Program-made: the position numbers and the translations under genes | Assembly (NCBI GenBank): GCA_024233005.1 | Contig: JACKQE010000003.1 | Span: 219,434 to 283,433 of the forward strand | DNA length: 64,000 nucleotides | Reading direction: 5' to 3' | Origin: Akkermansiaceae bacterium | GTDB taxonomy: Bacteria > Verrucomicrobiota > Verrucomicrobiia > Verrucomicrobiales > DEV007 | Shown here: positions 1 to 64,000 of the stretch, piece after piece | Position numbering within the stretch: position 1 is the first letter of the stretch | How the letters are laid out: each line of letters opens with the position of its first letter | Notes under the pieces: generated by a model | Told to the model about the DNA's origin: nothing | The model's database searches: none | The model's input: only the letters and a program-made list of their open reading frames with translations

Positions 1-13
1 GGCAGGAATACCG

Positions 14-373
14 ATGGTCTCCATGAAAGATGCTCCACAACCTGACCCGGATCAACCGATGCGCTATGCCATGCTCGGCGAAGATGCCGCCAGCGACAGC
101 GAGAAACTGGAAAAGTACACCGGCGAAGTCGACTGGCCTTACTTGCGCAAGCATTTTACCTCCGGCGCGTTGCTCTATGTGGATCCCTCACTGAATCTTG
201 TGGAAGTGGGCCAAGCGGTCGCCAAGGACGATACCGCGATGGTCCGGGCGTGGAAACAATCGGGAGACCTCCTGAAACCTTCCGAACCCCACGCCCAGTA
301 TTGGGAGGAAAGTGGGGCCCGCTTTCTCGCCGTGGTCGTATCCCCCTGGGTCCTGATCCAACCTCTCCCCTGA
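14..373 (+). CDS. DUF2288 family protein
   Basis: 119-aa ORF. The central GALLYVDPSLNLVEVGQAVAKDD and C-terminal FLAVVVSPWVLIQ match my recollection of the DUF2288 consensus (ALLKVD..LDL.EVA ... LWAVVVAPWVLVQ). Family recalled from memory, not searched. Confidence 0.55.
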   Translation: MVSMKDAPQPDPDQPMRYAMLGEDAASDSEKLEKYTGEVDWPYLRKHFTSGALLYVDPSLNLVEVGQAVAKDDTAMVRAWKQSGDLLKPSEPHAQYWEESGARFLAVVVSPWVLIQPLP

Positions 374-378
374 ATCCG

Positions 379-1767
379 ATGGACCGCGACTCCCTTAACT
401 CCGGCCTTCTTCTCCTCGTCTGGATCATTCTTACCCCTCCCGGAGGACAATCCGCAGAGCCCCTTTCCCGGGCAGGGGGAGGCAGAATCATTTTTGTCGG
501 GGACAGCATCACCGGCCAAGGCGGAGGCTGGCAGAATGCGGGCTTTGTCTTCCAAATGCGCGACGCTCTGGGAGCCACCGATCCTGATCCCACGCCAGAG
601 TTGGTTCCACTCGGAGGCAGTGGCATGGGGGTGGGAGCCTGGCTCGGACTCCTGAATCAACCGGACAAACAGTCGCGGTATCTCGACGTAAAAGGCGTCG
701 AGGTCGGGACCTCGCTCTCGAAGCCGGCTGATGTACTCGTGGTGATGTTGGGAATGAACGACCTCCTCGCTCCCTATGTGCAGGACAGCGACGAAAGTCT
801 GGACCGGTGGAAGGCGGATTACCAAAAAGTGCTCGACGCCCTGGAAAAACGGCTCCATCCCAAGATCACCGCGCTGGCAACCATCACCCCGCAAACCGAA
901 GATCCCGGAACTCCCAAGAACCAAGTAGAAGCCCGCATGAACGAAAGGATCAGGGCCTTGGCGAACGAAAGGAAGGCCCTCCTGTTGCCAACCCACGCCA
1001 CCTACTGGGAGGTGCTCAAGGAAGCCCGCCAGCGCCAGTCCACCTTCACTCTCGCCGGTGACCGCATTCACCCCAACCAAGCGGGGCATATCGCGGTGGC
1101 CATGGCCATGCTCAAAGGCCTGGGAGAGGACCCGGCGGCAGCCTGGCTCCGGGAAGCTCGCTGGAAACCAATCCTTGACGGACTGACCCCGGTGGCTGCG
1201 CCTCCGCAGCCCCCACCATGGCTGGTCACCAGTGGCCTGATCCTGAAAGGTTGGCAGGAGGCCCCGGCGACGGAGGATCTCGTCCCCAATCCGATCGACC
1301 TTGCCATCCAACGCGGTGAGGATTTCACCCAGGCTCCGTCCCATGAGGGTGGATCCCCCCTGAGCTGGCGCCCCTTCCAATCCGGCATCCACCTCACCGA
1401 CGGAACCAATCCCGACAGCGTGGATTTCGCGGGTATCACCTTTGGACGGAATTTTGAAGCCGGTTATGGAGCCCGTTGGATCCGTTGCGAGACCTCTCAA
1501 CCTGTGAAACTGGCGATGAAAGCCTCCGGCGTGGGATCGGTTAGTCACCTGACGGTTTGGTTGAATGGCGTAGCTGTGTACACGGGGATGCTGACCAGTG
1601 AACCGAAGCGGCAGGCGACACGCGACACGATGCTCCGAGCCGGGTGGAACGTTCTCGTGTTCAAAAGTTGCCACAGGACCTGGCAATGGCAGCAATCCAT
1701 CTCGGTGACCCGGCCCGATGGTAATCCCCCCGCAGAATTGGAGATCCGGGGGGAGCCACCGCCCTGA
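379..1767 (+). CDS. Secreted SGNH/GDSL-family hydrolase with C-terminal beta-rich extension
   Basis: Start moved from 250 to ATG 379, which avoids overlap with the upstream gene and gives the hydrophobic N-terminus LLLLVWIILTPPGG. SGNH blocks are present: FVGDSITGQ (I), MLGMNDL (III), DRIHPNQAGH (V). About 250 aa of unassigned C-terminal domain. Confidence 0.7.
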   Translation: MDRDSLNSGLLLLVWIILTPPGGQSAEPLSRAGGGRIIFVGDSITGQGGGWQNAGFVFQMRDALGATDPDPTPELVPLGGSGMGVGAWLGLLNQPDKQSRYLDVKGVEVGTSLSKPADVLVVMLGMNDLLAPYVQDSDESLDRWKADYQKVLDALEKRLHPKITALATITPQTEDPGTPKNQVEARMNERIRALANERKALLLPTHATYWEVLKEARQRQSTFTLAGDRIHPNQAGHIAVAMAMLKGLGEDPAAAWLREARWKPILDGLTPVAAPPQPPPWLVTSGLILKGWQEAPATEDLVPNPIDLAIQRGEDFTQAPSHEGGSPLSWRPFQSGIHLTDGTNPDSVDFAGITFGRNFEAGYGARWIRCETSQPVKLAMKASGVGSVSHLTVWLNGVAVYTGMLTSEPKRQATRDTMLRAGWNVLVFKSCHRTWQWQQSISVTRPDGNPPAELEIRGEPPP

Positions 1768-1773
1768 CGCGGG

Positions 1774-3072
1774 TCATTCCCGGACAGGGTGGCGATCGGG
1801 ATTAACGAAGATCCAACAACTGGAACCGGCGAGGTAAACCCCTGCGAAAAGCAGCAGCACCAGATTCCAGTTCGAGGTCCATTCGATCAACTTGGCGACG
1901 AGGACAGGGCAGGCGGCTGCGGCAAAATTGCCGGTCATGTTCATCAACCCGAACACCTGGGGAACGCGGTTGCCGCCAATGTCGATCGTCGCCGAAAAAG
2001 CACAGGGGCCCGCCAATGCCGCGAAAAGTGAGCCAAGCGCCAGCAGTCCCACCGCGAGTGGGGCACTCTTGACGAACCAGGCCACCAAAATGAGAAGGGC
2101 GCAGGCCCCGAGAAAGGCGGCCCCGACTCCGCTGCGGCTCAATCGCAAACTGTTCGTGCGCCGCCAAATCCAGTCCGTCAACCATCCGCCGAAGATACTT
2201 CCGGTCAGGGTCCCTGCGAGAACCAATCCCTGAAGATAGCCGGATTCCTCGACGGTCACCCCCCGGGTCTCCTGCAGGAAGGTGGGAAACCAACTGGCAA
2301 AGAACATGTAACCCGAAGCCCGGCAGATCTGCTGACCACAGAGAAACCAGATTGACGGATTGCGGGCCAAATCCCGCCACCCCGGATCCGTCGGGCGCGC
2401 CAATTCCGTTACCCGGTCGCCTTGAACCAGGGCCAGGTCCCCGGCGCTGATCCCGGGCGCCTGCTCCGGGTGGTCCCGGAACCGTAGAAAAAACCACACC
2501 GCCCAGACCACTCCGGGCAGCGCAAAGACGACAAACACCCAGCGCCATCCCAATGGAGCGATCAGCGGACCGGTCAAGGCACTCGCCAGAATGGCCCCCA
2601 CCTGCATTCCGGCGGCGAGGACCCCGCAGGCCAAGGATCTCCTCGCCAAAGGCATCCAATGACCGATGGATTGGCAGGATGCCGGAAAAATTCCAGCTTG
2701 GGCGATGCCCATGATGAGCTGCGCGACAATGAGCAGCCAGAAGCCCGGCGCCAGCCCGATGCCGATCGTTGCCAGTGACCACGCCAAGGCAAAGACCGTC
2801 AGCACGACGCGGGTGCCGAACCGCTGGGCGAACCATCCGCTGGGCACTTGGAAGACTGCATAAGTCCAGAAAAAGGAGCCCATGAACCATCCGGATTGTT
2901 CCAATGTGAGCCCCAGATCCAGACGGATCGTGCTTTCGGCAACCCCGATCGCATTCCTGCAAAGATAAGCCAGAGCCGCCGCCACAGTCAGCCACGCCAC
3001 CGCGCGGTATCTCAGGCGGGTGGACTGGCTGGGAGTGCTGGCTGGGCCAGGATGGTCGACTTTTGGTTTCAT
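1774..3072 (-). CDS. MFS transporter (anion:cation symporter-like, sugar-acid type)
   Basis: Start set at ATG 3072 (MKPKVDHP...), 30 nt after the upstream stop at 3102. Multiple hydrophobic helices. The N-terminal pattern LCRNAIGVAE...GWFMGSFFWTYAVFQVPSGWFAQRFGTR is typical of ACS-family MFS proteins such as hexuronate/galactonate transporters. Confidence 0.7.
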   Translation of the reverse strand: MKPKVDHPGPASTPSQSTRLRYRAVAWLTVAAALAYLCRNAIGVAESTIRLDLGLTLEQSGWFMGSFFWTYAVFQVPSGWFAQRFGTRVVLTVFALAWSLATIGIGLAPGFWLLIVAQLIMGIAQAGIFPASCQSIGHWMPLARRSLACGVLAAGMQVGAILASALTGPLIAPLGWRWVFVVFALPGVVWAVWFFLRFRDHPEQAPGISAGDLALVQGDRVTELARPTDPGWRDLARNPSIWFLCGQQICRASGYMFFASWFPTFLQETRGVTVEESGYLQGLVLAGTLTGSIFGGWLTDWIWRRTNSLRLSRSGVGAAFLGACALLILVAWFVKSAPLAVGLLALGSLFAALAGPCAFSATIDIGGNRVPQVFGLMNMTGNFAAAACPVLVAKLIEWTSNWNLVLLLFAGVYLAGSSCWIFVNPDRHPVRE

Positions 3073-3101
3073 GGCCGTCCGGGCCTCAGGGAGTGGTCCA
3101 T

Positions 3102-4490
3102 TCACGGTTGGTCGGCAACCAGTTGCGCCACCAATGAAGTCATCGCCTCCAGAACCAGCTCGAGACTGCCGCGTCCGAATGGTGTCTGCCAGACCGGGTA
3201 AATCTCCTGTTCGTAGAGATCGGAAGGAGGCAGATAACCGATCGAGCCATTGATCAAATTCTGGCAGATGAGGCTTCGGCCAGGAAAACGGCGCCGCAGT
3301 TCGGTCTGCAAGAAGGAGTAGGCTTCGCAACACGATCCCACCAGCACCGCATCGCCCATTCTCCAGGCATGGATGGGAAGATCAAAGGTCGTGCCGTCGC
3401 CGAGACCTTGCCGGATGCTCAGTTTGCGCCGAAGACGCTCCTCCAGGGCCCGGTCCGTGCAGGATTGCCGCTGGCGCTCCAACTCCGCAGCGGTCGGCCA
3501 GTCCTGCAAGGGCAGCTTCACCGTGGCCCGGAGGGACCGCAGCAGCGTCGAAGGGTTCCCGGATTCATGCCCCCAAACCGCCAGCGGAGCCCCCGACTCC
3601 ACGGTGCCGCGGTAGACGAAGCAGGTGCCCGGCGGATCCATGCCGGCGAGAGTCGACAGCGCCGCATGCCCCAGTTGGCGACCGTGCTGGTCGGCAACCG
3701 CCGGATCCCCCACGTACTGGTGCCTCGGAGCCAGTTCGCCGCACGCTCCGAGCAGGAATAGGGCAGGGGCTCCGGTGGCGGTGTCGATGGTGTCCCGCAT
3801 GGCGCCGACGTAGTCTGGAGATATCGCACGGTTGTCCCACGCCAACGTCGTGGGGTGACAGGCGTAGTTGACGAGCGTCGCCCGGATAGTTCCCCCAGCA
3901 TCGGTGATCCGGCCGACCAGCAGGGTGTCGTCCGGACAGCCCCCGGGATCGTATCCACAGAGAATGCGGTTTCGATCGGGCGCCGGATCGGGCAAATCTC
4001 TCACGGTCGCCAAACCACAATGCCCGGTCTGCCAATCCAGGGTGGCCTCGCTGGCAGTGGCAATGGCCTTCCTCACCGCTGCGATGGCCAGATCGGGAAG
4101 GCTGTCCATCCACGCCTTGAGCAGCGCACTGCCGGGCAGGGAAGGATCTGGCTCCATCAAAGGGGGACCGGAATGGGTGTGGCTCAGCGCAACGATCAGG
4201 TCGGAATCCTCCACCGGCAACGCTTCCAGGAGATGTCCTTGGAACCGCCGGAATGTCTCCAACGTTCTCCACCAACCGAGATCGGCATCCAGATAGATCA
4301 GCCTCGGCCCATCCTCCAAGGACTCCAGAGTCATCACCGTGAGCCACAGGGGCCGGTGCACCGACTCCGCCACGTCATGCCGCGCCGCGCCCCAGTTGCG
4401 GGCATAGATGCCGACGGGCGGGGTGATGTCAGTCCGGGAAATGCCGATCCTGCCATAAAAGGAATCGTGCGAGGGCTTCAGTAGGTTCAT
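3102..4490 (-). CDS. Hypothetical protein, neutral/alkaline ceramidase N-terminal-like
   Basis: 462-aa ORF. The N-terminal GISRTDITPPVGIY..NWG resembles the start of the ceramidase-like fold (DITPP.G). Co-oriented and tightly spaced with the dehydratase and MFS genes. Function not assignable. Confidence 0.45.
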   Translation of the reverse strand: MNLLKPSHDSFYGRIGISRTDITPPVGIYARNWGAARHDVAESVHRPLWLTVMTLESLEDGPRLIYLDADLGWWRTLETFRRFQGHLLEALPVEDSDLIVALSHTHSGPPLMEPDPSLPGSALLKAWMDSLPDLAIAAVRKAIATASEATLDWQTGHCGLATVRDLPDPAPDRNRILCGYDPGGCPDDTLLVGRITDAGGTIRATLVNYACHPTTLAWDNRAISPDYVGAMRDTIDTATGAPALFLLGACGELAPRHQYVGDPAVADQHGRQLGHAALSTLAGMDPPGTCFVYRGTVESGAPLAVWGHESGNPSTLLRSLRATVKLPLQDWPTAAELERQRQSCTDRALEERLRRKLSIRQGLGDGTTFDLPIHAWRMGDAVLVGSCCEAYSFLQTELRRRFPGRSLICQNLINGSIGYLPPSDLYEQEIYPVWQTPFGRGSLELVLEAMTSLVAQLVADQP

Positions 4491-4502
4491 CGTGATTGCG
4501 GT

Positions 4503-5681
4503 TCACCAATCCCCCACCGCGCCGTCCTGGTAAAAGACGCGTTGTGGGACTTCCTGCTCGAACGGGTGTCGACGAACTTCGTCCTCGTTGATTTCTATGC
4601 CCAGCCCCGGCCGTGTTCCCGGTGTCACCGTGCGTGTGGCAGGATCGATGGTGAATCCTTCATCGACCACCGCCTCTCTCCAGGGCACATCATGATGCAC
4701 GGATTCGCAGATGATGTAGCCGGGCTGGGAGAAGCCGAATTCCAGGGAAGCTGCCGTGCTGACCGGCCCCTGCGGATTGTGGGGCGCGATTCCGATCCGG
4801 TGAGCATCGGCCAGAGCCGCGATCCGCCGGGCCTCGGTGAATCCGCCACAATGGGTCAGGTCGAGTTGGCAGACATCGCATCCTCTCACCGCGAAGAGAT
4901 CTCGAAAGGCCGCGAGATGGGTCAACCGCTCCCCCGTGGCAATGGGCGTGGCCACCGAGGCGTTGATGGCGGCGAGTCCCTCCAGATGCTCCGGCCAGCA
5001 GGGTTCCTCAAAAAAATACAGACCGTAGGGTTCGAGAGCCTTGGCGAACTGCATCCCCATCGCCGGAGACGGACGCGCATGGCAGTCCACCATGATGTCG
5101 ATCTCGTCTCCCACGGCCCCGCGCATGGCCGCCACGCAGGCCTCGGCGGCTTTGATCGGCTTCAGTCCCTCGATGGGCATCGTCGGCGGGACGGCCATGG
5201 ACTTGAAGGCGGTGAAGCCCTCCTCCACAGCTTCCAAGGCCAACTCGGCAAACTGCTTCGCATTGTCCACTGCCGTGCCATAAAAGCTCTCCATGTTGCC
5301 CCCGCCGAGATGGCAATAGAGACGGATGGAATCCCGCACCGAGCCCCCCCAGAGCTTGTGACAGGGAACCCCGTGGATCTTTCCGACAATGTCCCACAAG
5401 GCAAGATCAATGCCGGCGATGGCGGTGGACCGCACCACCCCGTGGCCGTGCCAAAAATGCTGCCGCCACATCATCTGCCAAAGATGTTCGACCCGTGTCG
5501 GATCTTCCCCAATGACCAATGTCTCCAGGTCCGCGATGGCGCCAACGACAGCCCGGGTATGCCACTCGAGAGTGGCTTCGCCCCATCCGAAAAGCCCCGG
5601 ATGATCCGTCAACACTTTGACAAAGATCCAGTTCCGCATCTTCGCATGGCAGACCAGAGTTTCGATTTTCGTGATTTTCAT
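4503..5681 (-). CDS. dgoD: Enolase-superfamily dehydratase, D-galactonate dehydratase family (DgoD-like)
   Basis: MKITKIET..., [35 protein letters not shown] and the C-terminal [12 protein letters not shown]...YQDGAVGDW run parallel to E. coli DgoD as I remember it (MKITKITT..., AIAGIDQALWDIKGK, PGLGVEIDE...HEDGSVAEW). Substrate (galactonate versus a related acid sugar) is not certain. Confidence 0.65.
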
Positions 5682-5707
5682 GCAGCACCGTTCCGCCGGA
5701 GAGAACC

Positions 5708-5727
5708 TGTTATTGTCGCCAATAACA
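5708..5727. promoter_or_regulatory. Perfect 8-4-8 palindrome TGTTATTG-TCGC-CAATAACA, candidate GntR operator
   Basis: Read directly in the 149-nt divergent intergenic region between the dehydratase operon (start 5681, minus) and the GntR gene (start 5831, plus). GntR/FadR-type regulators bind short AT-rich palindromes. Confidence 0.5.
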
Positions 5728-5830
5728 AGAAAAAATTGATTTCCGCAGCGGAATAATTCATCCTCTTCCCATCAGCATCGCCGCTTACATCCAAAACGAT
5801 CTAGAAGCTCGCCTGAGGAACGGGCAGGCA

Positions 5831-6649
5831 TTGCCCGCGCCGCTCACGCTGGATGCCCTGTCCCGGCATTATGAGGTCAGTTCCACTCCCGTGCGTGCCG
5901 CCGTGGCCGCACTGACCGACGGAGGCCTGCTCACCAAAAAAGCCAACGGCCGGCTTGCTCCCGCCGATTGGTCCCCTCCGACCACAACGGCCGAGCCGAT
6001 TCCCAAAGCCAGGCTGCCCCTTTCTCCTCCAGATCCCTCCAAGCGCATTTCCTTCGATTTGGTCACGCTCAGCCTGGAAGGGGAACCCCTCCATCTCCGG
6101 GAAGAGGTCACCGCGGAGAAATATGGTCTGAGCCGTTCCGCCGTGCGCAACATCCTCCACCGTCTGGCCGGTCAGGGCTTGTTGGAGCACATTCCCCGCC
6201 GCGGATGGCGTCTCCGTCCCTTCCGTCAGGAAGACCTGAGGTCTTTCATCGAAGTGCGGGAGGTTTTGGAATTGAAAGCACTGGATCTGGCCCGACCGCG
6301 CCTCGTCGAAGCGGATCTGAGGGCCATCCTTGATGGGAATCTCGAACCGGCGGATGAAGGTGAACCACCTTTGATCGACAACTCGCTCCATGCTTACATC
6401 ATCGGGAAGGCGGAAAACCATTACCTCCGCGATTTCTTCAACCGCCATGGTCATTACTATGACATTCTGTTTGAATGGGAAGATCTGGACCGGTCCACGG
6501 CCATCGAGACCGTCCGTCAGCACCGTGACATTCTGACTCCGATGCTGGAGAAGGACTGGCGCAGCGCCGCCAAAGCATTGTCCCATCACATCCGCGAGAA
6601 TCACCCGATCCTCAGCCGTTTCCGCAAGCCGTCATCCCAAGGGAGTTGA
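5831..6649 (+). CDS. GntR-family transcriptional regulator (FadR/FCD type) with an extra N-terminal wHTH-like segment
   Basis: TTG start at 5831 is the first canonical start after the in-frame stop at 5723. The canonical wHTH is LREEVTAEKYGLSRSAVRNILHRLAGQGLLEHIPRRGWRLRP, followed by a helical FCD-like C-terminus. An earlier segment, LSRHYEVSSTPVRAAVAALTDGGLLTKKANGRL, looks like a second wHTH recognition region. Confidence 0.7.
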   Translation: MPAPLTLDALSRHYEVSSTPVRAAVAALTDGGLLTKKANGRLAPADWSPPTTTAEPIPKARLPLSPPDPSKRISFDLVTLSLEGEPLHLREEVTAEKYGLSRSAVRNILHRLAGQGLLEHIPRRGWRLRPFRQEDLRSFIEVREVLELKALDLARPRLVEADLRAILDGNLEPADEGEPPLIDNSLHAYIIGKAENHYLRDFFNRHGHYYDILFEWEDLDRSTAIETVRQHRDILTPMLEKDWRSAAKALSHHIRENHPILSRFRKPSSQGS

Positions 6650-6653
6650 AGCC

Positions 6654-9600
6654 ATGCCGCCGACCTTCCGCTTCTTCACCTCCCTGGACACGTCGGCAAC
6701 ATTCCTCCGTGGATGGCTCCTTTTGACGGGGCTTCTGCTCTGGATGGACACGGCGAAAGTCTCCGCGGAGGATGCCAAAACCTATCTCGACGAGGTCAAA
6801 CCTTTGTTGCGCGAACGCTGTTACGCCTGCCATGGAGCCCTCAAGCAAAAAGGCCGGCTCCGTCTCGACACCGCGCAACGGATTCTCGCGGCGGAAGTGA
6901 TCGCCAATGGCGAGCTCCTCGCCCGGGTCACCTCCCAGGATCCGGAGAAACGGATGCCCCATGAGGGAGCGCCTCTCAAGCCCGCCCAAATCGCCATCCT
7001 CCGCCGGTGGATCGACGCCGGAACTCCGGCCCCGGAGAATGAAGCGGAAGAGGCCGATCCCAAGTCCCACTGGGCATTTCAGCGCATCGAACGGCCTCCC
7101 GTCCCGGCCGGTGCATTCTGCAACCCCGTGGACGCTTTCCTCGGAGCCAAACAGTCCGGACATTCCCTCAAGGTCCAGCCTGAAGCTGAGCGGAGTATTT
7201 TGATCCGTCGCGCCAGCCTTGATCTGACGGGACTTCCTCCCACCGAAGCCCAGCTCACCAGTCAGGCTCCCTTTGAAGAAACCGTCGACCGGCTTCTCGA
7301 AAGCCCCCAGTATGGCGAGCGCTGGGGTCGGCACTGGATGGATGTGTGGCGCTATTCGGACTGGTATGGCCTGGGAGCGCAGTTGCGCAACAGTCAGAAA
7401 CACCTTTGGCACTGGCGGGATTGGATCGTCCAGTCTCTCAACACCGACAAGGGGTATGACCGGATGGTGGAGGAAATGCTCGCCGGGGACGAAATTGCGC
7501 CTGACGACATCGACTCGGTCACGGGCACCGGATTCCTCGCCCGGAATTACTACCTCTTCAACCGCACGACTTGGCTCGACGACACCATCGAGCACACCGC
7601 GAAGGCCTTTCTGGGTCTCACGATGAACTGCGCGAAATGCCACGACCACAAATATGATCCGATCAGCCAGGTCGATTACTACCGCTTCCGGGCGATCTTC
7701 GAACCTCACCAGATCCGTCTCGACGAGATTCCTGGGGAGACTGATTTCGAAAAGGATGGCCTGCCCCGCGCCTATGATGATCAGCCCGGAGCCGAAACCT
7801 TCCTGCACGTCCGGGGCGATCCGGCCCATCCTGACAAGGAGACCAAGATCACCCCGGGGGTGCCCGCGATTCTTGCCGGATTCGAAACGCCTCCGCGGCC
7901 GGTGGAGTTGCCCCTTTCCGCCTGGGCTCCCGGAGCCCGCGACTTCGTCAGACGGGATCTGCTGCGGGCCGCCGAAACACGCCTCGCCGATGCGGAACAG
8001 GCCCTGAAAAAAGCACGGGAGGCCCGGGCTACTCCCCCACCATTGCAAAGCGCTGCCGCTCCGGCGTCGCCAGAGGCACCGGCTGCGGTCATCACCGACG
8101 CGTTCGACACCGCCAGACCGGAGCTCTGGACCCTTGAAGGCCCGGGCTGGCGTTACCAGGGGGGAAGTTTGGCGCAGCTGGAATCAACCCGTGACAAGCA
8201 GTTTGCCCGCACCAAGATCGCCCATCCGGCCGACTTCGATCTGACGTTGAAATTCCGCACCACCGGCGGAGGAACCTACAAGTCGGTCGGGATCCGTTTC
8301 GACGTGAGCCACGATGGCAGCGAGGCCAACACGGTGTATGCGAGCGCCCACGCACCCGGCCCAAAGGTCCAGATCGCCCATACCAAGGGCAATCAAACCA
8401 CGTATCCCTCCAACGGCAAAATCGACCGACCGATCCAGTTGAACCGGGATCACGAACTGGGCATCCGGGTCCGGGACCGGCTCATCAATGTCACGCTCAA
8501 CGGGGAATTTCTCCTCGCCTATACGCTTCCCGGGCGAGCTCCCGGTGGTCTCCTCGAGCTCTTCGCTTTTGATGCCACGGCGGAATTCGACTCGTTGGAG
8601 GTCCATCCCCTGCCTCTAGCGGTGGCCCTGAAAGATGCCGGGGCTCCCGCCAAGGCCGGAACCACCGTGGATCCCGCCGCCGCGCTGGAGCTTGCCGAAG
8701 CCAGGGTCGCTGAATCCGAAACCGGACTCCGGTCTCTTCAAGCCAGGATCGCCGCCGATGATGCGGCCCTGCTCGGAAAGGACTCCGGTGCAGCGAAGGA
8801 AGCCGCCCTGCTGGAGCGAAAGCATGCCGTCGCGGCCGCCCGGGTCGAGCTTCTCACGGCGGAAGCCGGCAAGGTGGACGCGGCCATGAAAGCCCTCGCC
8901 GCGGCGGAGAAAAACCTCCAGAACTCCGATACCGCCCACACTCCGGTGCGGGGAAGTTTCAAGGCCCTCGAGACCCCGGAGCACACCCAGGCACAATATC
9001 CGGCAACCTATGCCAAGGTCAGCACCGGACGCCGCACCGCGCTGGCACGCTGGATCACCTCACGGGAAAATCCACTGACCGCCCGGGTGGCGGTGAATCA
9101 CATCTGGATGCGTCACTTTGGGGAACCCCTCGTCGAGACCGTGTTCGATTTCGGACTCCGTGCGCCGAAGCCCGAGCACGCCGACCTGCTCGACTATCTG
9201 GCCGCCGAACTGATCGACTCCGGCTGGAGCATGAAGCATCTCCACCGACTTCTGCTGACTTCCCGGACCTGGCGCAGAAGTTCGTCCAACCTCGGGGCCG
9301 ATCCGCAAACCCTCGCCGCGGATCCCGCCAACCATTTCTATTGGCGCATGGCGCCGCGGCGCATGGAGTCCGAAGTCCTCCGCGATTCCCTGTTGCAGCT
9401 CGGCGGACAGCTCGATCTGCAGGCCGGGGGACCTTCTCTCGAGGCCGGTGGCGATTCCCACCGCCGCAGCCTGTATCTCAAACATTCGCGCGATGACCAA
9501 TCCCTCCTGCTCGCCACGTTCGATGATGCCGACATCCTCGCCTGCTACCGGCGCAGCGAAAGCATCGTCCCGCAGCAGGCACTCGCCCTGTCGAACAGCA

Positions 9601-9815
9601 AACTCTCCCTCGACACCGGACGACTTCTGGCCGGAAACATCGGACCGGTGTCCGATGACCGGGCTTTTGCCCTGAAAGCCTTCTCACTGGTGCTGTGCCG
9701 CGCCCCCACCGAAGAGGAACTGACGGCCTGCCTCGAATTCCTGAAAGCGGTTCCCAAACGCGACCGGCTGGTCCACGCTTTGCTCAATCACAATGACTTT
9801 GTCATGATCCGATGA
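6654..9815 (+). CDS. PSCyt1/DUF1549/DUF1553 (PSD1) family secreted protein with inserted DUF1080/LamG-like domain and coiled coil
   Basis: Signal-like N-terminus. CYACH at 6819..6833, a second CxxCH in [13 protein letters not shown], a [13 protein letters not shown] (DUF1549) motif and the C-terminal [11 protein letters not shown] (DUF1553 end). Residues encoded by about 8086..8613 look like a DUF1080 jelly-roll (DFDLTLKFR..., [18 protein letters not shown]). Confidence 0.8.
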
Positions 9816-11242
9816 ATCCTGAAACATCATTCCTGGCTTCCCGGCGCCATTTTCTGCATCAGGCAGGACTCGGCTTCGGAGGGATGGCCCTGAATTCCCT
9901 GCTGCAAGCTGAAACCCGCCTGCCGCCATCCGGCAAACCGCATAGCACACCGAAGGCCAAAAGTGTGATCTGGCTGTTCATGCGCGGGGGGGTCAGCCAC
10001 ATGGAAAGCTTTGATCCCAAGCCAGCCCTGAATCGCTACGCGGGCAAAACCATCGAGGAAACCCCCTATGCCGACGTTCTGGCACCGGAGCGTTTCAAGG
10101 ATCTGAGGGTCGTCGTGGTGAATGATGCCAACGGGAAAACGCGCAACACGATCTACCCACTCCAGGTGGGATACCAGCCCCGGGGTCAATCCGGCGCCTT
10201 GGTCAGTGACTGGTTCCCCCATCTCGGCGGTTGTGTCGATGACCTGGCCATCATCCGGTCGATGTGGACAACAGACAACAACCATGGGGCCCAGGTGCAG
10301 TTCCACTCCGGCCGCCACATGCTCGATCCCCGCGTTCCCACGATCGGAGCCTGGGTCAACTATGGCCTGGGCACTTTGAACGAGAACCTGCCGCAGTTCA
10401 TCAACATGGGGCCACGATTCTTTGACAAACGCGACGGCCACTACCTCGGACCGGCCTATGATGCGGTGACCTTGAAAATCGACCCTCAAAAACCTTTGGA
10501 TTTTGCCAAGCCTGAAGGGAATGTCACCCCAGAGGAACAGCTGCTCGGACTGGGCCTGACCAACCGGCTGAACCGAATGGCCGCCAAAGGATACCCCGGC
10601 GATGCCATACTGGAAGCCCGCATCCGCTCCTATGAACTGGCCTACCGCATGCAAACAGCGGTGCCCGACGTCATCGACTTCAGTGGTGAATCGGAAGCCA
10701 CCAAGAAGCTCTATGGTCTGGACCAGCAGGAGACCCGGCCTTTCGGCGAGCAGTTACTGGCGGCCCGGCGCTTTGTCGAGCGCGGCGTGCGCTTCATCCA
10801 GATCATGCACGGTGATGGGGCCGCGGGGGCCTGGGATCAGCATTCCAAACTCCGGGAAAACCACAGCAAGTTGGCCCTGCAGGTCGATCGTCCGGCAGCA
10901 GGACTCCTCCAGGATTTGAAGCAGCGCGGGCTCCTCGACGATACCATTGTCGTCTTCGCGACCGAGTTCGGCCGGACGCCGGGTTCCCAGGGATCCGATG
11001 GAAGGGATCATCACCCGTTCGGTTTCAGCGTCTGGATGGCGGGGGGAGGCATCAGGGGAGGCATCGTCCATGGAGCGACCGATGAACTGGGCTTCCATGC
11101 GGTGGAGGATCCGCATTACGTCACCGATGTGCACGCCACCATCCTGCGGCAACTGGGTTTGGACCCCCGAGCTCTGGAGGTTCCGGGCCACAAGCGTCTC
11201 GAACGGGACTTTGGTCATCCCATCGAGGCCATCCTGACGTGA
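9812..11242 (+). CDS. DUF1501 domain protein (sulfatase/alkaline-phosphatase fold, Tat signal)
   Basis: ATGA stop/start overlap with the upstream gene. Tat-like [18 protein letters not shown], then [16 protein letters not shown] and [21 protein letters not shown]...TDELG...[13 protein letters not shown], typical of DUF1501. Confidence 0.8.
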
Positions 11243-11313
11243 TCCTCCCTGCAGTCCCTTGCGAAACAGGAGATTGACGAACCGAGGAGAGAGGCCCGAA
11301 GTTCGACATCACC

Positions 11314-12306
11314 ATGGCCTCGACTTCCCCTCGCCCCAAACGCCTCGCCTTCATCGGCGCCGGTGACATTTCCCTGCTCCATGCCGAAGCCATAGCCACC
11401 TGCCCCGGAGCCGACCTGGCGGGCCTCTGGTCCATCGATCCTTCCCTGAATGCCGATAAGTCCGCGCTTTTCGGCTGCCCGGTTTATGATTCGGCCGAAG
11501 CCTTGGTGGCGGACCCTTCGATCGACGCCGTCTTCATCCTGACCAATCTGGAAACCCACGCGCACTATGCCACACTGGCGATGAACGCCGGAAAATCGGT
11601 CCTCATCGAAAAGCCGGTCGCTCCCAGCACCGTGGAACTGGAGTCGCTTGCCGCCTGCGCGGAACGCAATGGCGTGGTGCTCTGCCCGGGGCACAACTAC
11701 ATCCACGAGCCTTCCCTCCAGCGCACCAAGGAACTGCTTGATTCGGGTCGCCTCGGGAAACTGGTCGCCATTTACATTCACTACCACATCCACCACCCGG
11801 AGCACGTTGCCAGCCGGTATCCCGGCGTGATCCGCCACATTCTGACCCACCATGGTTACATCCTCGGTTACCTTGCCGGCGAGGCCCATGCCCCCGTGGA
11901 AGTCTCCGCCATGAAGTCCGTGGTTCATTACGACACCTTCGAGGAAGAGGATCTGGCCATGGTCAATCTAAGGCTCGCCTCGGGAGCCCTCGCCCATTTC
12001 TGCGCCGACTTCGCGGCGGACGACCATTCAGCGGATCCCTGGACCTTTGTCGTCAAAGTCATCGGCACCGATGGAGCCACTCGTTTCAGCTACCGGGACT
12101 GGGTGGAGAACAAGCCCGGCGTGGTCCATTCCCACACGTTCTCCGCCTATGGCTGGCACATTCGTGAGGAGGTGCGCCATTTCGTGGAGGAATGCCTCGG
12201 CAAAGGCGCCGCCCCGTTGTCGACCATCCAGGACGCGATCACCGCCCAACGCATCATCGAAGCCTGCGAAACCTCGGTGAAAACCGGACGGGTGACGCCT
12301 CTCTGA
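11314..12306 (+). CDS. Gfo/Idh/MocA family NAD(P)-dependent oxidoreductase
   Basis: N-terminal Rossmann motif RLAFIGAGDIS, EKP motif (VLIEKPVA), about 330 aa. No signal peptide is evident. Confidence 0.75.
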   Translation: MASTSPRPKRLAFIGAGDISLLHAEAIATCPGADLAGLWSIDPSLNADKSALFGCPVYDSAEALVADPSIDAVFILTNLETHAHYATLAMNAGKSVLIEKPVAPSTVELESLAACAERNGVVLCPGHNYIHEPSLQRTKELLDSGRLGKLVAIYIHYHIHHPEHVASRYPGVIRHILTHHGYILGYLAGEAHAPVEVSAMKSVVHYDTFEEEDLAMVNLRLASGALAHFCADFAADDHSADPWTFVVKVIGTDGATRFSYRDWVENKPGVVHSHTFSAYGWHIREEVRHFVEECLGKGAAPLSTIQDAITAQRIIEACETSVKTGRVTPL

Positions 12307-12327
12307 GTCGTGGGAGGGCGCAGTGCA

Positions 12328-13506
12328 TCAGGGGGCGCTCCCTGGACCGGCCCACTGCGAGACTCGGACATGGTCAATTTCAAACACCTGGGGGAACGCA
12401 CTGTCGGGCAGATGGGATGAGTCCTGACCCGTTCCAGCAAAGAAGCCTCCGTCGGCGGCGAGATTGATGATCAAGTGAAAAGGTTGATCAAAAGGCGCCC
12501 TCGGATTGTCGGGAGCCTTTGCGCTGTCCCATGATTCCTTGGGCTGGGTCTGCCAAACCTTGCCGTCGATCTCCCACTGAATCTCGTCCTCCTTCCAGAT
12601 CACCGCATAAGTATGGAAATCTTCCGCGGCATTTTTGCCTGGGAATGGGTAGGCTTCTCCCTTGTGGCGGTTGTTGGGCCATTGCCCGCCGAAATGAAGG
12701 GTGCCCAACGTCTCCCCGACCTGGTTGCCCCGCGATTCGAGGATGTCGATCTCTCCCGAGGAAGCCCAGCCACCATATCGGTTTTCACTGGATAGCATCC
12801 AGACCGCGGGCCAGATGCCCTCGCCACCGGGCACTTTGGCCCGCACCTCGATGCGCCCATACTGCCAGTCTCCCCGCTCCAGAGTCCTGATGCGGGCCGA
12901 GGTATAGGGCTGGGTTTTGCCATCGGAGGTGGTGTGGGCCTCCCGGTGGAGGGAGATTTTGAGAGTGCCATTGGACACCTGGCAGAATTTGGGATCGGTG
13001 GAGTAATATTGGCGTTCATTGTTGCCACCGCCGTAGCCGTTCTCCTCTTTTGACCATTTGGCGGGATCCAATCGCACGCCATCGAACTCGTCGGCCCAGA
13101 CCTGCACCCATTGGTCCCGCAGCAAACGGATCCGGTATTCCGCTTTCACAGCGTCGCTGGGTGCTGACGACGCCGAATCGAGGAGGGTCACCGGGGCTCC
13201 GGTGCCTTTGACCGGCATCCCCACTGGGATCCACGGCCCGGCGGAGTCACGGCGTTCCACCTGATAGAATTCCCCCTCCTTTGCCGGGAAATGAATTGTC
13301 GGCGTCGCCCTGACCTGGGGTGTGATCACTTCCTCTCCGAAAGCCTCCCTCACATGGCCCGCAAGGATCGCCAGCAGCACCTGCCCGACAACGCAAGAAA
13401 AAGGTACCAAGGCGGAAAGGCGAACAAAAAAGGATCTCCTTTTTATCAATCGGTCTCGGCCCGGACGGGACAGCGGGAGGGAATTTATACAGGGGTTGGC
13501 AGCCAT
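12328..13506 (-). CDS. Glycoside hydrolase family 16 (beta-glucanase/laminarinase-like), secreted
   Basis: WADEFDG...LDPAKWS, YTSARIRT, GRIEVRAKVP.GEGIWPAVWML and the catalytic-type SGEIDILES (ExDxxE) motif. Start chosen at ATG 13506, upstream of the hydrophobic segment LSALVPFSCVVGQVLLAILAG; the start is uncertain (ORF is open to 13629). Confidence 0.75.
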   Translation of the reverse strand: MAANPCINSLPLSRPGRDRLIKRRSFFVRLSALVPFSCVVGQVLLAILAGHVREAFGEEVITPQVRATPTIHFPAKEGEFYQVERRDSAGPWIPVGMPVKGTGAPVTLLDSASSAPSDAVKAEYRIRLLRDQWVQVWADEFDGVRLDPAKWSKEENGYGGGNNERQYYSTDPKFCQVSNGTLKISLHREAHTTSDGKTQPYTSARIRTLERGDWQYGRIEVRAKVPGGEGIWPAVWMLSSENRYGGWASSGEIDILESRGNQVGETLGTLHFGGQWPNNRHKGEAYPFPGKNAAEDFHTYAVIWKEDEIQWEIDGKVWQTQPKESWDSAKAPDNPRAPFDQPFHLIINLAADGGFFAGTGQDSSHLPDSAFPQVFEIDHVRVSQWAGPGSAP

Positions 13507-13754
13507 GTGGCAGTGTAGCAAATCCCACCGGGTTGTCCTGCGCTTGTTTCGCTGTCTCACCTTCTGGTCACTCCCCTCAGATCTGCCCTTTTCGGACAAA
13601 CAAGGAACCGCATGGGGCCATTCATCCAATTTTTTTTTGATTCTTTTTTATCTATTGGTCAATAAAGTAGTTGCATCTAAAGACATAAAACTGCTAGCCT
13701 GAACCAGCGGAATCATTCCGTGGCCCCACTCCGATTCCAAAAAAGTTCAATCCT

Positions 13755-14012
13755 ATGAAAAAGACTATCCTGCTTCTCTGCGTGTCCTGCTTATTGGCTC
13801 TTCCGGTTCAGGCTGAAGGTCCCATGCAGAATGCCAAGATCGCCGCGCAAACTGCCCTCGAAAAGCTTCAGGACAAAGCCACCACCGACAAGGGTGGTCA
13901 TCGTGCCGCAGCCATCAAGCACCTCAAGGCGGCCATCGCGGAAATTGATGCCGGCATTGAGTTCGACAAGGCGAACGTCACCAAGGGCGAAGGGAAAAAG
14001 AAAAAGAACTGA
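13755..14012 (+). CDS. Small secreted helical protein with Lys-rich tail (hypothetical)
   Basis: 85 aa with a clear signal peptide (MKKTILLLCVSCLLALPVQAEG), an amphipathic helical body and a KGEGKKKKN tail. It sits in an AT-richer stretch. No family recognised. Confidence 0.5.
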   Translation: MKKTILLLCVSCLLALPVQAEGPMQNAKIAAQTALEKLQDKATTDKGGHRAAAIKHLKAAIAEIDAGIEFDKANVTKGEGKKKKN

Positions 14013-14135
14013 GTGGTTGTCGCAGGTGACACCCGCTTCTCAGTGAGTTCAGTTTCCAGGAGACTGAGTCGCCGGGCGACCATGTTGATGCTTGCGTCGC
14101 CCTCTCCGTCTACTACAGAGAGGGAATCTTCTGAA

Positions 14136-14343
14136 TTACCAGCGATACTGGATCGCTTTCGGTGCTCGTTGCATCCCGCAGACCAGGCTTAGCTTGCAAG
14201 ACAGCCAGATCTGCGTGCACTCGTCGGCGACTTTTTCATGGCCGCGCAATTTGAATTCCCGAGAGCCCGGCACATTCCTGGAGACTGCTAAAGACCGGCT
14301 CGACTGAGTCGATCAGACGCTTAGGATTTACGGCAGGGAGATG
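14136..14343 (-). pseudogene. Frameshifted C-terminal remnant of an IS1182/IS5-like DDE transposase
   Basis: My minus-strand translation gives ...KRLIDSVEPVFSSLQECAGLS, then a 1-nt frame change, then REFKLRGHEKVADECTQIWLSCKLSLV...*. This mirrors the conserved transposase tail VEPVFG.IK...GFR.F.LRG.EKV..E..L....NL..L. It is preceded by an in-frame stop at 14344..14346, so only about 65 codons survive. Confidence 0.5.
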
Positions 14344-14428
14344 TCAGACCCCAAATGCAAGACCTCCGCCACCCGTCACTGGGTGAAAACCGTCCTCGTC
14401 ACCCGTGTGGAATTCGGGACGGGCCGCT

Positions 14429-14881
14429 TCAGCCCTTCTTGTATCCCTTGGTCCTAAATTGCTTGTGAGCAGGGATTTTTCTCTTTCCCAACTCTGACAT
14501 CAGACCCCGCGCCTTATCCCAATCAGAGGCTTCCAGCGCGACCACCAAGGCGTCAATCTTCGTGTTGAAGTCATCCATCTCCGTTCGAAACGCCTTCAGG
14601 AAAGCCTCCTGCTCCCCCTTGGGCAGGGTTTTGACCATCTTCGGATCCAGATCCCTGATTTTGATCGATGCCTCCTTGATGATCCCGGCCTGCTTCTTAA
14701 ACTTTTCCTTGTCAGACGGCTTGGGATCCTTCAGTCCCTCATTCAGGTTTTTGAAAGCCTCTTCCAAATGCTCCCACCCCCTTTCCATGGGAGTATCCGC
14801 ATGAAGGAGGGGAGCTTTTCCCGCCAGGCATAGGGCGGCAAGCAGAATGAACCGGGAAAGAGAAAGTCGGAAGTGTTTCAT
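14429..14881 (-). CDS. Secreted cytochrome b562-like four-helix protein
   Basis: Signal peptide, then DTPMERGWEHLEEAFKNL... and ...FRTEMDDFNTKIDALVVALEASDWDKARGLMSELGKRKIPAHKQFR. These line up with E. coli cytochrome b562 (ADLEDNMETLNDNL... [46 protein letters not shown]), including the axial Met near the N-terminus and the His near the C-terminus. Confidence 0.55.
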   Translation of the reverse strand: MKHFRLSLSRFILLAALCLAGKAPLLHADTPMERGWEHLEEAFKNLNEGLKDPKPSDKEKFKKQAGIIKEASIKIRDLDPKMVKTLPKGEQEAFLKAFRTEMDDFNTKIDALVVALEASDWDKARGLMSELGKRKIPAHKQFRTKGYKKG

Positions 14882-15255
14882 GGTGCTCTATTTTGAATCT
14901 CCGACTTCCGAAGTCAAGTCTTCCCCATCTCGATCAACGCGTCCAGCTTGTGGAGCGCTCCCGGCGTCTGAAAGGCGTTGAGGAAGGGCGTGGTGAACCG
15001 GTTGGAATTCGCGCGCCTATTCGTGATGACGCGGACCATCCCCTGCTGGGTCACTGCGCCGACAATTCCCTCTGTGAATCCATTCCCTCGAATAGGACAC
15101 TGGGCAATTTGAGTCCGCACCCTGTGGTGGTTTAGTTGGTGCACTAGGGTTATCCAGCGACTACTGAAGCGTAAGACACCCGCATGCGCCCCCCCTCGGG
15201 GAGGCGCATCTGCGTCTGGAAAAGAGCCCCATTTGAGGCGATGCTGTGGGGCTCG

Positions 15256-17793
15256 ATGAAACGGATCCCCCCTCACCCTTTTGGCAGCATTTTTGTGGTT
15301 CAGGCTCTGGCAGTCCTCGGGGCCGGCACCGGATGGACACAGGAAACCGACTTCAATCGGGACATCCGTCCCATTCTTGCGGAGAACTGCTTTTACTGCC
15401 ACGGGCAGGATGGGAACAAGCGCAAAGCGGAACTCCGCCTCGACGTGCGGGAGGAAGCGATGAAAAAAGGGGCGATCGCCCCGGGAGACCTTGCCGCCAG
15501 CGGTTTGGTGGAAAGGATCCGGTCCGGCGATCCCAAGGAAATGATGCCTCCCCCCGATTCAAACCGCCGCCTCACCGCCGCTCAAAAAGAGCTGCTGACG
15601 CGCTGGATTGGAGCCGGAGCGAAGTACGCGGAGCACTGGGCGTTTGTCGCCCCCGTCCGACCGGTCGAACCCGGCGTGCGCGACCAGGCATGGCCCCGCA
15701 ACGCGATCGACCGCTTTGTCCTCGCCAAACTCGAGGCCGCTGGTATCACTCCCTCACCGGAGGCGGACCGAGCCACCCTGATCAAGCGCCTGTCCATCGA
15801 CCTCATCGGCCTGCCCCCTCAACCCTCAGAAATTGAAGCGTTCCTCAAGGACCAGGATCCCCGGGCCTATGAGAACCTGGTCGATCGCCTCCTCAACAGC
15901 CGCCACTATGGTGAACGCATGGCCCTGCCCTGGTTGGATGCGGCACGCTACGCCGACAGCAACGGCTTCCAGCAGGATGGCGACACCTGGCAGTGGCTCT
16001 GGCGCGACTGGGTCGTCCGGTCCATGAATGCGGACTTGCCGTTCGACCAGTTCACCCTCTGGCAACTCGCGGGCGATCTGTTGCCGGAGGCGACCACGGA
16101 TCAGAAAATCGCCAGCGGCTTCAACCGGAACCATTTGCTCAATGGCGAGGGGGGTGCCATTCCCGAAGAGCAGCGTTTCGTCAACCTTTTCGACCGCATC
16201 GACACCACCGCGACGACCTGGCTGGGGCTGACGATGGCCTGCGCCCAGTGCCATGATCACAAATACGATCCCATCACCCAGCGTGATTATTACAGCCTGC
16301 TTGACGCGTTCAACCGGGTGCCGGAATCCGGGACTCCGCAGCGCCAATCGGCTCGCATCCGGGTGGCCGCGCCTTTCCTGGAGCTGCCCACAGAGGAGAA
16401 TACGGCCCGGATCAGCGAGATGGAATCGAGAATCCGGGACACCGAAGCCAAGGCCAAGCCAGACATCGAAGCCGCCTTTGCCGAATGGCGGACGACAGTC
16501 CACCGCGGCACCAAAGACCTGCCAGAAAACCTGGTCTCGCTGCTGGGCAAAGCCGAGTCCGAACGCGGACCCGCCGGGGAGAAGGCGCTCGAGACCGGTC
16601 TGAGGAAGCATTTTGACGACAAGGTGCGTCCGGAACTGGGAAAGAAGATTCCGGCCGTGCAACAGATTGCGCAGCTGAAGAAAGATCTGGCGGACTACCG
16701 GGGCGACCAGATTCCCCGGCCCATGGTGATGAGCGATGATCGTCCACGGGAAACCAGCATTCTGGACCGCGGACAGTATCTCAGTCCACTGCAGCCGGTT
16801 GCGTTCGCCACCCCGGCCTTTCTGCCTCCGCTTCCCAAGGACGCCCCGCAGAACCGGCTTGGGCTGGCGCGGTGGCTGGTATCCCCCAGCCATCCGTTGA
16901 CCGCCAGAGTTCAGGTCAACCGAATGTGGCAGCACTTCTTCGGCCTCGGCATCGTCAAAACGTCGGAGGATTTCGGCGTGCAGGGCGAGTATCCGGTCCA
17001 CATGGCGCTGCTGGACTGGCTGGCGGTGGAGTTCCGCGAACACGGGTGGAGCCAGAAGCACCTCCACCGACTCATCGTCACCAGCTCCACCTACCGCCAA
17101 TCGAGCCGGGTAACGCCGCAGTTAAGGGAACTCGACCGCGAAAACCGCCTCTATGCCAGAGCGGGCCGTTTCCGAATGCCGTCCCTGATCCTGCGCGATT
17201 GGGCGCTGGGATCTTCCGGACTGCTGGTGCCAGAGATCGGGGGTCCCCCGGTTTACCCCTACCAACCGGATAATGTCTGGGAAGCGCTCGCCATCACCAA
17301 GGAACGCGATTTCACCTACCCGGCATCCACCGGAGCGGATCTCTACCGCCGCAGTCTCTACACCTTCTGGCGACGCACGGTCGGTCCAACCAACATGTTC
17401 GACGCTTCGGACCGCCAATCCTGCCGCGTCCGGCAGGGCAGCACCAGCACTCCCCTGCACGCGTTGACCACCTTGAATGATCCCACCTGGGTCGAAGCGG
17501 CCCGCGTCCTCGCGGAGCGATGCAGCAAAACCTCCGGCTCGACCGACGACCGGCTCGCCGAGGCCTTTGGTCGCGTGCTCTGCCGAAAGCCGGGCCCAAG
17601 CGAGCGGGACCGGTTGCGGCAGGCCCACGCCCGCCAGGCAGCCATTTACCGGAAGGATCCGGAAGCGGCCAAAGCACTGCTGGGAGTGGGGGCGAGCCCC
17701 CGTGACGCTTCCCTGGACCCCATTGAACAAGCCGCTTTCACCGCCGTCTGCCTCGGCATTTTCAATCTCGACGAAGCCCTCACCCGCGAATGA
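15256..17793 (+). CDS. PSCyt1/DUF1549/DUF1553 family secreted protein
   Basis: Start set at ATG 15256 ([24 protein letters not shown], signal-like). CFYCH at 15388..15402, [14 protein letters not shown]1549-like [19 protein letters not shown], and the DUF1553 tail. Confidence 0.8.
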
Positions 17794-19238
17794 ACTTTCC
17801 CGAAATCCTCCGTCACAACGCCGCCCTGGTCACCCGCCGACAACTGTTCGGCCGCACCGCCGGTGGTGTCGGCATGGCCGCATTGGCATCGCTGCTGCAG
17901 CAGGAGGGGGCCGTGGCCGCCCCAACTGGCACCACGGGACCACACCACCGGCCCAAGGCCAAGCGGGTGGTGATGCTCTGGCAGGGAGGAGCCCCCTCGC
18001 ACGTTGATCTCTTCGACTCCAAACCGATGCTGCAGAAAATGGCAGGAAAGGACATTCCGGATTCCGTGCGCGGCACGACCCGTCTGTCCACCATGTCGGC
18101 CAGCTACAAAAAGTGGCCCTGTGTGCCAGCGATCAAACCCTTCAAACCTTACGGGAGCGCCGGCACGATGATGAGCGAAATGCTGCCCAACATTGGAGCG
18201 TTGTCCGATGACCTCTGCCTGGTCCGCAGCATGCACACCGAGGCGGTGAACCATGCTCCCGGGGTGACCTTTTTCATGACCGGCGCCCAGGTTCCCGGGC
18301 GACCGAGCATGGGCGCCTGGCTCTCCTATGGTCTGGGCAGCGAGAGTGACAATCTGCCGGCATTCGTCGTGATGACCTCGAGCGACAAGGGGAGAACCTG
18401 CGGTCAGCTCTTTTTTGACTATTACTGGGGCAGCGGGTTTCTGCCCAGCCGCTACCAGGGCGTCCGCTTCCGCAACACCGGAGAGCCCGTTCCCTACCTG
18501 TCGAATCCTCCCGGGATCAGCCCAGCAGGACGGCGAGCCCTGCTTGATGACATCGCGGCGATGAATGCGGCACACCTGGCCGACTATGGGGATCCTGAAA
18601 TCGACACCCGGATCACCCAGTATGAGATGGCCTTCCGGATGCAGACCAGCGTGCCCGACTTGGTGGATTTTGCCGGGGAATCCCCGAAAACGATCGAGCG
18701 CTATGGACCGGACGCGTTGACCAAAGGAAGTTTCGCCAACAACTGCCTGGTAGCCCGACGGTTGCTGGAACGCGGAGTGCGTTTCGTGCAGTTGATGCAC
18801 TCGGGCTGGGACCAACACAGCAATCTGTTCACTCAGTTGGAAGTGCAATGCCGTGACACCGACGCCCCGGCCGCCGCCCTGGTGCAGGACCTGAAAGAGA
18901 GAGGTCTGCTCGAAGACACCCTGGTCGTCTGGGGTTGCGAATTTGGAAGGACTCCGTTCGGTCAGGGTGACCCGGCGAGTCCCAAAGGGCGTGACCATTT
19001 TGGCCGGGCTTACAGTTGGTGGCTGGCCGGTGGAGGCATCGCTCCCGGCACCGTCCATGGCGCCACTGACGACTTCGGTTGGAACATCACCGAAAACCCG
19101 GTCCATGTCCACGACATGCAGGCAACCATCCTGCATCTCTGCGGCATGGACCACGAACGCCTCACCTTCCGCTATCAAGGACGCCAGTACCGTCTCACCG
19201 ACGTTCATGGGGAGGTCGTGCGCGGCATTCTTTCCTGA
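17790..19238 (+). CDS. DUF1501 domain protein
   Basis: ATGA overlap with the upstream gene. Tat-like TRRQLFGRTAGGVGMAAL, LWQGGAPSHVDLFDSKP, GRDHFGRAYSWWLAGGGIAPG...TDDFG...VHDMQATILHLCGMD. Confidence 0.8.
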   Translation: MNFPEILRHNAALVTRRQLFGRTAGGVGMAALASLLQQEGAVAAPTGTTGPHHRPKAKRVVMLWQGGAPSHVDLFDSKPMLQKMAGKDIPDSVRGTTRLSTMSASYKKWPCVPAIKPFKPYGSAGTMMSEMLPNIGALSDDLCLVRSMHTEAVNHAPGVTFFMTGAQVPGRPSMGAWLSYGLGSESDNLPAFVVMTSSDKGRTCGQLFFDYYWGSGFLPSRYQGVRFRNTGEPVPYLSNPPGISPAGRRALLDDIAAMNAAHLADYGDPEIDTRITQYEMAFRMQTSVPDLVDFAGESPKTIERYGPDALTKGSFANNCLVARRLLERGVRFVQLMHSGWDQHSNLFTQLEVQCRDTDAPAAALVQDLKERGLLEDTLVVWGCEFGRTPFGQGDPASPKGRDHFGRAYSWWLAGGGIAPGTVHGATDDFGWNITENPVHVHDMQATILHLCGMDHERLTFRYQGRQYRLTDVHGEVVRGILS

Positions 19239-19407
19239 GATTGCCGCTTTTTCCGGGAACTTGGGATGTCCTCCGGTCAGCGGAACCTGGCGCCCACAGG
19301 GAGGAATCCGCCCGCCGATTGCGGTCCGGAACTAAACTCCAAGAACTACTTCCCTCGCAGTTACGCCATTGCCAATGGGACCCCCGATCCTATACATTCC
19401 CCGCCTC

Positions 19408-22104
19408 ATGGCATCCCCCTCTCCCTCGAATGGCCTCCGGCGCGTGGTCAGCGCATCGATTCCCACCCTGGCGGCCACGATCCGGTTGGGGGTTCTTCTC
19501 GTGGGGATTCAGGGCCACGCTGCCGCGGGCGGAGCGGAACCCGGTCCACTCCCGGCCTTCCTTCAAACCCACTGCGTGGAATGCCATGACGCCGATAGCC
19601 ACAAGGGCAATCTCGATCTTACCACCCTGCAGCCAAAATTTGACGGCGCGGACGCCTTCGCCCGCTGGGTCAAGATTCATGACCGGATCGTGTCGGGGGA
19701 AATGCCTCCGCGAAAGAAACCCCGCCCCGCCGCCGGAGAACTCGCCGCCGTCACCCAATGGCTCTCCGGATCTCTGAATGAAGCCGAGCAGGCCCATCTT
19801 GATGCCGCCACCCGCACGGGAGTGCGGAGGCTGACCCGGTCGGAATACGAAAACACCGTGCGTGATCTGTTCGACCTGCCGGGAATCGCTCTTCTGAGCG
19901 GACTCCCTGCCGACGGATCGGCGCATGGTTTTGACAAAAACAGCGATGCGCTGGACATCTCGCACGTCAATCTTTCCAAGTATCTGGAGGCGGCCGACAA
20001 GGTTCTCGACATGGCCATTGCGACCCAACCCACCGCGCCGGAGAAAACCACGGTGCGTCTCTCACTGGCAGGCAACTATGAGCCAAACATCATGTTGATG
20101 CAGGGCGATGCGGTGCTGCTCCGCGACAAGCAGCACGATCCCCTCTTCCCTCCGGCCGGCACATACGCCCACATCAACCAGGGAGCCCACGAGCAGCTCG
20201 GCATTTTCAAGCGGATGAGCAGTGTGGGGGTGTTCCGGCATGAGGACGAGTCGTGGAATGCCTACTTTCGGAAGTTCTCCGCCCTTTATCCGGGCCGCTA
20301 CCGTGTCCGCGCCTCTTTCTGGAGCATGACCTGGGACAAAGGCAAAGTCCTTCCCTCGCGGGGCGTCGAGGCGGCCCGGCTCTCTGTGGTGCAATTCAAC
20401 GAAAACGGCCGTGGCGGACAACACCCGAGTTACGTGCTGGGTTATTTCGACGCGCCTTCCATCGAGTCCCGGACGCATGAATTGGATGTCTGGTTCAACC
20501 AGAAAGAAACGATCGGATTCAACACCGCCTCCCTGGCTCCAGTGGTGCTTTACCGCGTGGGAACCTGGGGCCAGGTGGACCGCACGATGGGCTTCACCGG
20601 TCCCTGCATCGTCAATGACTGGCTCGACATCGAAGGCCCGTTTCACGACGTGTGGCCGCCTCGCAGTCACCAGCTGCTCTTCGGCGAACTCCCCCTCATC
20701 GAATTCAAGCCGGCCGACCATCCGGATGTCCGTCCGCCCGTCCGCAAGCCCCTCAAACAGGAGATTGTCGGTTGCGACAACAAGCCCGAACCTGTCCAGG
20801 GAATCTGGACCGTGGGGAGCCACGAGCCGCTGGCTGACGCGGACCGCCTGCTGGCGGCATTCCTGCCCAAAGCCTTCCGCCGTCCGGTGGGAGAGGATGT
20901 GCGCCGGTCCTATGTCGGTCTCGTCTCATCGCGGCTCACCGCGGGGGATGCCTTTGAAACGGCCATGCGCCAGGCCTACCGCGCGGCGCTCTGCTCGCCG
21001 GACTTCCTCTACCACGTCGAACCTCCCGGTCCCTTGGACGAGTTCGCCCTCGCGTCCCGGCTTTCTTATTTCCTGTCCAACTCGAAACCGGATGAGGTCC
21101 TCTCCGGACTGGCGACCGCTGGGAAATTACGGGAGGCGACCGTGCTCCGGGAACAGGTCGGACGACTCTTGGCCGATCCGAAATCCCAGCGGTTTATCGA
21201 GGATTTCCTCGCGCAATGGCTCAAGCTGGGAGCCATCGGCGCGAACGATCCAGACAAGAAACTCTACCCCGAATTCAGCCCCTACCTTCAAGACTCCATG
21301 GTTGCTGAAACCCGCGCCTACTTCCGCGAACTGATCGACCGGGACCTCGACGCGGGCCATCTGGTGAAGTCGGACTTCGCCATGCTCAATGAAAAACTCG
21401 CCACGCACTATGGCATTCCCGGGGTGAGCGGACCGGCCATCCGCCGGGTCGCCCTGCCTCCAGATTCCCCCCGCGGCGGGTTCCTGACCCAGGCCGCGAT
21501 ACTGAAGGTCACCGCCAACGGCACGACCACGTCACCGGTGCCGCGCGGCGCGTTTGTTCTCGCCAGACTGCTGGGACAGCCTCCCGACCCGCCTCCGTCC
21601 AGCGTTCCGGCGGTGGAACCGGATGTCCAGGGGGCCACCACCATCCGCGAACAGCTCGCGAAGCACCGCTCCGACGCGGTGTGTTCCTCCTGCCACGCCA
21701 AAATAGATCCCCCCGGATTTGCCTTGGAAAGCTTCGATGTGATCGGGGGCTGGCGCGACCGCTACCGCTCGATCGGGCAAGGTGATCCGGCGCCACGTGG
21801 CAGCATTGATCCCCGGATCGGCATCGGTTTCAAGCTGGGCCCCCCGGTTGATCCCGGCGGCGCACTTCCCGACGGTCGCCAATTTCATGATGTGATCGAG
21901 TTGAAAGCGTTGCTGGCCGGGGACAAAAGCCAACTCCTCCACAACCTTGCCCGCCAGCTCACCGTCTACGCCACCGGGAGAGACATCGCTTTCCGTGACC
22001 GCAAGGCCCTCGACACCATCGTCGCCAGCACTGAGAAGCAAGGAGGCGGGATCCGCAGCCTGATACAGGAAATCGTCCTCAGCCCCCTGTTCCAAACCCG
22101 ATGA
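19408..22104 (+). CDS. DUF1587/DUF1592/DUF1595/DUF1588/DUF1585 (PSCyt3 + PSD2-5) family secreted protein, copy 1
   Basis: Start at ATG 19408 (signal-like). CVECH at 19573..19587, a second CxxCH (CSSCHAKIDPPGFALESFD) at 21682..21696, and the C-terminal IQEIVLSPLFQTR. Strongly similar to the 24270..26903 product. Confidence 0.8.
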   Translation: MASPSPSNGLRRVVSASIPTLAATIRLGVLLVGIQGHAAAGGAEPGPLPAFLQTHCVECHDADSHKGNLDLTTLQPKFDGADAFARWVKIHDRIVSGEMPPRKKPRPAAGELAAVTQWLSGSLNEAEQAHLDAATRTGVRRLTRSEYENTVRDLFDLPGIALLSGLPADGSAHGFDKNSDALDISHVNLSKYLEAADKVLDMAIATQPTAPEKTTVRLSLAGNYEPNIMLMQGDAVLLRDKQHDPLFPPAGTYAHINQGAHEQLGIFKRMSSVGVFRHEDESWNAYFRKFSALYPGRYRVRASFWSMTWDKGKVLPSRGVEAARLSVVQFNENGRGGQHPSYVLGYFDAPSIESRTHELDVWFNQKETIGFNTASLAPVVLYRVGTWGQVDRTMGFTGPCIVNDWLDIEGPFHDVWPPRSHQLLFGELPLIEFKPADHPDVRPPVRKPLKQEIVGCDNKPEPVQGIWTVGSHEPLADADRLLAAFLPKAFRRPVGEDVRRSYVGLVSSRLTAGDAFETAMRQAYRAALCSPDFLYHVEPPGPLDEFALASRLSYFLSNSKPDEVLSGLATAGKLREATVLREQVGRLLADPKSQRFIEDFLAQWLKLGAIGANDPDKKLYPEFSPYLQDSMVAETRAYFRELIDRDLDAGHLVKSDFAMLNEKLATHYGIPGVSGPAIRRVALPPDSPRGGFLTQAAILKVTANGTTTSPVPRGAFVLARLLGQPPDPPPSSVPAVEPDVQGATTIREQLAKHRSDAVCSSCHAKIDPPGFALESFDVIGGWRDRYRSIGQGDPAPRGSIDPRIGIGFKLGPPVDPGGALPDGRQFHDVIELKALLAGDKSQLLHNLARQLTVYATGRDIAFRDRKALDTIVASTEKQGGGIRSLIQEIVLSPLFQTR

Positions 22105-22664
22105 GAACCACGATCGCCCTCTGCCTGTGCTGGGTGCTCTGCGCCGCCCTCCCAGCCCCCGAACTCCTGGCCGGGGAGCAGACCGCCACATTCCGCCTCA
22201 TCGGCCTGAGCCACCCCGAGCGGGAAGAGGATTTCCACCAGGTGATGCAGTCGCTGCCGGACCTGAAACTCGAGCGATGGGATGCCGCGAAGGCTGAAGT
22301 CACCCTGCGCTATGACACTGCCAGGCTGTTCCCCACCTCCAAGCCGGATCAGGTCTTCCCGCCGGAGAAAATTCTTGAACACCTCGACAAGCTCATCGGC
22401 CAGGCATCCAACCGCACCTTCAGCCTGACCGCCCCCCTTTCGGTGCAGGACAGCGAATTGACCAAGGTGGAGATCCCCTGCGGGTTCCTCGACTGCAAAG
22501 GCTGCCGCTATGCGGTCTACTTGGCGGTGGCGAAAACCGAGGGCGTCGCCCGGGCCTCCGTCAGCTCTGAAACAGGAGTTCTCACGGCTTGGATCGAGAC
22601 CGGCAAAACCAACCGTGAAACCCTGATCGAAGCCCTCAAAAAAGCCCGGGTGGAACTCCCCTGA
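22101..22664 (+). CDS. Secreted tandem HMA-like (ferredoxin-fold) protein, second domain with CxxC, copy 1
   Basis: ATGA overlap with the upstream gene and a signal peptide (MRTTIALCLCWVLCAALPA). The C-terminal half, KVEIPCGFLDCKGCRYAVYLAVAKTEGVARASVSSETGVLTAWIE...TLIEALKKARVEL, follows the heavy-metal-associated domain pattern (G.xCxxC...GV....V.......v). CKGC is at 22494..22505. The N-terminal half has the same spacing but no Cys pair. Confidence 0.6.
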   Translation: MRTTIALCLCWVLCAALPAPELLAGEQTATFRLIGLSHPEREEDFHQVMQSLPDLKLERWDAAKAEVTLRYDTARLFPTSKPDQVFPPEKILEHLDKLIGQASNRTFSLTAPLSVQDSELTKVEIPCGFLDCKGCRYAVYLAVAKTEGVARASVSSETGVLTAWIETGKTNRETLIEALKKARVELP

Positions 22665-22815
22665 AAACCCTCGCACCATCATCCCCCTCCCTCCGGGCTG
22701 GAAAGATGGTGTTCCTTCCGTTGGATTCCGGCTCAGCCAGGAGCGTATCCGCCCTCGCAGGCCTCGCAGTTGCGCCATTGCAAAAGTCGGCCGCAAGCCT
22801 GTAGATTCTCCCCAC

Positions 22816-24273
22816 ATGAAAGCCCCTCTCTGCTCACGCGCCGCCGCTTGGTCCCGGCGTGAATTTCTGAATCGCACCGGCATGGGGTTGGGGACATTCG
22901 GCCTGGCCTCGGTCCTGCAGCAGGCCGGTCTCGGAGCCGCCGAATCCTTCGTCTCCCCCTTGTCCAGCCGGTCGCCGCACTTTGCGCCCAAAGCGAAGCG
23001 GATCATCCAAATTTTCTGCGAAGGAGGCCCGTCCCAGGTGGACACCTTCGATCCGAAGCCGATGCTTTCCAAATACCATGGCAAACCGGTTGATGAGGTG
23101 ATGAAGGACTTCACCAAGACCGCCGGTGAAGTTGCCTCCGGGATGGGACGGCTCAGCGGCAAACTGCAGCAATCCGGATTCACGTTTTCCAAACACGGCC
23201 AATGCGGCGCCGAGATCAGCGAGCTGTTCCCCAAACTGGCCGGTCACGCCGACGATCTCTGCATTGTCCGGTCCATGCACACCAAAAGCAGCGTCCACGA
23301 ACCAGCCCAGCTCATGACCAACACGGGAGAACTGACCGTGGTCCGGCCCAGTGTCGGCTCCTGGATCGTCTATGGTCTCGGCACGGAAAACCAGAATCTG
23401 CCGGCGTTCGTCGCCCTTCACCCCAACGGAACGACCTCATCCGGAGACAAGAACTGGTCGAATGCCTTCCTTCCATCCTGGACACGAGGCACGGGGATCG
23501 CGACGAAGAATCCCTCGGTCGAGAAACTCATCGAAAACCTTCGCAGCGGCAGCACCAGCATCCGTGAACAGCGACGCCAACTCGACCTCTTGGCGGAAAT
23601 GAATGCCGATTTCTTGGAGGATCACCCGGGAGACGCCTATCTTGAGGGCCGCGTCCTCTCGTTCGAGACCGCCTTCCGGATGCAGGTCGAGGCGACCGAT
23701 GCTTTCGACTTGCAACGGGAACCGCTCCCGGTCCGGGAGCTATACGGCGACACCGAACAGGGACGGCAAATGCTGCTGGCCCGGCGGCTGGTGGAACGCG
23801 GCGTGCGTTTTGTCCAGGTCTGGCACACCGGCTGGGACACCCACGACGAGAACGACAGCCGTCATAAAACCCTCTGCGAGGCAGCCGATCAACCGGTCGC
23901 GGCCTTGCTCCAGGACCTCAAAAACCGCGACATGCTCAAGGACACCCTTGTGATCTGGGGCGGTGAGTTCGGCCGCACGCCCACCAGTGACAACAATGAC
24001 GTGGCCAAGAAGAAAGGCATCGGTCGTGATCACAACGCCGGTGGCTATTCTTTGTGGATGTCGGGCGGCGGCATCAAGGGTGGTCTGACTCATGGGTCCA
24101 CGGACGACTTTGGTGCCGTGGCTCAGGAAAACCCCGTCGATGTTCATGACTTCCACGCTACCGTGATGAATCTCATGGGTTTCGATCACGAGCGGCTCAC
24201 CTACCGTTACGCGGGTCGTGATTTCCGGCTGACAGACGTCTATGGCAAGGTCGTGAAGGATCTTCTGGCATGA
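22816..24273 (+). CDS. DUF1501 domain protein
   Basis: Tat-like SRREFLNRTGMGLGTFGLASVL, FCEGGPSQVDTFDPKP, GRDHNAGGYSLWMSGGGIKGG..STDDFG...VHDFHATVMNLMGFD. Its stop overlaps the next start (ATGA at 24270). Confidence 0.8.
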   Translation: MKAPLCSRAAAWSRREFLNRTGMGLGTFGLASVLQQAGLGAAESFVSPLSSRSPHFAPKAKRIIQIFCEGGPSQVDTFDPKPMLSKYHGKPVDEVMKDFTKTAGEVASGMGRLSGKLQQSGFTFSKHGQCGAEISELFPKLAGHADDLCIVRSMHTKSSVHEPAQLMTNTGELTVVRPSVGSWIVYGLGTENQNLPAFVALHPNGTTSSGDKNWSNAFLPSWTRGTGIATKNPSVEKLIENLRSGSTSIREQRRQLDLLAEMNADFLEDHPGDAYLEGRVLSFETAFRMQVEATDAFDLQREPLPVRELYGDTEQGRQMLLARRLVERGVRFVQVWHTGWDTHDENDSRHKTLCEAADQPVAALLQDLKNRDMLKDTLVIWGGEFGRTPTSDNNDVAKKKGIGRDHNAGGYSLWMSGGGIKGGLTHGSTDDFGAVAQENPVDVHDFHATVMNLMGFDHERLTYRYAGRDFRLTDVYGKVVKDLLA

Positions 24274-26903
24274 AGCCCACCGCCCGCTGGACGCAAATGT
24301 TGGCGTGCCTCCCGATGGTGGTGTTCCACGCCGCGCCGGCCACTGCCGAGCCCGGACCACTGCCGGCATTTCTGGAGACCCATTGTCTGGAATGCCATGA
24401 CTCCGATAGTCGCAAAGGAAATCTCGATCTCACGGCACTGCGGTCCGATTTCGCCAACGCGGAAACCTTTGCCCGATGGGTCAAGATCCATGACCGGATC
24501 ACTTCAGGAGAAATGCCTCCGAAAAAAAAGGCCCGCCCCGAGGTCGGAGAAAGCGCCGCGTTCATCGAGTGGCTCTCGGGATCGCTCATCAAGGCCGAAA
24601 AGGCTCGCGTCGCTGGCGCAGGCCGGACGGGGGTGCGCCGGCTAACCCGGACGGAATACGAGAACACCCTGCGCGATCTCTTCGACATGCCCGGTCTCGC
24701 CCTGCAAAACCTGCTTCCGGCGGACGGTTCGGCACACGGCTTTGACAAGAACAGTGACGCGCTGGACATCTCCCACGTCCATCTCGCGAAATACCTTGAG
24801 GCCGCCGATCTCACGCTCGATCTCGCCATCGCCACCCAACCGAAGGCTCCCACGGTGCAAAAGCGCCGCATCTCCCTGATGAACCGGGGAGGCTTTGTCG
24901 CCCACATTGTCATGAACGGCGATGGGGTCCTCCTGCGGGACATGAAGCCCGACCCCGACTTTCCCGCCTCTGGCGAGCACAAGCACATCGACCAGGGAGC
25001 GCATGAGCAGATCGGTTCCTTTGAAACCGGGAGCACCGTGGGCCTGTTCCGCCATGAGGACGAGTCGGTCAGCCCCTATTTCATGGAGCACGTCACCATT
25101 TACCCCGGCCACTACCGGGTCCGCACCTCGCTCTGGGCCTTCCAGTGGGACAAAGGTCAAGTCCTTCCCGCGCGCGGCACCGAGGCCGCACGGCTCTCGG
25201 TCGTGCAGCTCACCGGCGACGGCCGGGGCGGCCAACATCCCAGTTATGTCCTCGGTTACTATGATGCGCCTTCGCTCAGTCCCACCGAGCACGAGGTGAA
25301 GGTGTGGTTGAACCACAACGAGCTCATCGGATTCAACGCCGCCTCGCTCGCGCCCGTGGCAAATTACAACCGCAAGGGACGCGCCATGGCCTTCACCGGG
25401 CCCGGCATTGCCGTGGATTGGCTGGAAATCGAGGGACCACTGCATGAAGAATGGCCCCCCCGTTCACATCGGCTGCTGTTTGGAGAACTGCCCCTGAAAG
25501 AGTTCCCATCCGGAGAGCAGGAAGGGCAGCGCCCCCCCGTGAGGAAGAAGGTCAGGCAGCTGGGCGCCGGCCTGAACCGCCCCGATCCCGGAGCCGGGCT
25601 TTGGAGCGTGCAGAGTGCCCAACCCCTGGTCGACGCCGAGCGCTTGCTCGCCGGGTTCCTTCCCAAAGCCTTCCGGCGTCCCGTGTCCCCGGAAGTGCGC
25701 CAGTCGTATCTGGAGATCGTCAAGCAACGCCTGAAAGCTGGCGACTGCATTGAAACCGCTCTCCGCGAGGCCTACCGGGCGGCTCTCTGCTCCCCGGACT
25801 TTTTGTACCAGGTCGAGCCCGCGGACGGACTCGACGACTACGCCCTGGCCGCCCGCCTCTCCTATTTTCTGTGGAATTCGGCGCCCGATGATGAACTTCT
25901 CGCCCTCGCTGCACGAAACACCCTGCACGATCCCGGAACTCTTCGTTCCCAGACCGAGCGTTTGCTGGGAGATGTGAAATCGCAACGGTTCATCGATGAC
26001 TTTCTCGGCCAGTGGCTCAAGCTCCGTCAGATTGCGGCAAACGATCCCGACAAGAAGCTCTACCCAGAATTCAGTCCCTATTTGCAGGATAGCATGGTCG
26101 CCGAAACCCGCGCCTATTTCCGCGAACTCATTGAGAAAGACCTCGACGCCACCCACCTCGTCAGATCCAGATTCGCCATGCTGAATCAAAAGCTCGCCAC
26201 CCATTATGGCATCGACGGCGTGATCGGCCCCAAGATCCGCCGCGTCGATTTGCCGCCGGGATGCCCCCGCGGAGGATTCCTCACCCAGGCCTCGATCCTG
26301 AAAGTCACTGCCAACGGCACCACCACCTCGCCCGTGGTGCGCGGAGCCTTCGTCCTGGACCGCATCCTTGGAAAGCCACCCGAGCCTCCTCCCTCGAGTG
26401 TCCCCGCCGTCGAGCCGGACGTGCGCGGCACCACCACCATCCGCGAGCAGCTCGACAAACATCGCAATGACGCCGCCTGCGCCACCTGCCATGCAAAGAT
26501 CGATCCTCCCGGTTTCGCCCTCGAAAGCTTCGATGTCATCGGAGGTCAGCGCTCGCGTTACCGCAGCATCGGGGAAGGCTTGGGCGATCCCGCCCCCCGG
26601 GGGACCATCGACCCTTTCATTGGCATCAGCTTCAAACTCGGCCCGCCGGTCGACTCCGCCGGGGTCATGCCTGGGGGGAGATCGTTCAGCGATATCCGTG
26701 ACATGCAGGACATCCTCGCGGAACACCCGGAAGTTCTGCTTCACACCCTCGCCCGTCAGTTCCTGATTTACAGCACCGGTCGTGACATCGCGTTTTCGGA
26801 CCGAGCCGCCCTCAACGACCTCCTCACCAGAACCGGTCCGAAAGGCGGCGTGCGGTCGCTTCTGCACCAGCTCATCCAAAGTCCACTGTTCCAAACTCGA
26901 TGA
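24270..26903 (+). CDS. DUF1587/DUF1592/DUF1595/DUF1588/DUF1585 family secreted protein, copy 2
   Basis: CLECH at 24384..24398, CATCHAKIDPPGFALESFD at 26478..26492, and the C-terminal HQLIQSPLFQTR. Long identical runs shared with copy 1 include EPGPLPAFL.THC.ECHD, FARWVKIHDRI.SGEMPP and LPADGSAHGFDKNSDALDISHV. Confidence 0.8.
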   Translation: MKPTARWTQMLACLPMVVFHAAPATAEPGPLPAFLETHCLECHDSDSRKGNLDLTALRSDFANAETFARWVKIHDRITSGEMPPKKKARPEVGESAAFIEWLSGSLIKAEKARVAGAGRTGVRRLTRTEYENTLRDLFDMPGLALQNLLPADGSAHGFDKNSDALDISHVHLAKYLEAADLTLDLAIATQPKAPTVQKRRISLMNRGGFVAHIVMNGDGVLLRDMKPDPDFPASGEHKHIDQGAHEQIGSFETGSTVGLFRHEDESVSPYFMEHVTIYPGHYRVRTSLWAFQWDKGQVLPARGTEAARLSVVQLTGDGRGGQHPSYVLGYYDAPSLSPTEHEVKVWLNHNELIGFNAASLAPVANYNRKGRAMAFTGPGIAVDWLEIEGPLHEEWPPRSHRLLFGELPLKEFPSGEQEGQRPPVRKKVRQLGAGLNRPDPGAGLWSVQSAQPLVDAERLLAGFLPKAFRRPVSPEVRQSYLEIVKQRLKAGDCIETALREAYRAALCSPDFLYQVEPADGLDDYALAARLSYFLWNSAPDDELLALAARNTLHDPGTLRSQTERLLGDVKSQRFIDDFLGQWLKLRQIAANDPDKKLYPEFSPYLQDSMVAETRAYFRELIEKDLDATHLVRSRFAMLNQKLATHYGIDGVIGPKIRRVDLPPGCPRGGFLTQASILKVTANGTTTSPVVRGAFVLDRILGKPPEPPPSSVPAVEPDVRGTTTIREQLDKHRNDAACATCHAKIDPPGFALESFDVIGGQRSRYRSIGEGLGDPAPRGTIDPFIGISFKLGPPVDSAGVMPGGRSFSDIRDMQDILAEHPEVLLHTLARQFLIYSTGRDIAFSDRAALNDLLTRTGPKGGVRSLLHQLIQSPLFQTR

Positions 26904-27487
26904 CCGTTTTCCAACTGCCACAGATCCATCATCCGGCCTGCCTTGGAATGCTCGCGTTCCTTGGCGTGGTTCTGTTCGTGCCCGCAGGGCCGGAACTGGC
27001 CGCGGCCGAGTCCATCGTGCAGTACCGCGTCAACGGGTTGTTCCAGCCTGACCGCCAAGAAGCGCTCACCACCGCCGCACAAGCCCTTGAGGGGTGCCAC
27101 CTCACCGGGGTGGATTACGACACCGCCCTCGCATCCTTCGCCTACGACCCCGACCACCAACTCTTCAAGAATGCCAAGCCCGAACAGGTGCTCCAGCGGA
27201 TCAATGATCAGATCAGAAGGTTGACCAACGGCTGCTTCACGCTTTCCCTGCCCGGCAAACTCCCACCGGAAAAACTTGTCGAGATTCGGTTCGAGATCGA
27301 AGGTCTCGATTGCCTCGGTTGCTCGTTTGGGGCCTATCGTGCGGTCGCCGGCATTGATGGAGTGGAGCGCGCCACCGCCAGTTTCCATGAAGGCCGGCTC
27401 ACCGCCTGGATCGATCCCGCCAAAACGAACCGTGAAGCGCTGGCCGCCGCCCTGACTAAAAAAGAGATCACGATCCTCCACCCCTGA
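26900..27487 (+). CDS. Secreted tandem HMA-like protein with CxxC, copy 2
   Basis: ATGA overlap with the upstream gene and a hydrophobic N-terminus. EIRFEIEGLDCLGCSFGAYRAVAGIDGVERATASFHEGRLTAWIDPAKTNREALAAAL, with CLGC at 27311..27322. Shares LDC.GC, LTAWI and KTNRE.L with copy 1. An alternative start is at 26948. Confidence 0.6.
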   Translation: MTVFQLPQIHHPACLGMLAFLGVVLFVPAGPELAAAESIVQYRVNGLFQPDRQEALTTAAQALEGCHLTGVDYDTALASFAYDPDHQLFKNAKPEQVLQRINDQIRRLTNGCFTLSLPGKLPPEKLVEIRFEIEGLDCLGCSFGAYRAVAGIDGVERATASFHEGRLTAWIDPAKTNREALAAALTKKEITILHP

Positions 27488-27492
27488 CTGCC

Positions 27493-28752
27493 ATGACCAA
27501 GAACATTGTCCCCCGCCCGGCCTCGCTCCCCCGCCGCACTTTCCTGCGGGGAGCGGGGATCACCCTGAGCCTGCCGTTTCTGGAGGCCATGTGCCCGGCG
27601 TTTTCTTCCGCCGCCGAGTCCTCCATCCCACGCCGCATGGTCTGCATCCAGACCAACATGGGAATCCTGCCGCAGTTTTTCTTTCCGGAGAACGCGGGAC
27701 GCGACTACACTGCGAGCGTCTACTTGGAGCGACTCAAGACCCACCGCGACCAGATCACGGTCTTCTCGGGCGTCAGCCATCCCGTTGTCGATGGCGGACA
27801 CGCGGCGCAGAAATGCTTTCTGACAGGCACGCCGCACCCGGCCCGGGGCGGCTTTCGCAACGGCATTTCCCTGGACCAGTTCGCCGCGGAAGAAATCGGC
27901 AACCAAACCCGCTATCCGTCTCTCGTGCTCGCGGTCACGAATGAAAATGCCACGATGAGTTTCACCCGCAGCGGGGCTTCGATCCCTTCGGAACAGAGCC
28001 CGAAAAAATTGTTTGAACGTCTTTTCATCCAGGGCAACGCCAAGGAAGTTGAGGCGAATGTGGAAGCTCTGCAGCGGGGCCGCAGCTTGATGGACTTCGT
28101 GGGGGAACAGTCGAAGCGCCTCAGCCGGACCCTCTCCAAGAGTGACCAGTCCCGACTCGACCAGTACTTCACCGCGGTGCGGGATCTCGAACAGCGACTT
28201 CACAGCGCGGAGGAGTGGGAATACAAGCCCAAGCCCGCCGTCACGGCCAAAGCCCCCGAGGAAATCACCGACGCGCTGGAGTTCGTGCGCCGCACCGGTC
28301 AAACCTTCGATGTGATGAAACTTGCTCTTGAGACCGACTCCACACGGGTGATTTCCCTCTTCATTGACACCACCGTCATCCACAATATCACCCACCATGG
28401 CAACCGCCCCGAGGTTCTCGCCGAACTGCGCGGGCACGAGGAACGCCAGTTTGATGCCCTGAACGGTTTCCTGACGGCTCTGGCGGAGGCAAAAGAGCAG
28501 GGCGACACGTTGCTTGATCGCACCCAGGTCTACTACGGCACCTGCATGGGAAGCGCCAACTCCCACAGCAATGTGAACCTGCCGGCACTGCTGGCGGGTG
28601 GCGGATTCAAACACGGCCAACATCTCGCCTTCGACAAGGACCACAACCACCCTCTGACGAACCTTTACGTCTCCATGCTGCAACGGCTGGGCATCGATAC
28701 CGGGGAGTTTTCCACCGGCAAGACGACCATCAAGGGACTGGAGATGGCCTGA
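27493..28752 (+). CDS. DUF1552 domain protein (Tat signal)
   Basis: The N-terminal PRRTFLRGAGITLSLPFLEAM is the hallmark DUF1552 start. About 420 aa. Located 5 nt after the HMA-like gene. Confidence 0.75.
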   Translation: MTKNIVPRPASLPRRTFLRGAGITLSLPFLEAMCPAFSSAAESSIPRRMVCIQTNMGILPQFFFPENAGRDYTASVYLERLKTHRDQITVFSGVSHPVVDGGHAAQKCFLTGTPHPARGGFRNGISLDQFAAEEIGNQTRYPSLVLAVTNENATMSFTRSGASIPSEQSPKKLFERLFIQGNAKEVEANVEALQRGRSLMDFVGEQSKRLSRTLSKSDQSRLDQYFTAVRDLEQRLHSAEEWEYKPKPAVTAKAPEEITDALEFVRRTGQTFDVMKLALETDSTRVISLFIDTTVIHNITHHGNRPEVLAELRGHEERQFDALNGFLTALAEAKEQGDTLLDRTQVYYGTCMGSANSHSNVNLPALLAGGGFKHGQHLAFDKDHNHPLTNLYVSMLQRLGIDTGEFSTGKTTIKGLEMA

Positions 28753-28780
28753 CCACTCCTCCGGCGCATCCAGTTATTCG

Positions 28781-31700
28781 TTGCACCATCCAACCATGAA
28801 ATTGATCCTCTCCGCAATGCCGCAAGCATTGTTCTACCCAGTCGTGTTCCTGCTTCCGACTGCCGCGGTGAAATCCGACGAGGGAAGCGCTTTCTTCGAA
28901 TCGAAAATCCGTCCGATTCTCATTGAAAGCTGCTACGACTGCCACAGTGCCGAGGGGAAGCACAAGGGGGGATTGTCTCTCGACACGAAGGAAGGCGTGC
29001 TCAAAGGTGGTGAGACCGGCGCGGCGGTGGTGCCCGGCGACACGGCGAAAAGTTTGCTGCTGACGGCGGTGCGCCATACCGATCCCGACCTTGCGATGCC
29101 GCCGAAGAAAAAACTCAGCGATGCCCAGATCGCCGATCTGGAACGCTGGGTGGTCATGGGAGCCCCTGACCCCCGCTCCGGCGCCAAGCCAGCGACGAAA
29201 CTGGAGGAACATTTCGCCACCGCCAAAACGCACTGGTCCTTCCAGAAAGTCATCCAACCGGCAGTGCCCGCCGTGCCCGGAGCCACGCACCCGATCGATG
29301 CCTTCATCCGTGAAAAACTCGCGTCCGCCAAGCTCTCGCCTTCTCCGAAAGCGGATGCCCGCACCCTGATCCGTCGCGTCTCTTTCGATCTCACCGGGTT
29401 GCCGCCGTCACCGGAGGAAGTGGAGTCCTTTGCCAAAGCGCACGCCCAAAACCCCGACAGGGCCTTCCAGGATCTTGTCGAAACGCTTCTCGCCTCTCCG
29501 CATTATGGGGAACGCTGGGGACGCCACTGGCTCGACGTGGCCCGGTATGCCGACAACATGGGCTCGATCTACAACGGGGACGACAGCTACCCGTATGCCT
29601 TCACCTACCGGGATTATGTGGTCCGCTCCTTCAACGAGGACAAACCCTACGATCTTTTCCTGCGCGAACAACTCGCCGCCGATCTGCTCCCCGGTGCCGA
29701 TCCCCGGGACAACTCACGGCTTGCCGCCCTGGGCTTTCTGAATCTGGGAAGACGCTATGACCGCAAGGTGGACGACAACAACATTGACGACCGCATCGAC
29801 CTCATTTCCCGGGGCCTGCTCGGTCTGACCGCAGGTTGCGCCCGCTGCCACGACCACAAGCTGGAGCCCATTCCCACGAAGGACTATTACGCGCTTTACG
29901 GCATCTTCAAAAGCTGTGCCGAGCCGGCCATCTATCCGGTGCTGCTCCCCCAGCCCGTCAGCCCCGAAAGCGCGGCTTACGATGCTGAAAACCGGAAGGC
30001 GCGCACGGCCTACAGCACCGCGAGCATCGCGGCCGCCAACGCTGCCTCCGCGCAGGCACGAAGCCGGGTGGGCGACTATCTCATGACGGCGGAGCAGTCC
30101 GGTTGGAAAACCCACTATGATAACAAGGGCATCATGGATGTGATCACCCAGCGAAAGCTTCAGGGTGACCTGCACAACGCGATGACCCGCGCCCGAAAAT
30201 CCTGGATCGAAGCGCATCCCGAAGTGTTCGGTCCCTTTCTGGAGTTCATCACCGGCAATCCGTTGGAACCCAAGCCGGTCCTCCACCCTCTGGTGGCCAA
30301 AGCTTTCGCCACGCCCGCAACCACCCTGGAGGAGTTTGCGGCGCGCTACAACGGGCTCTTTGCGGATATCGACGGAGACTGGCGAAAACTCGCCGAAGGC
30401 CCCCTGCAGCAAGCGGCCAAGTTGCAGGAAGCGGACCTCGATCCTCCGGTGGACAAGCTCGCCACCCAGTCCATCGCCCGAATGGACGCAGTGGAGAACA
30501 CCCTGCCGTTGCCCGATGCGGACCGCGAGGCTCTGCGTCAAATTCTCATCGCCAAAGACTCGCCGGTGAAGATCGCCCCGGAACGGTACTCCGTGGCGCG
30601 GCTGTTTCCGGAACCGGAAAAGAAGGAAATGGACAAGCTCGCCAAACCGGTCACGGAGTTGACGAAACATCCCGGCGCGCCGGTGAGGGTCATGGCGCTG
30701 GAGGATACCAAACCGTATGATGCCAGGATTTTTCTGCGGGGAGATCCCAAAACACCGGGAGATCCCGCTCCGCGCGCCTTTTTCACCCTCCTGACACCGG
30801 AAGGAGCCGAGCCTTTCCCAAAGGACCGCAGCGGTCGGTTGGAACTCGCCAACGCCCTGGTGGACCCGATGAATCCTCTCACCGCCCGGGTCATCGTGAA
30901 CCGCGTCTGGCAGTGGCACTTCGGCGAGGGGTTGGTCCGGAGCACCAGTGACTTCGGTCTTCGGGGGACGCCTCCGACCCACCCCGCGCTTCTCGACTGG
31001 CTTGCCTCCCGGTTCGTGGAGAGCGGTTGGAGTTTTAAAACGCTCCACCGGCTCATGCTTTCCAGTGAGACCTGGCAACAGGACAGCCGTCCCCGCGCAG
31101 ACCTTGCCAAAACGGATCCCGACAATGCCCTCTGGGGACGCTCTCTGGCGAGGCCCCTTGAGTTCGAGCCCTTCCGGGACGCCCTGCTCAGTGTGGCCGG
31201 GGTGCTCGAAGAACACCTCGAGGGCAAGCCGACCGATTTGCTCAAGGAAGCATCATTACGGCGAACGATTTATGCAACGGTGGACCGAAAAACCCTGCCG
31301 GGACTTTTCCGCAGTTTCGATTTCCCCGATCCCAACTTCACCGCCGCCGGCCGCGGACGCACCGCCCTGACCCCGCAGGCCCTCTACCTGCTGAACAGCG
31401 CCACGGTGGTCGACCGGGCGCGTGACCTGGCCCGGCAGGTGCGCCCCGATTCTCCGTCTGGAAATGCCGGAGGCATCCGCGAGCTTTACCGCAAAGTCTT
31501 CCAGAGGCTTCCCGGAGAGAAAGAACTGGCCCGGGCGGAAGCTTTTGTGTCCCAGCATCCCGAGCATGACGTCGTCATGCCCGAAGTAACCGACTGGACC
31601 TACGGGTTTGGTGAATTCGACGCCACAACCCATACCATCGCCCATTTCACCCCGTTGCAGTTCGCCGGGGATGTCGTCAAAGGAGGCAAGGTCGGCGACC

Positions 31701-32185
31701 AGGACACCACCGGTTTGGAGTTCAATGCCCAGGGAGGTCAGCCCGCAGCGGGGATGGCCGCGGCGGTGCGTCGCTGGACCGCTCCCCGGGACGGCACGCT
31801 CACCATCTATGCAGAACTGCTCCACCAGAGCAAGGAAGGGGACGGCGTCGTTTGCCGGATTCTCTCCAGCCGGGACGGACTGCTTGGAGAGTGGACCGCC
31901 ATCAATCAATCCATCCTGACTACCCTGGATGATGTGAAGGTGAAGAAAGGGGACACGCTGGATTTTGCCGCCCTCTGCCGGAACGATCCCAAATCCGACA
32001 CCTACCAATGGGCGCCGACCATCACCATGACCACGGCGGAAATGCCCGGGATGAGCGGCATGGCGATGCGGTGGGATGCCCGCTCGAATTTCCTCAATCC
32101 GGCCAAAATGCCCGAGCCCTTGGGTGCCTGGGAAGAGTTGGCGCAGGTGCTGCTGCTTTCCAACGAATTCATCTTCGTGGAGTGA
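28781..32185 (+). CDS. PSCyt1/DUF1549/DUF1553 family secreted protein with about 190-aa C-terminal insertion
   Basis: CYDCH at 28931..28945, [29 protein letters not shown], and the terminal VLLLSNEFIFVE. An alternative start is ATG 28796 (MKLILSA...). An unassigned region encoded by about 31563..32140 precedes the terminal helix. Confidence 0.8.
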   Translation: MHHPTMKLILSAMPQALFYPVVFLLPTAAVKSDEGSAFFESKIRPILIESCYDCHSAEGKHKGGLSLDTKEGVLKGGETGAAVVPGDTAKSLLLTAVRHTDPDLAMPPKKKLSDAQIADLERWVVMGAPDPRSGAKPATKLEEHFATAKTHWSFQKVIQPAVPAVPGATHPIDAFIREKLASAKLSPSPKADARTLIRRVSFDLTGLPPSPEEVESFAKAHAQNPDRAFQDLVETLLASPHYGERWGRHWLDVARYADNMGSIYNGDDSYPYAFTYRDYVVRSFNEDKPYDLFLREQLAADLLPGADPRDNSRLAALGFLNLGRRYDRKVDDNNIDDRIDLISRGLLGLTAGCARCHDHKLEPIPTKDYYALYGIFKSCAEPAIYPVLLPQPVSPESAAYDAENRKARTAYSTASIAAANAASAQARSRVGDYLMTAEQSGWKTHYDNKGIMDVITQRKLQGDLHNAMTRARKSWIEAHPEVFGPFLEFITGNPLEPKPVLHPLVAKAFATPATTLEEFAARYNGLFADIDGDWRKLAEGPLQQAAKLQEADLDPPVDKLATQSIARMDAVENTLPLPDADREALRQILIAKDSPVKIAPERYSVARLFPEPEKKEMDKLAKPVTELTKHPGAPVRVMALEDTKPYDARIFLRGDPKTPGDPAPRAFFTLLTPEGAEPFPKDRSGRLELANALVDPMNPLTARVIVNRVWQWHFGEGLVRSTSDFGLRGTPPTHPALLDWLASRFVESGWSFKTLHRLMLSSETWQQDSRPRADLAKTDPDNALWGRSLARPLEFEPFRDALLSVAGVLEEHLEGKPTDLLKEASLRRTIYATVDRKTLPGLFRSFDFPDPNFTAAGRGRTALTPQALYLLNSATVVDRARDLARQVRPDSPSGNAGGIRELYRKVFQRLPGEKELARAEAFVSQHPEHDVVMPEVTDWTYGFGEFDATTHTIAHFTPLQFAGDVVKGGKVGDQDTTGLEFNAQGGQPAAGMAAAVRRWTAPRDGTLTIYAELLHQSKEGDGVVCRILSSRDGLLGEWTAINQSILTTLDDVKVKKGDTLDFAALCRNDPKSDTYQWAPTITMTTAEMPGMSGMAMRWDARSNFLNPAKMPEPLGAWEELAQVLLLSNEFIFVE

Positions 32186-32223
32186 AACGCTGCCCGGGGC
32201 GAGCCGGCAGCCGGTCTGGCAGG

Positions 32224-33258
32224 TCAAACGCCAATCGAATTCTGGTACGCGTTGAGCGGGACGGTCGCCTTATCCGCCACGTTCACCCAGACATGGACGT
32301 GCGGCCTCCCCCGGAAGTACCAGACGAAGGAGGGGCCCTCGAGGCGCCAATTGTCATAGATGCCGTCGTTCCCCAGATCGCCTTCCGCATAAAATGCGAG
32401 ATGGCATTCATCCAACCCGCCCTGAGCGGCGAGGCACTTCACGACTTCATCACGGTCGGACTGGCGGAATGGTTCCAGCAATAGTCTGAGGATCCGCTGG
32501 ACCTCACCTTTCTGGTCAGCCGACAAGGCGGCCACGGGACAGCCTTGGAAGGCTCCGCCTTTTCCTTTGAATCCGACGAGTTCCTCCGATGGCATGCCAT
32601 GGGTCACCAAAGCCGCTTTCCGGTGCGCGGGATCGAGCGCGCCGTAGAGTCTGTTGGCCTCGATTGCCTGGTGCCAGAAGACATTGTTCGGATGTCCTGG
32701 CTTTTCGTAAAGTCGCTCCCCTTCATGGGCATAGAGAATGGGTCCACCAAAAGCCACGTGCTCCGCGCTGTCGCCGTCGCACCGGAGCGTCATGTGACGG
32801 CTCGCGAGGACAAACTCGAATTTTCCCGTGTCCGGCTCCCCGAAAAGGGCGATGGATTGCCGCTTGCCGAAGCCGCCGACATCATCCTTGAGCTGCTGGT
32901 CGAAGCGGGCGTGCCAGTCCGGGTGGGTCATTCCCTCGAAGATGGCCCGGATCAGGGCCTGTTGATCCTTGTCGAAAAAATCGCCCGCGATGGTTGGCTT
33001 GGTGATGGTCCAGTTGTTTTCGAGGCGCGTGCGGAGCAGACCGCGCTCCGGATCAATGTGATCCCAAGGAAAGCAGATGGCCTTGCGCTGCGCATCATTG
33101 AGTCCCTGGTAAAGGAGTTTGACGAGAGATTCCGGCGATGAACCGGAACCGGTTGCAAAGGCACCCCCCGGAGCACAAAGAGCGGATATTCCCGCGGCCC
33201 CCGCCCGAAGAAGGAAGTCACGTCGTTTCAGGCGGTCACATTGGTTCATGCCGGCCAT
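32224..33258 (-). CDS. Tat-signal secreted protein, possibly DUF3500-like
   Basis: RRDFLLRAGAAGISALCAPGGAFA is a twin-arginine signal. WRLEGPSFVWYFRGRPHVHVWVNV loosely recalls DUF3500 proteins. The family call is weak. Confidence 0.4.
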   Translation of the reverse strand: MAGMNQCDRLKRRDFLLRAGAAGISALCAPGGAFATGSGSSPESLVKLLYQGLNDAQRKAICFPWDHIDPERGLLRTRLENNWTITKPTIAGDFFDKDQQALIRAIFEGMTHPDWHARFDQQLKDDVGGFGKRQSIALFGEPDTGKFEFVLASRHMTLRCDGDSAEHVAFGGPILYAHEGERLYEKPGHPNNVFWHQAIEANRLYGALDPAHRKAALVTHGMPSEELVGFKGKGGAFQGCPVAALSADQKGEVQRILRLLLEPFRQSDRDEVVKCLAAQGGLDECHLAFYAEGDLGNDGIYDNWRLEGPSFVWYFRGRPHVHVWVNVADKATVPLNAYQNSIGV

Positions 33259-33327
33259 CCTAGAGGAATCCTCGGAACGGGGGAATCACCCAATCACGCC
33301 CCCCGCCTGAACCCTGTTCCAAACGCC

Positions 33328-34392
33328 TCAGGCAGTGCGGCGCTTCCACGCCTCCACGATCTGACCGATGGTCTCCTCCAAGCTGACACTGATGTCCCAG
33401 GAGGGGTAATGGTCGCGCATTTTGCGCAGATCGGAGTAATAAACGATGTGGTCGCCGATGCGGTTTTCATCGACATACTGGTATTTCATGGACTGGCCAC
33501 TGAAGCTCTCCGCGATCGTGAAGGCCTCCAGAATGGAGCAGGAATTGGCCTTGCCCCCACCGATGTTGTAGACCTCACCGCACCTCGGGGCCTCAATGAA
33601 GGCCGCAATGAACCGGGCCACGTCCAGGCTGTGAATGTTGTCGCGGACCTGCTTGCCTTTGTAGCCGAAGACCCGGTATTCACGGCCTTCGAGATTGCAT
33701 TTGACGAGGAAACTAAGAAATCCATGCAGTTCGACCCCCGTGTGATTCGGACCGGTCAGGCAGCCTCCGCGAAGGCAGCAGGTTGGCAGGCCGAAATAGC
33801 GTCCGTATTCCTGCACCATGACATCGGCCGCCACCTTGGAAGCGCCGAAAAGCGAATGTTTCGACTGGTCGATGGAAAAGTCCTCGGCGATGCCGTGTTC
33901 AAAAGCCGAATCGGCATAGTCCCACCTCGTATCGAGCTCCTTCAGGGCGATGGTGTTGGGACGGTCGCCGTAGACCTTGTTGGTGGACATATGGACGAAA
34001 GGCGACTCCGGGCAGGCGCGTCGAGTGGCCTCGAGCATGTTGAGAGTCCCCACGGCATTGGTGTCGAAATCATCAAAAGGGATCGCGGCGGCACGGTCAT
34101 GACTGGGCTGGGCCGCAGTGTGGACGATGGCGTCGGGTCGAACCGTTTCGAGTAGCGAAAGCACTCCCGCGCGATCGCGAATGTCGACTTCATGGTGGGT
34201 GAATTCCTGAAGACTTCCTTCCAGGCGCCGTTGATTCCAACGGGTGTCGCCGGCTTCGCCGAAAAAGACCGCGCGTTGGTTGTTGTCGACACCATGGATG
34301 GCCCACCCCTTGGTGGCGAAATACTCACACACTTCGGAGCCGATGAGTCCGGAAGATCCGGTGACAAGCAATTTGCGGGGCTGTTTCTGCAT
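33328..34392 (-). CDS. NAD-dependent epimerase/dehydratase (extended SDR)
   Basis: [12 protein letters not shown] Rossmann motif, [17 protein letters not shown], and LFGASK at the YxxxK position. About 354 aa, resembling CDP-paratose-2-epimerase-like SDRs. Confidence 0.75.
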
Positions 34393-34489
34393 AAAAAATT
34401 GGATCGGGGGGGGATTGTGAAATGACGCCTACTGTAAAATGAAACCAAACCTTTGCCAGCGACTTCGACCAAAGTCTGATGGCCAAAAC

Positions 34490-35872
34490 TCAGACCAGGA
34501 CACTACCCACCGGGGCGATTCCGACCCCGCCGGGTTCATGAATTTCCCGCACCGAGCGTCTCACTAGAACCGGGTAAATGGCACTCCCCACCAGGGCCAA
34601 TGAAACCACCATGGTCCAGAGGATGCGGGTCACATCGGCGCCCTGGGAACTGGCCCAGGCCACGGTCAAGAGCACGACCAGGGCCTCCACCGCCGTCACC
34701 GCGGCCGATGCGGCGACCTTGCCGAGCCCGTAGAGCAACATGTGATTCACATGCCTCCAGATATGGACGAGAAAGTAGACGGAAAATGCCAACAGACCGA
34801 AGCGGTCGAGCTGAAATTCCTTGCCCGCCCAAAGCGGCAGCGCCCACGGGCCCAGGGTGACCAAACCGATGCCCACGGCAACAGCAAACGCGGGACCGAT
34901 CAATTGCAGCCGGTGCGCCATCTTCTGGATCCAGGCAACATCCCCGCGCTCCTTGGCATCCACCAGGGCCGGCCAGGCGGGAATGGTGAGCATCTGGATG
35001 ACGCCGGTGAGCGACATGTGGAGGGTGACGAGCACGGCGAAGACCCCGGCGGCCGCCGGTCCCGTGAGTCGTCCGATGAGATAGGAAGCGGCATTGTATT
35101 CCGCCAGAGCATTGAGCGCCCCCACCGTGAAGAGGGCTCCGTCATGGACCAGGGGTTTCACCAGTTCGCGCCTAAAGCCCGAAAATGAAGGGATCAGGTA
35201 GGGACGACGACGCATCAGGTGAACGGCATTGCAGAGCTTGCCAAGAGCGGCGGATCCGTTGATGGCGAGCACGAGGAATTCAATGGTGGGAAAGAACCAG
35301 ATGCCGGAGGCCAGAACGATGGCTCCGAGAAAGTTGCCGCCCGCGCCCCAGGCATTGTTGTAGCGCGTTTCGAGATAGCCGTCCCTCGCCTTGTCACTGA
35401 CCATGGAGATCAGCTGGATGGAGATGACGATGATGGCGATGGTGCAGGCCCGGTGAATGGGATCGGCATAGGGCAGAAACTTCTCCCCAAAGAGCGTCCC
35501 GACCGGCAGGAAATACAAGAGGCAGGCGAGGACGGTGGCAATCAGCAGAGTGAGTCCGGAGCTGATGAGAAACGCCGTGACGAACACCGCGCGCTCCCGT
35601 TCACGATCCCCGGTCGCCGCGGCCCGGGAAATGGCCTGGGTCAATGCCGGACCGATGCCGACATGGAAGGTGTCAATCAGTGCCACAGCCATCGTGATGG
35701 TGGCGTAGACGCCGAATTCCTCCATCCCCAGAACCCGGATGGCGATGGGAATGGAAACCAGGCGCAGAATCACCGTCCCCAGCTTGGAGAACAATGACGT
35801 CACCACGGCAAGGCGGATCGAGCGGTTCCGTCGATGGGCGTCCTCTTGGCGGACCTCGCTCATGCGAACCAA
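34490..35872 (-). CDS. Oligosaccharide/polysaccharide flippase (Wzx/MOP superfamily)
   Basis: 460 aa with about 12-14 hydrophobic helices. The N-terminal SLFSKLGTVILRLVSIPIAIRVLGMEEFGVY is typical of polysaccharide biosynthesis (PST) flippases. Confidence 0.65.
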   Translation of the reverse strand: MVRMSEVRQEDAHRRNRSIRLAVVTSLFSKLGTVILRLVSIPIAIRVLGMEEFGVYATITMAVALIDTFHVGIGPALTQAISRAAATGDRERERAVFVTAFLISSGLTLLIATVLACLLYFLPVGTLFGEKFLPYADPIHRACTIAIIVISIQLISMVSDKARDGYLETRYNNAWGAGGNFLGAIVLASGIWFFPTIEFLVLAINGSAALGKLCNAVHLMRRRPYLIPSFSGFRRELVKPLVHDGALFTVGALNALAEYNAASYLIGRLTGPAAAGVFAVLVTLHMSLTGVIQMLTIPAWPALVDAKERGDVAWIQKMAHRLQLIGPAFAVAVGIGLVTLGPWALPLWAGKEFQLDRFGLLAFSVYFLVHIWRHVNHMLLYGLGKVAASAAVTAVEALVVLLTVAWASSQGADVTRILWTMVVSLALVGSAIYPVLVRRSVREIHEPGGVGIAPVGSVLV

Positions 35873-35971
35873 ATCAGATGATGGGTTGGTGAAATGGGTG
35901 ATCTCATGCGGTCATTGATAGAGTCCTTTCCACAGGCCGGGGGATCAAGCGGCAATCTGTCACTGCGTCCC

Positions 35972-37078
35972 TCACTGCCCCGCGCTGATCGAGACTCCCG
36001 CGCCGTTGATGGCAGCGGCTCCCACGGCAGACAGGCCTTCCTGGACGGCCACAGCCTGGGCGGCGGTGACAAGGACCGTCTCGACGTATTCGTTGAGTTT
36101 ACTCCAGACGCCTTTCGGCACCCAGATGATGTCTCCGCCCTGGAGACGGACGTCGGATTTTCTGCCGGAAACAACGTCACGGTAGTTCACGACAGCGACT
36201 TTGGGGGTGTGCAGGGATCCCCGGATGATGAGGGCCTTGGTCACGACCGCGTCGCTTTTCGGACCTCCCACGGAGGCCAGAGCAGAGACCATCGAAAGAT
36301 CGCTGTCGAAGTAGACGGGACCGGGATTCATCACATGACCAAGGACATAGACAGCGCGGTGCTGTATGGAGGGAAGATAAACATAGTCCCCTCCCCTCAC
36401 ATAGACATTTTGCGACATGTCCCCCTCGTTGATGAGGGATTTGAAATTCACGGGAATCAACTTGCCCTTGCGGACCAGGATGGCCCGATCCAGATCCACG
36501 GGTTCCTGGGTATCGCCCTGGGCGTTGAGCTGTCCCGACTGAAGGCCTCCGGCCAGTGACAGAGCCTGGACAAGACTGGTGGGCCGGGTCACCGGGTAAG
36601 CCCCGGGCTTTCTCACCTGACCGAGGACCCAGAAACGCTGACTGTCGGCACTGGCGATATTCACGGTGACAACCGGCGCCGCGTAATTTGATTTCAGCTT
36701 TTCGGTGAGCAGATGGGAAATTTCCTTCAATGTTTTGCCCGTGACATTCACCCCGCCGGCCACATCATAATAGATCATCCCATCTGGCATGATAGTAATC
36801 TGGCTGCGGGAACTGGCCACTTCCGCGACTTCGATGTCCAGAACATCGCCGGGGCCGACCCGGTAGGGACCTCCGGCAGGTTTGAGATCTTCCGGGGTGA
36901 GCCGGGCCATGATGTCCACGCCGGTGAAATCAGGCTCCTCGCAATGGGTCCCCCCGGACCCGACAGACCCCGGCCCGGTGAGATCGATCGACCCGGGATC
37001 ACGGGCATCGAACTTCGACGGCAGGGAGCAGCCCGCGAGGAGACCGGAGAGAAGCAGAACGATACAGGTTGCCTTCAT
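35972..37078 (-). CDS. Polysaccharide export lipoprotein (Wza/Poly_export + SLBB domains)
   Basis: Lipobox LLAGCS, YRVGPGDVLDIEV (Poly_export motif), and repeated SLBB-like segments (GQVRKPGAYPV, GHVMNPGPVYF). Confidence 0.7.
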   Translation of the reverse strand: MKATCIVLLLSGLLAGCSLPSKFDARDPGSIDLTGPGSVGSGGTHCEEPDFTGVDIMARLTPEDLKPAGGPYRVGPGDVLDIEVAEVASSRSQITIMPDGMIYYDVAGGVNVTGKTLKEISHLLTEKLKSNYAAPVVTVNIASADSQRFWVLGQVRKPGAYPVTRPTSLVQALSLAGGLQSGQLNAQGDTQEPVDLDRAILVRKGKLIPVNFKSLINEGDMSQNVYVRGGDYVYLPSIQHRAVYVLGHVMNPGPVYFDSDLSMVSALASVGGPKSDAVVTKALIIRGSLHTPKVAVVNYRDVVSGRKSDVRLQGGDIIWVPKGVWSKLNEYVETVLVTAAQAVAVQEGLSAVGAAAINGAGVSISAGQ

Positions 37079-37105
37079 AAATGAGAGTCAGTCCAAAGGG
37101 GCCGG

Positions 37106-38686
37106 TTAACGCAGAGCCGGAATGGAGATGTATTGTTGGTTGACCCCTTCCGCCGTGACGGTCTGCATGAACGTTTTCAAAGCGGAGTCGAGCGCATGCT
37201 CGGCGACCACGAAAGGTCGTTTGCTAACGTAAATGATGTCGCGATTCTGGACCACCACGTCCGGGGACCGGCCATGTAAAATGTCGTTCACATCGATCAC
37301 CTGCGTCTCAGGATGATGGATGCTGCCGCGAACCAGGAGGACCCGTCCTCGCCAGGCATCGTCATTGTAACTTCCGGCCTCGGCGATGGCGCTCAGCACG
37401 GTGACCCGCGTCGGCATTTTGCGCCTACCCGGACGGTTCACCGCTCCCAGCACGTAGTATTCGTTCTTCAGGGCGGAGGCGATGAAAATGTAGTCATCGG
37501 GCTGCAGGAGGGCATTCTGATCGAAATCACCCTCGCGGTAGAGTTTCGCGAGATCCACATCCAGTTTTTGTCCGCCTCGCGAAACGAACGACCGTTCCAT
37601 ATCGGCAATCTCCACATTGGTGCTCCCCACCGATCCGACCTCCACGCCTTGCGCCGTGGCAAGGGCTTCGAGCACTGTCGTGGGGCGGGTCAGCGCAAAA
37701 GACCCCGGTTCACGAACCCGTCCGATGATGGTATACCGTTTGCTTCCCATGGACGCCGGGGAGACGACCACGCGCGGATCCTCATGATACTCCGCGAGTG
37801 AGATTTCGATGTCCTTGCGGAGTTCGTCCACAGTGCGGCCGGCCGCCTGAATACCGATGGCCTGGAGGTAGCTCACGGTGCCGTCCGGGGCCACGACTAT
37901 CCCGGACCTGGCAAGATCCGGCCGTTTAAACAAAGCGAGATTCAACACATCTCCTGCACCGAGGGTGTAGGCCTTCTGCCATTCCGGCGTTTTGGCGGGT
38001 TGCACCCGCTCTTCAAAAACGGGCTTGCGCTCAAAGGCGCGGCGCAAGATCTCACGCCTCATCTCATCACTCACCGGGCGGGAAGCGGAGCTTGGCGATG
38101 AAGGGATCATCGTTTCCACCGGCCGGGCGCGCAGAGGGGCTTCCGGAGGAGCCACTATGGTGTCCAAAGGAGTGGCCCTCGCCATCGGGAGGGCACTGGC
38201 GATCACTGGAGCAGAACTGGCGGGTTTTGCGATCATTGGGGAAGCGCTGGCTATCACCACCGGAGCGGAACTGGCGGGTTCCCTGGTCAGGTTGACCACG
38301 ATTTCCTCACTGTGCAGGGCACTGCCTCCGAGGAGAGGAGCCATTTGCTCCTGCGCTCCAGCTGGAATGGGGGGCGGAGGAATCTGGGTGACGGCAGTTG
38401 CCGGTGGGTTCGGTGACTTCGAAGCAGAAGGAGCTGAACCCTGTTTGAGTCCAGGCTGAGCCATCGCCACAAGATTGGAGTCCGTATGGTCCCCATCAGC
38501 TGATGGCAATGACGCAGCGTTCTTCGCGGGGGGTGCTTTTTGAAAGGATGCCTCCCGCGGAGGCACCGGCACAGGCATGGATTGAGAATGCCCCCAGCCC
38601 TTCAAAAGAAACAGCGATACCATTACCAATAGTGGTCCGCGCCCCAACAAACCACAATTGAAATATTTACCAGTATTGCAATACAT
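37106..38686 (-). CDS. Polysaccharide export protein paralogue with long Pro/Ala/Ser-rich N-terminal region
   Basis: YTLGAGDVLNLALF (Poly_export) plus SLBB-like GRVREPGSFAL and GAVNRPGRRKM. Roughly the first 200 aa are low complexity. The start is uncertain (ATG at 38686, 38704, 38623 or 38788). Confidence 0.65.
   Translation of the reverse strand: MYCNTGKYFNCGLLGRGPLLVMVSLFLLKGWGHSQSMPVPVPPREASFQKAPPAKNAASLPSADGDHTDSNLVAMAQPGLKQGSAPSASKSPNPPATAVTQIPPPPIPAGAQEQMAPLLGGSALHSEEIVVNLTREPASSAPVVIASASPMIAKPASSAPVIASALPMARATPLDTIVAPPEAPLRARPVETMIPSSPSSASRPVSDEMRREILRRAFERKPVFEERVQPAKTPEWQKAYTLGAGDVLNLALFKRPDLARSGIVVAPDGTVSYLQAIGIQAAGRTVDELRKDIEISLAEYHEDPRVVVSPASMGSKRYTIIGRVREPGSFALTRPTTVLEALATAQGVEVGSVGSTNVEIADMERSFVSRGGQKLDVDLAKLYREGDFDQNALLQPDDYIFIASALKNEYYVLGAVNRPGRRKMPTRVTVLSAIAEAGSYNDDAWRGRVLLVRGSIHHPETQVIDVNDILHGRSPDVVVQNRDIIYVSKRPFVVAEHALDSALKTFMQTVTAEGVNQQYISIPALR
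38193..38280. repeat. Imperfect direct repeat, period about 51-54 nt, inside the export-protein N-terminal region
   Basis: gcactggcgatcactggagcagaactggcgggtt (38193..38226) against gcgctggctatcaccaccggagcggaactggcgggtt (38244..38280). Encodes PASSAPVVIASASPMIAK / PASSAPVIASALPMARAT. Confidence 0.6.
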
Positions 38687-38996
38687 TATGTAAATTTGTC
38701 GCATTTTCCAGAAATTCCAATTATTTCGTGCCTTAAATTCAATAAATTTACTAATCCAGAGGTGCTTCACGCCAGACAATGCCGCCAATGAATCAATTTA
38801 TCTATGAAATATATACTCAAAATATTTCCCCGCATCCTGAAATTTATGGTTTTTATTAATTAATTTCCAATTCTCTGGAAGGTTCCTGCATGGCGCTGCT
38901 TGTCAGGGCGCCGGTTCCAGCCTAGTAGTTCCCAACTTCAAAGCGTCCAGCCCGCTGCCGGCGTCGTTACTCCGATACCTTCCTTATTCAGTTCCC

Positions 38997-40136
38997 ATGA
39001 GCCTGACTTCGACTCCCTCCCCCAAACTCCCCGTTGAGCACACCGATCCGGTCAACGCCCGCATTCTTGCGGTGTCTGAAGACTTAGTGGAAGGGTTCCA
39101 ACGCCATCCTTTTCATATCATCGCGGAGAAGTCGGGCGTTCCTCTTCCGGACGTGCTGGCTCGAATCCGTGCCATGTTGGAGGCCGGGGTCATCCGCCGG
39201 GTCCGGCAAACCCTCCTCGCCACCCGGCTCGCCCACGGCGCTCTGTGCGCCTGGAAAGTGGACAACCACCGCCTCGATCAGGTCTTCGACTTTATGTTCC
39301 GGGAGGATCCCTTTAGTGGACATGTCGTGACACGTTCGACGGACCGTGCCATTTCCGGCTCGGACTATCGTCTCTGGACCACCCTCAAAGTGCCGCTCGG
39401 AGAATCGCTCGACGAACATGCCACCGCGTTGAAGCGCCTCGTCGGAGCGGACGACTACATTCTGATGCCGGCCAAAGGCATCTTCGCCCTCGGAGTGGGT
39501 CATGTGCGCCGAAAGACCATGGAACCCGGCGACAAAGTGGATGAACCCGCCAAGATGATCCCGATCGATGAAATTTCCCTGACCCCGAAGGAATGGGACG
39601 TGCTCCTGGCACTGAAAGACGAACTCGCGCCCGAGGAAATCGTCGCCGACCCTTGGACCTCCCGAGCGGCCCGGGCGGGTGTGGAGATCGACACCTTCTA
39701 CAGCATGGTCGAAGCCCTCGATCAGAGGAAGGCGATCGGACGTTTTTCCACCTTTCTGGAACACGTGAAACCCTCTTCCACTGGAGAGCGGGTCACCCGG
39801 TTCAATGCACTCTTCCACTGGAGAGTTCCCGAAGGCATGCAGGAAAGGGCCGGCGGGCAGGTCGGAAGGCATCCCATCATGACGCACTGTTATTGGCGTG
39901 AAGGTGGGGACCAATTTGCCAACGTGAACATCATGGGAGTCATCCATGGCTCGGACCGGGATCGAGTGTTGGAGCACAAAGCCGCAATCGACAAGCATCT
40001 CGCGGAGGAAGGAATTCCCGTGCTTTACACCAATGTCTTCTGGGGCGGGCGCAGCGAAATCAAGCCCTCTGAGATTTCCCCCAAAGTCTACCATGCGTGG
40101 CACGAGCAATGGGCCGACAAGGGGCAGGTCGTCTGA
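38997..40136 (+). CDS. Fused two-module Lrp/AsnC-type protein resembling siroheme decarboxylase (AhbA/AhbB, NirDL-like)
   Basis: Two tandem modules, each a wHTH followed by a ligand-domain motif. Module 1 has SGHVVTRS...YRLWTTLKVP; module 2 has MTHCYWRE...VNIMGVIHG. These resemble the VSHNYxR...NLWFT signature of AhbA/B and NirD/L/G/H. Confidence 0.5.
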   Translation: MSLTSTPSPKLPVEHTDPVNARILAVSEDLVEGFQRHPFHIIAEKSGVPLPDVLARIRAMLEAGVIRRVRQTLLATRLAHGALCAWKVDNHRLDQVFDFMFREDPFSGHVVTRSTDRAISGSDYRLWTTLKVPLGESLDEHATALKRLVGADDYILMPAKGIFALGVGHVRRKTMEPGDKVDEPAKMIPIDEISLTPKEWDVLLALKDELAPEEIVADPWTSRAARAGVEIDTFYSMVEALDQRKAIGRFSTFLEHVKPSSTGERVTRFNALFHWRVPEGMQERAGGQVGRHPIMTHCYWREGGDQFANVNIMGVIHGSDRDRVLEHKAAIDKHLAEEGIPVLYTNVFWGGRSEIKPSEISPKVYHAWHEQWADKGQVV

Positions 40137-40142
40137 GAGCCG

Positions 40143-40769
40143 ATGAATCTCAACGCCGTCATCGAGTATGGCGCGGTCATTTCTGCGGCCATCTACGGCG
40201 TGCTTCTGGCCCACCGGAAAGGCCTCGACTTTGTCGGGGTTTTTGCGGTGGCTTTCGTGGTTTCCTTTGGGGGAGGCACCCTGCGGGATCTCTTCCTCGA
40301 CAGGACGCCGCTGTTCTGGGTGGCTAACCAGCATTTCGCGATCTTGGTCTTCACCCTGGCGCTGGCAGGCACGCTTTTCCCCCGACTCGCGGAGAGGCTT
40401 GAGTCTTGGCTGGCTGTTCCGGATGCGCTGGGCTTGGGGCTCTTTACGGTCATGGGAACGCGGTATGCGATGGAGGCAGACACACCTCTCTTCATCGCCG
40501 CCATTCTTGGGGTGGTCACCGGTGCTTTCGGCGGGGTGCTCGGCGATGTGATCTGCAATGAGATCCCCCGGCTGTTCCGTCCGGCGCCGCTCTATGCCAC
40601 CTGCTCCTTCAGCGGAGCCTGGGTTTACATTCTGACCCACCGCTTTCTGGCCCTTCCAGAAGATCTTTGTTCCTTGAGCGCGGTGATTACCACGGTGGCA
40701 TTCCGTCTCGTGGCAGTGAAGTGGGCGATTCAACTTCCGGCGACAGGAGAGCCTCCAAAAAAAGGATGA
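40143..40769 (+). CDS. Trimeric intracellular cation channel family protein (UPF0126/YadS-like)
   Basis: About 208 aa and 7 hydrophobic helices. Duplicated GGGTLRD / GAFGGVLGD motifs characteristic of UPF0126 repeats. Confidence 0.7.
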   Translation: MNLNAVIEYGAVISAAIYGVLLAHRKGLDFVGVFAVAFVVSFGGGTLRDLFLDRTPLFWVANQHFAILVFTLALAGTLFPRLAERLESWLAVPDALGLGLFTVMGTRYAMEADTPLFIAAILGVVTGAFGGVLGDVICNEIPRLFRPAPLYATCSFSGAWVYILTHRFLALPEDLCSLSAVITTVAFRLVAVKWAIQLPATGEPPKKG

Positions 40770-40797
40770 TGATGGACTCTCCGTGCGATCCCGGGGG

Positions 40798-41859
40798 TCA
40801 TTTTCGGGAACCCCAACGCCGCGTGAGCTCATCCCATGTGGGCCCCTCCCCGGCTGGAAGCTCCTGCAGCGAGGCTTGCAGGGAAACCATTTTTTCAAAG
40901 ACATCCGCGATCAGTTCGCCCATCTGCCAGAGCGCATGACGGAATTGCGAGGCCTCTGCAGCGGCCACCATTTCGGGATAGGTCAATCCACCGGAGGCCG
41001 CACTGAGAGCAGCATCGCAGACCGGCCGGCCATCCGGTCCTTTGGTCAGGCTAAGCTCGCGGATCAGGCGCGCATTGCGGACTTTCTGATACCGGTGGTT
41101 CTCGGTCATGACCGCTCTGAGGAGCGATTCCAGTCCGGGGTCCCAATCACTCTCAAAATGGGCTCCCAAGCGGCCTTGGCGGGATACACACCGCATGTAG
41201 TGGCCCTGCACCGGCTCCACCGGGGTGGTAGCGAGATCATCAAGGAGCGAGGCCCAGTTGAGACCGAGTTCTTGCCTGCCAATCTCATTGAAGGTGACCA
41301 GATCCTGCACGGGACGGTTGGTGGCGGTGTATTTCCCGTCGATGAGGTGGAGATTGATCCCGTCGAGCACAGCCTTGATGAGCCCGTCTCCGGTGACGTG
41401 GGTCATCCACCCAAGCACCCATGCAAGGGCTCGGTGTCCGGGACCGAACAATTCCATGGCATCGCCCGCCACGTCCGACGCATACTCAAGGTAGCGCGAC
41501 CACCCCAGAGTGCGATTCCGGTCCGCGGGACTCCACCCCAGAATGAGATGGGACCTGCCATAGAGCTTGGTCTGGATTTCCTGAGGAGTGACCTCCCGCC
41601 CCTCGAATGCCAGAGCCCATGGCTTGACCGGACCTCCGGTGATCGGGCTGCGGGACACGACGACAGGCCCGTGTCCAACGCCTTCGCCAGTATCGAGACA
41701 GACCGCATTCGGCACGGTCTGGATGTCGCATCCCAAATAAGCGCCAGCCAAATAGGTCGGGAAATGCCTCCGGATCACGGGCACGATCGGAAGTCGCCTC
41801 GCTTCTGCCGCTTTGGCCGCCAGAATGGCGTAGGCGGTGTGCCCGATGATTCCACTCAT
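40798..41859 (-). CDS. Hypothetical protein (possible His-rich metallohydrolase, zinc phospholipase-C-like)
   Basis: 353-aa ORF. The N-terminal MSGIIGHTAYAIL and internal GWMTHVTGDGLIK resemble the H...H.xxD motifs of the Zn-dependent PLC-like family. The functional call is weak. Confidence 0.4.
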   Translation of the reverse strand: MSGIIGHTAYAILAAKAAEARRLPIVPVIRRHFPTYLAGAYLGCDIQTVPNAVCLDTGEGVGHGPVVVSRSPITGGPVKPWALAFEGREVTPQEIQTKLYGRSHLILGWSPADRNRTLGWSRYLEYASDVAGDAMELFGPGHRALAWVLGWMTHVTGDGLIKAVLDGINLHLIDGKYTATNRPVQDLVTFNEIGRQELGLNWASLLDDLATTPVEPVQGHYMRCVSRQGRLGAHFESDWDPGLESLLRAVMTENHRYQKVRNARLIRELSLTKGPDGRPVCDAALSAASGGLTYPEMVAAAEASQFRHALWQMGELIADVFEKMVSLQASLQELPAGEGPTWDELTRRWGSRK

Positions 41860-41939
41860 GCCGTCAGTTTACCTCCGGTCGTTGACTCTGCCGAGCACGG
41901 ATGCCGGGACCGATCCCGCTCCCAAGGCCACTGTCCCAC

Positions 41940-42767
41940 TCACGTGAGACCGCCTCCCTGTGGAGACGCTGCCTTCCCCGGCATCAGCGCCCGGTGGGCT
42001 TCAAGCACTCCCGCGACCGTCCCGAAAGGTGCGGCAAACATCCATCCCACCACCGGGATCAGCATGATGAGCAAATAACCGGATCCCAAGCCAGTCGCCA
42101 ACCCCCGATGGGCTCGCGAAAAGGCCGCACTTTCGGACACAGTGTAGGATCGGTATTCCAGAGGAAAATCGAAAAGCCCCTGCCCCATGAAGCGGGCCTG
42201 AATAAGGAAAACGAGAATCGCCGTCACCAGAGAGCCGATGCCCGGGATGAGGAGGAAGATCATGCAAAAAGCCGTCAGGGTAAGTTCCAGCAAGATCGAC
42301 CGGGAGTTGACCGCGGCACTGCGGAGAAGGCTACCCATCAGTCCCAGAGACTGCCCCGGCCTGGGACCGGTGTCGATGCCCCGTTGCACCGATTCTGCAA
42401 GTTTCCCCAGCACTGGCGCCAAGGCGACCAGGACCAGGTGTTTGTGCCCCAGAACAAACAACACAACCAAAAGCAACGCCGTGAACACTCCGATGGTCAA
42501 GGCGATGAGATGATCAAGCCAGGGGGGCGAAATCGACAGGGAGTTCTCCACATAATCGGTGATCCATCTCCCGAGAAACCAGATCCCAATGAGAAAAAGC
42601 AAACTGCAGATCAGGCTGACGAGTCCCGGCCAGAGCAGACTGTGCCAGAGCCTCAGCCGGGTCAGAGTGGCCGGAACGAGGGCATACCCGCGCAATCCTT
42701 TGAGCAGGCCCACAAGGAAGCCCTGCCGCTTCAGGGGTGGCGAGACCGTCGTTCCGGAGGAGGACAT
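41940..42767 (-). CDS. EI24/CysZ-like integral membrane protein
   Basis: 275 aa. N-terminal GFLVGLLKGLRGYALV...LRLWHSLLWPGL, then 4-6 helices, as in the EI24/CysZ family. Moderate confidence only. Confidence 0.4.
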   Translation of the reverse strand: MSSSGTTVSPPLKRQGFLVGLLKGLRGYALVPATLTRLRLWHSLLWPGLVSLICSLLFLIGIWFLGRWITDYVENSLSISPPWLDHLIALTIGVFTALLLVVLFVLGHKHLVLVALAPVLGKLAESVQRGIDTGPRPGQSLGLMGSLLRSAAVNSRSILLELTLTAFCMIFLLIPGIGSLVTAILVFLIQARFMGQGLFDFPLEYRSYTVSESAAFSRAHRGLATGLGSGYLLIMLIPVVGWMFAAPFGTVAGVLEAHRALMPGKAASPQGGGLT

Positions 42768-42846
42768 CGAATATCATCACTGTGGTGCCCCTGAGCGGCG
42801 CACGCAAGCGAAGACAGTACCCCGGGCGAACCATCAGGGAAAGCCG

Positions 42847-43884
42847 TCACTTCTCGGGAACCGGCGCCTCTTGCGGAACCGTCGGCTTGAGCTCGCTTTC
42901 AGGCACGATTTTTTTCATCCGGTCGGCGGTGATTTGCTGCACCGCCTTGAGACCGGTCGTGGATTCGGTTCCATCATCAAGCCGGCGGCTTCTCTCAAAA
43001 TGCCCCAACGCGGACTCCCCGAGATCCAATTTGCCTGCGAGAGCATCCACCGCAGCCTGTGGGGCACCCGAATAGAGCGCTCCTTTGCCATAGAGGCTGG
43101 AGAAAATGCGAGACTGCGGGATGATCTCAGGATGCGCCCCGGGGGCGTTTCCGGCCAATTCCAGCGAGGCGCGCAAGGCCATCGCTGACAACCGGGAATC
43201 CCCACCGGCATTCAGGGTGTAGGCACTGCCGAAAGCCACCGCCGCTTCCTCCCTCTGTCCCTGCTCCCTCAGGGCGACTCCCTGCAAATAGGCCATCTCG
43301 ATGCCTTCACTGGCATCGGCTTGGAACGTCTCAGAGGCAAAGGCGGTCGTCGCCAGCCGAATGACCTCCTCCCAGCGTGCTCCACCAGCCGCCGCCCAGG
43401 CCATAAAGACAGGGGACAGTGAGCGTTCTTTCTCAGGAAGCAGGGCCAACTCCGGCTGGAGTGCTTTCAACTGGGCCTCGATGGATTTCGCATCGAGCAG
43501 GGCCCGGTGACACTCCAAGAGGGCCCGTCTTGCCCGGCTTCGAAAATTCCCCGGTGCCGGATAAAAGGTGAGATTGCCGCCTGCCGCGATGATCTTGTCA
43601 TAAGCCACCACGGCTTCCGGAAACTTCTCCGAAAGCAGAGCTGCCTCGGCGCGCTTCCAATCCTCGGGCTCCGGCCAGTCAATGGATTCGATCTGGTCGT
43701 AGGACAACTCGGCCTCGGTGAGGCTTCCTTCCAACCGGTATTTCAAACTCCGGGGACCGAGGGAGGCCACCAGCAGATCCTGGGAAGTCCCGGATTTCAA
43801 CCTCACCGTGACGGGCGCGGCAAAGACTTGCCCGCTCCAGAGAAGGATCACCCACAACCAAAGGAAATGACGGAGAATCAACAT
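42847..43884 (-). CDS. Secreted helical-repeat (TPR-like) protein
   Basis: Start at ATG 43884, 14 nt after the upstream stop. Signal peptide MLILRHFLWLWVILLWSGQVFA and an Ala/Leu-rich helical-repeat body. Confidence 0.55.
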   Translation of the reverse strand: MLILRHFLWLWVILLWSGQVFAAPVTVRLKSGTSQDLLVASLGPRSLKYRLEGSLTEAELSYDQIESIDWPEPEDWKRAEAALLSEKFPEAVVAYDKIIAAGGNLTFYPAPGNFRSRARRALLECHRALLDAKSIEAQLKALQPELALLPEKERSLSPVFMAWAAAGGARWEEVIRLATTAFASETFQADASEGIEMAYLQGVALREQGQREEAAVAFGSAYTLNAGGDSRLSAMALRASLELAGNAPGAHPEIIPQSRIFSSLYGKGALYSGAPQAAVDALAGKLDLGESALGHFERSRRLDDGTESTTGLKAVQQITADRMKKIVPESELKPTVPQEAPVPEK

Positions 43885-43897
43885 GACGGGAAAGGAT

Positions 43898-46837
43898 TCA
43901 GGGAAGAGGTTGCTTGGCCGTCCACTCGGCTTTCCATTGACGGAACAAAGAACGTCCCTCGACAATGCCCGGATGATCGAGGTGCCCGAGCCGTTTCAGC
44001 ATGTCCACGAGAACAATCAGCGCGTCGCCCTCCTGTCCCCGTTTTTTGAGCAACCGGGCCGTGTCTAGGTAAGCCATGGTTGACCAATCCAGTTGTCCGG
44101 GATAATTGATGTAGGTCGCGGCAAATGTCCGGATCGCCTCCCCCTCCAGTCCGAGTTTTTCCTGGCATTGGCCGAACTGGTAGTTCGCTTCCGCCCGCGC
44201 CTGCATCCACTGGGACTGGGCGAGGTAACGTTGCCAAGCCTCTGCAGCCCCCTCCCAATCTTTCCGCCGGTGCAGCAGCCGCGCCAGATTCAGAGTGGCC
44301 GGTTCCTGCAGGGTGGGGTTCTCCGACTCCTCGACAACCCGGCGGAATCCGGATTCGGCCCGGGCCAGTTGCACCGGATCGCTGCTCTGCGCATCCAGTT
44401 GGGCAGCTTCGAGCAACGCCAGATCCAGATGTCCCTGTTCCGGTCTGGCATCGATGAGATACCCATACAGTTCATGAGCCTGCCCGGGGTCTCCCTTCTG
44501 AACGAGATGCCGCGCCATTTTGATGAGTCCGTAGTTCGGCAAGGCCTCTTTGCCAAGCTTGCCGAGATCCCCGTAAAGGCGGTCCTGCTCGGCGGCGAGA
44601 TCCTCCCCCACCGCGAATGTCTCGCGCAGTTCCACTTCGGCAACAGCAACCCAGGCTTCAAAAGCGGACAGTCCCTTGCCTCGTCCCGAGAACTCCCGCA
44701 ATGCCGCCATTGCCGCTCCCGGTCGCTCCCGCTCCCGGGTCTGCCACAGCCCGACCAAGGTCTCGAACAATTCATCCAACTGCCGTCCCGGGCCTTCGGG
44801 GGCGAGCCGCAGGATGTGTCCCTGCAGTTCCCGTTCCGCTTCCTCCCCTCTGCCGCTGGCAATCAGCGCCGGCAGTGCTCCGGCGAGCGCGTCAATTTCA
44901 TGCCGACTCCCCCGATGCTCCGCAACCATCTCATCAAACCATGTCACCACCTGCGGCCAATCCTGGACCGAATCATAGAGTAGAATAAGTTTCCAAAGGG
45001 AGTAAGCCACGACTTCATCGTCCGCGGGGCGATCCGCGGTTTCACGGCCCTTGAGGTAGGCCTGCGCCATTTCCTCCACCTCCGCGTCCCCCCGGGCCAC
45101 GAGGACATCGCCGAGCAGGTTCCATGTCGTGGGCACCTCGCGGCAGGAGGAATGCTCTTTCAAAAGGCGCTCGGCATGGGCCTGGGCCGGCGCGAGATCC
45201 CCCAGCACGTAGCGGCACAGCCCGGCCTGGTATAGGGCCCCTGAAACCATCTCAGAAGCCGGATAGTCCTTCAGAAATGCCTCCAGGATGGTCGCGCCTT
45301 CGGCCCATTTGTAGAGATTCACCTTCACCGATCCCAAATAGTAGCGGACCGGCTCGAGCCGTTTCCCGAAGGGATAGTTCACCAGGTAGGCTTCCAGTTC
45401 CGTCTCGGCCTCCGTAAATTGTTCCAGATGATACAGAGACGCCCCCGCGATGAAATCCGGAACATCGCGGGCCTCTTCCCCGGCAGGGAGGCGCTTCTGC
45501 AGGCCGACGGCGATCTCATGACTTTTGGCAAAGTCCTCGATCGCGAAGGGCGATTCGGTCATCAAACGGGTCACTTCGGGGAGAAGTTCGTGCTTGGGAA
45601 ACTCATCGAGAAAGCGGTGACCGTAGGTGACGAGATAATCCCAGCGAAAGAGCTGGGCCGCGCTGGCCACCACATTGTAGACAACCGCCGGGCGTTCACG
45701 ATAGCCGGGATAATGGTCAGCGAGAAACTTGTAGGCCGCCAGGCTGGCGGGAAAATTGCGCAACTGGTAATGCGCCGCCGCCACTGCGGCCTGCAGCGCG
45801 GGGATCTGCTCCTTCCCTTCCGCGGCCTGCCGTCGGAGCCGCGCCGCTTCCGCCTCCAGCCGGGGCCCGTTCACCGCGTCCAGCTTCGCCCGCCGCTCCT
45901 GGGCACCGGCACGATCCTCGAGGTAACTGATCAGCTCGCGCGGATTAAACATCAGGGAGAACCAGGCCAGAGCCCTCACCGGCTCATTCTCGGCCATGGC
46001 TTGGTCGCCCAGCATGGAAAAAACGGGGTTGCGCGCCCATCTGACGGTCTTCCCGTCCTCGCGCAGGAGATCGGCGTATTGCCAGAGAAACGGCTCCACC
46101 ACTGCAAATTTTTCTTTGGGTGTCCAGTCCTCCGCAAGAATCATGAAAGCCGCCTGCTTGACGAAATGGGACGCCCCCGGATTGTCCAAGGCACGCCCGA
46201 GAAACTCGCGTCCTTTTTCCCGAGCCCCGCTGCGCAGGTATGCCCTGCCGAGATTCAGACCGATGAGCTCGGGCGGCACTTTGTTTCCCGGCTGTTTGGA
46301 TTCGTCGAGGGCTTTCTCCAGAATCTGGACTGCTTCCTCATAGCGGGTGATCACCACCAGGCAGGCGCCCCATTGGGCCAGGGCGTGGACCCGGAAGCGG
46401 TTTGGCATCCACGGGATCTCCCGGACCTCATTGGGATCGGGCGGCGTGTTCGGGAAATCGTCGTGGCATGCGCGGAAAGCCGCGATGGCTCCATCGTAAT
46501 CCTCTTTGCCCATCAGCAGCAGCCCCTGCAGGTAATAGAAATGGCCGAAGATGGGACCGACAGTGGATCCGGCCTTGGCTCCCCAGTAGCTGATGACATT
46601 TCTCACCACGTCGAGCCCCCGGTCATAGTCCCCCCGCTGCAAACTGGCGAGGGCACGGTTGTAGGATCCGGGGAGATCCTCGGCGGGATTGCGAATGTCC
46701 TGGGAGCGAACCACCGGAGCCCAAGCCAGCAGGAAAAGCAGAACCATGATCGGAACCCTCCCGTCGGACAAGACTGCCCATCGGGACAAGATCCGGAGAC
46801 GTCTGGGCCTGGAGCCCTCTGAACTCACCCGATTCAT
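43898..46837 (-). CDS. Large TPR-repeat protein (about 980 aa), secreted or membrane-anchored
   Basis: Start at ATG 46837, 18 nt after the upstream stop at 46855. Hydrophobic segment IMVLLFLLAWAPVV. Many TPR-like units (..A...Y..A..L...G.Y..A...F). Confidence 0.65.
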   Translation of the reverse strand: MNRVSSEGSRPRRLRILSRWAVLSDGRVPIMVLLFLLAWAPVVRSQDIRNPAEDLPGSYNRALASLQRGDYDRGLDVVRNVISYWGAKAGSTVGPIFGHFYYLQGLLLMGKEDYDGAIAAFRACHDDFPNTPPDPNEVREIPWMPNRFRVHALAQWGACLVVITRYEEAVQILEKALDESKQPGNKVPPELIGLNLGRAYLRSGAREKGREFLGRALDNPGASHFVKQAAFMILAEDWTPKEKFAVVEPFLWQYADLLREDGKTVRWARNPVFSMLGDQAMAENEPVRALAWFSLMFNPRELISYLEDRAGAQERRAKLDAVNGPRLEAEAARLRRQAAEGKEQIPALQAAVAAAHYQLRNFPASLAAYKFLADHYPGYRERPAVVYNVVASAAQLFRWDYLVTYGHRFLDEFPKHELLPEVTRLMTESPFAIEDFAKSHEIAVGLQKRLPAGEEARDVPDFIAGASLYHLEQFTEAETELEAYLVNYPFGKRLEPVRYYLGSVKVNLYKWAEGATILEAFLKDYPASEMVSGALYQAGLCRYVLGDLAPAQAHAERLLKEHSSCREVPTTWNLLGDVLVARGDAEVEEMAQAYLKGRETADRPADDEVVAYSLWKLILLYDSVQDWPQVVTWFDEMVAEHRGSRHEIDALAGALPALIASGRGEEAERELQGHILRLAPEGPGRQLDELFETLVGLWQTRERERPGAAMAALREFSGRGKGLSAFEAWVAVAEVELRETFAVGEDLAAEQDRLYGDLGKLGKEALPNYGLIKMARHLVQKGDPGQAHELYGYLIDARPEQGHLDLALLEAAQLDAQSSDPVQLARAESGFRRVVEESENPTLQEPATLNLARLLHRRKDWEGAAEAWQRYLAQSQWMQARAEANYQFGQCQEKLGLEGEAIRTFAATYINYPGQLDWSTMAYLDTARLLKKRGQEGDALIVLVDMLKRLGHLDHPGIVEGRSLFRQWKAEWTAKQPLP

Positions 46838-46854
46838 GCTTCCTTGTTCATCTT

Positions 46855-48375
46855 TCAACCCGTCACCGGCAGATACCGGTAATAGACCTCCAACATCAGG
46901 GTCGACAAACAGGTCCGAAAATAAATTGCGTCTCCTTTGGCGTGCTGTTCGCTCAGCCCCGATCCCTCCTCCGGCCAACTGCCATCGGGAGCCTGATGCC
47001 CCAACAGTTCCTTGGCAAAAGCGTTGTTCCAGGTGTTCCAAGTGCTCCCTCCTTGGTTGAACGCCGCCTGGGTGAAATAGTACCAGCCGTAGAGATTACA
47101 GCTTGGTTTGTCGTATTGAAAACTGCTTTCCGACTTGAGAAAAAAGTCAAACCCGGTTCCTCCCCCCCTTGCTCCACGGCCTCCAAGAAACTGGAGCCCA
47201 AGCAATCCAGCTCCGGTCAGGCTGGCCCGATCTCCCGGCGAACGGTAACCAAACCCTCCCTTCGGGCCGCGCCGGGTCTCCAGGAAGGCGGCGGCCCGGC
47301 TCATGCAGGACTCGAGTCCCTCGACCTTTATTCCGGCATGCTGAGCCGTTTTGAGGGCCTGAATCTGCCATCCCGTGACCGACAAATCCCCGGCGCCATA
47401 AGTTTCGTATCCGTAGACCCAGCCCCCGTCACTGGCCTGGCCTTTGACGATCACATTGATCCCGCCGAAAAACGCATCGCCCAGATACGGTATTTCTTCT
47501 GGTCCCCGTCCAGTCAGCAGAGCCTTGGCCTCCCCGAGGGCATAGGTCGCGATGGCATGCTCATATGGCTGTGGATTCTCTCCGACATGGGTGGTGAAAT
47601 GCCAATCGTAACCCTGCCCCATTTCGATCAGTCCCAAAAGTCCCCGCGCCACCGTTTCTCCGAACTCCGGGGAGGAGGGAGTTTCACAGTGCCCCAGAAA
47701 ACTAAGCAAGGCGAGGCCCGTCATCGCTGCCGGATATTCCCGTCCCCAGGTTCCGTCGGAATTCTGCTGGGTTTTGAGATACCGCAGGGCATTCATCACA
47801 GCCGGTTCGACCTTCGGGGATCCCCCGTGTTGAAACAGAAGACGGCTGCGTTGCCCGGGCACACAGCGTCCCTTGAAGGCCACCGGCTGCTTGGACATTC
47901 CCATGGCCCCACCGCCCCCGCCGGCTCCCGCCCCGAACCCGGCTCCGTCTCCGAGATCACTCATGCCAAGGCCCATGAGATTGGTCTTGTGATCGATTTT
48001 GGCCTCTGGCATGGCGATTTTGGCCGTGGAGGTGCTGCGCAGCATGCGCGACACTGAGGCCGCGGCCGAGGTGGGACGGACCTCTTTGAGTTGCTTGATG
48101 GCGCTGATTTTTTTCATCGCGAGATCCGGTGGACGCTCCACCGGAACGACCCGGGCAATGATGGTCGGCGCATCCCGCGTTCCGGGAATGGCGGTGACGA
48201 TGGCGAACACGATGAGAAGGGCCACATGGAATCCCAGGGCCGCGAGGATCGCAGTGCGCGTTTTTCTTTGCAACGCGTACCACCGGGTTTTGGCATCCTG
48301 CCCGAGACTCCTGACCTGACGGGCGAGATAATCTTTGCCCAAGGAGACCAGCGCTCTGAATTGATCTTTGACCAT
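46855..48375 (-). CDS. N-terminally membrane-anchored prenyltransferase/squalene-cyclase-repeat (alpha/alpha-toroid) protein
   Basis: Single TM helix (AILAALGFHVALLIVFAIVTAI), a Gly-rich linker, then repeats of the QxxDGxW type: QQNSDGTWG, GQASDGGWVYG, RGPKGGFGY, HQAPDGSWPE. It sits immediately downstream of exbB-exbD-exbD, where tonB would normally be. Confidence 0.65.
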   Translation of the reverse strand: MVKDQFRALVSLGKDYLARQVRSLGQDAKTRWYALQRKTRTAILAALGFHVALLIVFAIVTAIPGTRDAPTIIARVVPVERPPDLAMKKISAIKQLKEVRPTSAAASVSRMLRSTSTAKIAMPEAKIDHKTNLMGLGMSDLGDGAGFGAGAGGGGGAMGMSKQPVAFKGRCVPGQRSRLLFQHGGSPKVEPAVMNALRYLKTQQNSDGTWGREYPAAMTGLALLSFLGHCETPSSPEFGETVARGLLGLIEMGQGYDWHFTTHVGENPQPYEHAIATYALGEAKALLTGRGPEEIPYLGDAFFGGINVIVKGQASDGGWVYGYETYGAGDLSVTGWQIQALKTAQHAGIKVEGLESCMSRAAAFLETRRGPKGGFGYRSPGDRASLTGAGLLGLQFLGGRGARGGGTGFDFFLKSESSFQYDKPSCNLYGWYYFTQAAFNQGGSTWNTWNNAFAKELLGHQAPDGSWPEEGSGLSEQHAKGDAIYFRTCLSTLMLEVYYRYLPVTG

Positions 48376-48380
48376 GATCG

Positions 48381-48830
48381 TCAGGGATTGAGACTGATAT
48401 TCCCGATTTCGGCCCGGGCACAGGCATTAAGGACATCGATGAACCGCTGGCCGCTGACCAACGGATTGCAGCGCACCACGACCAAGGGGTCGGACTGGGA
48501 AACCCGGGCGATCCCGGCATAGCGGACGAGCCGTTCCGTCAACACCGGCACGCCATGGTCGCCGGGGTCCGCATCAAGGGGTTCGCCGTTCACGGTGATG
48601 GTGCCATTGCCGAGGATTTCAACGCGCATCTGATCCACCCTGACCGGACCACTGCTCACGGAAGCAATTCCCGGCAGGAGGAGAGAAAGTTCGGTCTCCT
48701 CCTTGTTCAGCGTCGTCGTGACGAGGAAATAGATCAGCAACAAAAAGGCGACATCGATCAACGCGGAAATGTTGAAAGCCGGGTCTTCCCGCCCGGCGAA
48801 CAACCGTCCCTGTCGTTGGTGCATACTCAT
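48381..48830 (-). CDS. exbD: ExbD/TolR family biopolymer transport protein
   Basis: NISALIDVAFLLLIYFLVTT TM motif and about 150 aa. Start set at ATG 48830 to avoid overlapping the upstream stop at 48844. Confidence 0.75.
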   Translation of the reverse strand: MSMHQRQGRLFAGREDPAFNISALIDVAFLLLIYFLVTTTLNKEETELSLLLPGIASVSSGPVRVDQMRVEILGNGTITVNGEPLDADPGDHGVPVLTERLVRYAGIARVSQSDPLVVVRCNPLVSGQRFIDVLNACARAEIGNISLNP

Positions 48831-48843
48831 GAAAGTAACCGGT

Positions 48844-49269
48844 TCACTCCACTTGGTAGGTCGCAAAGATCACACTGCTGACCCCTCCCCGGGCCGAGGC
48901 CTGGACCACGTCGTTAATCTTTTCATACCGGACACGGTGGTCCGCCCGGAGGTGGAGCCGGACAGTGGGATCGGCTTCGTGGGATCGCCGCATCAGCACT
49001 TCCACCGCCGGCAGACCTTCCAGGCGCTCCCCATGTTCATCATGAATGCTTCCGTCGGCCCTCAAATTCAGGACCACCCTTCCACGCGTGTCCTTGGCCA
49101 CCAGCGAGTGCGAGGCGACCGGGGGCACAATGCTGGGGTCCTGATGGACAGTGATGAGCCGCGAGCTGACCATGAAAAAGAACAGCAGGAGGAACACCAG
49201 ATCGATCATCGGCGACAAGTCCACATTGACCCCGGCGGAGGCAAAGAGGCGTCTTCGGGAAGAGGTCAT
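48844..49269 (-). CDS. exbD: ExbD/TolR family biopolymer transport protein
   Basis: DLSPMIDLVFLLLFFFMV motif, 141 aa, LRADHRVRYEKINDVVQA. Confidence 0.75.
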   Translation of the reverse strand: MTSSRRRLFASAGVNVDLSPMIDLVFLLLFFFMVSSRLITVHQDPSIVPPVASHSLVAKDTRGRVVLNLRADGSIHDEHGERLEGLPAVEVLMRRSHEADPTVRLHLRADHRVRYEKINDVVQASARGGVSSVIFATYQVE

Positions 49270-49303
49270 GGGGTGTTGGGCAGGGAAGCGGGCAACCGCA
49301 GCA

Positions 49304-50206
49304 TCAGGCCGGGACCGGCACGTCTTCTGAGCCAGGCTCCGTGGCTACTTCATCCGCGACCGAATAGGCCGCCCGGCGCAACCTCACCAGCATCGAGGCG
49401 CCACGGTCCTCACACGTGGCCACCAGTTCTTCAAGGCGGTCGCGGAAAAAGAAGTAGAAGAAAATGGCAGGAAGAGCGATGATGAGCCCGGACGCCGTGG
49501 TGATGAGCGCCTCCGCGATATGGTTCGCCAGCTCACTGGGATCTCCCATGCCCGACTTTCCGAGCTGGCCGAATGCCTTGATCATCCCTGACACCGTCCC
49601 GAGCAGTCCCACCATCGGCGCGGCCTGGGCAAGGACGGAGAAGTAATTGACCAAGCGGACTCGGAACCGATTGTGGCGCACCCCGGCCTCCGCCATCAGG
49701 CCTTTGAGGAATTCGTTGTCTTCCGTGCTGTAGCCAACCTCGGCGATGTGCGCCGCCATGGCCGAAGTCATGTGTCCAAGGGTGCTTTCGTCCTGTTGCA
49801 CCCGCTCCACGACTCCCGCAAAATCCCCGTGTTCCATCCGGCTCAGCAGTTCCCGGCTAAGGACTTCTGGGTGGAAATTCTGGGGACGCAGATCGATGAA
49901 ACCGTATATCGCCAAGCCGATCACCCCAAGCGAGAATGCGCCCAAAATCCACATGGTCCACCCTCCTTTGGCGATCAGTCCGAGCAGACTGGTGTCATCG
50001 ATGGTGACGACCGGCTCGTCCTTTTTCGTCAGGGTGATGTCATCGGTGAGTCCCGGCACATTCAAGTCTTCCCCTGAGGGATCCCCTTTGGCCCCGGCGA
50101 CGGGCGGCTTGGCGCCTCCCGCGGGGGCGGTTTGGGCCTGGACGGCGACGGCGCCTCCGTACAAGGCCATCAGCGCAGCCACGAAGTGACATTTCATTCG
50201 ATTCAT
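49304..50206 (-). CDS. exbB: MotA/TolQ/ExbB proton-channel protein with signal peptide and N-terminal periplasmic extension
   Basis: Start at ATG 50206 (MNRMKCHFVAALMALYGGAVAVQA). The C-terminal core LAQAAPMVGLLGTVSGMIKAF...IAEALITTASGLIIALPAIFFY is the ExbB/TolQ signature. Confidence 0.75.
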   Translation of the reverse strand: MNRMKCHFVAALMALYGGAVAVQAQTAPAGGAKPPVAGAKGDPSGEDLNVPGLTDDITLTKKDEPVVTIDDTSLLGLIAKGGWTMWILGAFSLGVIGLAIYGFIDLRPQNFHPEVLSRELLSRMEHGDFAGVVERVQQDESTLGHMTSAMAAHIAEVGYSTEDNEFLKGLMAEAGVRHNRFRVRLVNYFSVLAQAAPMVGLLGTVSGMIKAFGQLGKSGMGDPSELANHIAEALITTASGLIIALPAIFFYFFFRDRLEELVATCEDRGASMLVRLRRAAYSVADEVATEPGSEDVPVPA

Positions 50207-50369
50207 CCCCAGCGTTCTACACAAAAAGCGGTTTTCTGTCAGCAAAATTGAGGGCAGAAAACCAATCCCGGACATTCCGGTCTACCGCACCAGGTGCCTC
50301 TGCCACGGCAGCTGGGAGGCAGCCCGTGAGAGCTAAATGCGGGAACAAGCCCCGAATTCCCCTCCCGGT

Positions 50370-50861
50370 TCACTCCAAAACCTGCACGCCATCCTGAGTT
50401 TTGGCGGTGGCGCTGAAATTTCCTGAAGGATCCACAAAGCCATACAAAAGCACCAAATCACCCGCCGCTGGAAGGCCTTCCAAAATGTCGGCGGTAAGAT
50501 AGCGTTCCTTCTGCTCGGGACTGAGCCGCAGCTTGGCGGTGGGAGTGCCATTGGGGCGCTGACAGATCAATTCCGTGCCTGCCGCCATCTCGACCCGGAG
50601 CAGTTGTTTGATCAGCACAAATTTCCCGGCGGCGTGGACCAGATGAATCGTTCCCACCACTTTTTCCTGGGGTTTCGTGGGACCGGAGGCATTTTGCTTC
50701 TCCATCCGGGCGAGGAGCTCACGCTTTTTGTGGCCCACGGGCCAAATCTTTTTCAACCCCTCCCCCGCACTGCCAGCCACCCCGCCGACAACTCCGCAAC
50801 CGGAGAGGAAAAGCAGGGGCATGAGAAACAAGCCCAAAAGGCGTGGCAGGGGGGACATCAT
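50370..50861 (-). CDS. Lipoprotein, hypothetical
   Basis: Lipobox LFLSGCG after a hydrophobic leader. About 160 aa. No family recognised. Confidence 0.5.
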   Translation of the reverse strand: MMSPLPRLLGLFLMPLLFLSGCGVVGGVAGSAGEGLKKIWPVGHKKRELLARMEKQNASGPTKPQEKVVGTIHLVHAAGKFVLIKQLLRVEMAAGTELICQRPNGTPTAKLRLSPEQKERYLTADILEGLPAAGDLVLLYGFVDPSGNFSATAKTQDGVQVLE

Positions 50862-50930
50862 CGCTCCACCATCATGCCCCAAGAGTGGGAAGTTGTCCAG
50901 AGAGGCCGGCGCGGAGGAGGGCCCCGGGAG

Positions 50931-52967
50931 TCATCCGAGGACGTGCAACGGGGTGTCAGGAAGGGCGCGGAGAAAGTTCTTTCCATACGCTTTGGAAAGC
51001 AGCCGGTTGTCGAGAATGGCGACGAGGCCCTTGTCGGACTGATTCCGGATCAGGCGACCCACTCCCTGACGGAGCTTGAGGATGGCCTCGGGCAGCGAGT
51101 AGTCACGGAAGGCATCGCCTCCGTCACGCTCCAAAGCCTCGATGCGGGCCTGGGTCAGCGGATGATCCGGCACGGCAAAGGGCAGGCGGGTAATGATGAC
51201 ATTCGACAACGCATCGCCCGGAACATCAACGCCCGTCCAGAAACTGTCGGTCCCGAACAGCACGCTGGGTTTCTTTTTGTCCTTAAACGCTTCGACCATC
51301 TGCCTCCGGGACAGATCGCGACCTTGGACGAGGAATTCCCACCCCCGTTTCGCAAAAAAAGCCTCCATGCGTCCGGCGAGGGAGAGCAGCAATTTGTAGC
51401 TGGTAAATAACACGAAAGCACGGCCTCCGCTTTCTTTGGTGAAATGTTCGACCCATTTTTCCACAGCATCCTCATAGCCGATCTCGTTTGGGGCGGGCAT
51501 GGACTTGACCGCGTAGAGTTTCATCTGCCGGGCAAAATCGAAAGGACTGCCAATGCGGGATCCCTGGACCTCATCGGCGCCAACCCTCCCCCGGAAATAA
51601 GCCATGTCCGAGTCGCCCACGCCGAGGGTGGCACTGGTCAGGACGCAGGCCCGTCCGCGGCGGAAAAACATGGGCTTGAGCAGGGCGGCCACATCGACCG
51701 GGGCGGCATTAAGGGTGAAGCTGGGGCCGAATTCGGAATGACCGCCGCTGCTTTCAACCCAATAGACGTGGTTTTCGGCTTCCTGTCCGAGGAACGTGGC
51801 AATCCCGACGCGGGTCTCCTCAAGACGGCGGGCGAGGTCGATGAGTTCCAGGCGCATCTCCTCACGCTCGGCCTTGTCGCTGAGTTCCAAAGCCCGGTCG
51901 GCGACCCGTCGAAGGGCGGGAGCGACTGTGTTTTCGACGAAATCGGGCTCCCGGACACGTTGTTCCCGCCGGTCGGAACCGAGCCGACAAACCTCGCCCA
52001 CACGGCCAAAAAACCCGTCGAGCACTTCCATGGCCTCGGTGACCCGCTCCTGGCCTTCGTGGTCGCGGAGGAGACGGAAGAGACCTTTGCGGGTGCGCGG
52101 ATTGTATAGCCGGTGCATTTCAAACCTCAGTCCGTTCTGGGACACCCCCAGTCCGAGCTGACGGGCAGCGACTGCCTCCATGGTGTGCGCCTCGTCAAAA
52201 ATGACGAAGTCGTTGGGGAAGAGAAATCCCTCAAAATCCGATTCCATGCCGTCCCCAGAAGTGCTCCACTCTTCGTGACTGGAGAGCATGGTGAAGAACA
52301 GCGTGTGGTTCAGCACCAGAATGTCGGCCCGAAGAGCGGCCAACCGGGTCTGCTGGTAGAAGCAATTTTTGCCCAACCCACCACATTTTTTCGGAGTGCA
52401 GAGGTGGGCCTCGGAACAGACCTGGGCCCAGACCCGCGGGCTGGGTTGGAAATTGAGATCGCTGAGACTCCCGTCCGTGGTCTTCCGGCTCCACTCAAAG
52501 AGCATCTCCAACTCCGAGAGATCACTTTGGGAGAACAGATCCCCGCCTCCCTGGGTCAGAGCCCTCTGAAGGCGGTTCGGGCAGAGGTAGTTTCGCCTTC
52601 CTTTGAGCAGAACAGCGCTGAGGGGCTGGTCGAGAAGCTTTTGGAGCAGCGGTATGTCTTTACCAATGAGCTGCTCCTGAAGATTGATGGTGTGCGTGGA
52701 AACGATGGCTTTGCGCTTCTGCCTGGTGGCAAGAAAAGCCGAAGGCGTGAGATAGGCGAGGGATTTTCCGACCCCGGTCTCCGCTTCGACGACGAGGGGA
52801 TGGGACAGCTCCAGTGCCGAAGCCACCTGCATCGCCATTTGTTGCTGCTGGGGCCGGTATTCGTAGTCAGGCAGCTTCGAGAGCGGGCCCGAGGGGCCAA
52901 AAAACCACTCCATCTCCCGCGCCAAAGTACCCGGTGCCACAGCACCGTCTGGATCCAAACCAATCAT
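50931..52967 (-). CDS. dinG: ATP-dependent DNA helicase, DinG/XPD family
   Basis: Walker A AETGVGKSLAY, DEAH box (IFDEAHTME), a Cys cluster (YLCPN, VCSEAHLCTPKKCGGLGKNC) consistent with an Fe-S domain, and the C-terminal QGVGRLIR motif. Confidence 0.7.
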   Translation of the reverse strand: MIGLDPDGAVAPGTLAREMEWFFGPSGPLSKLPDYEYRPQQQQMAMQVASALELSHPLVVEAETGVGKSLAYLTPSAFLATRQKRKAIVSTHTINLQEQLIGKDIPLLQKLLDQPLSAVLLKGRRNYLCPNRLQRALTQGGGDLFSQSDLSELEMLFEWSRKTTDGSLSDLNFQPSPRVWAQVCSEAHLCTPKKCGGLGKNCFYQQTRLAALRADILVLNHTLFFTMLSSHEEWSTSGDGMESDFEGFLFPNDFVIFDEAHTMEAVAARQLGLGVSQNGLRFEMHRLYNPRTRKGLFRLLRDHEGQERVTEAMEVLDGFFGRVGEVCRLGSDRREQRVREPDFVENTVAPALRRVADRALELSDKAEREEMRLELIDLARRLEETRVGIATFLGQEAENHVYWVESSGGHSEFGPSFTLNAAPVDVAALLKPMFFRRGRACVLTSATLGVGDSDMAYFRGRVGADEVQGSRIGSPFDFARQMKLYAVKSMPAPNEIGYEDAVEKWVEHFTKESGGRAFVLFTSYKLLLSLAGRMEAFFAKRGWEFLVQGRDLSRRQMVEAFKDKKKPSVLFGTDSFWTGVDVPGDALSNVIITRLPFAVPDHPLTQARIEALERDGGDAFRDYSLPEAILKLRQGVGRLIRNQSDKGLVAILDNRLLSKAYGKNFLRALPDTPLHVLG

Positions 52968-53137
52968 CCCTCTAACAGAACGCGTCCCCCCTCAAAAGGC
53001 AAGACCGTCTCTTTCCACGGCAAATCATCCCTTCTCCGGGCCTCACGCTGGAATCGCTGCTTGACCCGGGGCTGCGGTGGCGTCACGGTGCCGGACATTC
53101 CGGAGATTCAAACTAATTTTTCCCGCCCCCGTCGTCC

Positions 53138-54838
53138 ATGCTCTGGTCCACCCTAAAACGTCTCTGGAAACGCATTTCCGAGGCACTGGCGGACTTTTTT
53201 GACCGGCGGGACACCCGCTCCTTGAGTGTCCAGTTGCTTGTCATCGGACTTACGGTCGGCCTGGGGGCACTCGGTGTGCACTCCCTGCTGGCTTTCCTGG
53301 CGGACCACGACGCCACCATTGCCGAAATCGAAGCGCTGGAGGCCTCCGAAAATGACCTGCCAACTCCGGTGCCTCCCATTGCTCAGTTGCTCGGTGCCGC
53401 ATTCTCTCTCCTGGGAGCTCTCCGCGCTCTGACACTGAGCCGGATCCGGGACGAAGAAAAGCGCAACCGGGCCACCATGATCACCCTCTGGCTCGCGGCC
53501 ACCGGAGCCATCGTCGCCTGGATTCCCTCGGATTTGGCCTACTGGCTGCAGGAAATGCGCCTCGACACGAGCGGTGAGAATTACTCCTATCAGGCGTTCG
53601 CCATCAAGGAAATCCTGATCTTCCTGTTCGTCATCAGCTTCCCCATCGGAGCGCATCTCCATTTCAGCTCCAGCCTGATGGACCAGTACGTCCTCCGCTC
53701 GTTCCTGACTCCCTTTTCCCTCTGCCTGACGGCTTTGGTGGCGATCTGGATCCTGGCCGACCTGCTCAACAATGGCAGCGATTTGGCCCGCGGCACCTCC
53801 GGCCCCGGACTGGTGCTGGAGTTTTATATCATTCAAATGCCGCAGGTCTTCCTGTTTGTCATGCCGATCACCCTCTCCCTGTCACTCCTGTTTTCGCTCA
53901 GCAAAATGTCGCGATCCAACGAGTTGATCTCCATGTTGGGCTCGGGTCGGAGTTTGTTGCGCGTGCTCATGCCTCTGTTCATCGCGGGGATCTACGCTTC
54001 TCTGCTCTGCCTGGTTTTCAAATTTGAATGGGCCCCCGAATCGATCGGATACAAGGAGAACCTGCTCCAGGAAATCCGCAACGATGCCAAGGGAAAAAAG
54101 GACACCGGACGCTACCAAAGTTTTGGCTGGCTCCATGTCAACGAGGTGGACCAGCGGATCTGGTATGTCGGACGGGTGCCTTCCAGCTTCCGCGACAAGT
54201 TCATCTCCTTGGTGGTGGCCGAGATCACTCCCGAAGGACAGGTCAAACGCACCTGGTGGGCGAGATCAGCCAACTGGACCACCGACGGCGCGTGGTGGTT
54301 GCGGGACGGCCGGGTACACACCTACCCGGAAGACGGGGCCCCGGTCATTGAGACCTTCCGCAAATGCCGGATCCGCGGCTGGCAGGAAACGCCATGGAAA
54401 ATCACCAGCTCGGCCTTGAAACCCGAATTCATGAGTGTCCCCGACTTGTCCGGATTCCTCCGCACCAATGCCGACTACAAGCCCGAGCAGCTGGCCCCTT
54501 ACCGGACGAATTGGTGGAACGCTTTCGCCGAGCCATTCTCCTGCTTGGTCATCACACTCATCACGGCCCCGCTGGGGGTCGTCTATTCGCGCCGAGGCAT
54601 CATGGGAGGGGTCGCCTATACGATCGCTATTTTGGCCGGCATTTACGTGCTCCCGGGGGTGTTTTTGCTCCTTGGCAAAAAATCCGTCATTCCTGCGATT
54701 CTCGCCGCTTGGTCGACCAATCTCATCTTCGCCATCATCGCGGCCCTGCTCCTCATTTCCAAGTCCAAGAACCGTGACATCCCCAAGCTCAGCAGTTGGC
54801 TGCGCAATCGGAAACTCCGCCGCAGGCTGCATGCCTGA
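53138..54838 (+). CDS. LptF/LptG (YjgP/YjgQ) family permease with about 180-aa N-terminal membrane extension
   Basis: The canonical family start MDQYVLRSFLTPF occurs at internal ATG 53678. The upstream 180 codons are in frame with no stop and encode about 4 extra hydrophobic helices. The remainder has the 3+3 TM layout with a periplasmic beta-jellyroll region. Confidence 0.65.
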   Translation: MLWSTLKRLWKRISEALADFFDRRDTRSLSVQLLVIGLTVGLGALGVHSLLAFLADHDATIAEIEALEASENDLPTPVPPIAQLLGAAFSLLGALRALTLSRIRDEEKRNRATMITLWLAATGAIVAWIPSDLAYWLQEMRLDTSGENYSYQAFAIKEILIFLFVISFPIGAHLHFSSSLMDQYVLRSFLTPFSLCLTALVAIWILADLLNNGSDLARGTSGPGLVLEFYIIQMPQVFLFVMPITLSLSLLFSLSKMSRSNELISMLGSGRSLLRVLMPLFIAGIYASLLCLVFKFEWAPESIGYKENLLQEIRNDAKGKKDTGRYQSFGWLHVNEVDQRIWYVGRVPSSFRDKFISLVVAEITPEGQVKRTWWARSANWTTDGAWWLRDGRVHTYPEDGAPVIETFRKCRIRGWQETPWKITSSALKPEFMSVPDLSGFLRTNADYKPEQLAPYRTNWWNAFAEPFSCLVITLITAPLGVVYSRRGIMGGVAYTIAILAGIYVLPGVFLLLGKKSVIPAILAAWSTNLIFAIIAALLLISKSKNRDIPKLSSWLRNRKLRRRLHA

Positions 54839-54904
54839 GACGACCCATCCGGCTTTCCGGGGCGGGTCAGAATGGCTTTCATCGTTTGCTTAGTTTCTTC
54901 CTCC

Positions 54905-55552
54905 ATGGCCATTACTGAAGATTGGAAAATTCGGTCCCGCTCCCGCGAGTGCTGCCACACCCAGCGACCTTTTGAGGACGGCGATCCTTTTTTCACCGCC
55001 ATCTTCCCAGATCCTGAGACCGACGGTTACCTGCGACGGGATTATTCAGTGGCAGCGTGGGAGGAACTCCACGATGGATTTGAAATCCCCCCTTTTTCCT
55101 ATTGGCGGGCCATTTTCAAAATCCCTCCACCTCCCGTGGAGAAGCCCCAGGTCATCGAAAAGCATTCCGCCGAGTCCACTCTGCGGCGTCTCATCGACGA
55201 AGACCTACCCACCACCATTCATGCGCGTTACATTCTGGCCCTCATGCTGGAACGGAAGCGGACCCTGGTCCAGGTGGATGTCAAGGAGGTTGGCGGGTCG
55301 CGCCTCCTGATTTATGAGCACAAAGCCACGGGTGACGCCTTCATCATCGTCGATCCCAGGCTCAAGCTGGACGAAATTCAAAAGATTCAGGAGGAAGTGG
55401 CCGAACTTCTCGGCAGCACTCCGCCCCCCACTCCGGAAGATCCCGCGGACAAAGAAACCCAGACTGCGGAACCTTGCCCAGCCACACCGCCCTCCGACGA
55501 GTCAGCGACAGCCGATAAGGATCCCGGTGTGTCTCAGAAGTCCACGACGTAA
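54905..55552 (+). CDS. Hypothetical protein
   Basis: Start chosen at ATG 54905 (MAITEDWKIRSRSRECCHTQRPFEDGDPFF). Acidic Pro-rich tail. No family recognised. Its 3' end overlaps the convergent gene by 19 nt. Confidence 0.45.
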   Translation: MAITEDWKIRSRSRECCHTQRPFEDGDPFFTAIFPDPETDGYLRRDYSVAAWEELHDGFEIPPFSYWRAIFKIPPPPVEKPQVIEKHSAESTLRRLIDEDLPTTIHARYILALMLERKRTLVQVDVKEVGGSRLLIYEHKATGDAFIIVDPRLKLDEIQKIQEEVAELLGSTPPPTPEDPADKETQTAEPCPATPPSDESATADKDPGVSQKSTT

Positions 55553-57012
55553 ACAACATCCTGCGAGACCATTTCGGCTTCTTCGAGCCGGACCCAGCGT
55601 TCGAGATACCGCTCCCCCCAGCTGTCACTGAAACACAATTCGTTCGTCTCTTCATTGTAGCCGACAATCAGCGTGGCATGAGCCCGGTTCGTGTCCGGCG
55701 GCAGGGTTTTTCCTTTGACTTCGGCATCCAATTGCTTGGTCCAGGCCGCCCAATCCGAGATCTCTTTTCGTTTGGTCGTGCGGTCGTTGGCCAGTTCATT
55801 GAACTCCTTGGTCGAAAACATCCCCCAAATCATAGGGATCCCCTGATCGATGAATTTCTTGACCGTTCTCATTTTCAAATCCCCCCGGATGGTCTCGAAG
55901 GATCGTCCTTTGCGTTTGATGTCCCGCCCGACATTGCCAAAAAGGGTGTCGAACGAGGTGCCGCCGCCGAGACCGGATTCACCCACCATCGCCAACAGGT
56001 ACATGTCCGCGGAAAGCCCCATCCATCGCATGGCCCTTTCGCAAGTGGCGGGCACGCAATAGCCTTTCGGCCCCTGATCGACCATGGGAATGTCCGCGAT
56101 GTAGACGTCCCCGTTGGACCTCTTCTCCAGACTGCCGCGGACACGGTCCCTCACCGTGGAGTCCGAAACCCGTGAAGCCTTCCCGCGATCTTCGGCAAAT
56201 TGAAGCGGAACGATCTGCAGCCCCACATACTCGTCGTCCACCGAGGAGAGAAGGAACGAGTGTTCTTTCCAATCCCACCGCGACACGTTGTGTCGGCTTT
56301 CACCTTCTCCAAATTTCTGCCGCGAAGGTTCACCCAATACCTTCGTCAGACAATCCTCGATGGCCTTGGCCTCTTTTGCCATGGCCGCCCTCAGACCTTC
56401 GATGCCGCCGATCGCTTTCTCTTTTTCGAAATGCTTTTCCCCTGATCCGGCCGCGCCGAAAAAGTCCCCTTTGTTGGCGAAGACCAGGGATAGCGTGGTT
56501 ACTTTGCTATCTTCCCCGTAAAGCGCCGCAGAGTAGGGGCGGGCATTGAGGAACCGGTAATTCTCGTCCGGATAGCTCCGGAAGCTGGAAGAAAACTTGG
56601 TCTGCGACTCCTGTTTCCACCCGAGGCGTTGCGCGGTCGCGGCAATGTCCGCTTGGAAGAGCGACTCCTCGACGAACAGCGGCTGTCCCAGAACCTCATT
56701 GATTTGCGCGGTGGTCACCGTGACATTGGCTTCCGCGGAGGTGCCCGGAACCACGGCAGCGGTGGGCTTCCATGCCGCCAACCATGCTTGGTCGGCTGCC
56801 GACAAGGCCGTGACCGGAAGGGTAAACTTCTGGCCGTCCTCACGGATGATGGTGACCTTGCCGCCCTGCAGGTTTTCGACCCGGGCCCTGATTTTCTGGC
56901 CCTTCTGGCTGGTGAACTCACGCAGGGCTTCGCCCTCTGCCAGGACACCGCCAACCATGAAGGCTGCAAAAAGATAGATTCCCAGCCAAGTGACAAAACG
57001 GATCAACCTCAT
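55534..57012 (-). CDS. Secreted SHD1-domain protein with C-terminal papain-like cysteine-peptidase-like domain
   Basis: Signal/TM segment, then an SHD1-like FTSQKGQKIRARVENLQGGKVTIIREDGQKFTLPVTALSAADQAWL. The C-terminal domain has candidate catalytic Cys (PKGYCVPATCERAMRWMG), His (AHATLIVGYN) and FSDSWG, as in papain-like enzymes. Confidence 0.55.
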   Translation of the reverse strand: MRLIRFVTWLGIYLFAAFMVGGVLAEGEALREFTSQKGQKIRARVENLQGGKVTIIREDGQKFTLPVTALSAADQAWLAAWKPTAAVVPGTSAEANVTVTTAQINEVLGQPLFVEESLFQADIAATAQRLGWKQESQTKFSSSFRSYPDENYRFLNARPYSAALYGEDSKVTTLSLVFANKGDFFGAAGSGEKHFEKEKAIGGIEGLRAAMAKEAKAIEDCLTKVLGEPSRQKFGEGESRHNVSRWDWKEHSFLLSSVDDEYVGLQIVPLQFAEDRGKASRVSDSTVRDRVRGSLEKRSNGDVYIADIPMVDQGPKGYCVPATCERAMRWMGLSADMYLLAMVGESGLGGGTSFDTLFGNVGRDIKRKGRSFETIRGDLKMRTVKKFIDQGIPMIWGMFSTKEFNELANDRTTKRKEISDWAAWTKQLDAEVKGKTLPPDTNRAHATLIVGYNEETNELCFSDSWGERYLERWVRLEEAEMVSQDVVYVVDF

Positions 57013-57082
57013 GGGCTTATCATATCACAAACGAAACTCTCACCACAGAAATTTTGCCACCGGACGCCAGTCCCGCCCCCAC

Positions 57083-58126
57083 TCAACCGGCCCAGCTTTC
57101 CAGCCGCAGATTGGGATCGATATCCCCCTCCAAAGGATCTCCCGAACGACCGGCCGCCAGACGCGTTGCGGCCACGAAACCAATCATCGCGGCATTGTCG
57201 GTGCCATATCCCGGAGAACAGAGCCAGAGGTCGAGCCCGGCGCGTTCACAGGCCGCCGTCATTGACTGGCGGAGCCTTCCGTTGCAGCTTACGCCCCCGC
57301 TCACCGTGACCAGTTTCCGTCCGGTCGCGCGGGCTGCGGCCATGGTTTTGGCCACCAGCACCTCGATCACCGCTTCCTGGAAAGAGGCGCAAATGTCGGG
57401 AAGATGGCCTTCCATGGGAGGGGGGATTTTGGGGAGGAGGTAATGCACCGCCGTTTTCAATCCGCTGAAACTGAACTGAAAATCCCCGCTGCCAATCATG
57501 CTCCGGGGCAGGGCATACGCCGCCGGGTTACCCTCCCGGGCCAAACGGTCAATGACCGGGCCACCGGGATACGGGAGCCCGAGCATTTTGGCCACTTTGT
57601 CGAAAGCCTCTCCGGCCGCATCGTCCCGTGTGGAGCCGAGTAATCGGTAGTCCCCGGCTCCACGGACATCAACGAGAAGCGTGTGCCCCCCGCTCACGAC
57701 CAGCGCGGCCGAGGGCGGCACGGAGCCGATCCGGCCAAGGCAGGGAGAAAGCAGATGGCCCTCGAGGTGATTCACCGCAAAAAACGGGCATCCCAGAGCG
57801 AGGGAGAGGGCTTTGCCGAAGGTATTTCCAATCAAAAGCGAACTGGCCAACCCCGGTCCGGCCGTCGCGGCGACAGCTTCCAGATGCTGAGGCCCTACTC
57901 CCGCCCGATCCAACAGAAGCCTCACCAGTGGAGGAAGAGTCAGGTTGTGGTTCCGCGAGGCGAGTTCCGGCACGACACCTCCGTAGGGTCGGTGCAGTTC
58001 GATCTGGGACGCGATCTCACTTGCCAGTACGTGAGGGCCCTGCACCAAGGCGACCGCCGTCTCGTCACAGGAAGTTTCAATGGCCAGCACCAAGGGCATC
58101 CGGTCTGTCCCGGTCCGGACATTCAT
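57083..58126 (-). CDS. tsaD: tRNA N6-adenosine threonylcarbamoyltransferase TsaD
   Basis: LVLAIETSCDETAVALV, HLEGHL, VSGGHT and GGVSCN motifs. An alternative start at 58099 (MPLVLAIETSCDE) is equally plausible. Confidence 0.9.
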   Translation of the reverse strand: MNVRTGTDRMPLVLAIETSCDETAVALVQGPHVLASEIASQIELHRPYGGVVPELASRNHNLTLPPLVRLLLDRAGVGPQHLEAVAATAGPGLASSLLIGNTFGKALSLALGCPFFAVNHLEGHLLSPCLGRIGSVPPSAALVVSGGHTLLVDVRGAGDYRLLGSTRDDAAGEAFDKVAKMLGLPYPGGPVIDRLAREGNPAAYALPRSMIGSGDFQFSFSGLKTAVHYLLPKIPPPMEGHLPDICASFQEAVIEVLVAKTMAAARATGRKLVTVSGGVSCNGRLRQSMTAACERAGLDLWLCSPGYGTDNAAMIGFVAATRLAAGRSGDPLEGDIDPNLRLESWAG

Positions 58127-58149
58127 AGGGCATCGGGCCTGTTAGGCGA

Positions 58150-59766
58150 TCAGGGAATCTTGGCAGGTTCCGGCTTGGCATCCGGAACTGATGGCTTGGC
58201 ATCCGGAACTGATGGCTTGCCGCCGGCAGGTTCGGCTGCCGGCTTGGCACCGTCTTTCTCCCCAGCTCCCGCAGGAGCAGCTTTTGGATCCGGGGACGAC
58301 GGCTTCGACCCGTTTCCAGAGGGTTTCTGGTCCTTGGCTGGAGGCCCTTCAGCAGCGGCTTTTGTTTTCGGTGAGGCTGCTTGGGTTTTGGCGTATACCA
58401 GCGCCCCTTTGATGGCATCGACGGCACGGATGAGCTGGCGGTCAGCGAATGAGGCCAGCTTTTTGGCCTCCTCCTCGGGGAGCGAGTCGCGCTGGAACCA
58501 GCGGTTCATCTGGCCTTCCTCCACCGGGGTGAGAGGGGCGGAAATATTGGGGATGACCCCGTTTTCATGAATGGTACGGTGACTCGGGGTGTAATACTTC
58601 GCCGTGGTCATGCGGAGCGCTTTGCCATTGGTTCCCGGGAGAGGCATGACCGACTGGACAGAACCTTTGCCAAAGCTGGTCTCTCCGACGATGATGGCCC
58701 TCTTGAGATCCTGCAACGCGCCGGCAACCACTTCACTGCCGCTGGCACTGGATCCATTGATCAGGATCACCACCGGATACTCCCGGTCGCGCTGTTTGTG
58801 GTCAGCCCGAATCCGGTAGGGTCGGACCTCTCCGGAACCGGGCCTTCCCTCAGTAGTAAGCACCACCGTTCCCGCCGGGACAAATTCGCCGATGATGTCG
58901 ATGGCGGTGTCCAACAGACCTCCCGGATTGTTCCGGAGGTCCAGGACAAATGCTTCCATTCCCTTCTGTTCAAGGTCATTGAGAGCTCTCGACAGTTCTC
59001 CCGCCGAAGGTTCATTGAATTGGAGGAGCCGGGCGTATCCAATTTTGTATGGTTCCGACAACTTGCTGTCCAGAAGATGAATATCGACCAAAGAGTTCTG
59101 TTTGAGGACTTCGCGCACCATTTCCAACTCCAGCAGTTGCTTGGTGGCGGAACGGTTCAGGGTGAGCTTGAGTTTTTCTCCAGGTTTGCCACGGAGCAGA
59201 TTGACCGCTTCCGTCAGACCGACGTCCTTGGTCAGAATGCCGTTGATTTTCAATATCTCATCCCCGGGCAGCACGCCGGCGCGGGCGGCGGGACCGTCTT
59301 CCCGGACCGTGACGATGGTCAAGGTCTCGTTCTTCGGCGAGATGGTGATGCCGACGCCTTCGTAAGTGCTCGAAGTGTCGCGCTGCAGTTGCTCGTAAAC
59401 TTTGGGGGTGAGGAATTGGCAATGCGGGTCGAGATCCCTCAGCATTCCCTCAAGCGCTGAGTTGATGAGACTCTCGTAGGTTGTTTTGGAGGGATCGACG
59501 TAGCCCTGACGGACCATTTCCAACACTCTGGTGAACAGCTCGATTTGGGCGTAGCCATCATCTCCCGGCCCGGCCTCTTTCGCGGGATCCGCGGATTCCG
59601 GGGCGTCGGCGGGAGCGGGGGGATCCGGTTCGGTCTTCGACGGGGATTCAGCTTGTGCCCAAGCGGAGCCCCCCACCAGAAAAGACAAGGCCAACCACCG
59701 GAGGCGGAAAGGGTGGGGCATGGGGACCGGAGCCGTCACATTTCTCATGACGGATATGTCACCCAT
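58150..59766 (-). CDS. ctp: S41 family C-terminal processing peptidase (Ctp/Prc-like) with repeat-containing Pro/Lys-rich tail
   Basis: PDZ region (GVLPGDEILKINGI), catalytic GSASGSE(V) and ETSFGKGSVQ motifs, and the tail ...GGKPSVPDAKPSVPDAKPEPAKIP. Confidence 0.85.
   Translation of the reverse strand: MGDISVMRNVTAPVPMPHPFRLRWLALSFLVGGSAWAQAESPSKTEPDPPAPADAPESADPAKEAGPGDDGYAQIELFTRVLEMVRQGYVDPSKTTYESLINSALEGMLRDLDPHCQFLTPKVYEQLQRDTSSTYEGVGITISPKNETLTIVTVREDGPAARAGVLPGDEILKINGILTKDVGLTEAVNLLRGKPGEKLKLTLNRSATKQLLELEMVREVLKQNSLVDIHLLDSKLSEPYKIGYARLLQFNEPSAGELSRALNDLEQKGMEAFVLDLRNNPGGLLDTAIDIIGEFVPAGTVVLTTEGRPGSGEVRPYRIRADHKQRDREYPVVILINGSSASGSEVVAGALQDLKRAIIVGETSFGKGSVQSVMPLPGTNGKALRMTTAKYYTPSHRTIHENGVIPNISAPLTPVEEGQMNRWFQRDSLPEEEAKKLASFADRQLIRAVDAIKGALVYAKTQAASPKTKAAAEGPPAKDQKPSGNGSKPSSPDPKAAPAGAGEKDGAKPAAEPAGGKPSVPDAKPSVPDAKPEPAKIP
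58172..58219. repeat. Perfect 21-bp tandem repeat (2 full units plus a 6-nt partial), in frame within ctp
   Basis: ggcttggcatccggaactgat at 58172..58192 and again at 58193..58213, then ggcttg. Encodes the KPSVPDA heptad repeats on the minus strand. Confidence 0.9.
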
Positions 59767-59795
59767 CTGGAAGGGGAATGCAAGGACGGGGATGC

Positions 59796-61292
59796 TTACT
59801 CCGCCCGGCCCACTGGACGCGCACCAATGGCGGAGCGGTCAGTCAGGGCATCCCCCAAATCGCCACGCATGGCTTCGGCGAGCCCGGAAAGCCGACTGAC
59901 AATATCGGGATGGTCAGCCGAGACATCGTGAGTCTCACCCGGGTCCGTGACGAGATCATAGAGCGCTTGCCTCTGCTGTTCGACTCGGTAGCCGTGCCGG
60001 CTCGCGATGCCGGAAACACCGCTTTGGGTGATACTTTGAGGCTGGAGACTCCCCCAGCCGGCAGGCTTGCCGTCATCCCTGGTGGGACCGTTCACCGAAA
60101 GGTAAGGATGGGCAAAGTGCAGTTTCCAACGCCCGCTCCGCACCGCCTGAAGTTCCGCCCCGGAATAAAAATAAAGCGCTTCGTGAGGTGTTCGGGCAGC
60201 CGGAGCCCCCAAGAGAAGTGTTCGGATGTCCAGCCCATCAACAGGAAGCCGCGGCTGCGCGGCACCGGCCAGTCCGGTCAACGTGGGCAGTAAATCGATG
60301 CTCATGACCGGCTCATCACAAACCGTCCCCGCGGGAATGTGACCCGGCCAACGGACAATAAACGGCATCCGAACCCCTCCTTCAAATGTCGTCAATTTTC
60401 CTCCGCGGAATGGTCCGGCACTTCCAGCGTGGCTGCCATAACTCAGAAAAGGACCATTGTCGCTGGTGAACACAACGATCGTGTTGCCGGCCAGCCCATT
60501 CTGGTCCAATGCGGTCAGGATTTCTCCAACGGAATGGTCCAACTCTTGTATGACATCCGCGTAGAGGCCTCCGCCGGATTTACCGGCAAACTCCGGCGAG
60601 GCAAAGATGGGCACATGCGGCATGATGTGCGGAAGGTAGAGAAAAAATGCCCGGCCCCGGTGGCGCCCGATAAAATCCACCGCCCTCTCGGTGAGACGAC
60701 GGGTGAAGGTCGCCTGATCGGGATCAGCCTCAATCACACTGTCCCCGTCATAAAAGGGCAGCGGAGGCATTTCGGACGCAAGCACCGGGTGGTATTTGGA
60801 GTTGTCGTTGGAATAGGGAATGCCGAGCCACTCATCAAACCCGTGACGCAGCGGGCTGAAAAAAGGAGGCAACCCCAGATGCCACTTCCCAAAAATTCCG
60901 GTTGCATACCCGACGTCATGCAACAGTTCTGGCAGGAGTTCTTCCTCCCGAGAGATGCCGTTGGGACTGGTGTGGTTGAGAGCTCCCTGGAGTCCGACCC
61001 GGTTCGCATAACACCCGGTCAGCAAAGCCGCCCGGGAGGCGGTGCAGACGGCCTGGGCCACGTAAAAGCTGGTGAAACGGCGTCCCTCCGCAGCCAAGGC
61101 ATCGAGGTGGGGAGTATGGACACGGGAGGAACCGAAACACGCCACATCACCATACCCGAGATCATCGGCAAAAATGAGCACCACATTGGGCCGATCAGAG
61201 GCCCGGGAGGCAGATGAGAAGGCCAATCCAATGACGGCGCACCACAGTCCCCTCCTCCAGATCACCCGCGCCAAATGCTGCAGCGCCGTCAT
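59796..61292 (-). CDS. Arylsulfatase-family (formylglycine-dependent) sulfatase, secreted
   Basis: Signal peptide, NVVLIFADDLGYGD, the FGly-motif region AVCTASRAALLTG (61032..61046 encodes CTASR), and GKWHLG. Confidence 0.8.
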   Translation of the reverse strand: MTALQHLARVIWRRGLWCAVIGLAFSSASRASDRPNVVLIFADDLGYGDVACFGSSRVHTPHLDALAAEGRRFTSFYVAQAVCTASRAALLTGCYANRVGLQGALNHTSPNGISREEELLPELLHDVGYATGIFGKWHLGLPPFFSPLRHGFDEWLGIPYSNDNSKYHPVLASEMPPLPFYDGDSVIEADPDQATFTRRLTERAVDFIGRHRGRAFFLYLPHIMPHVPIFASPEFAGKSGGGLYADVIQELDHSVGEILTALDQNGLAGNTIVVFTSDNGPFLSYGSHAGSAGPFRGGKLTTFEGGVRMPFIVRWPGHIPAGTVCDEPVMSIDLLPTLTGLAGAAQPRLPVDGLDIRTLLLGAPAARTPHEALYFYSGAELQAVRSGRWKLHFAHPYLSVNGPTRDDGKPAGWGSLQPQSITQSGVSGIASRHGYRVEQQRQALYDLVTDPGETHDVSADHPDIVSRLSGLAEAMRGDLGDALTDRSAIGARPVGRAE

Positions 61293-61296
61293 GTCG

Positions 61297-61701
61297 TCAG
61301 ACCCATTGGCCCCAGATCATGGCGATCCAGACAACTTTGGCAAAAAGGTGAAGGAATTGGTCTGTCTCAAAGGAGGTGCGACCTTCACATTTCACAAAAT
61401 CGATGATCCAGTGGGCCACGAACTCGGCCAACCCCAGGAGGACCCGGCCACTGAGGCACCAGACAAATCCGGCATGGATGAGTGCATGGGCGGTCAGGCA
61501 AAACACCCAGAGCAATTTAGGCGGAGCATTGCCCGTTGCCAGCGCCACCGGCTTGGCATGGCGGCTTTTCCCATGGGCCAGAAAATCTCCCTGCAACGGA
61601 AAGTCCGCAAGGGCATGCCCGATGCAAAAGGCAAAAAACAGAGAGGAAGCCGCCGTCCATGTCATCGGGGAGGTGGTATCCAGAGAAAGGAAGGCGTGCA
61701 T
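61297..61701 (-). CDS. DUF3307 family membrane protein
   Basis: IGHALADFPLQGDFLA and AHWIIDFVKCEG motifs are typical of DUF3307. Start placed at ATG 61701 (alternative 61665). Confidence 0.55.
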   Translation of the reverse strand: MHAFLSLDTTSPMTWTAASSLFFAFCIGHALADFPLQGDFLAHGKSRHAKPVALATGNAPPKLLWVFCLTAHALIHAGFVWCLSGRVLLGLAEFVAHWIIDFVKCEGRTSFETDQFLHLFAKVVWIAMIWGQWV

Positions 61702-61849
61702 GGATTGGGGCAGTGGGAAACGGTGGACCCCGGACAGCCCCGTGGGGGGGGCTGCCGGGGGACTGAGAGTTTGGGTCCCCGGGATGGATGCCTCCCTCAC
61801 CGAAGGCAACCACTTCCCCAGGAAATGGCGCAGGGGCAGGTTGTCGGGT

Positions 61850-62320
61850 TTAAAAGGAATCTAACATGGCCTCACGGGCCATCGCCACTTTCTCATTGGT
61901 CCGGCGAAGCCGGCGGCTGAGTTGGGTGGCCACGTTGTAAAGAAGGCGGCTGGCTGGTTCGGGATGGGCTTTGATAAAATCTGCCAACCGGTTCCGGTCG
62001 ATTTTCCAAATCTGGGAGAGGGCCTTGGCCACGACACTGGCACTTGCCTTGCCGGGATCGAAAATATTGACCTCCCCAATGGTGTCTCCACTTTTGACCG
62101 TTCCCAACAAGACTGACCGCCCCGTCGTTTCGGTCTGCACGTGTAGCCTCCCAAAAATCACCAGAAAGAGGGAGTCCTGCTCATGTCCTTCCTCAATAAT
62201 GGTGTCCCCGTCGTTGGCGGTGATGAAATCTCCGAAAGACCCCAGTTCGATTCTTTCGGCATCACTCAAATTCTCGGCAAAGCCCATGGGGGGCAGGTCA
62301 GGTTTGGGGGCATCACTCAT
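61850..62320 (-). CDS. Stand-alone cyclic-nucleotide-binding domain protein
   Basis: 156 aa with a cNMP-binding beta-roll pattern (IIEEGHEQDSLFLVIFGRLHV...GDTIGEVNIF...SASVVA). No HTH or other output domain. Confidence 0.65.
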   Translation of the reverse strand: MSDAPKPDLPPMGFAENLSDAERIELGSFGDFITANDGDTIIEEGHEQDSLFLVIFGRLHVQTETTGRSVLLGTVKSGDTIGEVNIFDPGKASASVVAKALSQIWKIDRNRLADFIKAHPEPASRLLYNVATQLSRRLRRTNEKVAMAREAMLDSF

Positions 62321-62439
62321 GATCCCAAAGTGTAACCGAATTCCTGCGGGACGCCAGATGGTTTTTTAGGCCTTGAATTTGAATCCGCAAGCCCCTCAAC
62401 CGCCCCTCGCCGACGAAGATCCACGGGACGGAAAGCCCG

Positions 62440-63333
62440 ATGCGGCTTACACTTGCTGCCGTGACTCCCCCAGTGCCCCTCACCACCCGCTTTGCCCCGA
62501 GCCCGACGGGCCGGCTCCATCTGGGGCACGCCTACGCCGCCTTGATGGCTTGGAATGCGGCCCGGCAAACTCCTGGAGGAAGATTTCTAGTCAGGATCGA
62601 AGACATCGACAGCACCCGGTGCCGGCAGGAGTTTGAAGCCGGCATTTTTGAGGACCTCCAGTGGCTGGGGCTCTCTTGGGAAGAACCGGTGCGGCGACAA
62701 TCGGAGCACCTCGGGGAATACGCCAAGATCGCCGACTCCCTGACCCGACAAGGATTTCTCTATCCCTGCTTCTGCACCCGCAAAGACATCCAACGTGAAA
62801 TCGAAGCCGCCGGAGGCGCTCCACAAGGCCCCGAAGGACCGCTCTACCCCGGCACCTGCCGCCATCTCGACCCGGAGGAACGACAACGCCGGATTGATTC
62901 GGGAGAAAGCCACGCCCTCCGTCTCGACCTGGCGGTGGCTCTAAGCCAGTTGCGCGATCAGCCCTCCTTGGCATGGCAGGATGAATGGAAAGGCCGACAA
63001 ACCGCACATCCCGCGCAGCTGGGAGACGTGGTCCTGGTTCGCAAGGATATCGGCACCAGCTACCACCTGGCCGTGGTCTGGGACGATGCGGTCCAAGGAG
63101 TAAACCTCGTCACCCGTGGCGAAGATCTTTTTGCCGCCACTCATTTGCACCGGCTCCTGCAGGCCTTGCTGGGACTCCCCTGCCCCCATTACGCCCATCA
63201 TGGCTTGATCCGCGACAGCGACGGCCTGCGCCTTGCCAAGCGCGACGGCGCCCGCTCACTGGCCGAACTCAGATCCCAAGGCTGGAGTCCCGAACAAGTC
63301 CGGAAAGCAGTCGGCTTAGTAGAGTCGGGCTGA
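62440..63333 (+). CDS. gluQ: tRNA glutamyl-Q(34) synthetase GluQRS
   Basis: TTRFAPSPTGRLHLGHA (HIGH-type), truncated GluRS-like catalytic domain of about 297 aa, LAKRDG (KMSKS-equivalent region). Confidence 0.8.
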   Translation: MRLTLAAVTPPVPLTTRFAPSPTGRLHLGHAYAALMAWNAARQTPGGRFLVRIEDIDSTRCRQEFEAGIFEDLQWLGLSWEEPVRRQSEHLGEYAKIADSLTRQGFLYPCFCTRKDIQREIEAAGGAPQGPEGPLYPGTCRHLDPEERQRRIDSGESHALRLDLAVALSQLRDQPSLAWQDEWKGRQTAHPAQLGDVVLVRKDIGTSYHLAVVWDDAVQGVNLVTRGEDLFAATHLHRLLQALLGLPCPHYAHHGLIRDSDGLRLAKRDGARSLAELRSQGWSPEQVRKAVGLVESG

Positions 63334-64000
63334 CCAGCTAGGCGCAAGTCCCGTCGCCGTCACCAGCCTCAGGGTCACCAGTCCACGGGCATCACGCGGA
63401 GACATCCCAGGATCGTTGAGCAACCAGGTCCGTTCCGGCGGAAACTGGGGGCCGGCCTCCCCCGGGGTCGGTAGACGCAGGCTGAAGGACAGGCCGAGAA
63501 TGCCATCCCGCTGCTCCAGTTTGCGCTCGTTCCGGTAGAGATAGACCCATGGGATGCGGAATTCAAAACGCTTCGTCCCATCCGCGTTGGTCTTCAATGC
63601 CACCGGGAAGCCGGCACGATCGAGAGTCTGGTCATATCCGTTCCCAAAAACCGCAAGGGGAGGACGATCGACCGTACCGGGTCCATCGGTAACGCCCGCC
63701 TGAAAGCGAAGAAAGTCGACGTATCCGAAAGTACGGCATTCCTCGGTGGGACGGGCATCCAGGCGGACTTCCGCAAGCAGCGCAAAAGGAGGATTCCCCC
63801 CGGTCGGATCCTCGATCAACTGTAGATTGCGGCCCGGCATCGTCGTCGTGAAATAAAGCCAGGTTTCATCCGCATCAATCCGCAAGGAGGCCTCCTGATC
63901 ATCGGGCGCCACTTTGAGAAGCCCAGAGCGCGTCTCCGCGTAATCGGACTGACTCTGCAAAGGAACCTTCTGACCAAGGACAATATCTCTGGTGAATTCC
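63316..64000 (-). CDS. Hypothetical protein, 5'-partial (runs off the window)
   Basis: The reading frame stays open from 63960 to the window end (no stop in the codons I translated), so the TTG at 63960 is probably not the true start. Beta-rich sequence; family not recognised. Confidence 0.5.
   Translation of the reverse strand, partial: EFTRDIVLGQKVPLQSQSDYAETRSGLLKVAPDDQEASLRIDADETWLYFTTTMPGRNLQLIEDPTGGNPPFALLAEVRLDARPTEECRTFGYVDFLRFQAGVTDGPGTVDRPPLAVFGNGYDQTLDRAGFPVALKTNADGTKRFEFRIPWVYLYRNERKLEQRDGILGLSFSLRLPTPGEAGPQFPPERTWLLNDPGMSPRDARGLVTLRLVTATGLAPSWSARLY

Follow-up and report, generated by a model that had tools for sequence, protein, structure and literature searches.

A PSCyt3-type, tandem-HMA and DUF1552 protein trio conserved in two phyla lies within a nine-gene PVC array

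The nine co-directional ORFs (g1-g9) at positions 15256-32185 on the plus strand of the window, i.e., the whole 64-kb stretch of DNA analysed here, may well represent a lineage-specific stack of four PVC 'planctomycete-specific cytochrome' modules. Across genomes the conserved unit is a trio consisting of a PSCyt3-type large secreted protein (type L3), a secreted tandem-HMA protein and a Tat-signal DUF1552 protein, and in our reading this trio would be the functional unit, a periplasmic L3-DUF1552 complex with a metal-holding subunit. We put the probability of this reading at about 0.5. The trio offers a concrete handle on a very large PVC gene family without assigned function. The ORF list of the window gave the following genes:

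g1, 15256-17793, plus strand: type L2 large secreted protein, 845 aa, PSCyt1-PSCyt2-PSD1
g2, 17790-19238, plus strand: DUF1501 protein, 482 aa; its start overlaps the g1 stop (ATGA)
g3, 19408-22104 (ORF from TTG 19369), plus strand: type L3 large secreted protein, lineage B
g4, 22101-22664, plus strand: secreted tandem-HMA protein of lineage B, 187 aa; its start overlaps the g3 stop (ATGA)
g5, 22816-24273, plus strand: DUF1501 protein, 485 aa; its stop overlaps the g6 start (ATGA)
g6, 24270-26903, plus strand: L3 large protein, 877 aa, lineage A
g7, 26900-27487, plus strand: secreted tandem-HMA protein, 195 aa, lineage A
g8, 27493-28752, plus strand: DUF1552/HXXSHH protein, 419 aa
g9, 28796-32185 (ORF from TTG 28781, 1134 aa), plus strand: L2 large protein
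Upstream pair, 6654-9815 and 9812-11242, plus strand: L2/DUF1501 pair by Pfam, ATGA at 9812, separate from the array
Regulator, 5831-6649: GntR/FCD regulator gene ending 4 nt before the upstream pair (6654-11242)

The array thus holds an L2/DUF1501 pair (g1-g2), which would be an ordinary module of that kind; a lineage B L3-HMA pair with no adjacent DUF1552 (g3-g4), which may have lost its own; one complete lineage A trio (g6-g7-g8); and a DUF1501 and an L2 gene (g5 and g9) on either side of the trio, which resemble a split pair, g5 having no L2 gene directly upstream and g9 no DUF1501 gene after it. In neighbour-joining trees without bootstrap, g5 grouped with the trio-adjoining DUF1501 genes of loci L020, L053 and L051, and g9 with the trio-adjoining L2 genes of L020, L032, L053 and L051, groupings that rest on 41-50% versus 35-40% identity; g9 is probably the split partner of g5.

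The ORF coordinates confirmed the nine-gene co-directional array of the preliminary description, and its ATGA stop/start overlaps at 17790, 22101, 24270 and 26900, with a fifth at 9812, were all present. Since such overlaps are common between co-directional bacterial genes, those of the array are not unusual in themselves. The non-overlapping gaps measure 169 nt (130 from TTG), 151, 5 and 43 nt (28 from TTG), and the plus-strand gaps of the array contain no terminator-like site. The two larger gaps, before g3 and g5, align with near-identical promoter-like elements:

Promoter-like element 1, 19354-19398, plus strand: 19-mer CTCGCAGTTACGCCATTGC, then TTGCCA-N18-TACATT; ends 9 nt before ATG 19408
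Promoter-like element 2, 22763-22807, plus strand: 19-mer CTCGCAGTTGCGCCATTGC, then TTGCAA-N18-TAGATT; ends 8 nt before ATG 22816

The exact shared 19-mer occurs twice in the window (0.05 expected), and the promoter elements are consensus matches from a scan that as a whole stood at chance level (4 found versus 2.6 expected). In the gap before g5, the 46 nt up to the -35-like hexamer are invariant across L005 and L008 and the remaining gap is variable. The true start of g3 is most likely ATG 19408 rather than TTG 19369; this TTG is itself the -35-like hexamer of the promoter-like site. This layout points to three transcription units or more (g1-g2, g3-g4 and g5-g9), and three are probable for the array; the latter two are probably co-regulated, because both start with the same promoter/operator-like element. 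A single operon from g1 to g9, as formerly proposed, is not supported, given the near-identical elements lying 8-9 nt before ATG 19408 and 22816.

Pfam agreed with the PSCyt/PSD, DUF1501 and DUF1552 families named from the sequence. The matches were PSD1 (3.5e-91), PSCyt2 (1.6e-84) and PSCyt1 (6.5e-15) in g1, DUF1501 in g2 (1.5e-147) and g5 (2.7e-143), and DUF1552/HXXSHH in g8 (3.2e-70); g9 shares the architecture of g1, and both g3 and g6 read PSCyt1-PSD3-PSD5-PSD4-PSCyt3-PSD2. The PSCyt/PSD domains reportedly date from Studholme et al. 2004. The eight CxxCH motifs counted previously in the array start at nt 15388, 16240, 19573, 21682, 24384, 26478, 28931 and 29837, and those of the 6654 gene at 6819 and 7629 bring the total in large proteins of the window to the 10 of the preliminary description. 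They fall at aa 45 and 329 of g1 and at aa 39 and 737 of g6, which also carries an MPP motif at aa 82-84; the g6 residues C39, C42, H43, M82, P83, P84, C737, C740 and H741 are at least 97% conserved among 41 L3 sequences. The internal motifs had been described as CA.CHDHK.DP or C..CHAKIDPPG, which fails for g9, where CARCHDHKLEP ends in EP, not DP. The internal CxxCH of PSCyt2/PSCyt3, assigned as heme-binding from the motif alone, could alternatively be a metal site. Periplasmic targeting was borne out by Sec-like N-termini on the large and HMA proteins and by twin-arginine motifs on g2 (TRRQLF), g5 (SRREFL) and g8 (RRTFL).

In order to place the trio, 96 non-redundant loci from Verrucomicrobiota and Planctomycetota were surveyed, with representatives in Verrucomicrobiales, Chthoniobacterales, Limisphaerales, Gemmatales, Pirellulales, Isosphaeraceae and Phycisphaera. 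The HMA gene lies immediately 3' of L3 in 57 of the 61 judgeable loci, and DUF1552 is adjacent in 52 of 56 (41 as 1552-L3-HMA and 11 as L3-HMA-1552). Median identity across the phyla reaches 70% for DUF1552 (61-87%), 65% for L3 (60-75%) and 41% for HMA (34-63%), as compared with 27-48% for the other L3/DUF1552 paralogues within the fetched loci; judged by these sequences, the HMA gene marks a distinct and unusually conserved L3/DUF1552 orthologue group. The g8-like DUF1552 proteins alone comprise more than 120 clusters at least 71% identical. Two loci depart from the pattern, L051 with DUF1501 instead of HMA beside the conserved DUF1552 orthologue, and L134 with this orthologue apparently orphaned. 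Of the fetched loci, the first 46 entered a clustering of neighbours, taken as clusters and not by name, which revealed no conserved family besides the trio. Within the array g3 and g6 are 67% identical, and the closest orthologues of g3 (71-76%) come from Verrucomicrobiaceae, Prosthecobacter and Limisphaerales loci. Because an HMA gene is missing from most paralogous L3/DUF1552 and L2/DUF1501 pairs, HMA seems dispensable for the basic chemistry of the family, which counts against the mechanism proposed below.

The extra metal-binding component of the preliminary description proved real, being the conserved third partner of one PSCyt3/DUF1552 orthologue group and sometimes fused to the large protein. 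The Pfam HMA scores of g4 and g7 (18.6 and 20.7 bits) stay below the gathering score of 24.8 bits and the NCBIfam matches are likewise sub-threshold (UxxU_metal_bind, 3.7e-13; MerP, 1.5e-6), but this weak assignment is confirmed at the level of profile search and predicted structure. The A1 profile, searched against the PDB, aligned in both halves with the tandem HMA domains of ATP7B (E=5.8e-17), and the AF2 model of g7 (pLDDT 89.8) shows two beta-alpha-beta-beta-alpha-beta units, for which Foldseek placed two-domain HMA units at the top, followed by MerP (matches 2rop, 2rml, 1p6t and 1osd). The g4 and g7 proteins are 36% identical; g7 has a degenerate N-domain (GLFQPDR, both cysteines lost) and GLDCLGC in its C-domain, and g4 carries FLDCKGC. 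Over 62 sequences of the family D137, C138, C141 and Y146 are invariant. GMTCxxC is typical of Cu(I)/Hg(II) proteins, and the ZntA motif GMDCAAC has an Asp ahead of the first Cys, as in the present family. The fold is shared with MerP, CopZ, the ZntA N-domain and the tandem HMA domains found in P1B-type ATPases (ATP7B domains 3-4 and the N-terminus of B. subtilis CopA), and the array CxxC aligns with the metal-binding CxxC of known HMA domains. Unlike the P1B-type ATPase domains, which form the cytosolic N-terminus of a pump, the array protein is free-standing and secreted, has a first domain that lost both cysteines and has a heme-motif protein as its partner. Fusion protein P0305 (1100 aa) joins a full L3, through a linker of about 70 aa without signal peptide, to a tandem HMA with DCQAC kept; in P0344, P0264, P0246 and P0349 the L3 C-terminus is joined to the HMA module and the L3 N-terminal part is absent, probably cut off at a contig end.

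The sulfatase-fold resemblance claimed for the smaller partners holds distantly for DUF1501 and extends to DUF1552 via homology. By profile comparison (hhalign), DUF1552 is a homologue of DUF1501 (probability 96.6%, E=6e-10, 289 columns), with invariant His/Asp positions lining up. Sulfatases and LtaS made up 12 of the 14 best PDB matches of the DUF1501 profile (best E=1.3e-3), aligned to the C-terminal core, so that DUF1501 weakly resembles sulfatases; the DUF1552 profile alone found nothing in the PDB, and its predicted structure reached a pLDDT of 48. The formylglycine signature C/S-x-P-x-R of sulfatases is absent at the expected position, DUF1501 lacking it, and Pfam Sulfatase gave no match even at E<=10. 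We presume g8 to be the catalytic subunit.

In the proposed mechanism, L3 would be exported by Sec, with one or more c-type hemes in the PSCyt1 domain at its N-terminus, and the small HMA protein, also exported by Sec, would dock on L3 and hold a thiophilic metal ion at the invariant Asp-Cys-x-x-Cys, whose Asp suggests a divalent Zn-type ion, as in ZntA, Cu being possible too. DUF1552, exported folded through Tat, would be a metallo-enzyme of the alkaline-phosphatase/sulfatase superfamily working on L3. Given such docking, such a metal site and DUF1552 acting on L3, HMA would be a built-in subunit that holds or delivers metal within a periplasmic L3-DUF1552 complex, and the complex would act on a chemically invariant substrate, any transfer of metal or electrons being likewise putative. 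Two points of background count against this. To our knowledge, the known members of the superfamily are hydrolases and mutases rather than redox enzymes, which leaves the pairing with a heme protein unexplained; and Tat-exported enzymes usually get their metal in the cytoplasm, which speaks against periplasmic delivery to DUF1552.

Conservation of the stacked arrangement, as once envisaged, did not hold up in the gene-neighbourhood survey. The whole order is kept only in one ~94%-identical MAG, relatives with an HMA protein about 60% identical have the trio alone or beside other neighbours, and most trio loci lack an L2/DUF1501 neighbour. The notion that these families normally occur as isolated two-gene pairs was too strong as well, more family members lying within 10 kb of the trio in about one third to one half of the longer loci. 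Other genomes also stack the trio with L2/DUF1501 pairs, in differing orders, namely 1552-L3-HMA-L2-1501 in L053 (co-directional, gaps of 10-35 nt), L2-1501-1552-L3-HMA in L129 and L133 and L2-1552-L3-1501 in L051 (all co-directional). Immediate adjacency is modestly enriched over local gene density: of about 146 flanks, 11 have an L2 or DUF1501 gene no more than 300 nt from the trio block, against about 0.02 first encounters per kb further out, which amounts to ~2-4 fold per gene slot (rough Poisson p~0.003, rising to ~0.02 when the window is left out).

In a reading that we consider unlikely, the stack arose by chance, through local duplication and shuffling within a hugely expanded family, each module acting alone on its own substrate and the juxtaposition carrying no meaning. 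Family genes are dense at the background given above, PSD1 and PSCyt2 each number 41 copies in R. baltica (PMC2754498), g3-g4 and g6-g7 are paralogous, stacks of other composition exist (L013, L073, L088, L122 and L133), and a KilA-N insertion sits inside a module of L013. However, the shared promoter/operator-like element precedes two unlike first genes (L3 g3 and DUF1501 g5), adjacency is enriched, if modestly, and L013, a Prosthecobacter MAG, likewise has a lineage B and a lineage A HMA module in tandem; moreover, g3-g4 may depend on g8 or a DUF1501 neighbour, because it has no DUF1552 of its own.

Somewhat more doubtful is metal detoxification or metal-redox chemistry, in which HMA-bound Cu(I), Hg(II) or another thiophilic ion would be the substrate of the L3 heme and DUF1552 an accessory. 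The HMA module is tied to L3, by its position and the fusions, rather than to DUF1552; MerP and CopZ are among the nearest folds, in line with the sub-threshold NCBIfam matches, and conservation this high points to a substrate that is invariant and possibly inorganic. Against this, no transporter or mer/cop gene, and no MerR/CueR regulator, P-type ATPase or MerT/MerA, is annotated among the scanned flanking genes of the window, no further family accompanies the trio in the 46 loci clustered, the invariant Asp resembles ZntA rather than GMTCxxC, and an accessory role ill fits DUF1552, the most conserved trio gene.

We regard it as improbable that g1-g9 form one operon for a single multi-component redox/metal machine of the periplasm, with both pair types and the HMA proteins cooperating. 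The co-directional genes, four ATGA overlaps and terminator-free gaps would agree with it, as would the tight clustering of the same five families in L053, L129, L133 and L051, the enriched adjacency and the grouping of g5 and g9 with trio neighbours; yet two promoter-like elements lie inside the array, order and composition are different in each lineage, most trio loci have no L2/DUF1501 neighbour, the enrichment is only about 2-4 fold per gene slot, and the tree groupings have no bootstrap. Equally improbable are modules that degrade or modify glycans or organic esters, with large proteins binding, DUF1501/DUF1552 hydrolysing sulfate or phosphate esters and HMA as a disulfide-bearing structural adaptor, for although the window neighbours include GH16 (12328-13629, minus strand), GFO/IDH/MocA and polysaccharide export genes, some HMA family members (P0315, P0323, P0333 and P0346) end in an F5/8 type C (discoidin) domain, DUF1501 resembles sulfatases, and two articles describe PSCyt proteins with CBM and F5/8C domains and sulfatase neighbourhoods (PMC5615132; PMC3542564), the sulfatase signature and Pfam match are missing, no CAZyme family is a conserved trio neighbour in the first 46 fetched loci, 60-87% identity over two phyla is unlike the usual substrate-diversifying glycan systems, and an invariant Asp-Cys-x-x-Cys together with Tyr is the pattern of a metal site.

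Both g1-g2 and the 6654-11242 pair match the PVC modules of Kamneva et al. 2012 (PMC3542564), in which CxxCH-bearing PSCyt1/2 plus PSD1 proteins are followed by a twin-arginine DUF1501, and, unlike in those modules, g5 and g9 are kept apart by a whole L3-HMA-DUF1552 trio. The accessible part of that article treats DUF1501-centred clusters, mentions neither an HMA partner nor DUF1552 and gives the modules no function, and our literature search found none reported since for PSCyt/DUF1501 modules. As far as the available text of He et al. goes, g6 and g8 correspond to their pairs of PSCyt3-type large protein and DUF1552, and g3 and g6 show the standard order of domains, with the difference that a tandem-HMA gene is placed between the two partners or behind them, a third component of which the searchable literature makes no mention. 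A possible lead comes from the extracellular Cellvibrio japonicus protein Cbp2D, which has c-type cytochrome domains and DUF1587 (PSD3) and is able to reduce copper LPMOs (Branch et al. 2021, PMC8981238): like L3 it is secreted and combines a class-I-like heme c domain with PSD3/DUF1587 in a metal-enzyme-linked role, the shared Pfam domain name pointing to a possible homology, and unlike L3 it has CBM, YceI-like and FN3 domains and lacks PSD4, PSD5, PSCyt3 and PSD2.

The array comprises nine co-directional plus-strand genes (g1 to g9) within 15256-32185, and the ORF list bears out the preliminary description on this point as well as on the ATGA stop/start overlaps at 17790, 22101, 24270 and 26900, plus the one at 9812 in the separate pair upstream (6654-11242, plus strand). 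When the most plausible ATG starts are used, that of g3 probably being ATG 19408, the remaining intergenic gaps measure 169, 151, 5 and 43 nt. The Pfam families named earlier for the array agree with the assignments obtained here:

g1 and g9, plus strand: PSCyt1-PSCyt2-PSD1 large proteins (L2), by Pfam
g3 and g6, plus strand: PSCyt1-PSD3-PSD5-PSD4-PSCyt3-PSD2 large proteins (L3), by Pfam
g2 and g5, plus strand: DUF1501 proteins, by Pfam
g8, plus strand: DUF1552/HXXSHH protein, by Pfam
g4 and g7, plus strand: weak HMA matches, below Pfam's own threshold

PSCyt1, PSCyt2 (DUF1549) and PSD1 (DUF1553) exceed the Pfam gathering scores in g1, g9 and the gene at 6654, and all six L3 domains do so in g3 and g6. 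Every large protein carries two CxxCH motifs; the eight in the array all begin at the nucleotides given or implied before, and the 6654 gene contributes two further ones. The internal motif, which takes the form CxxCH-x-K-x-DP in L3 and CxxCHDHK in L2, had been described as ending in DP, and this holds except for g9, whose motif ends in EP. In g1-g2 and in the 6654/9812 pair, the L2 gene is directly adjacent to a DUF1501 gene with a twin-arginine motif, and the two genes share an ATGA overlap. The L2 and DUF1501 partners g9 and g5 lie 4.5 kb apart with g6-g8 in between, g6 is followed by its DUF1552 partner g8 after the intervening g7, and g3 has no DUF1552 gene on either side. The Sec-type N-termini on the large and the small HMA-like proteins, together with the S/T-R-R-x-F-L twin-arginine motif in all four DUF1501/DUF1552 proteins, lead us to expect all nine array products outside the cytoplasm.

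The conserved unit is the trio represented by g6-g8, namely an L3 gene, a gene for a secreted tandem-HMA protein and a DUF1552 gene. Homologues of g7 were located by three routes, namely exact-protein contexts, 43 species-level genomes and 80 metagenome contigs, and the loci were mapped by tblastn with the window proteins, giving 96 locus clusters once near-duplicates had been removed. With gene edges defined by tblastn and contigs of unequal length, L3 was found directly upstream of the HMA gene in 57 of the 61 loci with a visible upstream side, and DUF1552 was adjacent in 52 of 56 determinable loci (41 in the order DUF1552-L3-HMA and 11 as L3-HMA-DUF1552). These loci belong to Verrucomicrobiales, Chthoniobacterales, Limisphaerales, Gemmatales, Pirellulales, Isosphaeraceae and Phycisphaera, and the identities over this range differ widely from component to component; the high conservation points to an invariant substrate.

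Protein identity to the window copies
L3, across both phyla: 60-75%, median 65%
DUF1552, across both phyla: 61-87%, median 70%
HMA, across both phyla: 34-63%, median 41%
Other L3/DUF1552 paralogues in the same loci: 27-48%

What emerges is a conserved gene trio under strong constraint. Two of its products, the heme-motif protein and its tandem-HMA partner, have Sec-type signals and are fused to each other in some cases; the third carries a Tat signal and resembles the alkaline-phosphatase superfamily. On the DUF1552 side, more than 120 clusters (90% identity) reach at least 71% identity to g8, and sampling from this side gave the trio in three of five informative contexts. Another of the five (L051) has L3 and DUF1501 instead of HMA, and in the last (L134) DUF1552 is apparently an orphan. 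At L051 (4777-17251) the order is L2-DUF1552-L3-DUF1501(overlapping)-2OG-Fe(II) oxygenase, with a DUF1552 protein 76% identical to g8, no HMA gene, DUF1501 in its place, and a second L2/DUF1501 pair on the opposite strand. At L134 (7001-8263) a DUF1552 gene whose product is 75% identical to g8 is followed by a Ser/Thr protein kinase gene and lacks an adjacent L3 or HMA gene; it may be either a genuine orphan or the result of faulty assembly.

When all neighbouring ORFs of the window and of the 46 loci fetched first were clustered, the trio families alone proved to be conserved; DUF1501 came next, from 10 sources including the window. An ORF of about 280 aa, without a Pfam match, directly follows the HMA gene in seven Verrucomicrobiaceae loci (e.g., L033, 10525-11373), in which an SGL/gluconolactonase-like gene precedes the DUF1552 gene; the SGL, GHL10, NrdR and HIT neighbours of this ORF look like lineage synteny.

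The small proteins g4 and g7, which share 36% identity, reach PF00403 scores of 18.6 and 20.7 bits, respectively, where the gathering threshold is 24.8, and their HMA assignment is borne out by profile and structure comparisons. A precomputed PF00403 match is present in many of their homologues, and the family profile matched the multi-domain N-terminus of ATP7B in the PDB at E=5.8e-17 with both protein halves aligned, GLFQPDR standing opposite GMTCQSC and GLDCKGC opposite GMTCxSC. An AF2 model built from 62 sequences (pLDDT 89.8) consists of two beta-alpha-beta-beta-alpha-beta ferredoxin-like units, for which Foldseek ranked two PDB matches highest, the two-domain HMA units from ATP7B and from CopA of B. 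subtilis, followed by MerP and CopZ-like proteins (E down to 1.8e-7, single-domain TM 0.8-0.9). D137, C138, C141 and Y146 are invariant in the 62 sequences. D137-C138-x-x-C141, in the C-terminal domain, aligns with the CxxC of Cu-ATPase domains, and the N-terminal domain reads GLFQPDR and has no CxxC, so that the putative metal site is kept by the second HMA domain only. In ZntA, with its GMDCAAC motif (PDB 1mwy), the first Cys is likewise immediately preceded by an Asp, and this Asp reportedly ligates Zn(II). At E<=1e-30, an exhaustive HMMER search with the family profile retrieved 135 representatives (50% clusters). Four homologues (P0315, P0323, P0333 and P0346) have an additional F5/8 type C (discoidin) domain at the C-terminus, and P0251 has leucine-rich repeats; P0323, the sole member with such an addition that was read, retains the DCxxC site.

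Natural fusions also bear on the partner of the HMA protein. The 1100-aa protein P0305 contains a complete L3, a linker of about 70 residues without any signal-peptide-like stretch, and then the tandem HMA with DCQAC intact. In P0344, P0264, P0246 and P0349 the L3 C-terminus is joined to the HMA module and the N-terminal part of L3 is missing, probably because contig ends cut it off. Such fusions argue for a physical complex and, together with gene order, they mark L3, rather than DUF1552, as the primary partner of the HMA protein.

With regard to the large proteins, 41 L3 sequences conserve the two CxxCH motifs as well as an M-P-P roughly 40 residues past the first of them. PSCyt1 scores above its own gathering threshold, and since Pfam also returns sub-threshold Cytochrom_C and Cytochrome_CBB3 matches (E 4e-5 to 6e-3), a His/Met class-I heme domain at the N-terminus is plausible. 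For the internal PSCyt2/PSCyt3 CxxCH, it is only the motif that suggests a possible heme role, and it could instead be a metal site. When L2 and L3 were compared by hhalign, PSCyt1 alone was clearly common (95%), and the PSD4/PSCyt2 likeness was unconvincing (20%).

As for the third subunit, DUF1552 is a homologue of DUF1501 by hhalign (probability 96.6%, E=6e-10, 289 columns), with their invariant His and Asp positions lined up. Among 14 weak PDB matches of the DUF1501 profile, 12 were sulfatases or LtaS, the best being 7stt (E=1.3e-3, C-terminal core only). The DUF1552 profile alone retrieved nothing from the PDB, so that its tie to the alkaline-phosphatase superfamily runs solely through DUF1501, and PDB sequence searches with g8, g2, g6 and g1 individually gave nothing significant. 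Three findings speak against a formylglycine-dependent sulfatase (S1): the C/S-x-P-x-R signature is absent after the first beta strand in DUF1501 and g8, the region reading GG(A/P/V)SH.D.FD.KP in DUF1501 and QTNMGILPQFFFP in g8; Pfam Sulfatase gives no match at E<=10 for the DUF1501/DUF1552 proteins; and a PDB match for DUF1552 is missing. This weak likeness to sulfatases and LtaS, lacking the sulfatase hallmarks, suggests that the two families belong distantly to the alkaline-phosphatase superfamily, or lie next to it, and are not sulfatases proper. The AF2 model of g8 was unusable (pLDDT 48, from 39 homologues of 71-100% identity), and a profile of divergent DUF1552 sequences retrieved the same tight orthologue group, with no deeper alignment obtained. 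For a protein of hydrolase-type fold, a heme protein is an odd partner.

Within this framework, we favor, at a probability of about 0.4, a model in which the HMA subunit would be docked on L3 and would hold or pass on a thiophilic, probably divalent, metal ion, which the L3-DUF1552 complex would require. The metal bound by HMA might instead be the substrate of a heme-driven redox step, which we consider unlikely. Still harder to credit is a CxxC acting as a redox-active dithiol, and equally improbable to us is a merely structural CxxC in a glycan- or ester-processing system. A resistance locus of the mer/cop type was rejected because the partner genes are missing, no metal-sensing regulator, transporter (MerT, P1B ATPase) or reductase being annotated by Pfam among the flanking genes scanned in the window.

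Extending the model of a docked, metal-holding HMA subunit, one may speculate, with considerable reserve, that the trio is a conserved and perhaps ancestral core of the PSCyt/DUF1501/DUF1552 superfamily, forming a new periplasmic enzyme in which HMA would present metal to the heme-motif protein (a CxxC-to-CxxCH hand-over) and to a catalytic subunit of alkaline-phosphatase fold. If this were true, solving the trio would reveal the role of dozens of paralogues per PVC genome.

The array had been regarded as apparently operonic throughout, and here the sequence speaks against the preliminary description: two near-identical promoter-like elements lie inside the 169-nt and 151-nt gaps.

19354-19398, plus strand: promoter-like element with the 19-mer, TTGCMA-N18-TACATT/TAGATT type, upstream of the g3 ATG at 19408
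22763-22807, plus strand: promoter-like element with the 19-mer, TTGCMA-N18-TACATT/TAGATT type, upstream of the g5 ATG at 22816

Both contain the exact 19-mer CTCGCAGTTRCGCCATTGC, found twice in the window against 0.05 expected, whose core is an imperfect palindrome (GCAGTTGC/GCCATTGC) overlapping the -35-like TTGCMA. TACATT or TAGATT (TAsATT) follows 18 nt past this hexamer, and the ATG comes 8-9 nt later. In two related MAG contigs (L005 and L008) the -10-like hexamer is invariant, as are the 46 nt extending to the -35-like hexamer, and the spacer and the remaining gap vary. These features would imply near-leaderless mRNAs and a shared operator, and we read the array as having two such candidate promoters, with putative units g1-g2, g3-g4 and g5-g9, the last two co-regulated. 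A generic scan performed at chance overall (promoters, 4 found vs 2.6; terminators, 20 vs 19.1) and placed no terminator-like site in the plus-strand gaps, and it is the shared 19-mer only that makes the two gap sites credible. The 19-mer and its palindromic core are both absent ahead of g1 and ahead of the 6654 pair, and Rfam gave no RNA family within 13000-33500.

Within the stack, g3 and g6 are 67% identical, and the paralogous modules belong to two old lineages, B (g3 and g4) and A (g6-g8). Lineage B is closest to Verrucomicrobiaceae, Prosthecobacter and Limisphaerales (L3 71-76%, HMA 46-61%), and lineage A (g6-g8) to Chthoniobacter, Prosthecobacter and Verrucomicrobiaceae loci (L3 about 70%, HMA 56-63%, DUF1552 83-87%). 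A Prosthecobacter MAG locus (L013) also has a B-then-A tandem, in which B retains its DUF1552 gene and a KilA-N gene is inserted; in the window the slot of lineage B's DUF1552 is taken by the DUF1501 gene g5. This co-directional stack of about 18 kb (L013, 1-18431) runs L2, L3-HMA-(KilA-N insertion)-DUF1552, L3-HMA-DUF1552, an unknown 516-aa ORF, GFO/IDH/MocA and DUF1552-L3, so that other genera, too, have large stacks of these families. In neighbour-joining trees of the L2 and DUF1501 genes, built with no bootstraps or other support values, g9 clusters with trio-adjacent L2 genes of L020, L032, L053 and L051, g5 with trio-adjacent DUF1501 genes of L020, L053 and L051, and g1/g2 with their L037 counterparts, g2 also with L011.

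The idea that the stacked arrangement itself is conserved did not hold, as the full g3-g9 order recurs only in L005 and L008, at 93-99% protein identity. The same five families are tightly clustered in other orders in L053, L129, L133 and L051. In 11 of about 146 flanks, an L2 or a DUF1501 gene is no more than 300 nt away from the trio block, with a first-encounter rate farther out of 0.011-0.025 per kb, which amounts to a roughly 2-4-fold excess per gene slot (rough p~0.003, or ~0.02 without the window). The array is one of many variable stacks and not a conserved machine, and in itself it is of moderate interest.

The PSCyt/PSD/DUF1501/DUF1552 proteins are among the largest uncharacterised families of Planctomycetota and Verrucomicrobiota. 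PSD1 and PSCyt2 have 41 copies each in R. baltica (PMC2754498), and lake Verrucomicrobia show a high coding density of PSCyt/PSD/DUF1501/DUF1552 genes (PMC5615132). Two arrangements have been described, both with function unknown: the L2/DUF1501 module (Kamneva 2012, PMC3542564), and PSCyt2- and PSCyt3-type genes paired with members of two unknown gene families (He 2017, PMC5615132). In the searchable literature we found no functional study of the DUF or PSCyt families, nothing informative on the DCxxC motif, and no paper dealing with the conserved orthologue group and its HMA partner, with fusions of L3 to HMA or with a homology between DUF1552 and DUF1501. Cbp2D of Cellvibrio offers a side lead, as this protein, in which c-type heme domains occur together with a DUF1587/PSD3 domain, can reduce copper LPMOs (PMC8981238). 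Choosing a member to study was hard because the family is so diverse. The present orthologue group is singled out by its high conservation across two phyla, a third subunit whose fold is well understood and whose putative metal site can be tested, a natural L3-HMA fusion, and a candidate regulatory element, four properties that turn an open question into specific experiments, e.g., metal analysis of a 160-residue protein.

Several other genes lie near the array. Divergent from g1 across a 374-nt spacer, a minus-strand gene (14429-14881) encodes a secreted 150-aa protein without CxxCH, with sub-threshold matches to cytochrome b562 and cytochrome c', both four-helix heme proteins. The upstream L2/DUF1501 pair is preceded by a GntR/FCD regulator gene (5831-6649, plus strand) ending 4 nt before it, and followed by a GFO/IDH/MocA oxidoreductase (11314-12306, plus strand), a gene type also present within the L013 stack, and a GH16 glycoside hydrolase (12328-13629, minus strand). 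On the other side, a DUF3500 gene (32224-33258, minus strand) is convergent with g9, and a polysaccharide synthesis/export block follows (33328-38788, minus strand) with NAD epimerase, flippase-like Polysacc_synt and two Wza-like Poly_export/SLBB genes. Further along, the gene at 38997-40136 (plus strand) combines AsnC_trans_reg2 and NirDL-like HTH domains, typical of siroheme decarboxylase in alternative heme biosynthesis, and may have a bearing on how this organism is supplied with heme.

Follow-up and report, generated by a model that had tools for sequence, protein, structure and literature searches.

The PSCyt and PSD domains were reportedly first defined by Studholme et al. in 2004, in Rhodopirellula baltica. 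According to He et al. (2017, mSphere, PMC5615132), PSCyt3 genes are mostly neighbours of an unknown gene family, and the function of the PSCyt3–DUF1552 pair of Planctomycetes and Verrucomicrobia is given as unknown in the literature that we searched. A related module combines a large PSCyt1/PSCyt2/PSD1 protein with a DUF1501 protein; the most complex cluster of this PSCyt2/DUF1501 type to be described contains four different genes (Kamneva et al., 2012, PMC3542564). The gene trio analysed here shares with the PSCyt3–DUF1552 pair the architecture of its large protein, a Tat-exported DUF1552 neighbour, and the taxa in which it occurs. However, it represents a distinct and unusually conserved subfamily, with approximately 56–75% identity across two phyla versus 41–49% to generic DUF1592 members, and it adds a gene for a tandem-HMA protein, at times fused to the large one, as well as specific His/Met/Glu residues. 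With the PSCyt2/DUF1501 module it has in common the logic of a large Sec-exported protein with cytochrome c motifs and a Tat-exported, enzyme-like protein, but the large protein of that module is of the PSCyt2/PSD1 rather than the PSD3-5/PSCyt3 type, and no HMA partner has been reported for it. A description of the small HMA component was not found in the literature searched; this partner provides a first concrete clue to the function of the abundant “planctomycete-specific cytochrome” genes.

The window (the whole stretch of DNA analysed, 64,000 nucleotides) carries two such gene sets side by side on the plus strand, and the boundaries given to their six ORFs in a preliminary description agree with the ORF list. 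In copy A, the large protein D1592_A (19408..22104, 898 aa; ORF also 19369–22104), a Sec-exported di-haem protein from clade A of the conserved subfamily, is followed by the secreted tandem-HMA protein small_A (22101..22664, 187 aa) and by DUF1501_2 (22816..24273, 485 aa), a Tat-exported DUF1501 protein whose membership in the module is doubtful. Copy B consists of D1592_B (24270..26903, 877 aa), a Sec-exported di-haem protein from clade B of the conserved subfamily, small_B (26900..27487, 195 aa), again a secreted tandem-HMA protein, and D1552 (27493..28752, 419 aa), a Tat-exported DUF1552/HXXSHH protein. ATGA stop/start overlaps join D1592_A to small_A (at 22101), DUF1501_2 to D1592_B (24270), and D1592_B to small_B (26900); the spacers behind the small genes measure 5 nt before D1552 and 151 nt before DUF1501_2. 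Three pairs or components of the PSCyt1/PSCyt2/PSD1–DUF1501 type flank the trio in the window. These include, on the plus strand, a classic pair upstream (15184..19238, with a stop/start overlap at 17790–17793) and, downstream, a PSCyt1/PSCyt2/PSD1 protein of 1134 aa without a neighbouring DUF1501 (28781..32185). The gene beyond the latter lies on the minus strand and encodes a DUF3500 protein.

In both large proteins, all domains of the PSCyt1-PSD3-PSD5-PSD4(DUF1592)-PSCyt3-PSD2 series exceed their Pfam gathering scores, and both have Sec-type signal peptides. D1592_A carries the motif THCVECHD, and D1592_B, which is 100% identical to an NCBI protein of a Verrucomicrobiales MAG (P0185), has the haem motifs C39xxC42H43 (with M82 conserved too) and C737xxC740H741. 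Both haem motifs are kept in subfamily and generic DUF1592 proteins alike. Seven further positions (D218, H239, H245, E263, E305, H323, and M373 in D1592_B numbering) are at least 90–95% conserved within the subfamily and at most approximately 10–15% conserved among generic DUF1592 proteins. As judged from this conservation, the subfamily-specific His/Met/Glu residues, located in a middle region without annotation, may constitute a candidate metal acceptor site.

The small proteins, which also bear Sec-type signal peptides, match the Pfam HMA family below threshold (18.6 bits for small_A and 20.7 for small_B, with a cut-off of 24.8). Three lines of evidence nevertheless confirm the earlier proposal that they are secreted tandem HMA-like proteins: a profile of the family hits the tandem HMA domains in ATP7B (E = 3.7e-17), the AlphaFold2 model of small_B (mean pLDDT 88.8) contains two beta-alpha-beta-beta-alpha-beta units, and Foldseek ranks the two-domain N-termini of CopA and ATP7B highest, with MerP (a strong single-domain match, TM 0.84) and CopZ also found. 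The fold is that of known HMA handlers (MerP, CopZ/Atx1, and the tandem domains of CopA, ATP7B, and ZntA), it occurs twice over as in the CopA and ATP7B domain pairs, and the CxxC in the first loop/helix lines up with the metal-site motif GMTCxxC in CopA, ATP7B, MerP, and CopZ; like MerP, the protein is periplasmic. In contrast to these handlers, it scores far under the MerP and CopZ cut-offs and the Pfam HMA gathering score, its first domain lacks both cysteines, its motif is L-D-C-x-x-C instead of M-T-C-x-x-C, and the protein with which it is paired carries haem and is neither a P-type ATPase nor MerT. In small_A, the N-terminal HMA-like domain is degenerate and the C-terminal one carries LDCKGC. 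In small_B, the first domain is likewise degenerate and has G46 and R52 (GLFQPDR, with an invariant Arg), and the second has D137-C138-x-x-C141 and Y146; these six residues (G46, R52, D137, C138, C141, and Y146) are invariant in 63 small-protein sequences. The small protein is most likely a dedicated periplasmic metal-handling subunit.

In a genome scan, the small gene was present in 43 species, nearly always adjoining a high-scoring DUF1592 gene and with DUF1552 on one flank or the other; wherever the record title gives the phylum, the species belong to Verrucomicrobiota or Planctomycetota. In an unbiased metagenome sample seeded with D1592_B, it occurred at 32 of the 36 informative subfamily loci versus none of 24 generic DUF1592 loci (Fisher p = 5.7e-13). 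The middle gene is therefore conserved and recurrent beside DUF1592 genes, and the three-component form of the DUF1592/DUF1552 pair suspected in the preliminary description is real and widespread in PVC bacteria. Gene order varies (D1552-D1592-small, D1592-small-D1552, D1592-D1552-small, and D1552-small-D1592), and the genes remain together. At seven loci, D1592 and the small protein form a single ORF of 1088–1162 aa, with the small part at the C-terminus, deprived of its signal peptide and retaining GLDCxxC; a fused representative of 1100 aa was also recovered by exhaustive search. At approximately 10% of subfamily loci the small gene is absent and the His/Met residues are still there, so that either the partner is dispensable there or its gene lies in another part of those genomes. 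At least four well-flanked loci (L002, L020, L025, and L080) have D1592 and the small gene without an adjoining DUF1552 or DUF1501, and no fourth gene family recurred in more than 8 of 74 loci, in keeping with a module that is self-contained. A module core composed of the subfamily di-haem D1592 (approximately 870 aa), the translationally coupled HMA protein of approximately 190 aa, and a Tat-exported DUF1552 is well supported.

As the preliminary description had noted, the third genes of both sets carry Tat signals, SRREFL in DUF1501_2 and PRRTFLRGAG in D1552. Pfam assigns 22816–24273 to DUF1501 (478 bits) and 27493–28752 to DUF1552/HXXSHH (238 bits). The two families are distant homologues within one superfamily, alignable over approximately 383 columns (hhalign probability 97.8–99.2%, P = 8.5e-13), and DUF1501 weakly matches sulfatases, of the sulfatase/alkaline-phosphatase superfamily. 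Within the trio, conservation is strongest in D1552, in which the motif reads H297-N-I-T-H301-H302, with 84–87% identity to proteins of other genera. Its AlphaFold2 model was unusable (pLDDT 47.6), and sequence searches of the PDB gave no matches for D1592 or D1552.

Domain content, signal sequences, homology, conservation, linkage of the genes, and their fusion are observed; how the trio might work, as a metal-handling and electron-transfer complex, is inferred. D1592, the small protein, and DUF1552 would form a periplasmic complex, in which the degenerate first HMA domain may dock the small protein onto the cytochrome, while the D-C-x-x-C of the second would bind a soft metal, which may be Cu(I) or else a divalent ion like Zn(II). 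An Asp preceding the first Cys recalls Zn-type HMA domains; the Met-rich, HRMMM-type linkers of the fused forms would suggest Cu(I) instead. The ion could be passed to, or held at, the candidate His/His/His/Met/Glu site in the middle region of the cytochrome, and the two haems would carry electrons between the metal centre, the respiratory chain, and the DUF1552 enzyme. On the other side, D1552, as a Tat substrate, presumably acquires a cofactor of its own while still in the cytoplasm, which makes it an unlikely client of a periplasmic chaperone. In Cellvibrio japonicus, Cbp2D, a multi-domain protein with a DUF1587/PSD3 domain, has a c-type cytochrome domain that is able to reduce copper LPMOs (Branch et al., 2021, PMC8981238). 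It resembles the trio in combining a secreted or periplasmic c-type cytochrome domain with PSD3/DUF1587, and it has a link to a copper enzyme, but Cbp2D shares only one domain, has no DUF1552 or HMA partner, and belongs to another taxon; it serves as a parallel for how electrons could reach a metal centre and does not show functional homology. The specific roles assigned to metal binding, metal identity, complex formation, and electron flow are tentative, a serious possibility that falls short of being probable. Nevertheless, the conserved module combined with this way of working is the best explanation overall, and one that we hold with slightly better than even confidence.

It is unlikely that the metal is instead the substrate, captured as a toxic or redox-active ion by the HMA protein and oxidized or reduced by the di-haem protein in detoxification or metal redox. 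MerP, which captures Hg(II), is the classical periplasmic HMA protein, and the small protein is itself a periplasmic CxxC HMA protein that resembles a single MerP domain in structure. Its best NCBIfam matches are a UxxU/CxxC metal-binding (seleno)protein (E = 3.7e-13), MerTP, and MerP, but with scores far under the family cut-offs (28.6 versus 92.55 for MerP). Haem groups could give or take the electrons; however, mer, cop, cus, or czc genes, metal-responsive regulators, and efflux pumps did not recur in the neighbourhoods, and the strong conservation of D1552 and D1592 in freshwater, soil, and marine PVC bacteria is more housekeeping-like than expected of accessory resistance. A metal-free role for the small protein as a thiol-disulfide redox or assembly subunit, in which the CxxC would cycle between dithiol and disulfide or else aid haem attachment or cytochrome folding, appears quite improbable. 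Although the CxxC lies at a helix N-terminus, like redox-active motifs, the fold is HMA/ferredoxin-like and not thioredoxin-like, and a metal-coordination loop accounts better for the invariant Asp that precedes the first Cys and for the invariant Tyr five positions behind the second. The periplasm is the site of disulfide chemistry and haem c attachment, and fusions tie the small protein to the cytochrome C-terminus, yet generic DUF1592 proteins with the same two haem motifs do without this partner.

Regarding the origin of the locus, it is well supported that a conserved, PVC-specific periplasmic module is present here in two paralogous copies that diverged long ago. The Pfam domains and the identities between the copies (67% over 866 aligned residues for the large proteins by BLASTP; 36%, E = 1e-31, for the small ones) confirm two paralogous sets. 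All five identical runs that the preliminary description had quoted are found in the BLASTP alignment, and the middle proteins are, as it claimed, far more diverged; its figure of three quarters identity over the first 170 or so residues was slightly too high (approximately 0.60–0.70 in 50-residue blocks). In contrast, its reading as a tandem duplication, in a simple or recent sense, is not supported. An in-place duplication of a single three-gene operon within this lineage, with later divergence that was fastest in the small gene and with the third gene as simply a variable partner, is very improbable, even though the two neighbouring sets are co-oriented, repeat the large–small order and its ATGA coupling, and encode such similar large proteins. 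Synonymous divergence is saturated (dS approximately 1.45, with dN 0.26 for the large and 0.67 for the small proteins), and closer orthologues exist in other genera. D1592_A reaches 72–75% identity with its nearest orthologues, in Verrucomicrobiaceae and Prosthecobacter MAGs, and more than 120 database clusters (70–74%) are closer to D1592_B than D1592_A is. Small proteins of either copy are 52–64% identical to other-genus orthologues (52–61% for small_A, with L037, L011a, and L077, all of clade A). By the refuting comparison that the preliminary description had proposed, the large proteins are no closer to each other than to other members of the subfamily, but they are closer than to the DUF1592 family overall. 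Moreover, the trees built from the large proteins, the small proteins, and DUF1552 are congruent, in line with co-evolution, and place copies A and B in separate ancient clades common to many genera. The A-then-B order recurs in a Prosthecobacter MAG (L011), where each copy includes a DUF1552. Here, the large–small order repeats, but the third genes fall into different Pfam families and are not equivalent, DUF1552 being present in copy B only. It is rather unlikely that DUF1501_2 displaced a homologous DUF1552 and works with D1592_A and small_A, which would give two complete systems with different catalytic subunits. Such a replacement would fit the full-length homology and Tat signals of the two families, the position of DUF1501_2, a place that DUF1552 occupies in the B-type order as well as in L011's A copy, and metagenome locus L049, where DUF1501 directly follows a subfamily D1592. 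The arrangement of the present locus is also retained in L006, a 94%-identical relative. However, DUF1501_2 is separated from small_A by the 151-nt gap while being coupled to the next gene, its closest relatives (45–51% identity) are ordinary DUF1501 genes beside PSCyt2 genes or in generic pairs rather than in subfamily modules, and the four loci named above manage without either family. DUF1501_2 is thus probably not a module-specific partner, and it is well supported that copy B is the complete module and copy A the cytochrome and its small partner only. Since the window holds three PSCyt2/PSD1 and three DUF1501 genes and the PSCyt2 gene at 28781..32185 is otherwise partnerless, DUF1501_2 most likely belongs, as a displaced partner, to a neighbouring PSCyt2 gene, with this one as the candidate.

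Few gene families have expanded as strongly in Planctomycetes and Verrucomicrobia as those of the planctomycete-specific cytochrome (PSCyt/PSD) proteins and their partners from DUF1501 or DUF1552; according to the literature searched, nothing is known of the function of either. DUF1501–PSCyt2/PSD1 modules, including a different four-gene cluster, have been described (Kamneva et al., 2012; PMC3542564). PSCyt3 genes usually neighbor a family of uncharacterized genes (He et al., 2017; PMC5615132). The lasting result of the present analysis is that the PSCyt3/DUF1552 system includes a conserved subfamily with three components, in which the putative di-haem protein of DUF1592 type and the DUF1552 protein are accompanied by a dedicated, sometimes fused, small tandem-HMA partner. 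No description of this subfamily was found in the literature searched, and full-text searches with the DUF and PSCyt names turned up no mention of an HMA or chaperone-like third component. The window holds two ancient paralogous copies of the unit: one complete (copy B) and one without DUF1552 (copy A).

Every gene from 15184 to 32185 lies on the + strand. A PSCyt1/PSCyt2/PSD1 gene (PSCyt2_1, 15184-17793) and a DUF1501 gene (DUF1501_1, 17790-19238) are followed by the large gene of copy A (D1592_A, 19408-22104), its small partner (small_A, 22101-22664; 187 aa), and a second DUF1501 gene (DUF1501_2, 22816-24273). Copy B consists of D1592_B (24270-26903), small_B (26900-27487; 195 aa), and the DUF1552/HXXSHH gene D1552 (27493-28752), after which comes another PSCyt1/PSCyt2/PSD1 gene (PSCyt2_2, 28781-32185); all of these assignments are from Pfam, the HMA matches of the small genes being weak. 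Stop and start codons overlap as ATGA at 22101, 24270, and 26900, and the spacers measure 5 nt between small_B and D1552 and 151 nt between small_A and DUF1501_2. The same gene order, with protein identities of about 92-99%, is found on a second contig from a metagenome-assembled genome (MAG; locus L006, JADZAX010000496), and D1592_B is 100% identical to P0185, a Verrucomicrobiales MAG protein at NCBI.

With a further PSCyt2/PSD1 and DUF1501 pair at 6654-11242, these genes make up a 25-kb island (6654-32185, +) of planctomycete-specific cytochrome modules, with three PSCyt1/PSCyt2/PSD1 genes (6654, 15184, and 28781), three DUF1501 genes (9812, 17790, and 22816), two DUF1592, one DUF1552, and two HMA-like genes. 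Between two of the PSCyt modules lie a GFO/IDH/MocA-type oxidoreductase (11314-12306, +) and a GH16 glycoside hydrolase (12328-13629, -), consistent with the carbohydrate-related neighborhoods reported for PSCyt genes. In the following stretch of about 1.5 kb (13630-15183), just 5' of the PSCyt2 gene at 15184, ORFs do not exceed 162 aa on either strand and Rfam finds nothing; this stretch may regulate the long run of + strand genes. Rfam gave no match over the whole window, and a promoter and terminator scan of 13600-33400 returned counts equal to the shuffled expectation and was hence uninformative.

The presence of two sets of large and small genes, as noted in the preliminary description, was confirmed: D1592_A and D1592_B are 67% identical across 866 residues, with all of the identical runs quoted there recovered in their alignment, and small_A and small_B are 36% identical. 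In both large proteins, a Sec signal peptide is followed by THC(V/L)ECHD (THCVECHD and THCLECHD are read directly), and the domains PSCyt1, PSD3 (DUF1587), PSD5 (DUF1595), PSD4 (DUF1592), PSCyt3 (DUF1588), and PSD2 (DUF1585) all score above the Pfam gathering thresholds. The putative haem c attachment motifs C39xxC42H43 (in PSCyt1) and C737xxC740H741 (in PSCyt3) are kept in at least 93% of 113 relatives, and M82 is likewise conserved; both motifs are common to the whole DUF1592 family. What sets the subfamily apart from generic DUF1592 proteins is a group of residues, D218, H239, H245, E263, E305, H323, and M373, all of which fall in a middle region of about 260 residues that has no Pfam match in either D1592_A or D1592_B at E ≤ 10. 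A sequence search of the PDB with D1592_B also returned no match.

The small proteins each carry a Sec signal peptide, and their earlier characterization as secreted, tandem HMA-like proteins was borne out by profile comparison, structural modeling, and Foldseek. Against PF00403 (HMA) they score 18.6 and 20.7 bits, below the gathering cut-off of 24.8, but a 25-sequence profile of the family hits tandem metal-binding domains in ATP7B with E = 3.7e-17, and also CopA, ZiaA, ZntA, and MerP. The AlphaFold2 model (63 sequences; mean pLDDT 88.8) contains two beta-alpha-beta-beta-alpha-beta units. In a Foldseek search, the two-domain N-termini of CopA and ATP7B matched this model best, and MerP and CopZ matched it as single domains (probability 1.0 for all four). 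A candidate CxxC metal site in the first loop/helix is present in the second HMA domain only, where D137-C138-x-x-C141 and Y146 are invariant in the 63 sequences; in the first domain, GLFQPDR replaces the GMTCxxC of HMA domains, and G46 and R52 are invariant. The small proteins are putatively MerP- or CopZ-like in action and lie outside those families: their scores are 22.1 and 28.6 against the MerP equivalog (TIGR02052; curated cut-off 92.55), 15-22 against CopZ models (NF033795 and NF047957; cut-offs 85-91), and 49.4 against NCBIfam UxxU_metal_bind (cut-off 95). Neither Pfam nor NCBIfam has a model dedicated to this family, whose members are labeled copper chaperone CopZ or hypothetical protein by JGI pipelines.

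Homologs of the small protein are numerous, with 64 full-length clusters in a word-indexed database and 136 clusters (at 50% identity) with E ≤ 1e-30 in an exhaustive profile search. When one genome per species was scanned, the gene was found in 43 species, all of them, as far as record titles give the phylum, Verrucomicrobiota or Planctomycetota, and including the isolates Gemmata algarum JC673 and Gemmataceae bacterium CJuql4. Nearly always it lies immediately 3' of a DUF1592 gene with a score of 1100-1300 bits against the window proteins, and DUF1552 is on the 5' or the 3' side. An unbiased sample was provided by a metagenome scan seeded with D1592_B (80 loci, analyzed with HMMs and counted from the resulting table). 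Of the loci that were informative, the small gene was present at 32 of 36 from the conserved subfamily (identity about 56% or higher) and at none of 24 with generic DUF1592 (≤49% identity; Fisher's exact test, p = 5.7e-13). About 10% of subfamily loci have no adjacent small gene and yet keep the subfamily-specific residues.

The most common gene order is D1552-D1592-small; D1592-small-D1552, D1592-D1552-small, and D1552-small-D1592 also occur. Fusion of the small protein to the DUF1592 C-terminus, in a single ORF of 1088-1162 aa, was seen at seven loci; the small part then has no signal peptide and keeps both motifs. The idea that the small ORF is spurious, or adjacent by chance, is excluded by its conservation, the fusions, and the contingency test. 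The subfamily keeps 56-75% identity across two phyla; compared with other genera, identity is highest for DUF1552 (84-87%), followed by D1592 (70-75%) and the small protein (50-64%). A fourth recurrent partner was sought by clustering 1050 flanking ORFs of 74 loci; no family occurred in more than eight loci, and those that recur seem to reflect local synteny or to be generic. Two loci have unusual arrangements. A co-oriented metagenomic cluster (L049:3777-12912) has both module types, with PSCyt2/PSD1, DUF1552, subfamily DUF1592, DUF1501, and 2OG-Fe(II) oxygenase genes and no HMA-like gene. In a MAG (L051:1841-8257), the subfamily module lies between two DUF1552 genes: the first, of 463 aa, is followed by an unannotated gene of 143 aa, then DUF1592, the HMA-like gene, and the second DUF1552.

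The preliminary description had proposed a tandem duplication of a three-gene module. Two paralogous copies are indeed present; however, they are not recent. The dN/dS comparison suggested there speaks against a recent event: with dS at about 1.45, synonymous changes have reached saturation, which makes dN/dS unfit for dating and leaves dN alone informative (0.26 for the large and 0.67 for the small proteins). Each copy also has closer orthologs elsewhere. D1592_A is 72-75% identical to Verrucomicrobiaceae and Prosthecobacter MAG proteins vs. 67% to D1592_B, and small_A is 52-61% identical to proteins of three loci from relatives (L037, L077, and L011) vs. 36% to small_B. For copy B, D1592_B has 70-74% identity to over 120 database clusters, and small_B is 62-64% identical to proteins of MAGs labeled Chthoniobacter, Chthoniobacteraceae, Verrucomicrobiaceae, and Prosthecobacter. 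Neighbor-joining analysis of the large, small, and DUF1552 proteins gave congruent trees that place A and B in different clades, each common to several genera; these are distance trees without support values, in which exact branching is provisional, and the identity figures independently agree with them on the A/B separation. Moreover, a Prosthecobacter MAG (L011) carries a clade-A trio and then a clade-B trio, in the same order as in the window, and a Chthoniobacterales MAG (L022) has two sets in tandem. Taken together, the saturation, the identities, the congruent trees, and these tandems argue for an ancient duplication with retention of both copies and co-evolution of the three genes. A Chthoniobacter-type D1592-small-D1552 trio was also seen on a 3.9-kb contig (L008, CAMCIN010000336.1) of a MAG labeled Akkermansia muciniphila, which looks like a mis-binned or mis-labeled contig.

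The third gene differs between the copies, in that copy B has a DUF1552 neighbor (27493-28752) and copy A has DUF1501 on either side. D1552 scores 237.6 bits against PF07586 (cut-off 30), and its motif H297-N-I-T-H301-H302 has Thr for the Ser of HxxSHH, with the three histidines kept in at least 92% of relatives. DUF1501_2 scores 478 bits against PF07394 and carries the twin-arginine motif SRREFL; a twin-arginine motif was found in both third genes, in line with the Tat signals initially assigned to them. Homology between the two families extends over about 383 aligned columns (hhalign; probability 97.8-99.2%, P = 8.5e-13), a score that required diverse alignments from the collected loci, shallow ones giving a probability of 23%. 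Because the homology spans nearly their full length, DUF1552 and DUF1501, the two classic PSCyt partner families, form one superfamily. Weak matches link the C-terminal part of the DUF1501 profile to sulfatases (best E = 0.0043), and the DUF1552 profile has no match among alkaline-phosphatase/sulfatase members. PDB searches with a single DUF1552 sequence and with the DUF1552 profile gave chance-level matches only, and the AlphaFold2 model of D1552 (24 sequences, all at least 72% identical; mean pLDDT 47.6) was too poor for use.

This homology gives a real basis to the grouping of the third genes as a "DUF1501/DUF1552 partner" in the preliminary description, and it would make it conceivable that DUF1501_2 stands in for DUF1552 in copy A. 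Such a displacement is nevertheless unlikely, and DUF1501_2 is probably outside the module. Its nearest relatives outside L006 (45-51% identity) lie beside PSCyt2 genes or in generic pairs, and no DUF1501 clade that tracks clade-A modules was found when one was sought. In the window, which has three PSCyt2/PSD1 and three DUF1501 genes, DUF1501_2 is without the usual neighboring PSCyt2/PSD1 partner, and the PSCyt2 gene at 28781 alone is without an adjacent DUF1501. Given the 151-nt gap, the generic relatives, and this unpartnered gene, we think that copy A is a two-gene version of the unit and that DUF1501_2 belongs with PSCyt2_2. The two-gene D1592-small state also occurs at at least four other well-flanked loci.

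As for how the three proteins work, the small partner may dock via its degenerate first HMA domain, and its D-C-x-x-C site may handle a soft metal ion for the His/Met/Glu-rich middle region of D1592. The haems would link this center and the DUF1552 enzyme to electron carriers. A further-reaching possibility, which we put forward tentatively, is that the subfamily is a periplasmic oxidoreductase with haem plus a metal, probably copper. The tandem-HMA protein would be a dedicated chaperone that loads a mononuclear His/His/His/Met-type center in the middle domain, and DUF1552 would be the catalytic or substrate-binding partner. The Asp that precedes the first Cys of D-C-x-x-C resembles Zn-type HMA domains such as ZntA and may hint at zinc. 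Copper is suggested instead by the HRMMM-type Met-rich linkers of the fused forms and by Cbp2D, a precedent for electron transfer from a cytochrome to a copper enzyme (Branch et al., 2021; PMC8981238). In the C-terminal 250 aa or so of the fused ORFs of L013, L028, L042, L068, L069, and L087, the linker between the DUF1592 and HMA parts contains a conserved Met-rich motif (HRMMM, STMM, HRMIM) that precedes LP.V.SPV. This motif resembles Met motifs that bind Cu(I) in the periplasm; its conservation could also be simply inherited, as these loci are possibly close kin.

If true, this would be the first assignment of cofactor and mechanism for any planctomycete-specific cytochrome module, of which PVC genomes contain many, and the small proteins would represent a new class of periplasmic HMA metallochaperone whose client is a cytochrome instead of a transporter. 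More generally, a subfamily whose partner has a CxxC metal-binding fold turns an open-ended question into specific experiments (on the metal, the docking, and the His/Met site), made feasible by cultured carriers of the module such as G. algarum JC673 (L043). The DUF1552–DUF1501 homology, for its part, unifies both classic module types. Nothing is overturned by these results, which offer a first specific, testable handle on an old puzzle of PVC genomes.

Beyond PSCyt2_2, the - strand carries a DUF3500 gene (32224-33258) and then, up to 38788, a polysaccharide biosynthesis and export cluster, with an NAD-dependent epimerase/dehydratase, a Wzx-like Polysacc_synt protein, and two Poly_export/SLBB (Wza-like) proteins.

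Follow-up and report, generated by a model that had tools for sequence, protein, structure and literature searches.

The closest described relatives of the protein analysed here are HMA domains of metal-handling systems. In MerP, a periplasmic protein exported by Sec, the CxxC of the HMA domain lies in the loop that joins strand 1 to helix 1. MerP consists of one domain with a GMTCxxC motif, is encoded in the mer operon with MerT and MerA and hands its metal, Hg(II), to a dedicated partner. The Zn/Cd/Pb P1B-ATPases ZntA (GMDCAAC) and ZiaA (GMDCTSC) have an Asp directly before the first Cys; in ZntA, this residue (Asp58) is reportedly a zinc ligand along with the two Cys. The metal-binding domains of ZntA and ZiaA are cytoplasmic and form a covalent part of a membrane pump. 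Tandem HMA domains occur in Cu-ATPases, including domains 3–4 and 5–6 of ATP7B and domains 1–2 of B. subtilis CopA; both domains of such a pair have a CxxC and bind Cu(I). As a functional analogy only, NmerA of MerA is an HMA unit that, tethered or free, feeds metal to a redox enzyme.

PSCyt3/DUF1592–DUF1552 gene pairs are known from Planctomycetes and Verrucomicrobia. PSCyt3 genes have been described as pairing with one family of unknown genes, with no known function (PMC5615132); from a literature search by family terms, we infer that DUF1552 is the family meant. The publications found on DUF1552, DUF1592, PSCyt and HXXSHH say no more than that the function is unknown. Neither the literature retrieved by DUF and PSCyt terms nor the passages of PMC5615132 consulted here mention a two-domain HMA gene as a third member, and the link of such a gene to the DUF1592–DUF1552 module appears to be undescribed. 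The domains treated by He et al. are also found in Planctomycetes.

The window, that is, the whole analysed stretch of 64,000 nucleotides from an Akkermansiaceae bacterium, contains genes that are members of these pairs by Pfam, together with two copies of a two-domain HMA protein, here called HMA2 (Table 1). An Rfam scan of the window yielded no family.

Table 1. Features of the HMA2-containing gene cluster; positions are those of the window.
Feature	Position	Strand	Basis or details
Flanking PSCyt2/PSD1 cytochrome	15184–17793	+	Pfam
Flanking DUF1501, paired with the PSCyt2/PSD1 cytochrome	17790–19238	+	Pfam; pair spans 15184..19238
DUF1592-type periplasmic cytochrome, copy a	19369..22104	+	Pfam, translation, AF2, Foldseek
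HMA2 copy a, DCxxC-R-Y subtype	22101..22664	+	187 aa, two HMA-type domains
Sec-type signal peptide, residues 1–24	22101..22172	+	Read from sequence; predicted cleavage ...LLA then GEQ
N-terminal degenerate HMA domain, residues 26–110	22176..22430	+	DSSP, in-register HMA-repeat match
C-terminal HMA domain, residues 120–187	22458..22661	+	Pfam HMA, family profile, Foldseek
Predicted metal site Asp131-Cys132-Lys-Gly-Cys135	22491..22505	+	Strand 1–helix 1 loop and first turn of helix 1
DUF1501 protein, Tat signal (SRREFL)	22816..24273	+	Pfam, sequence
DUF1592-type cytochrome, copy b	24270..26903	+	Pfam; 66% identical to copy a
HMA2 copy b, GLDCLGCSF subtype	26900..27487	+	195 aa; BLASTP E 1e-31 to copy a
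DUF1552 (HXXSHH) protein, Tat signal (PRRTFLRG)	27493..28752	+	Pfam, translation
Flanking PSCyt1/PSCyt2/PSD1 protein, closes cluster	28781..32185	+	Pfam

The gene of HMA2 copy a is real, since its product has 172 homologues at E ≤ 1e-3. Its ATG start codon overlaps the TGA of the upstream DUF1592-type cytochrome gene (ATGA, 22101–22104), and the protein encoded upstream has two CxxCH motifs, CVECH and CSSCH. The initial annotation had described a 187-aa protein, ATGA-coupled to a di-heme-motif protein, and both elements are read in the sequence. It had also assigned a signal peptide, which is borne out by the N-terminus, MRTTIALCLCWVLCAALPAPELLA followed by GEQ: basic residues at the start, then a hydrophobic core and, before the cleavage point, Ala; the same pattern, ending in LHA or LRA before EE, is present in 60+ homologues. 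The predicted mature form comprises residues 25–187, a soluble protein of 163 residues. CxxCH motifs receive haem only outside the cytoplasm, through cytochrome c maturation. The Sec signal of HMA2 copy a and the haem-loading of its partner, which would take place outside the cytoplasm, support a periplasmic location. An antisense ORF at 21966–23234 (−), a composition artefact of GC-rich sequence, was rejected because the plus-strand gene has these homologues.

The AlphaFold2 model of HMA2 copy a (pLDDT 89.9, pTM 0.79, with low pLDDT in the signal-peptide region) contains two beta-alpha-beta-beta-alpha-beta domains of the ferredoxin-like type. The top whole-chain Foldseek matches in the PDB are tandem HMA pairs aligned over 159–169 columns (WLN5-6, ATP7B 3-4 and the CopA N-terminus), so that the Cu-ATPase tandem is the best whole-chain fold match, although the first domain of HMA2 lacks both Cys. 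Single-domain matches to MerP and CopZ have a TM of 0.84–0.87 and an rmsd of 1.5–1.7 Å.

In the C-terminal domain, DSSP assigns strands to residues 120–126, 149–154 and 160–166 and helices to residues 133–144 and 172–181. MerP is its best single-domain match by family profile (E 3.8e-11) and by fold (TM 0.84 at 1.7 Å); Foldseek also matched CopZ with a TM of 0.86. The same profile matched 44 HMA proteins in the PDB, including ZiaA (8.4e-10), CopZ (1.3e-8) and ZntA (1.5e-8). Copy a alone is sub-threshold for Pfam HMA (PF00403; residues 130–182, E 0.0024), since its 18.6 bits lie below the gathering score of 24.8 bits; the model is matched by 35/35 aligned homologues (best E 1e-10). The HMA fold and the Cys-x-x-Cys loop of the initial annotation were thus recovered, the latter at the claimed codons (C132 at 22494–22496, C135 at 22503–22505). 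D-C-x-x-C occupies the exact HMA metal loop, with C132 just ahead of helix 133–144 and C135 within its first turn. The motif had been called canonical, which it is not: in place of G-M-T/H-C-x-x-C it reads G/x-L-D-C-x-x-C, with Leu for Met and Asp for Thr, both invariant. ZiaA, the best PDB sequence match of copy a alone, aligns MDCTSC over LDCKGC, and ZntA and ZiaA share with HMA2 the Asp directly before the first Cys; unlike their domains, HMA2 is secreted, either as a protein of its own or in fusion with a soluble cytochrome. As a counterpoint to reading this loop as a metal site, a periplasmic CxxC could oxidise to a disulfide.

The N-terminal domain (strands 26–34, 55–61, 66–72 and 108–110; helices 41–50 and 88–102 by DSSP) has no CxxC. 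Residues G35-L36-S37-H38-P39-E40-R41 sit where HMA domains have GMxCxxC; in the family, the site is G-L-S-(H/A)-x-E-R, the first Cys being replaced by His or Ala and the second by invariant R41, and R32 and G35 are likewise invariant. The family profile of this domain aligns in register with the five genuine HMA repeats of the P-type ATPase P0263 (library-wide E 9.5e-8), and the tandem-HMA matches of Foldseek span this domain as well as the C-terminal one. Its description as a degenerate HMA domain without a Cys pair, and hence its membership of the HMA superfamily, is supported by this combination of fold and profile match. An hhalign comparison of the two domain profiles gave P 0.034 over 28 columns, which does not prove internal duplication by itself. 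A secreted HMA pair with one domain retired from metal binding is a rarely described architecture.

Among aligned family sequences, D131 is conserved in 70/70, C132 in 69/70 and C135 in 70/70. A profile search with the N-terminal domain only, the seed of which does not depend on the motif and therefore corrects for motif bias, delineated a small family of 194 representatives, 97 of them with the C-terminal part. DCxxC is present in 84 of these 97 (DCxxCC in 15 of the 84). Six variant representatives retain the Cys pair; two have His for Asp, and five of the six have an extra Cys two residues ahead of the first (GCxCxxC). Conservation of the pair in orthologues, proposed initially as a check, therefore holds even in a search seeded with the Cys-less domain. 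The residues between the two Cys vary freely (KG, KA, QA, RG, LG, EA). Some annotation pipelines already label homologues HMA or ‘copper chaperone CopZ’.

In Verrucomicrobia and Planctomycetes, HMA2 is conserved as a third partner of the DUF1592–DUF1552 module, with translational coupling and, in some cases, gene fusion. In genome loci retrieved with two search patterns, one of them the motif, so that the counts are partly ascertainment-biased, a DUF1592 gene lies directly upstream of HMA2 in 58/61, and in the remaining three HMA2 still adjoins DUF1552 or DUF1592. The genes overlap by 4 nt in 22 of 57 DUF1592–HMA2 junctions and by 1 nt in 15, and are spaced by 5–10 nt in 12. DUF1552 is within the module in 31/41 loci, and three DUF1592 homologues picked regardless of HMA all carry the three-gene module (3/3). 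At least four protein clusters fuse the two-domain HMA unit to the C-terminus of DUF1592 (P0236, a full-length fusion, P0230, P0251 and P0159), a long linker of 60–90 residues replacing the signal peptide. The picture of an HMA gene ‘wedged’ into a DUF1592 operon therefore has to be replaced by that of a regular component.

Only a highly conserved DUF1592/DUF1552 subfamily carries HMA2; its HMA2-linked DUF1592 and DUF1552 proteins are 61–77% identical across two phyla, and DUF1592–DUF1552 pairs without HMA2 occur on the same contigs (L013, L019, L028, L057). The window contains the module with ATGA overlaps at 22101 and 26900 and DUF1552 at 27493. HMA2 copy a is followed by DUF1501, not DUF1552, after a 151-nt spacer in which a promoter and terminator scan found none; the DUF1501 gene and the one after it share 4 nt. 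HMA2 copies a and b have 36% identity, and copy b matches Pfam HMA with E 5.6e-4. This paralogue (26900–27487) had been missed in the initial annotation.

With a probability of roughly 0.6, HMA2 serves the DUF1592–DUF1552 module in the periplasm as a dedicated metal-binding subunit or metallochaperone, the ion probably being divalent and thiophilic, and as a module partner it points to a DUF1592–DUF1552 system that handles a metal ion. Exported by Sec to the periplasm, HMA2 copy a would be an accessory subunit dedicated to the two-CxxCH PSCyt3-type DUF1592 cytochrome, usually alongside Tat-exported DUF1552. The C-terminal domain would bind one thiophilic metal ion via Asp131, Cys132 and Cys135. 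The predicted site appears nearer to the Zn/Cd/Pb-type DCxxC of ZntA and ZiaA than to the Cu(I)-type MTCxxC, a Zn-like assignment suggested by one residue and by the chemistry of ZntA and ZiaA. The N-terminal domain, HMA-derived and with both Cys lost, is most likely an adaptor that packs on the C-terminal domain and/or docks to the cytochrome. The bound ion may then pass to the DUF1592 protein or be shared with it, as a cofactor for insertion or a substrate for processing. A coupled, occasionally fused HMA protein with Asp-Cys-x-x-Cys offers a concrete and cheap experimental entry to one sharply defined subfamily.

That the HMA unit delivers the metal ion to the c-type cytochrome as a substrate and not as a cofactor, as NmerA feeds MerA, is unlikely. 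The DUF1592::HMA fusions have the tethered layout of NmerA–MerA; MerA, however, is a cytoplasmic flavoenzyme with an N-terminal HMA unit, whereas the HMA unit studied here is C-terminal and its partner a c-type cytochrome of the periplasm. If true, the DUF1552–DUF1592–HMA module would act in the periplasm as an oxidoreductase for metal ions or as a metal-processing machine, and a first function would be assigned among the ‘Planctomycete-specific’ PSCyt/PSD families, a very large group. A related idea is that the N-terminal domain, with invariant Arg41 in place of the second Cys, might mimic an HMA–HMA transfer complex and keep the Asp-Cys-Cys site gated until docking of the cytochrome.

It is improbable that HMA2 is a ligand-less structural or regulatory pair, such as a module of the ACT or RAM type or a simple docking subunit, with the Cys pair as a disulfide staple. 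The N-terminal domain is clearly without metal ligands, and one homologue has a C-terminal LRR domain, suggesting protein–protein roles. Tandem ACT domains of aspartokinases also appear in the Foldseek list (E 1e-3 to 1e-2), but their TM of 0.13–0.32 and rmsd of ~13 Å compare poorly with those of single HMA domains; moreover, the sequence profiles match HMA, not ACT, and D-C-x-x-C sits precisely at the HMA metal loop.

A thiol–disulfide relay, in which the CxxC would cycle between dithiol and disulfide, keeping the CxxCH motifs of the apocytochrome reduced so that haem can be attached, or passing reducing equivalents within the module, is quite improbable. It would suit the oxidising periplasm, the two CxxCH motifs of the DUF1592 partner, the translational coupling of the two genes and the oxidised MerP structure (1osd) among the fold matches. 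To our knowledge, however, no HMA-fold protein is a dedicated oxidoreductase, and DUF1592 relatives without HMA2 have the same CxxCH motifs. In thioredoxin-like proteins, the two residues between the Cys set the redox potential; in the HMA2 family, these are the freely varying positions. The Asp before the first Cys is invariant; where it is lost, the sequence has a His or an extra flanking Cys, and many members add a Cys after the second one, a pattern that would be expected of ligands but not of redox tuning. At the level of sequence, the residue pattern thus favours metal binding over a relay.

NCBIfam scores bear on a generic heavy-metal resistance protein of the MerP or CopZ type. MerP (TIGR02052) scored 22.1 bits against a cut-off of 92.55, CopZ-type NF033795 and NF047957 scored 15–22 bits against 85–91, and the UxxU/CxxC metal-binding (seleno)protein model NF041115 scored 19.2 bits for copy a and 49.4 bits (E 3.7e-13) for copy b against a cut-off of 95. 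That HMA2 is such a protein, beside the cytochrome gene by chance, as the CopZ naming of homologues and the weak matches to MerP, CopZ and MerTP might suggest, is highly improbable, since every score is far under its cut-off, mer, cop and P-type ATPase genes are missing beside HMA2 in the window and the sampled loci, and the near-absolute DUF1592 linkage and the fusions contradict it. HMA2 further differs from MerP in its two domains (one degenerate), its LDCxxC and its DUF1592 cytochrome partner, and copy a differs from CopZ-type chaperones in its signal peptide and two domains.

For HMA2 as a metal-binding subunit of the module, the partner proteins provide one lead to a metal acceptor. DUF1552, being Tat-exported, is probably loaded with any cofactor in the cytoplasm, which removes the most obvious metal client. 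Five His are invariant in 47/47 HMA2-linked DUF1592 proteins and mostly absent in seven unlinked relatives; they are the only lead to a candidate acceptor, from a comparison with an outgroup that is small and mutually related. DUF1592 copy a comprises PSCyt1, PSD3, a jelly-roll middle domain, PSD5, PSD4 (DUF1592), PSCyt3 and PSD2, and its true start is likely the ATG at 19408, as in the gene calls of L002. In its AlphaFold2 model (pLDDT 74), the PSCyt3 haem region is disordered; Foldseek matched only the CBM-like jelly-roll domain, leaving the helical body without a hint of function. An NCBIfam scan of the partner proteins yielded no name, and DUF1552 had no meaningful match in the PDB, either as a single sequence or as a profile. 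DUF1552 is a distant homologue of DUF1501, detected by profile–profile comparison only (hhalign probability 96.9%), with nothing significant in BLASTP. The DUF1501 profile had only weak sulfatase matches in the PDB (E 0.03–0.5), suggestive of a place in the alkaline-phosphatase/sulfatase superfamily. A cultured strain, Singulisphaera sp. PoT (L064), likewise has the module.

The open reading frame of the HMA protein (HMA2 copy a, 187 aa) was confirmed, as were other details of the initial annotation: its ATG shares bases with the TGA of the upstream frame (ATGA), the C132 and C135 codons lie exactly within 22494–22505 and a signal peptide of Sec layout (basic start, hydrophobic core, ...LLA/GEQ) can be read off the sequence. 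By the same reading, this layout is common to more than 60 homologues, ending ...LHA/EE or ...LRA/EE. The proposed heavy-metal-associated (HMA) fold is upheld by structure prediction. An AlphaFold2 model built from a 35-sequence alignment (mean pLDDT 89.9, pTM 0.79) contains two predicted ferredoxin-like beta-alpha-beta-beta-alpha-beta units, at residues 26–110 (N-domain) and 120–187 (C-domain). Its top Foldseek matches in the PDB are tandem HMA pairs (159–169 columns), namely domains 5–6 and 3–4 of ATP7B and domains 1–2 of B. subtilis CopA; the C-domain superimposes on single HMA proteins at 1.5–1.7 Å (MerP, TM 0.84; CopZ, TM 0.86). Tandem ACT domains are also among the matches, with poor TM values.

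Copy a alone matches Pfam HMA with E = 0.0024 and 18.6 bits, under the 24.8-bit threshold; all 35 aligned homologues match it, the best at 1e-10. The C-domain profile matches 44 solved HMA proteins in the PDB, including MerP (E = 3.8e-11), ZiaA (8.4e-10), CopZ (1.3e-8) and ZntA (1.5e-8). A direct profile comparison of the N-domain with the C-domain gave no significant match (P = 0.034). Searched against 1.84 billion representatives, the N-domain profile matched a P-type ATPase with five HMA repeats (E = 9.5e-8), and the local alignment places G35-L36-S37-H38-P39-E40-R41 over G-M-x-C-x-x-C. The first Cys position is occupied by His or Ala and the second by an invariant Arg. Since its profile matches the HMA repeats in register, the N-domain is an HMA derivative, and the description of the protein as a degenerate plus a functional HMA domain was correct.

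Genome loci yielded 70 non-identical members of the family, in which D131 and C135 are conserved in 70/70 and C132 in 69/70. This set was retrieved partly via the motif, and the search was therefore repeated with the Cys-less N-domain only. This recovered a small family of 194 representatives at E ≤ 1e-3, of which 106 reach E ≤ 1e-10; the site was counted in the 97 that reach at least 45 residues beyond the N-domain. The Cys pair is kept in 90 of them, as DCxxC in 84 (DCxxCC in 15 of these) and as a variant motif in six (HCxxC in two and GCxCxxC in five, both in one protein). The other seven have no CxxC; five are seemingly frameshifted and two seemingly chimeric. The residues between the two Cys vary freely, and representatives without the Asp have His or extra flanking Cys instead. 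Because the Asp is otherwise invariant and is replaced in this manner, the substitution pattern is characteristic of a third metal ligand rather than of a dithiol tuned for redox chemistry. A metal-free structural or regulatory domain pair is improbable, the invariant site being located exactly in the HMA loop, and the thiol–disulfide relay that had also been considered is about equally improbable in view of the ligand-like substitutions.

As regards the metal ion to be bound, the PDB entry closest in sequence to the single protein is the ZiaA N-domain, whose MDCTSC aligns with LDCKGC. In ZntA, the Asp at the corresponding position binds Zn along with the two Cys; both proteins resemble the HMA2 C-domain in having an Asp just before the first Cys. 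For these reasons, a divalent thiophilic (Zn-like) ion appears somewhat more likely than Cu(I). The variant motifs GCxCxxC and HCxxC occur in representatives P0137, P0169, P0206, P0220, P0255 and P0228; GCxCxxC proteins have three Cys, usually without the Asp. The 15 DCxxCC representatives (for example, P0124, P0135 and P0138) constitute a subclade. All three variants may correspond to different coordination or a different metal. One homologue (L055:5989-6522) has PDWKGC, with Trp at the first-Cys position, which may reflect decay of this copy or a sequencing error.

The upstream product was accurately labelled a di-haem-motif DUF1592 protein, since it has two CxxCH motifs (CVECH and CSSCH). 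Its Pfam matches are PSCyt1, PSD3 (DUF1587), PSD5 (DUF1595), PSD4 (DUF1592), PSCyt3 (DUF1588) and PSD2 (DUF1585), all among the 'Planctomycete-specific' PSCyt/PSD families. A second two-domain HMA gene (copy b), whose product is 36% identical to copy a (E = 1e-31), is located between a second DUF1592 gene and a DUF1552 gene. Copy b belongs to a separate subtype (b-like) shared with Planctomycetota; NCBIfam NF041115 (UxxU/CxxC (seleno)protein) matches it at E = 3.7e-13, under the cut-off. Downstream of the copy a pair lies a DUF1501 gene, and the pair has no DUF1552 gene of its own.

Features of the window
Feature	Position	Strand	Remarks
PSCyt2/PSD1 protein	6654-9815	+	
DUF1501 protein	9812-11242	+	
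PSCyt2/PSD1 protein	15184-17793	+	
DUF1501 protein	17790-19238	+	
DUF1592 copy a	19369-22104	+	
HMA2 copy a	22101-22664	+	187 aa
DUF1501 protein	22816-24273	+	
DUF1592 copy b	24270-26903	+	
HMA2 copy b	26900-27487	+	195 aa, GLDCLGCSF, ATGA overlap with DUF1592 copy b
DUF1552 protein	27493-28752	+	
PSCyt2/PSD1 protein	28781-32185	+	
TPR protein	43898-47041	-	1047 aa
DinG-like helicase	50931-52967	-	DEAD + Helicase_C_2
LptF/LptG permease	53138-54838	+	
S41 peptidase	58150-59766	-	with PDZ
Sulfatase	59796-61292	-	

The arrangement was analysed in 62 reference-genome loci carrying 66 two-domain HMA genes. A DUF1592 gene lies directly upstream on the same strand in 58 of the 61 cases with enough upstream sequence, and the remaining three HMA genes still adjoin DUF1552 or DUF1592. 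In 31 of the 41 cases with full coverage, DUF1552 comes directly after the HMA gene or directly before DUF1592. At 57 DUF1592–HMA junctions, the genes overlap by 4 nt (22 cases) or 1 nt (15) or are 5–10 nt apart (12). Conversely, three DUF1592 homologues picked by DUF1592 similarity alone, including one labelled Planctomycetota, all sit in DUF1552–DUF1592–HMA modules whose flanks are otherwise unrelated. Natural in-frame fusions were found as well. Representative P0236 (L071:4195-7497, 1100 aa), from the N-domain search, comprises the complete DUF1592 architecture, joined through a linker to the two-domain HMA unit, and its gene follows DUF1552 on the contig; P0230, P0251 and P0159 are three more clusters, fragments of the same DUF1592::HMA fusion. 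In these proteins, a linker of 60–90 residues replaces the HMA signal peptide. Another architecture, P0240 (563 aa), has a signal peptide, both HMA domains and a C-terminal leucine-rich-repeat region. With DUF1592 upstream in 58/61 cases, and with the fusions, the HMA gene is not an insertion 'wedged into' a DUF1592 operon, as initially described, but belongs to a three-gene module. Taken with the translational coupling, the fusions are a strong argument for the HMA protein sharing a compartment with the DUF1592 cytochrome and acting on it or together with it; synteny and fusions also contradict a generic resistance protein, which is very improbable.

Across Verrucomicrobiota and Planctomycetota, the module's DUF1592 and DUF1552 proteins, with identities of 61–77% and 61–75%, are unusually conserved; apart from near-identical relatives, the HMA proteins share merely 31–66%. 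HMA-less DUF1592–DUF1552 pairs occur on the same contigs, and the HMA gene marks a specific DUF1592–DUF1552 subfamily, since the proteins of these pairs are only 25–50% identical to those of the window.

HMA2 is probably, at roughly 0.6, a periplasmic metallochaperone or metal-binding subunit dedicated to the DUF1592–DUF1552 module. The Asp-Cys-Cys site of the C-domain would hold the metal ion, the N-domain would serve as a ligand-less adaptor and the ion would be either a cofactor or a substrate of the module. A substrate role, by analogy with NmerA feeding MerA, is considered unlikely. As to the client, DUF1552 has a twin-arginine signal (PRRTFLRG) and invariant His and Asp residues (H103, D128, H297, H301/H302, H358, H374 and H377). 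It is a distant homologue, over its whole length, of the DUF1501 protein encoded at 22816-24273 (hhalign probability 96.9%, E = 1.4e-10, 361 columns), which also has a twin-arginine signal and whose profile matches only sulfatases in the PDB, weakly. For these reasons, the two families, both 'partners' of PSCyt systems, probably share one fold, plausibly an alkaline-phosphatase/sulfatase-like metalloenzyme fold. As a Tat substrate, DUF1552 probably acquires any cofactor before it leaves the cytoplasm, so the Sec-exported DUF1592 protein is the likelier client. The AlphaFold2 model of the latter (pLDDT 74) matches the PDB solely through a CBM-like jelly-roll domain. Five His in or near this predicted domain (H199, H268, H274, H370 and H434, copy a numbering) are invariant in 47/47 HMA-linked DUF1592 proteins; in an outgroup of seven unlinked, mutually related DUF1592 relatives, they are identical in just 3 of 24 cells, compared with about 50% for the other invariant positions of this region. 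As a weak lead, they represent a candidate metal acceptor site.

Annotation pipelines already name family members 'heavy-metal-associated domain-containing protein' or 'copper chaperone CopZ', so the domain call as such is not new. The searched literature on DUF1552, DUF1592 and PSCyt yielded neither the architecture of two domains, one of them a retired HMA, nor the invariant DCxxC site, nor the conserved module with its fusions. There, the pairing of PSCyt3 genes with an unknown family appears only as an unexplained one (PMC5615132). HMA2, with its predicted metal role, offers a solid, testable handle on a large function-less family.

No Rfam RNA families were found across the whole window. 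Its 'Planctomycete-specific' genes, including those for two DUF1592, two HMA and one DUF1552 protein, form a same-strand run (6654-32185) with a break at about 11.2–15.2 kb, where both strands carry genes of other families.

Among the sampled loci, L008:8001-9874 has an HMA gene followed by DUF1552 and no DUF1592 gene within 8 kb upstream; the place upstream of the HMA gene is taken by an opposite-strand sulfatase gene. The L004/L005 lineage has a 221-aa gene without a Pfam match (about 7288-7953 in L004) between the DUF1592 and HMA genes and a PDDEXK_3 gene between DUF1552 and DUF1592, and a KilA-N gene lies between the HMA gene and DUF1552 in L006. Several module-bearing contigs (e.g. L013, L014, L019, L020 and L057) are deposited under names such as 'uncultured Klebsiella sp.', 'Klebsiella pneumoniae', 'Akkermansia muciniphila', 'Proteobacteria bacterium' and 'Abditibacteriaceae' MAGs; records with a Verrucomicrobia-type module under such names are likely mislabelled or misbinned.
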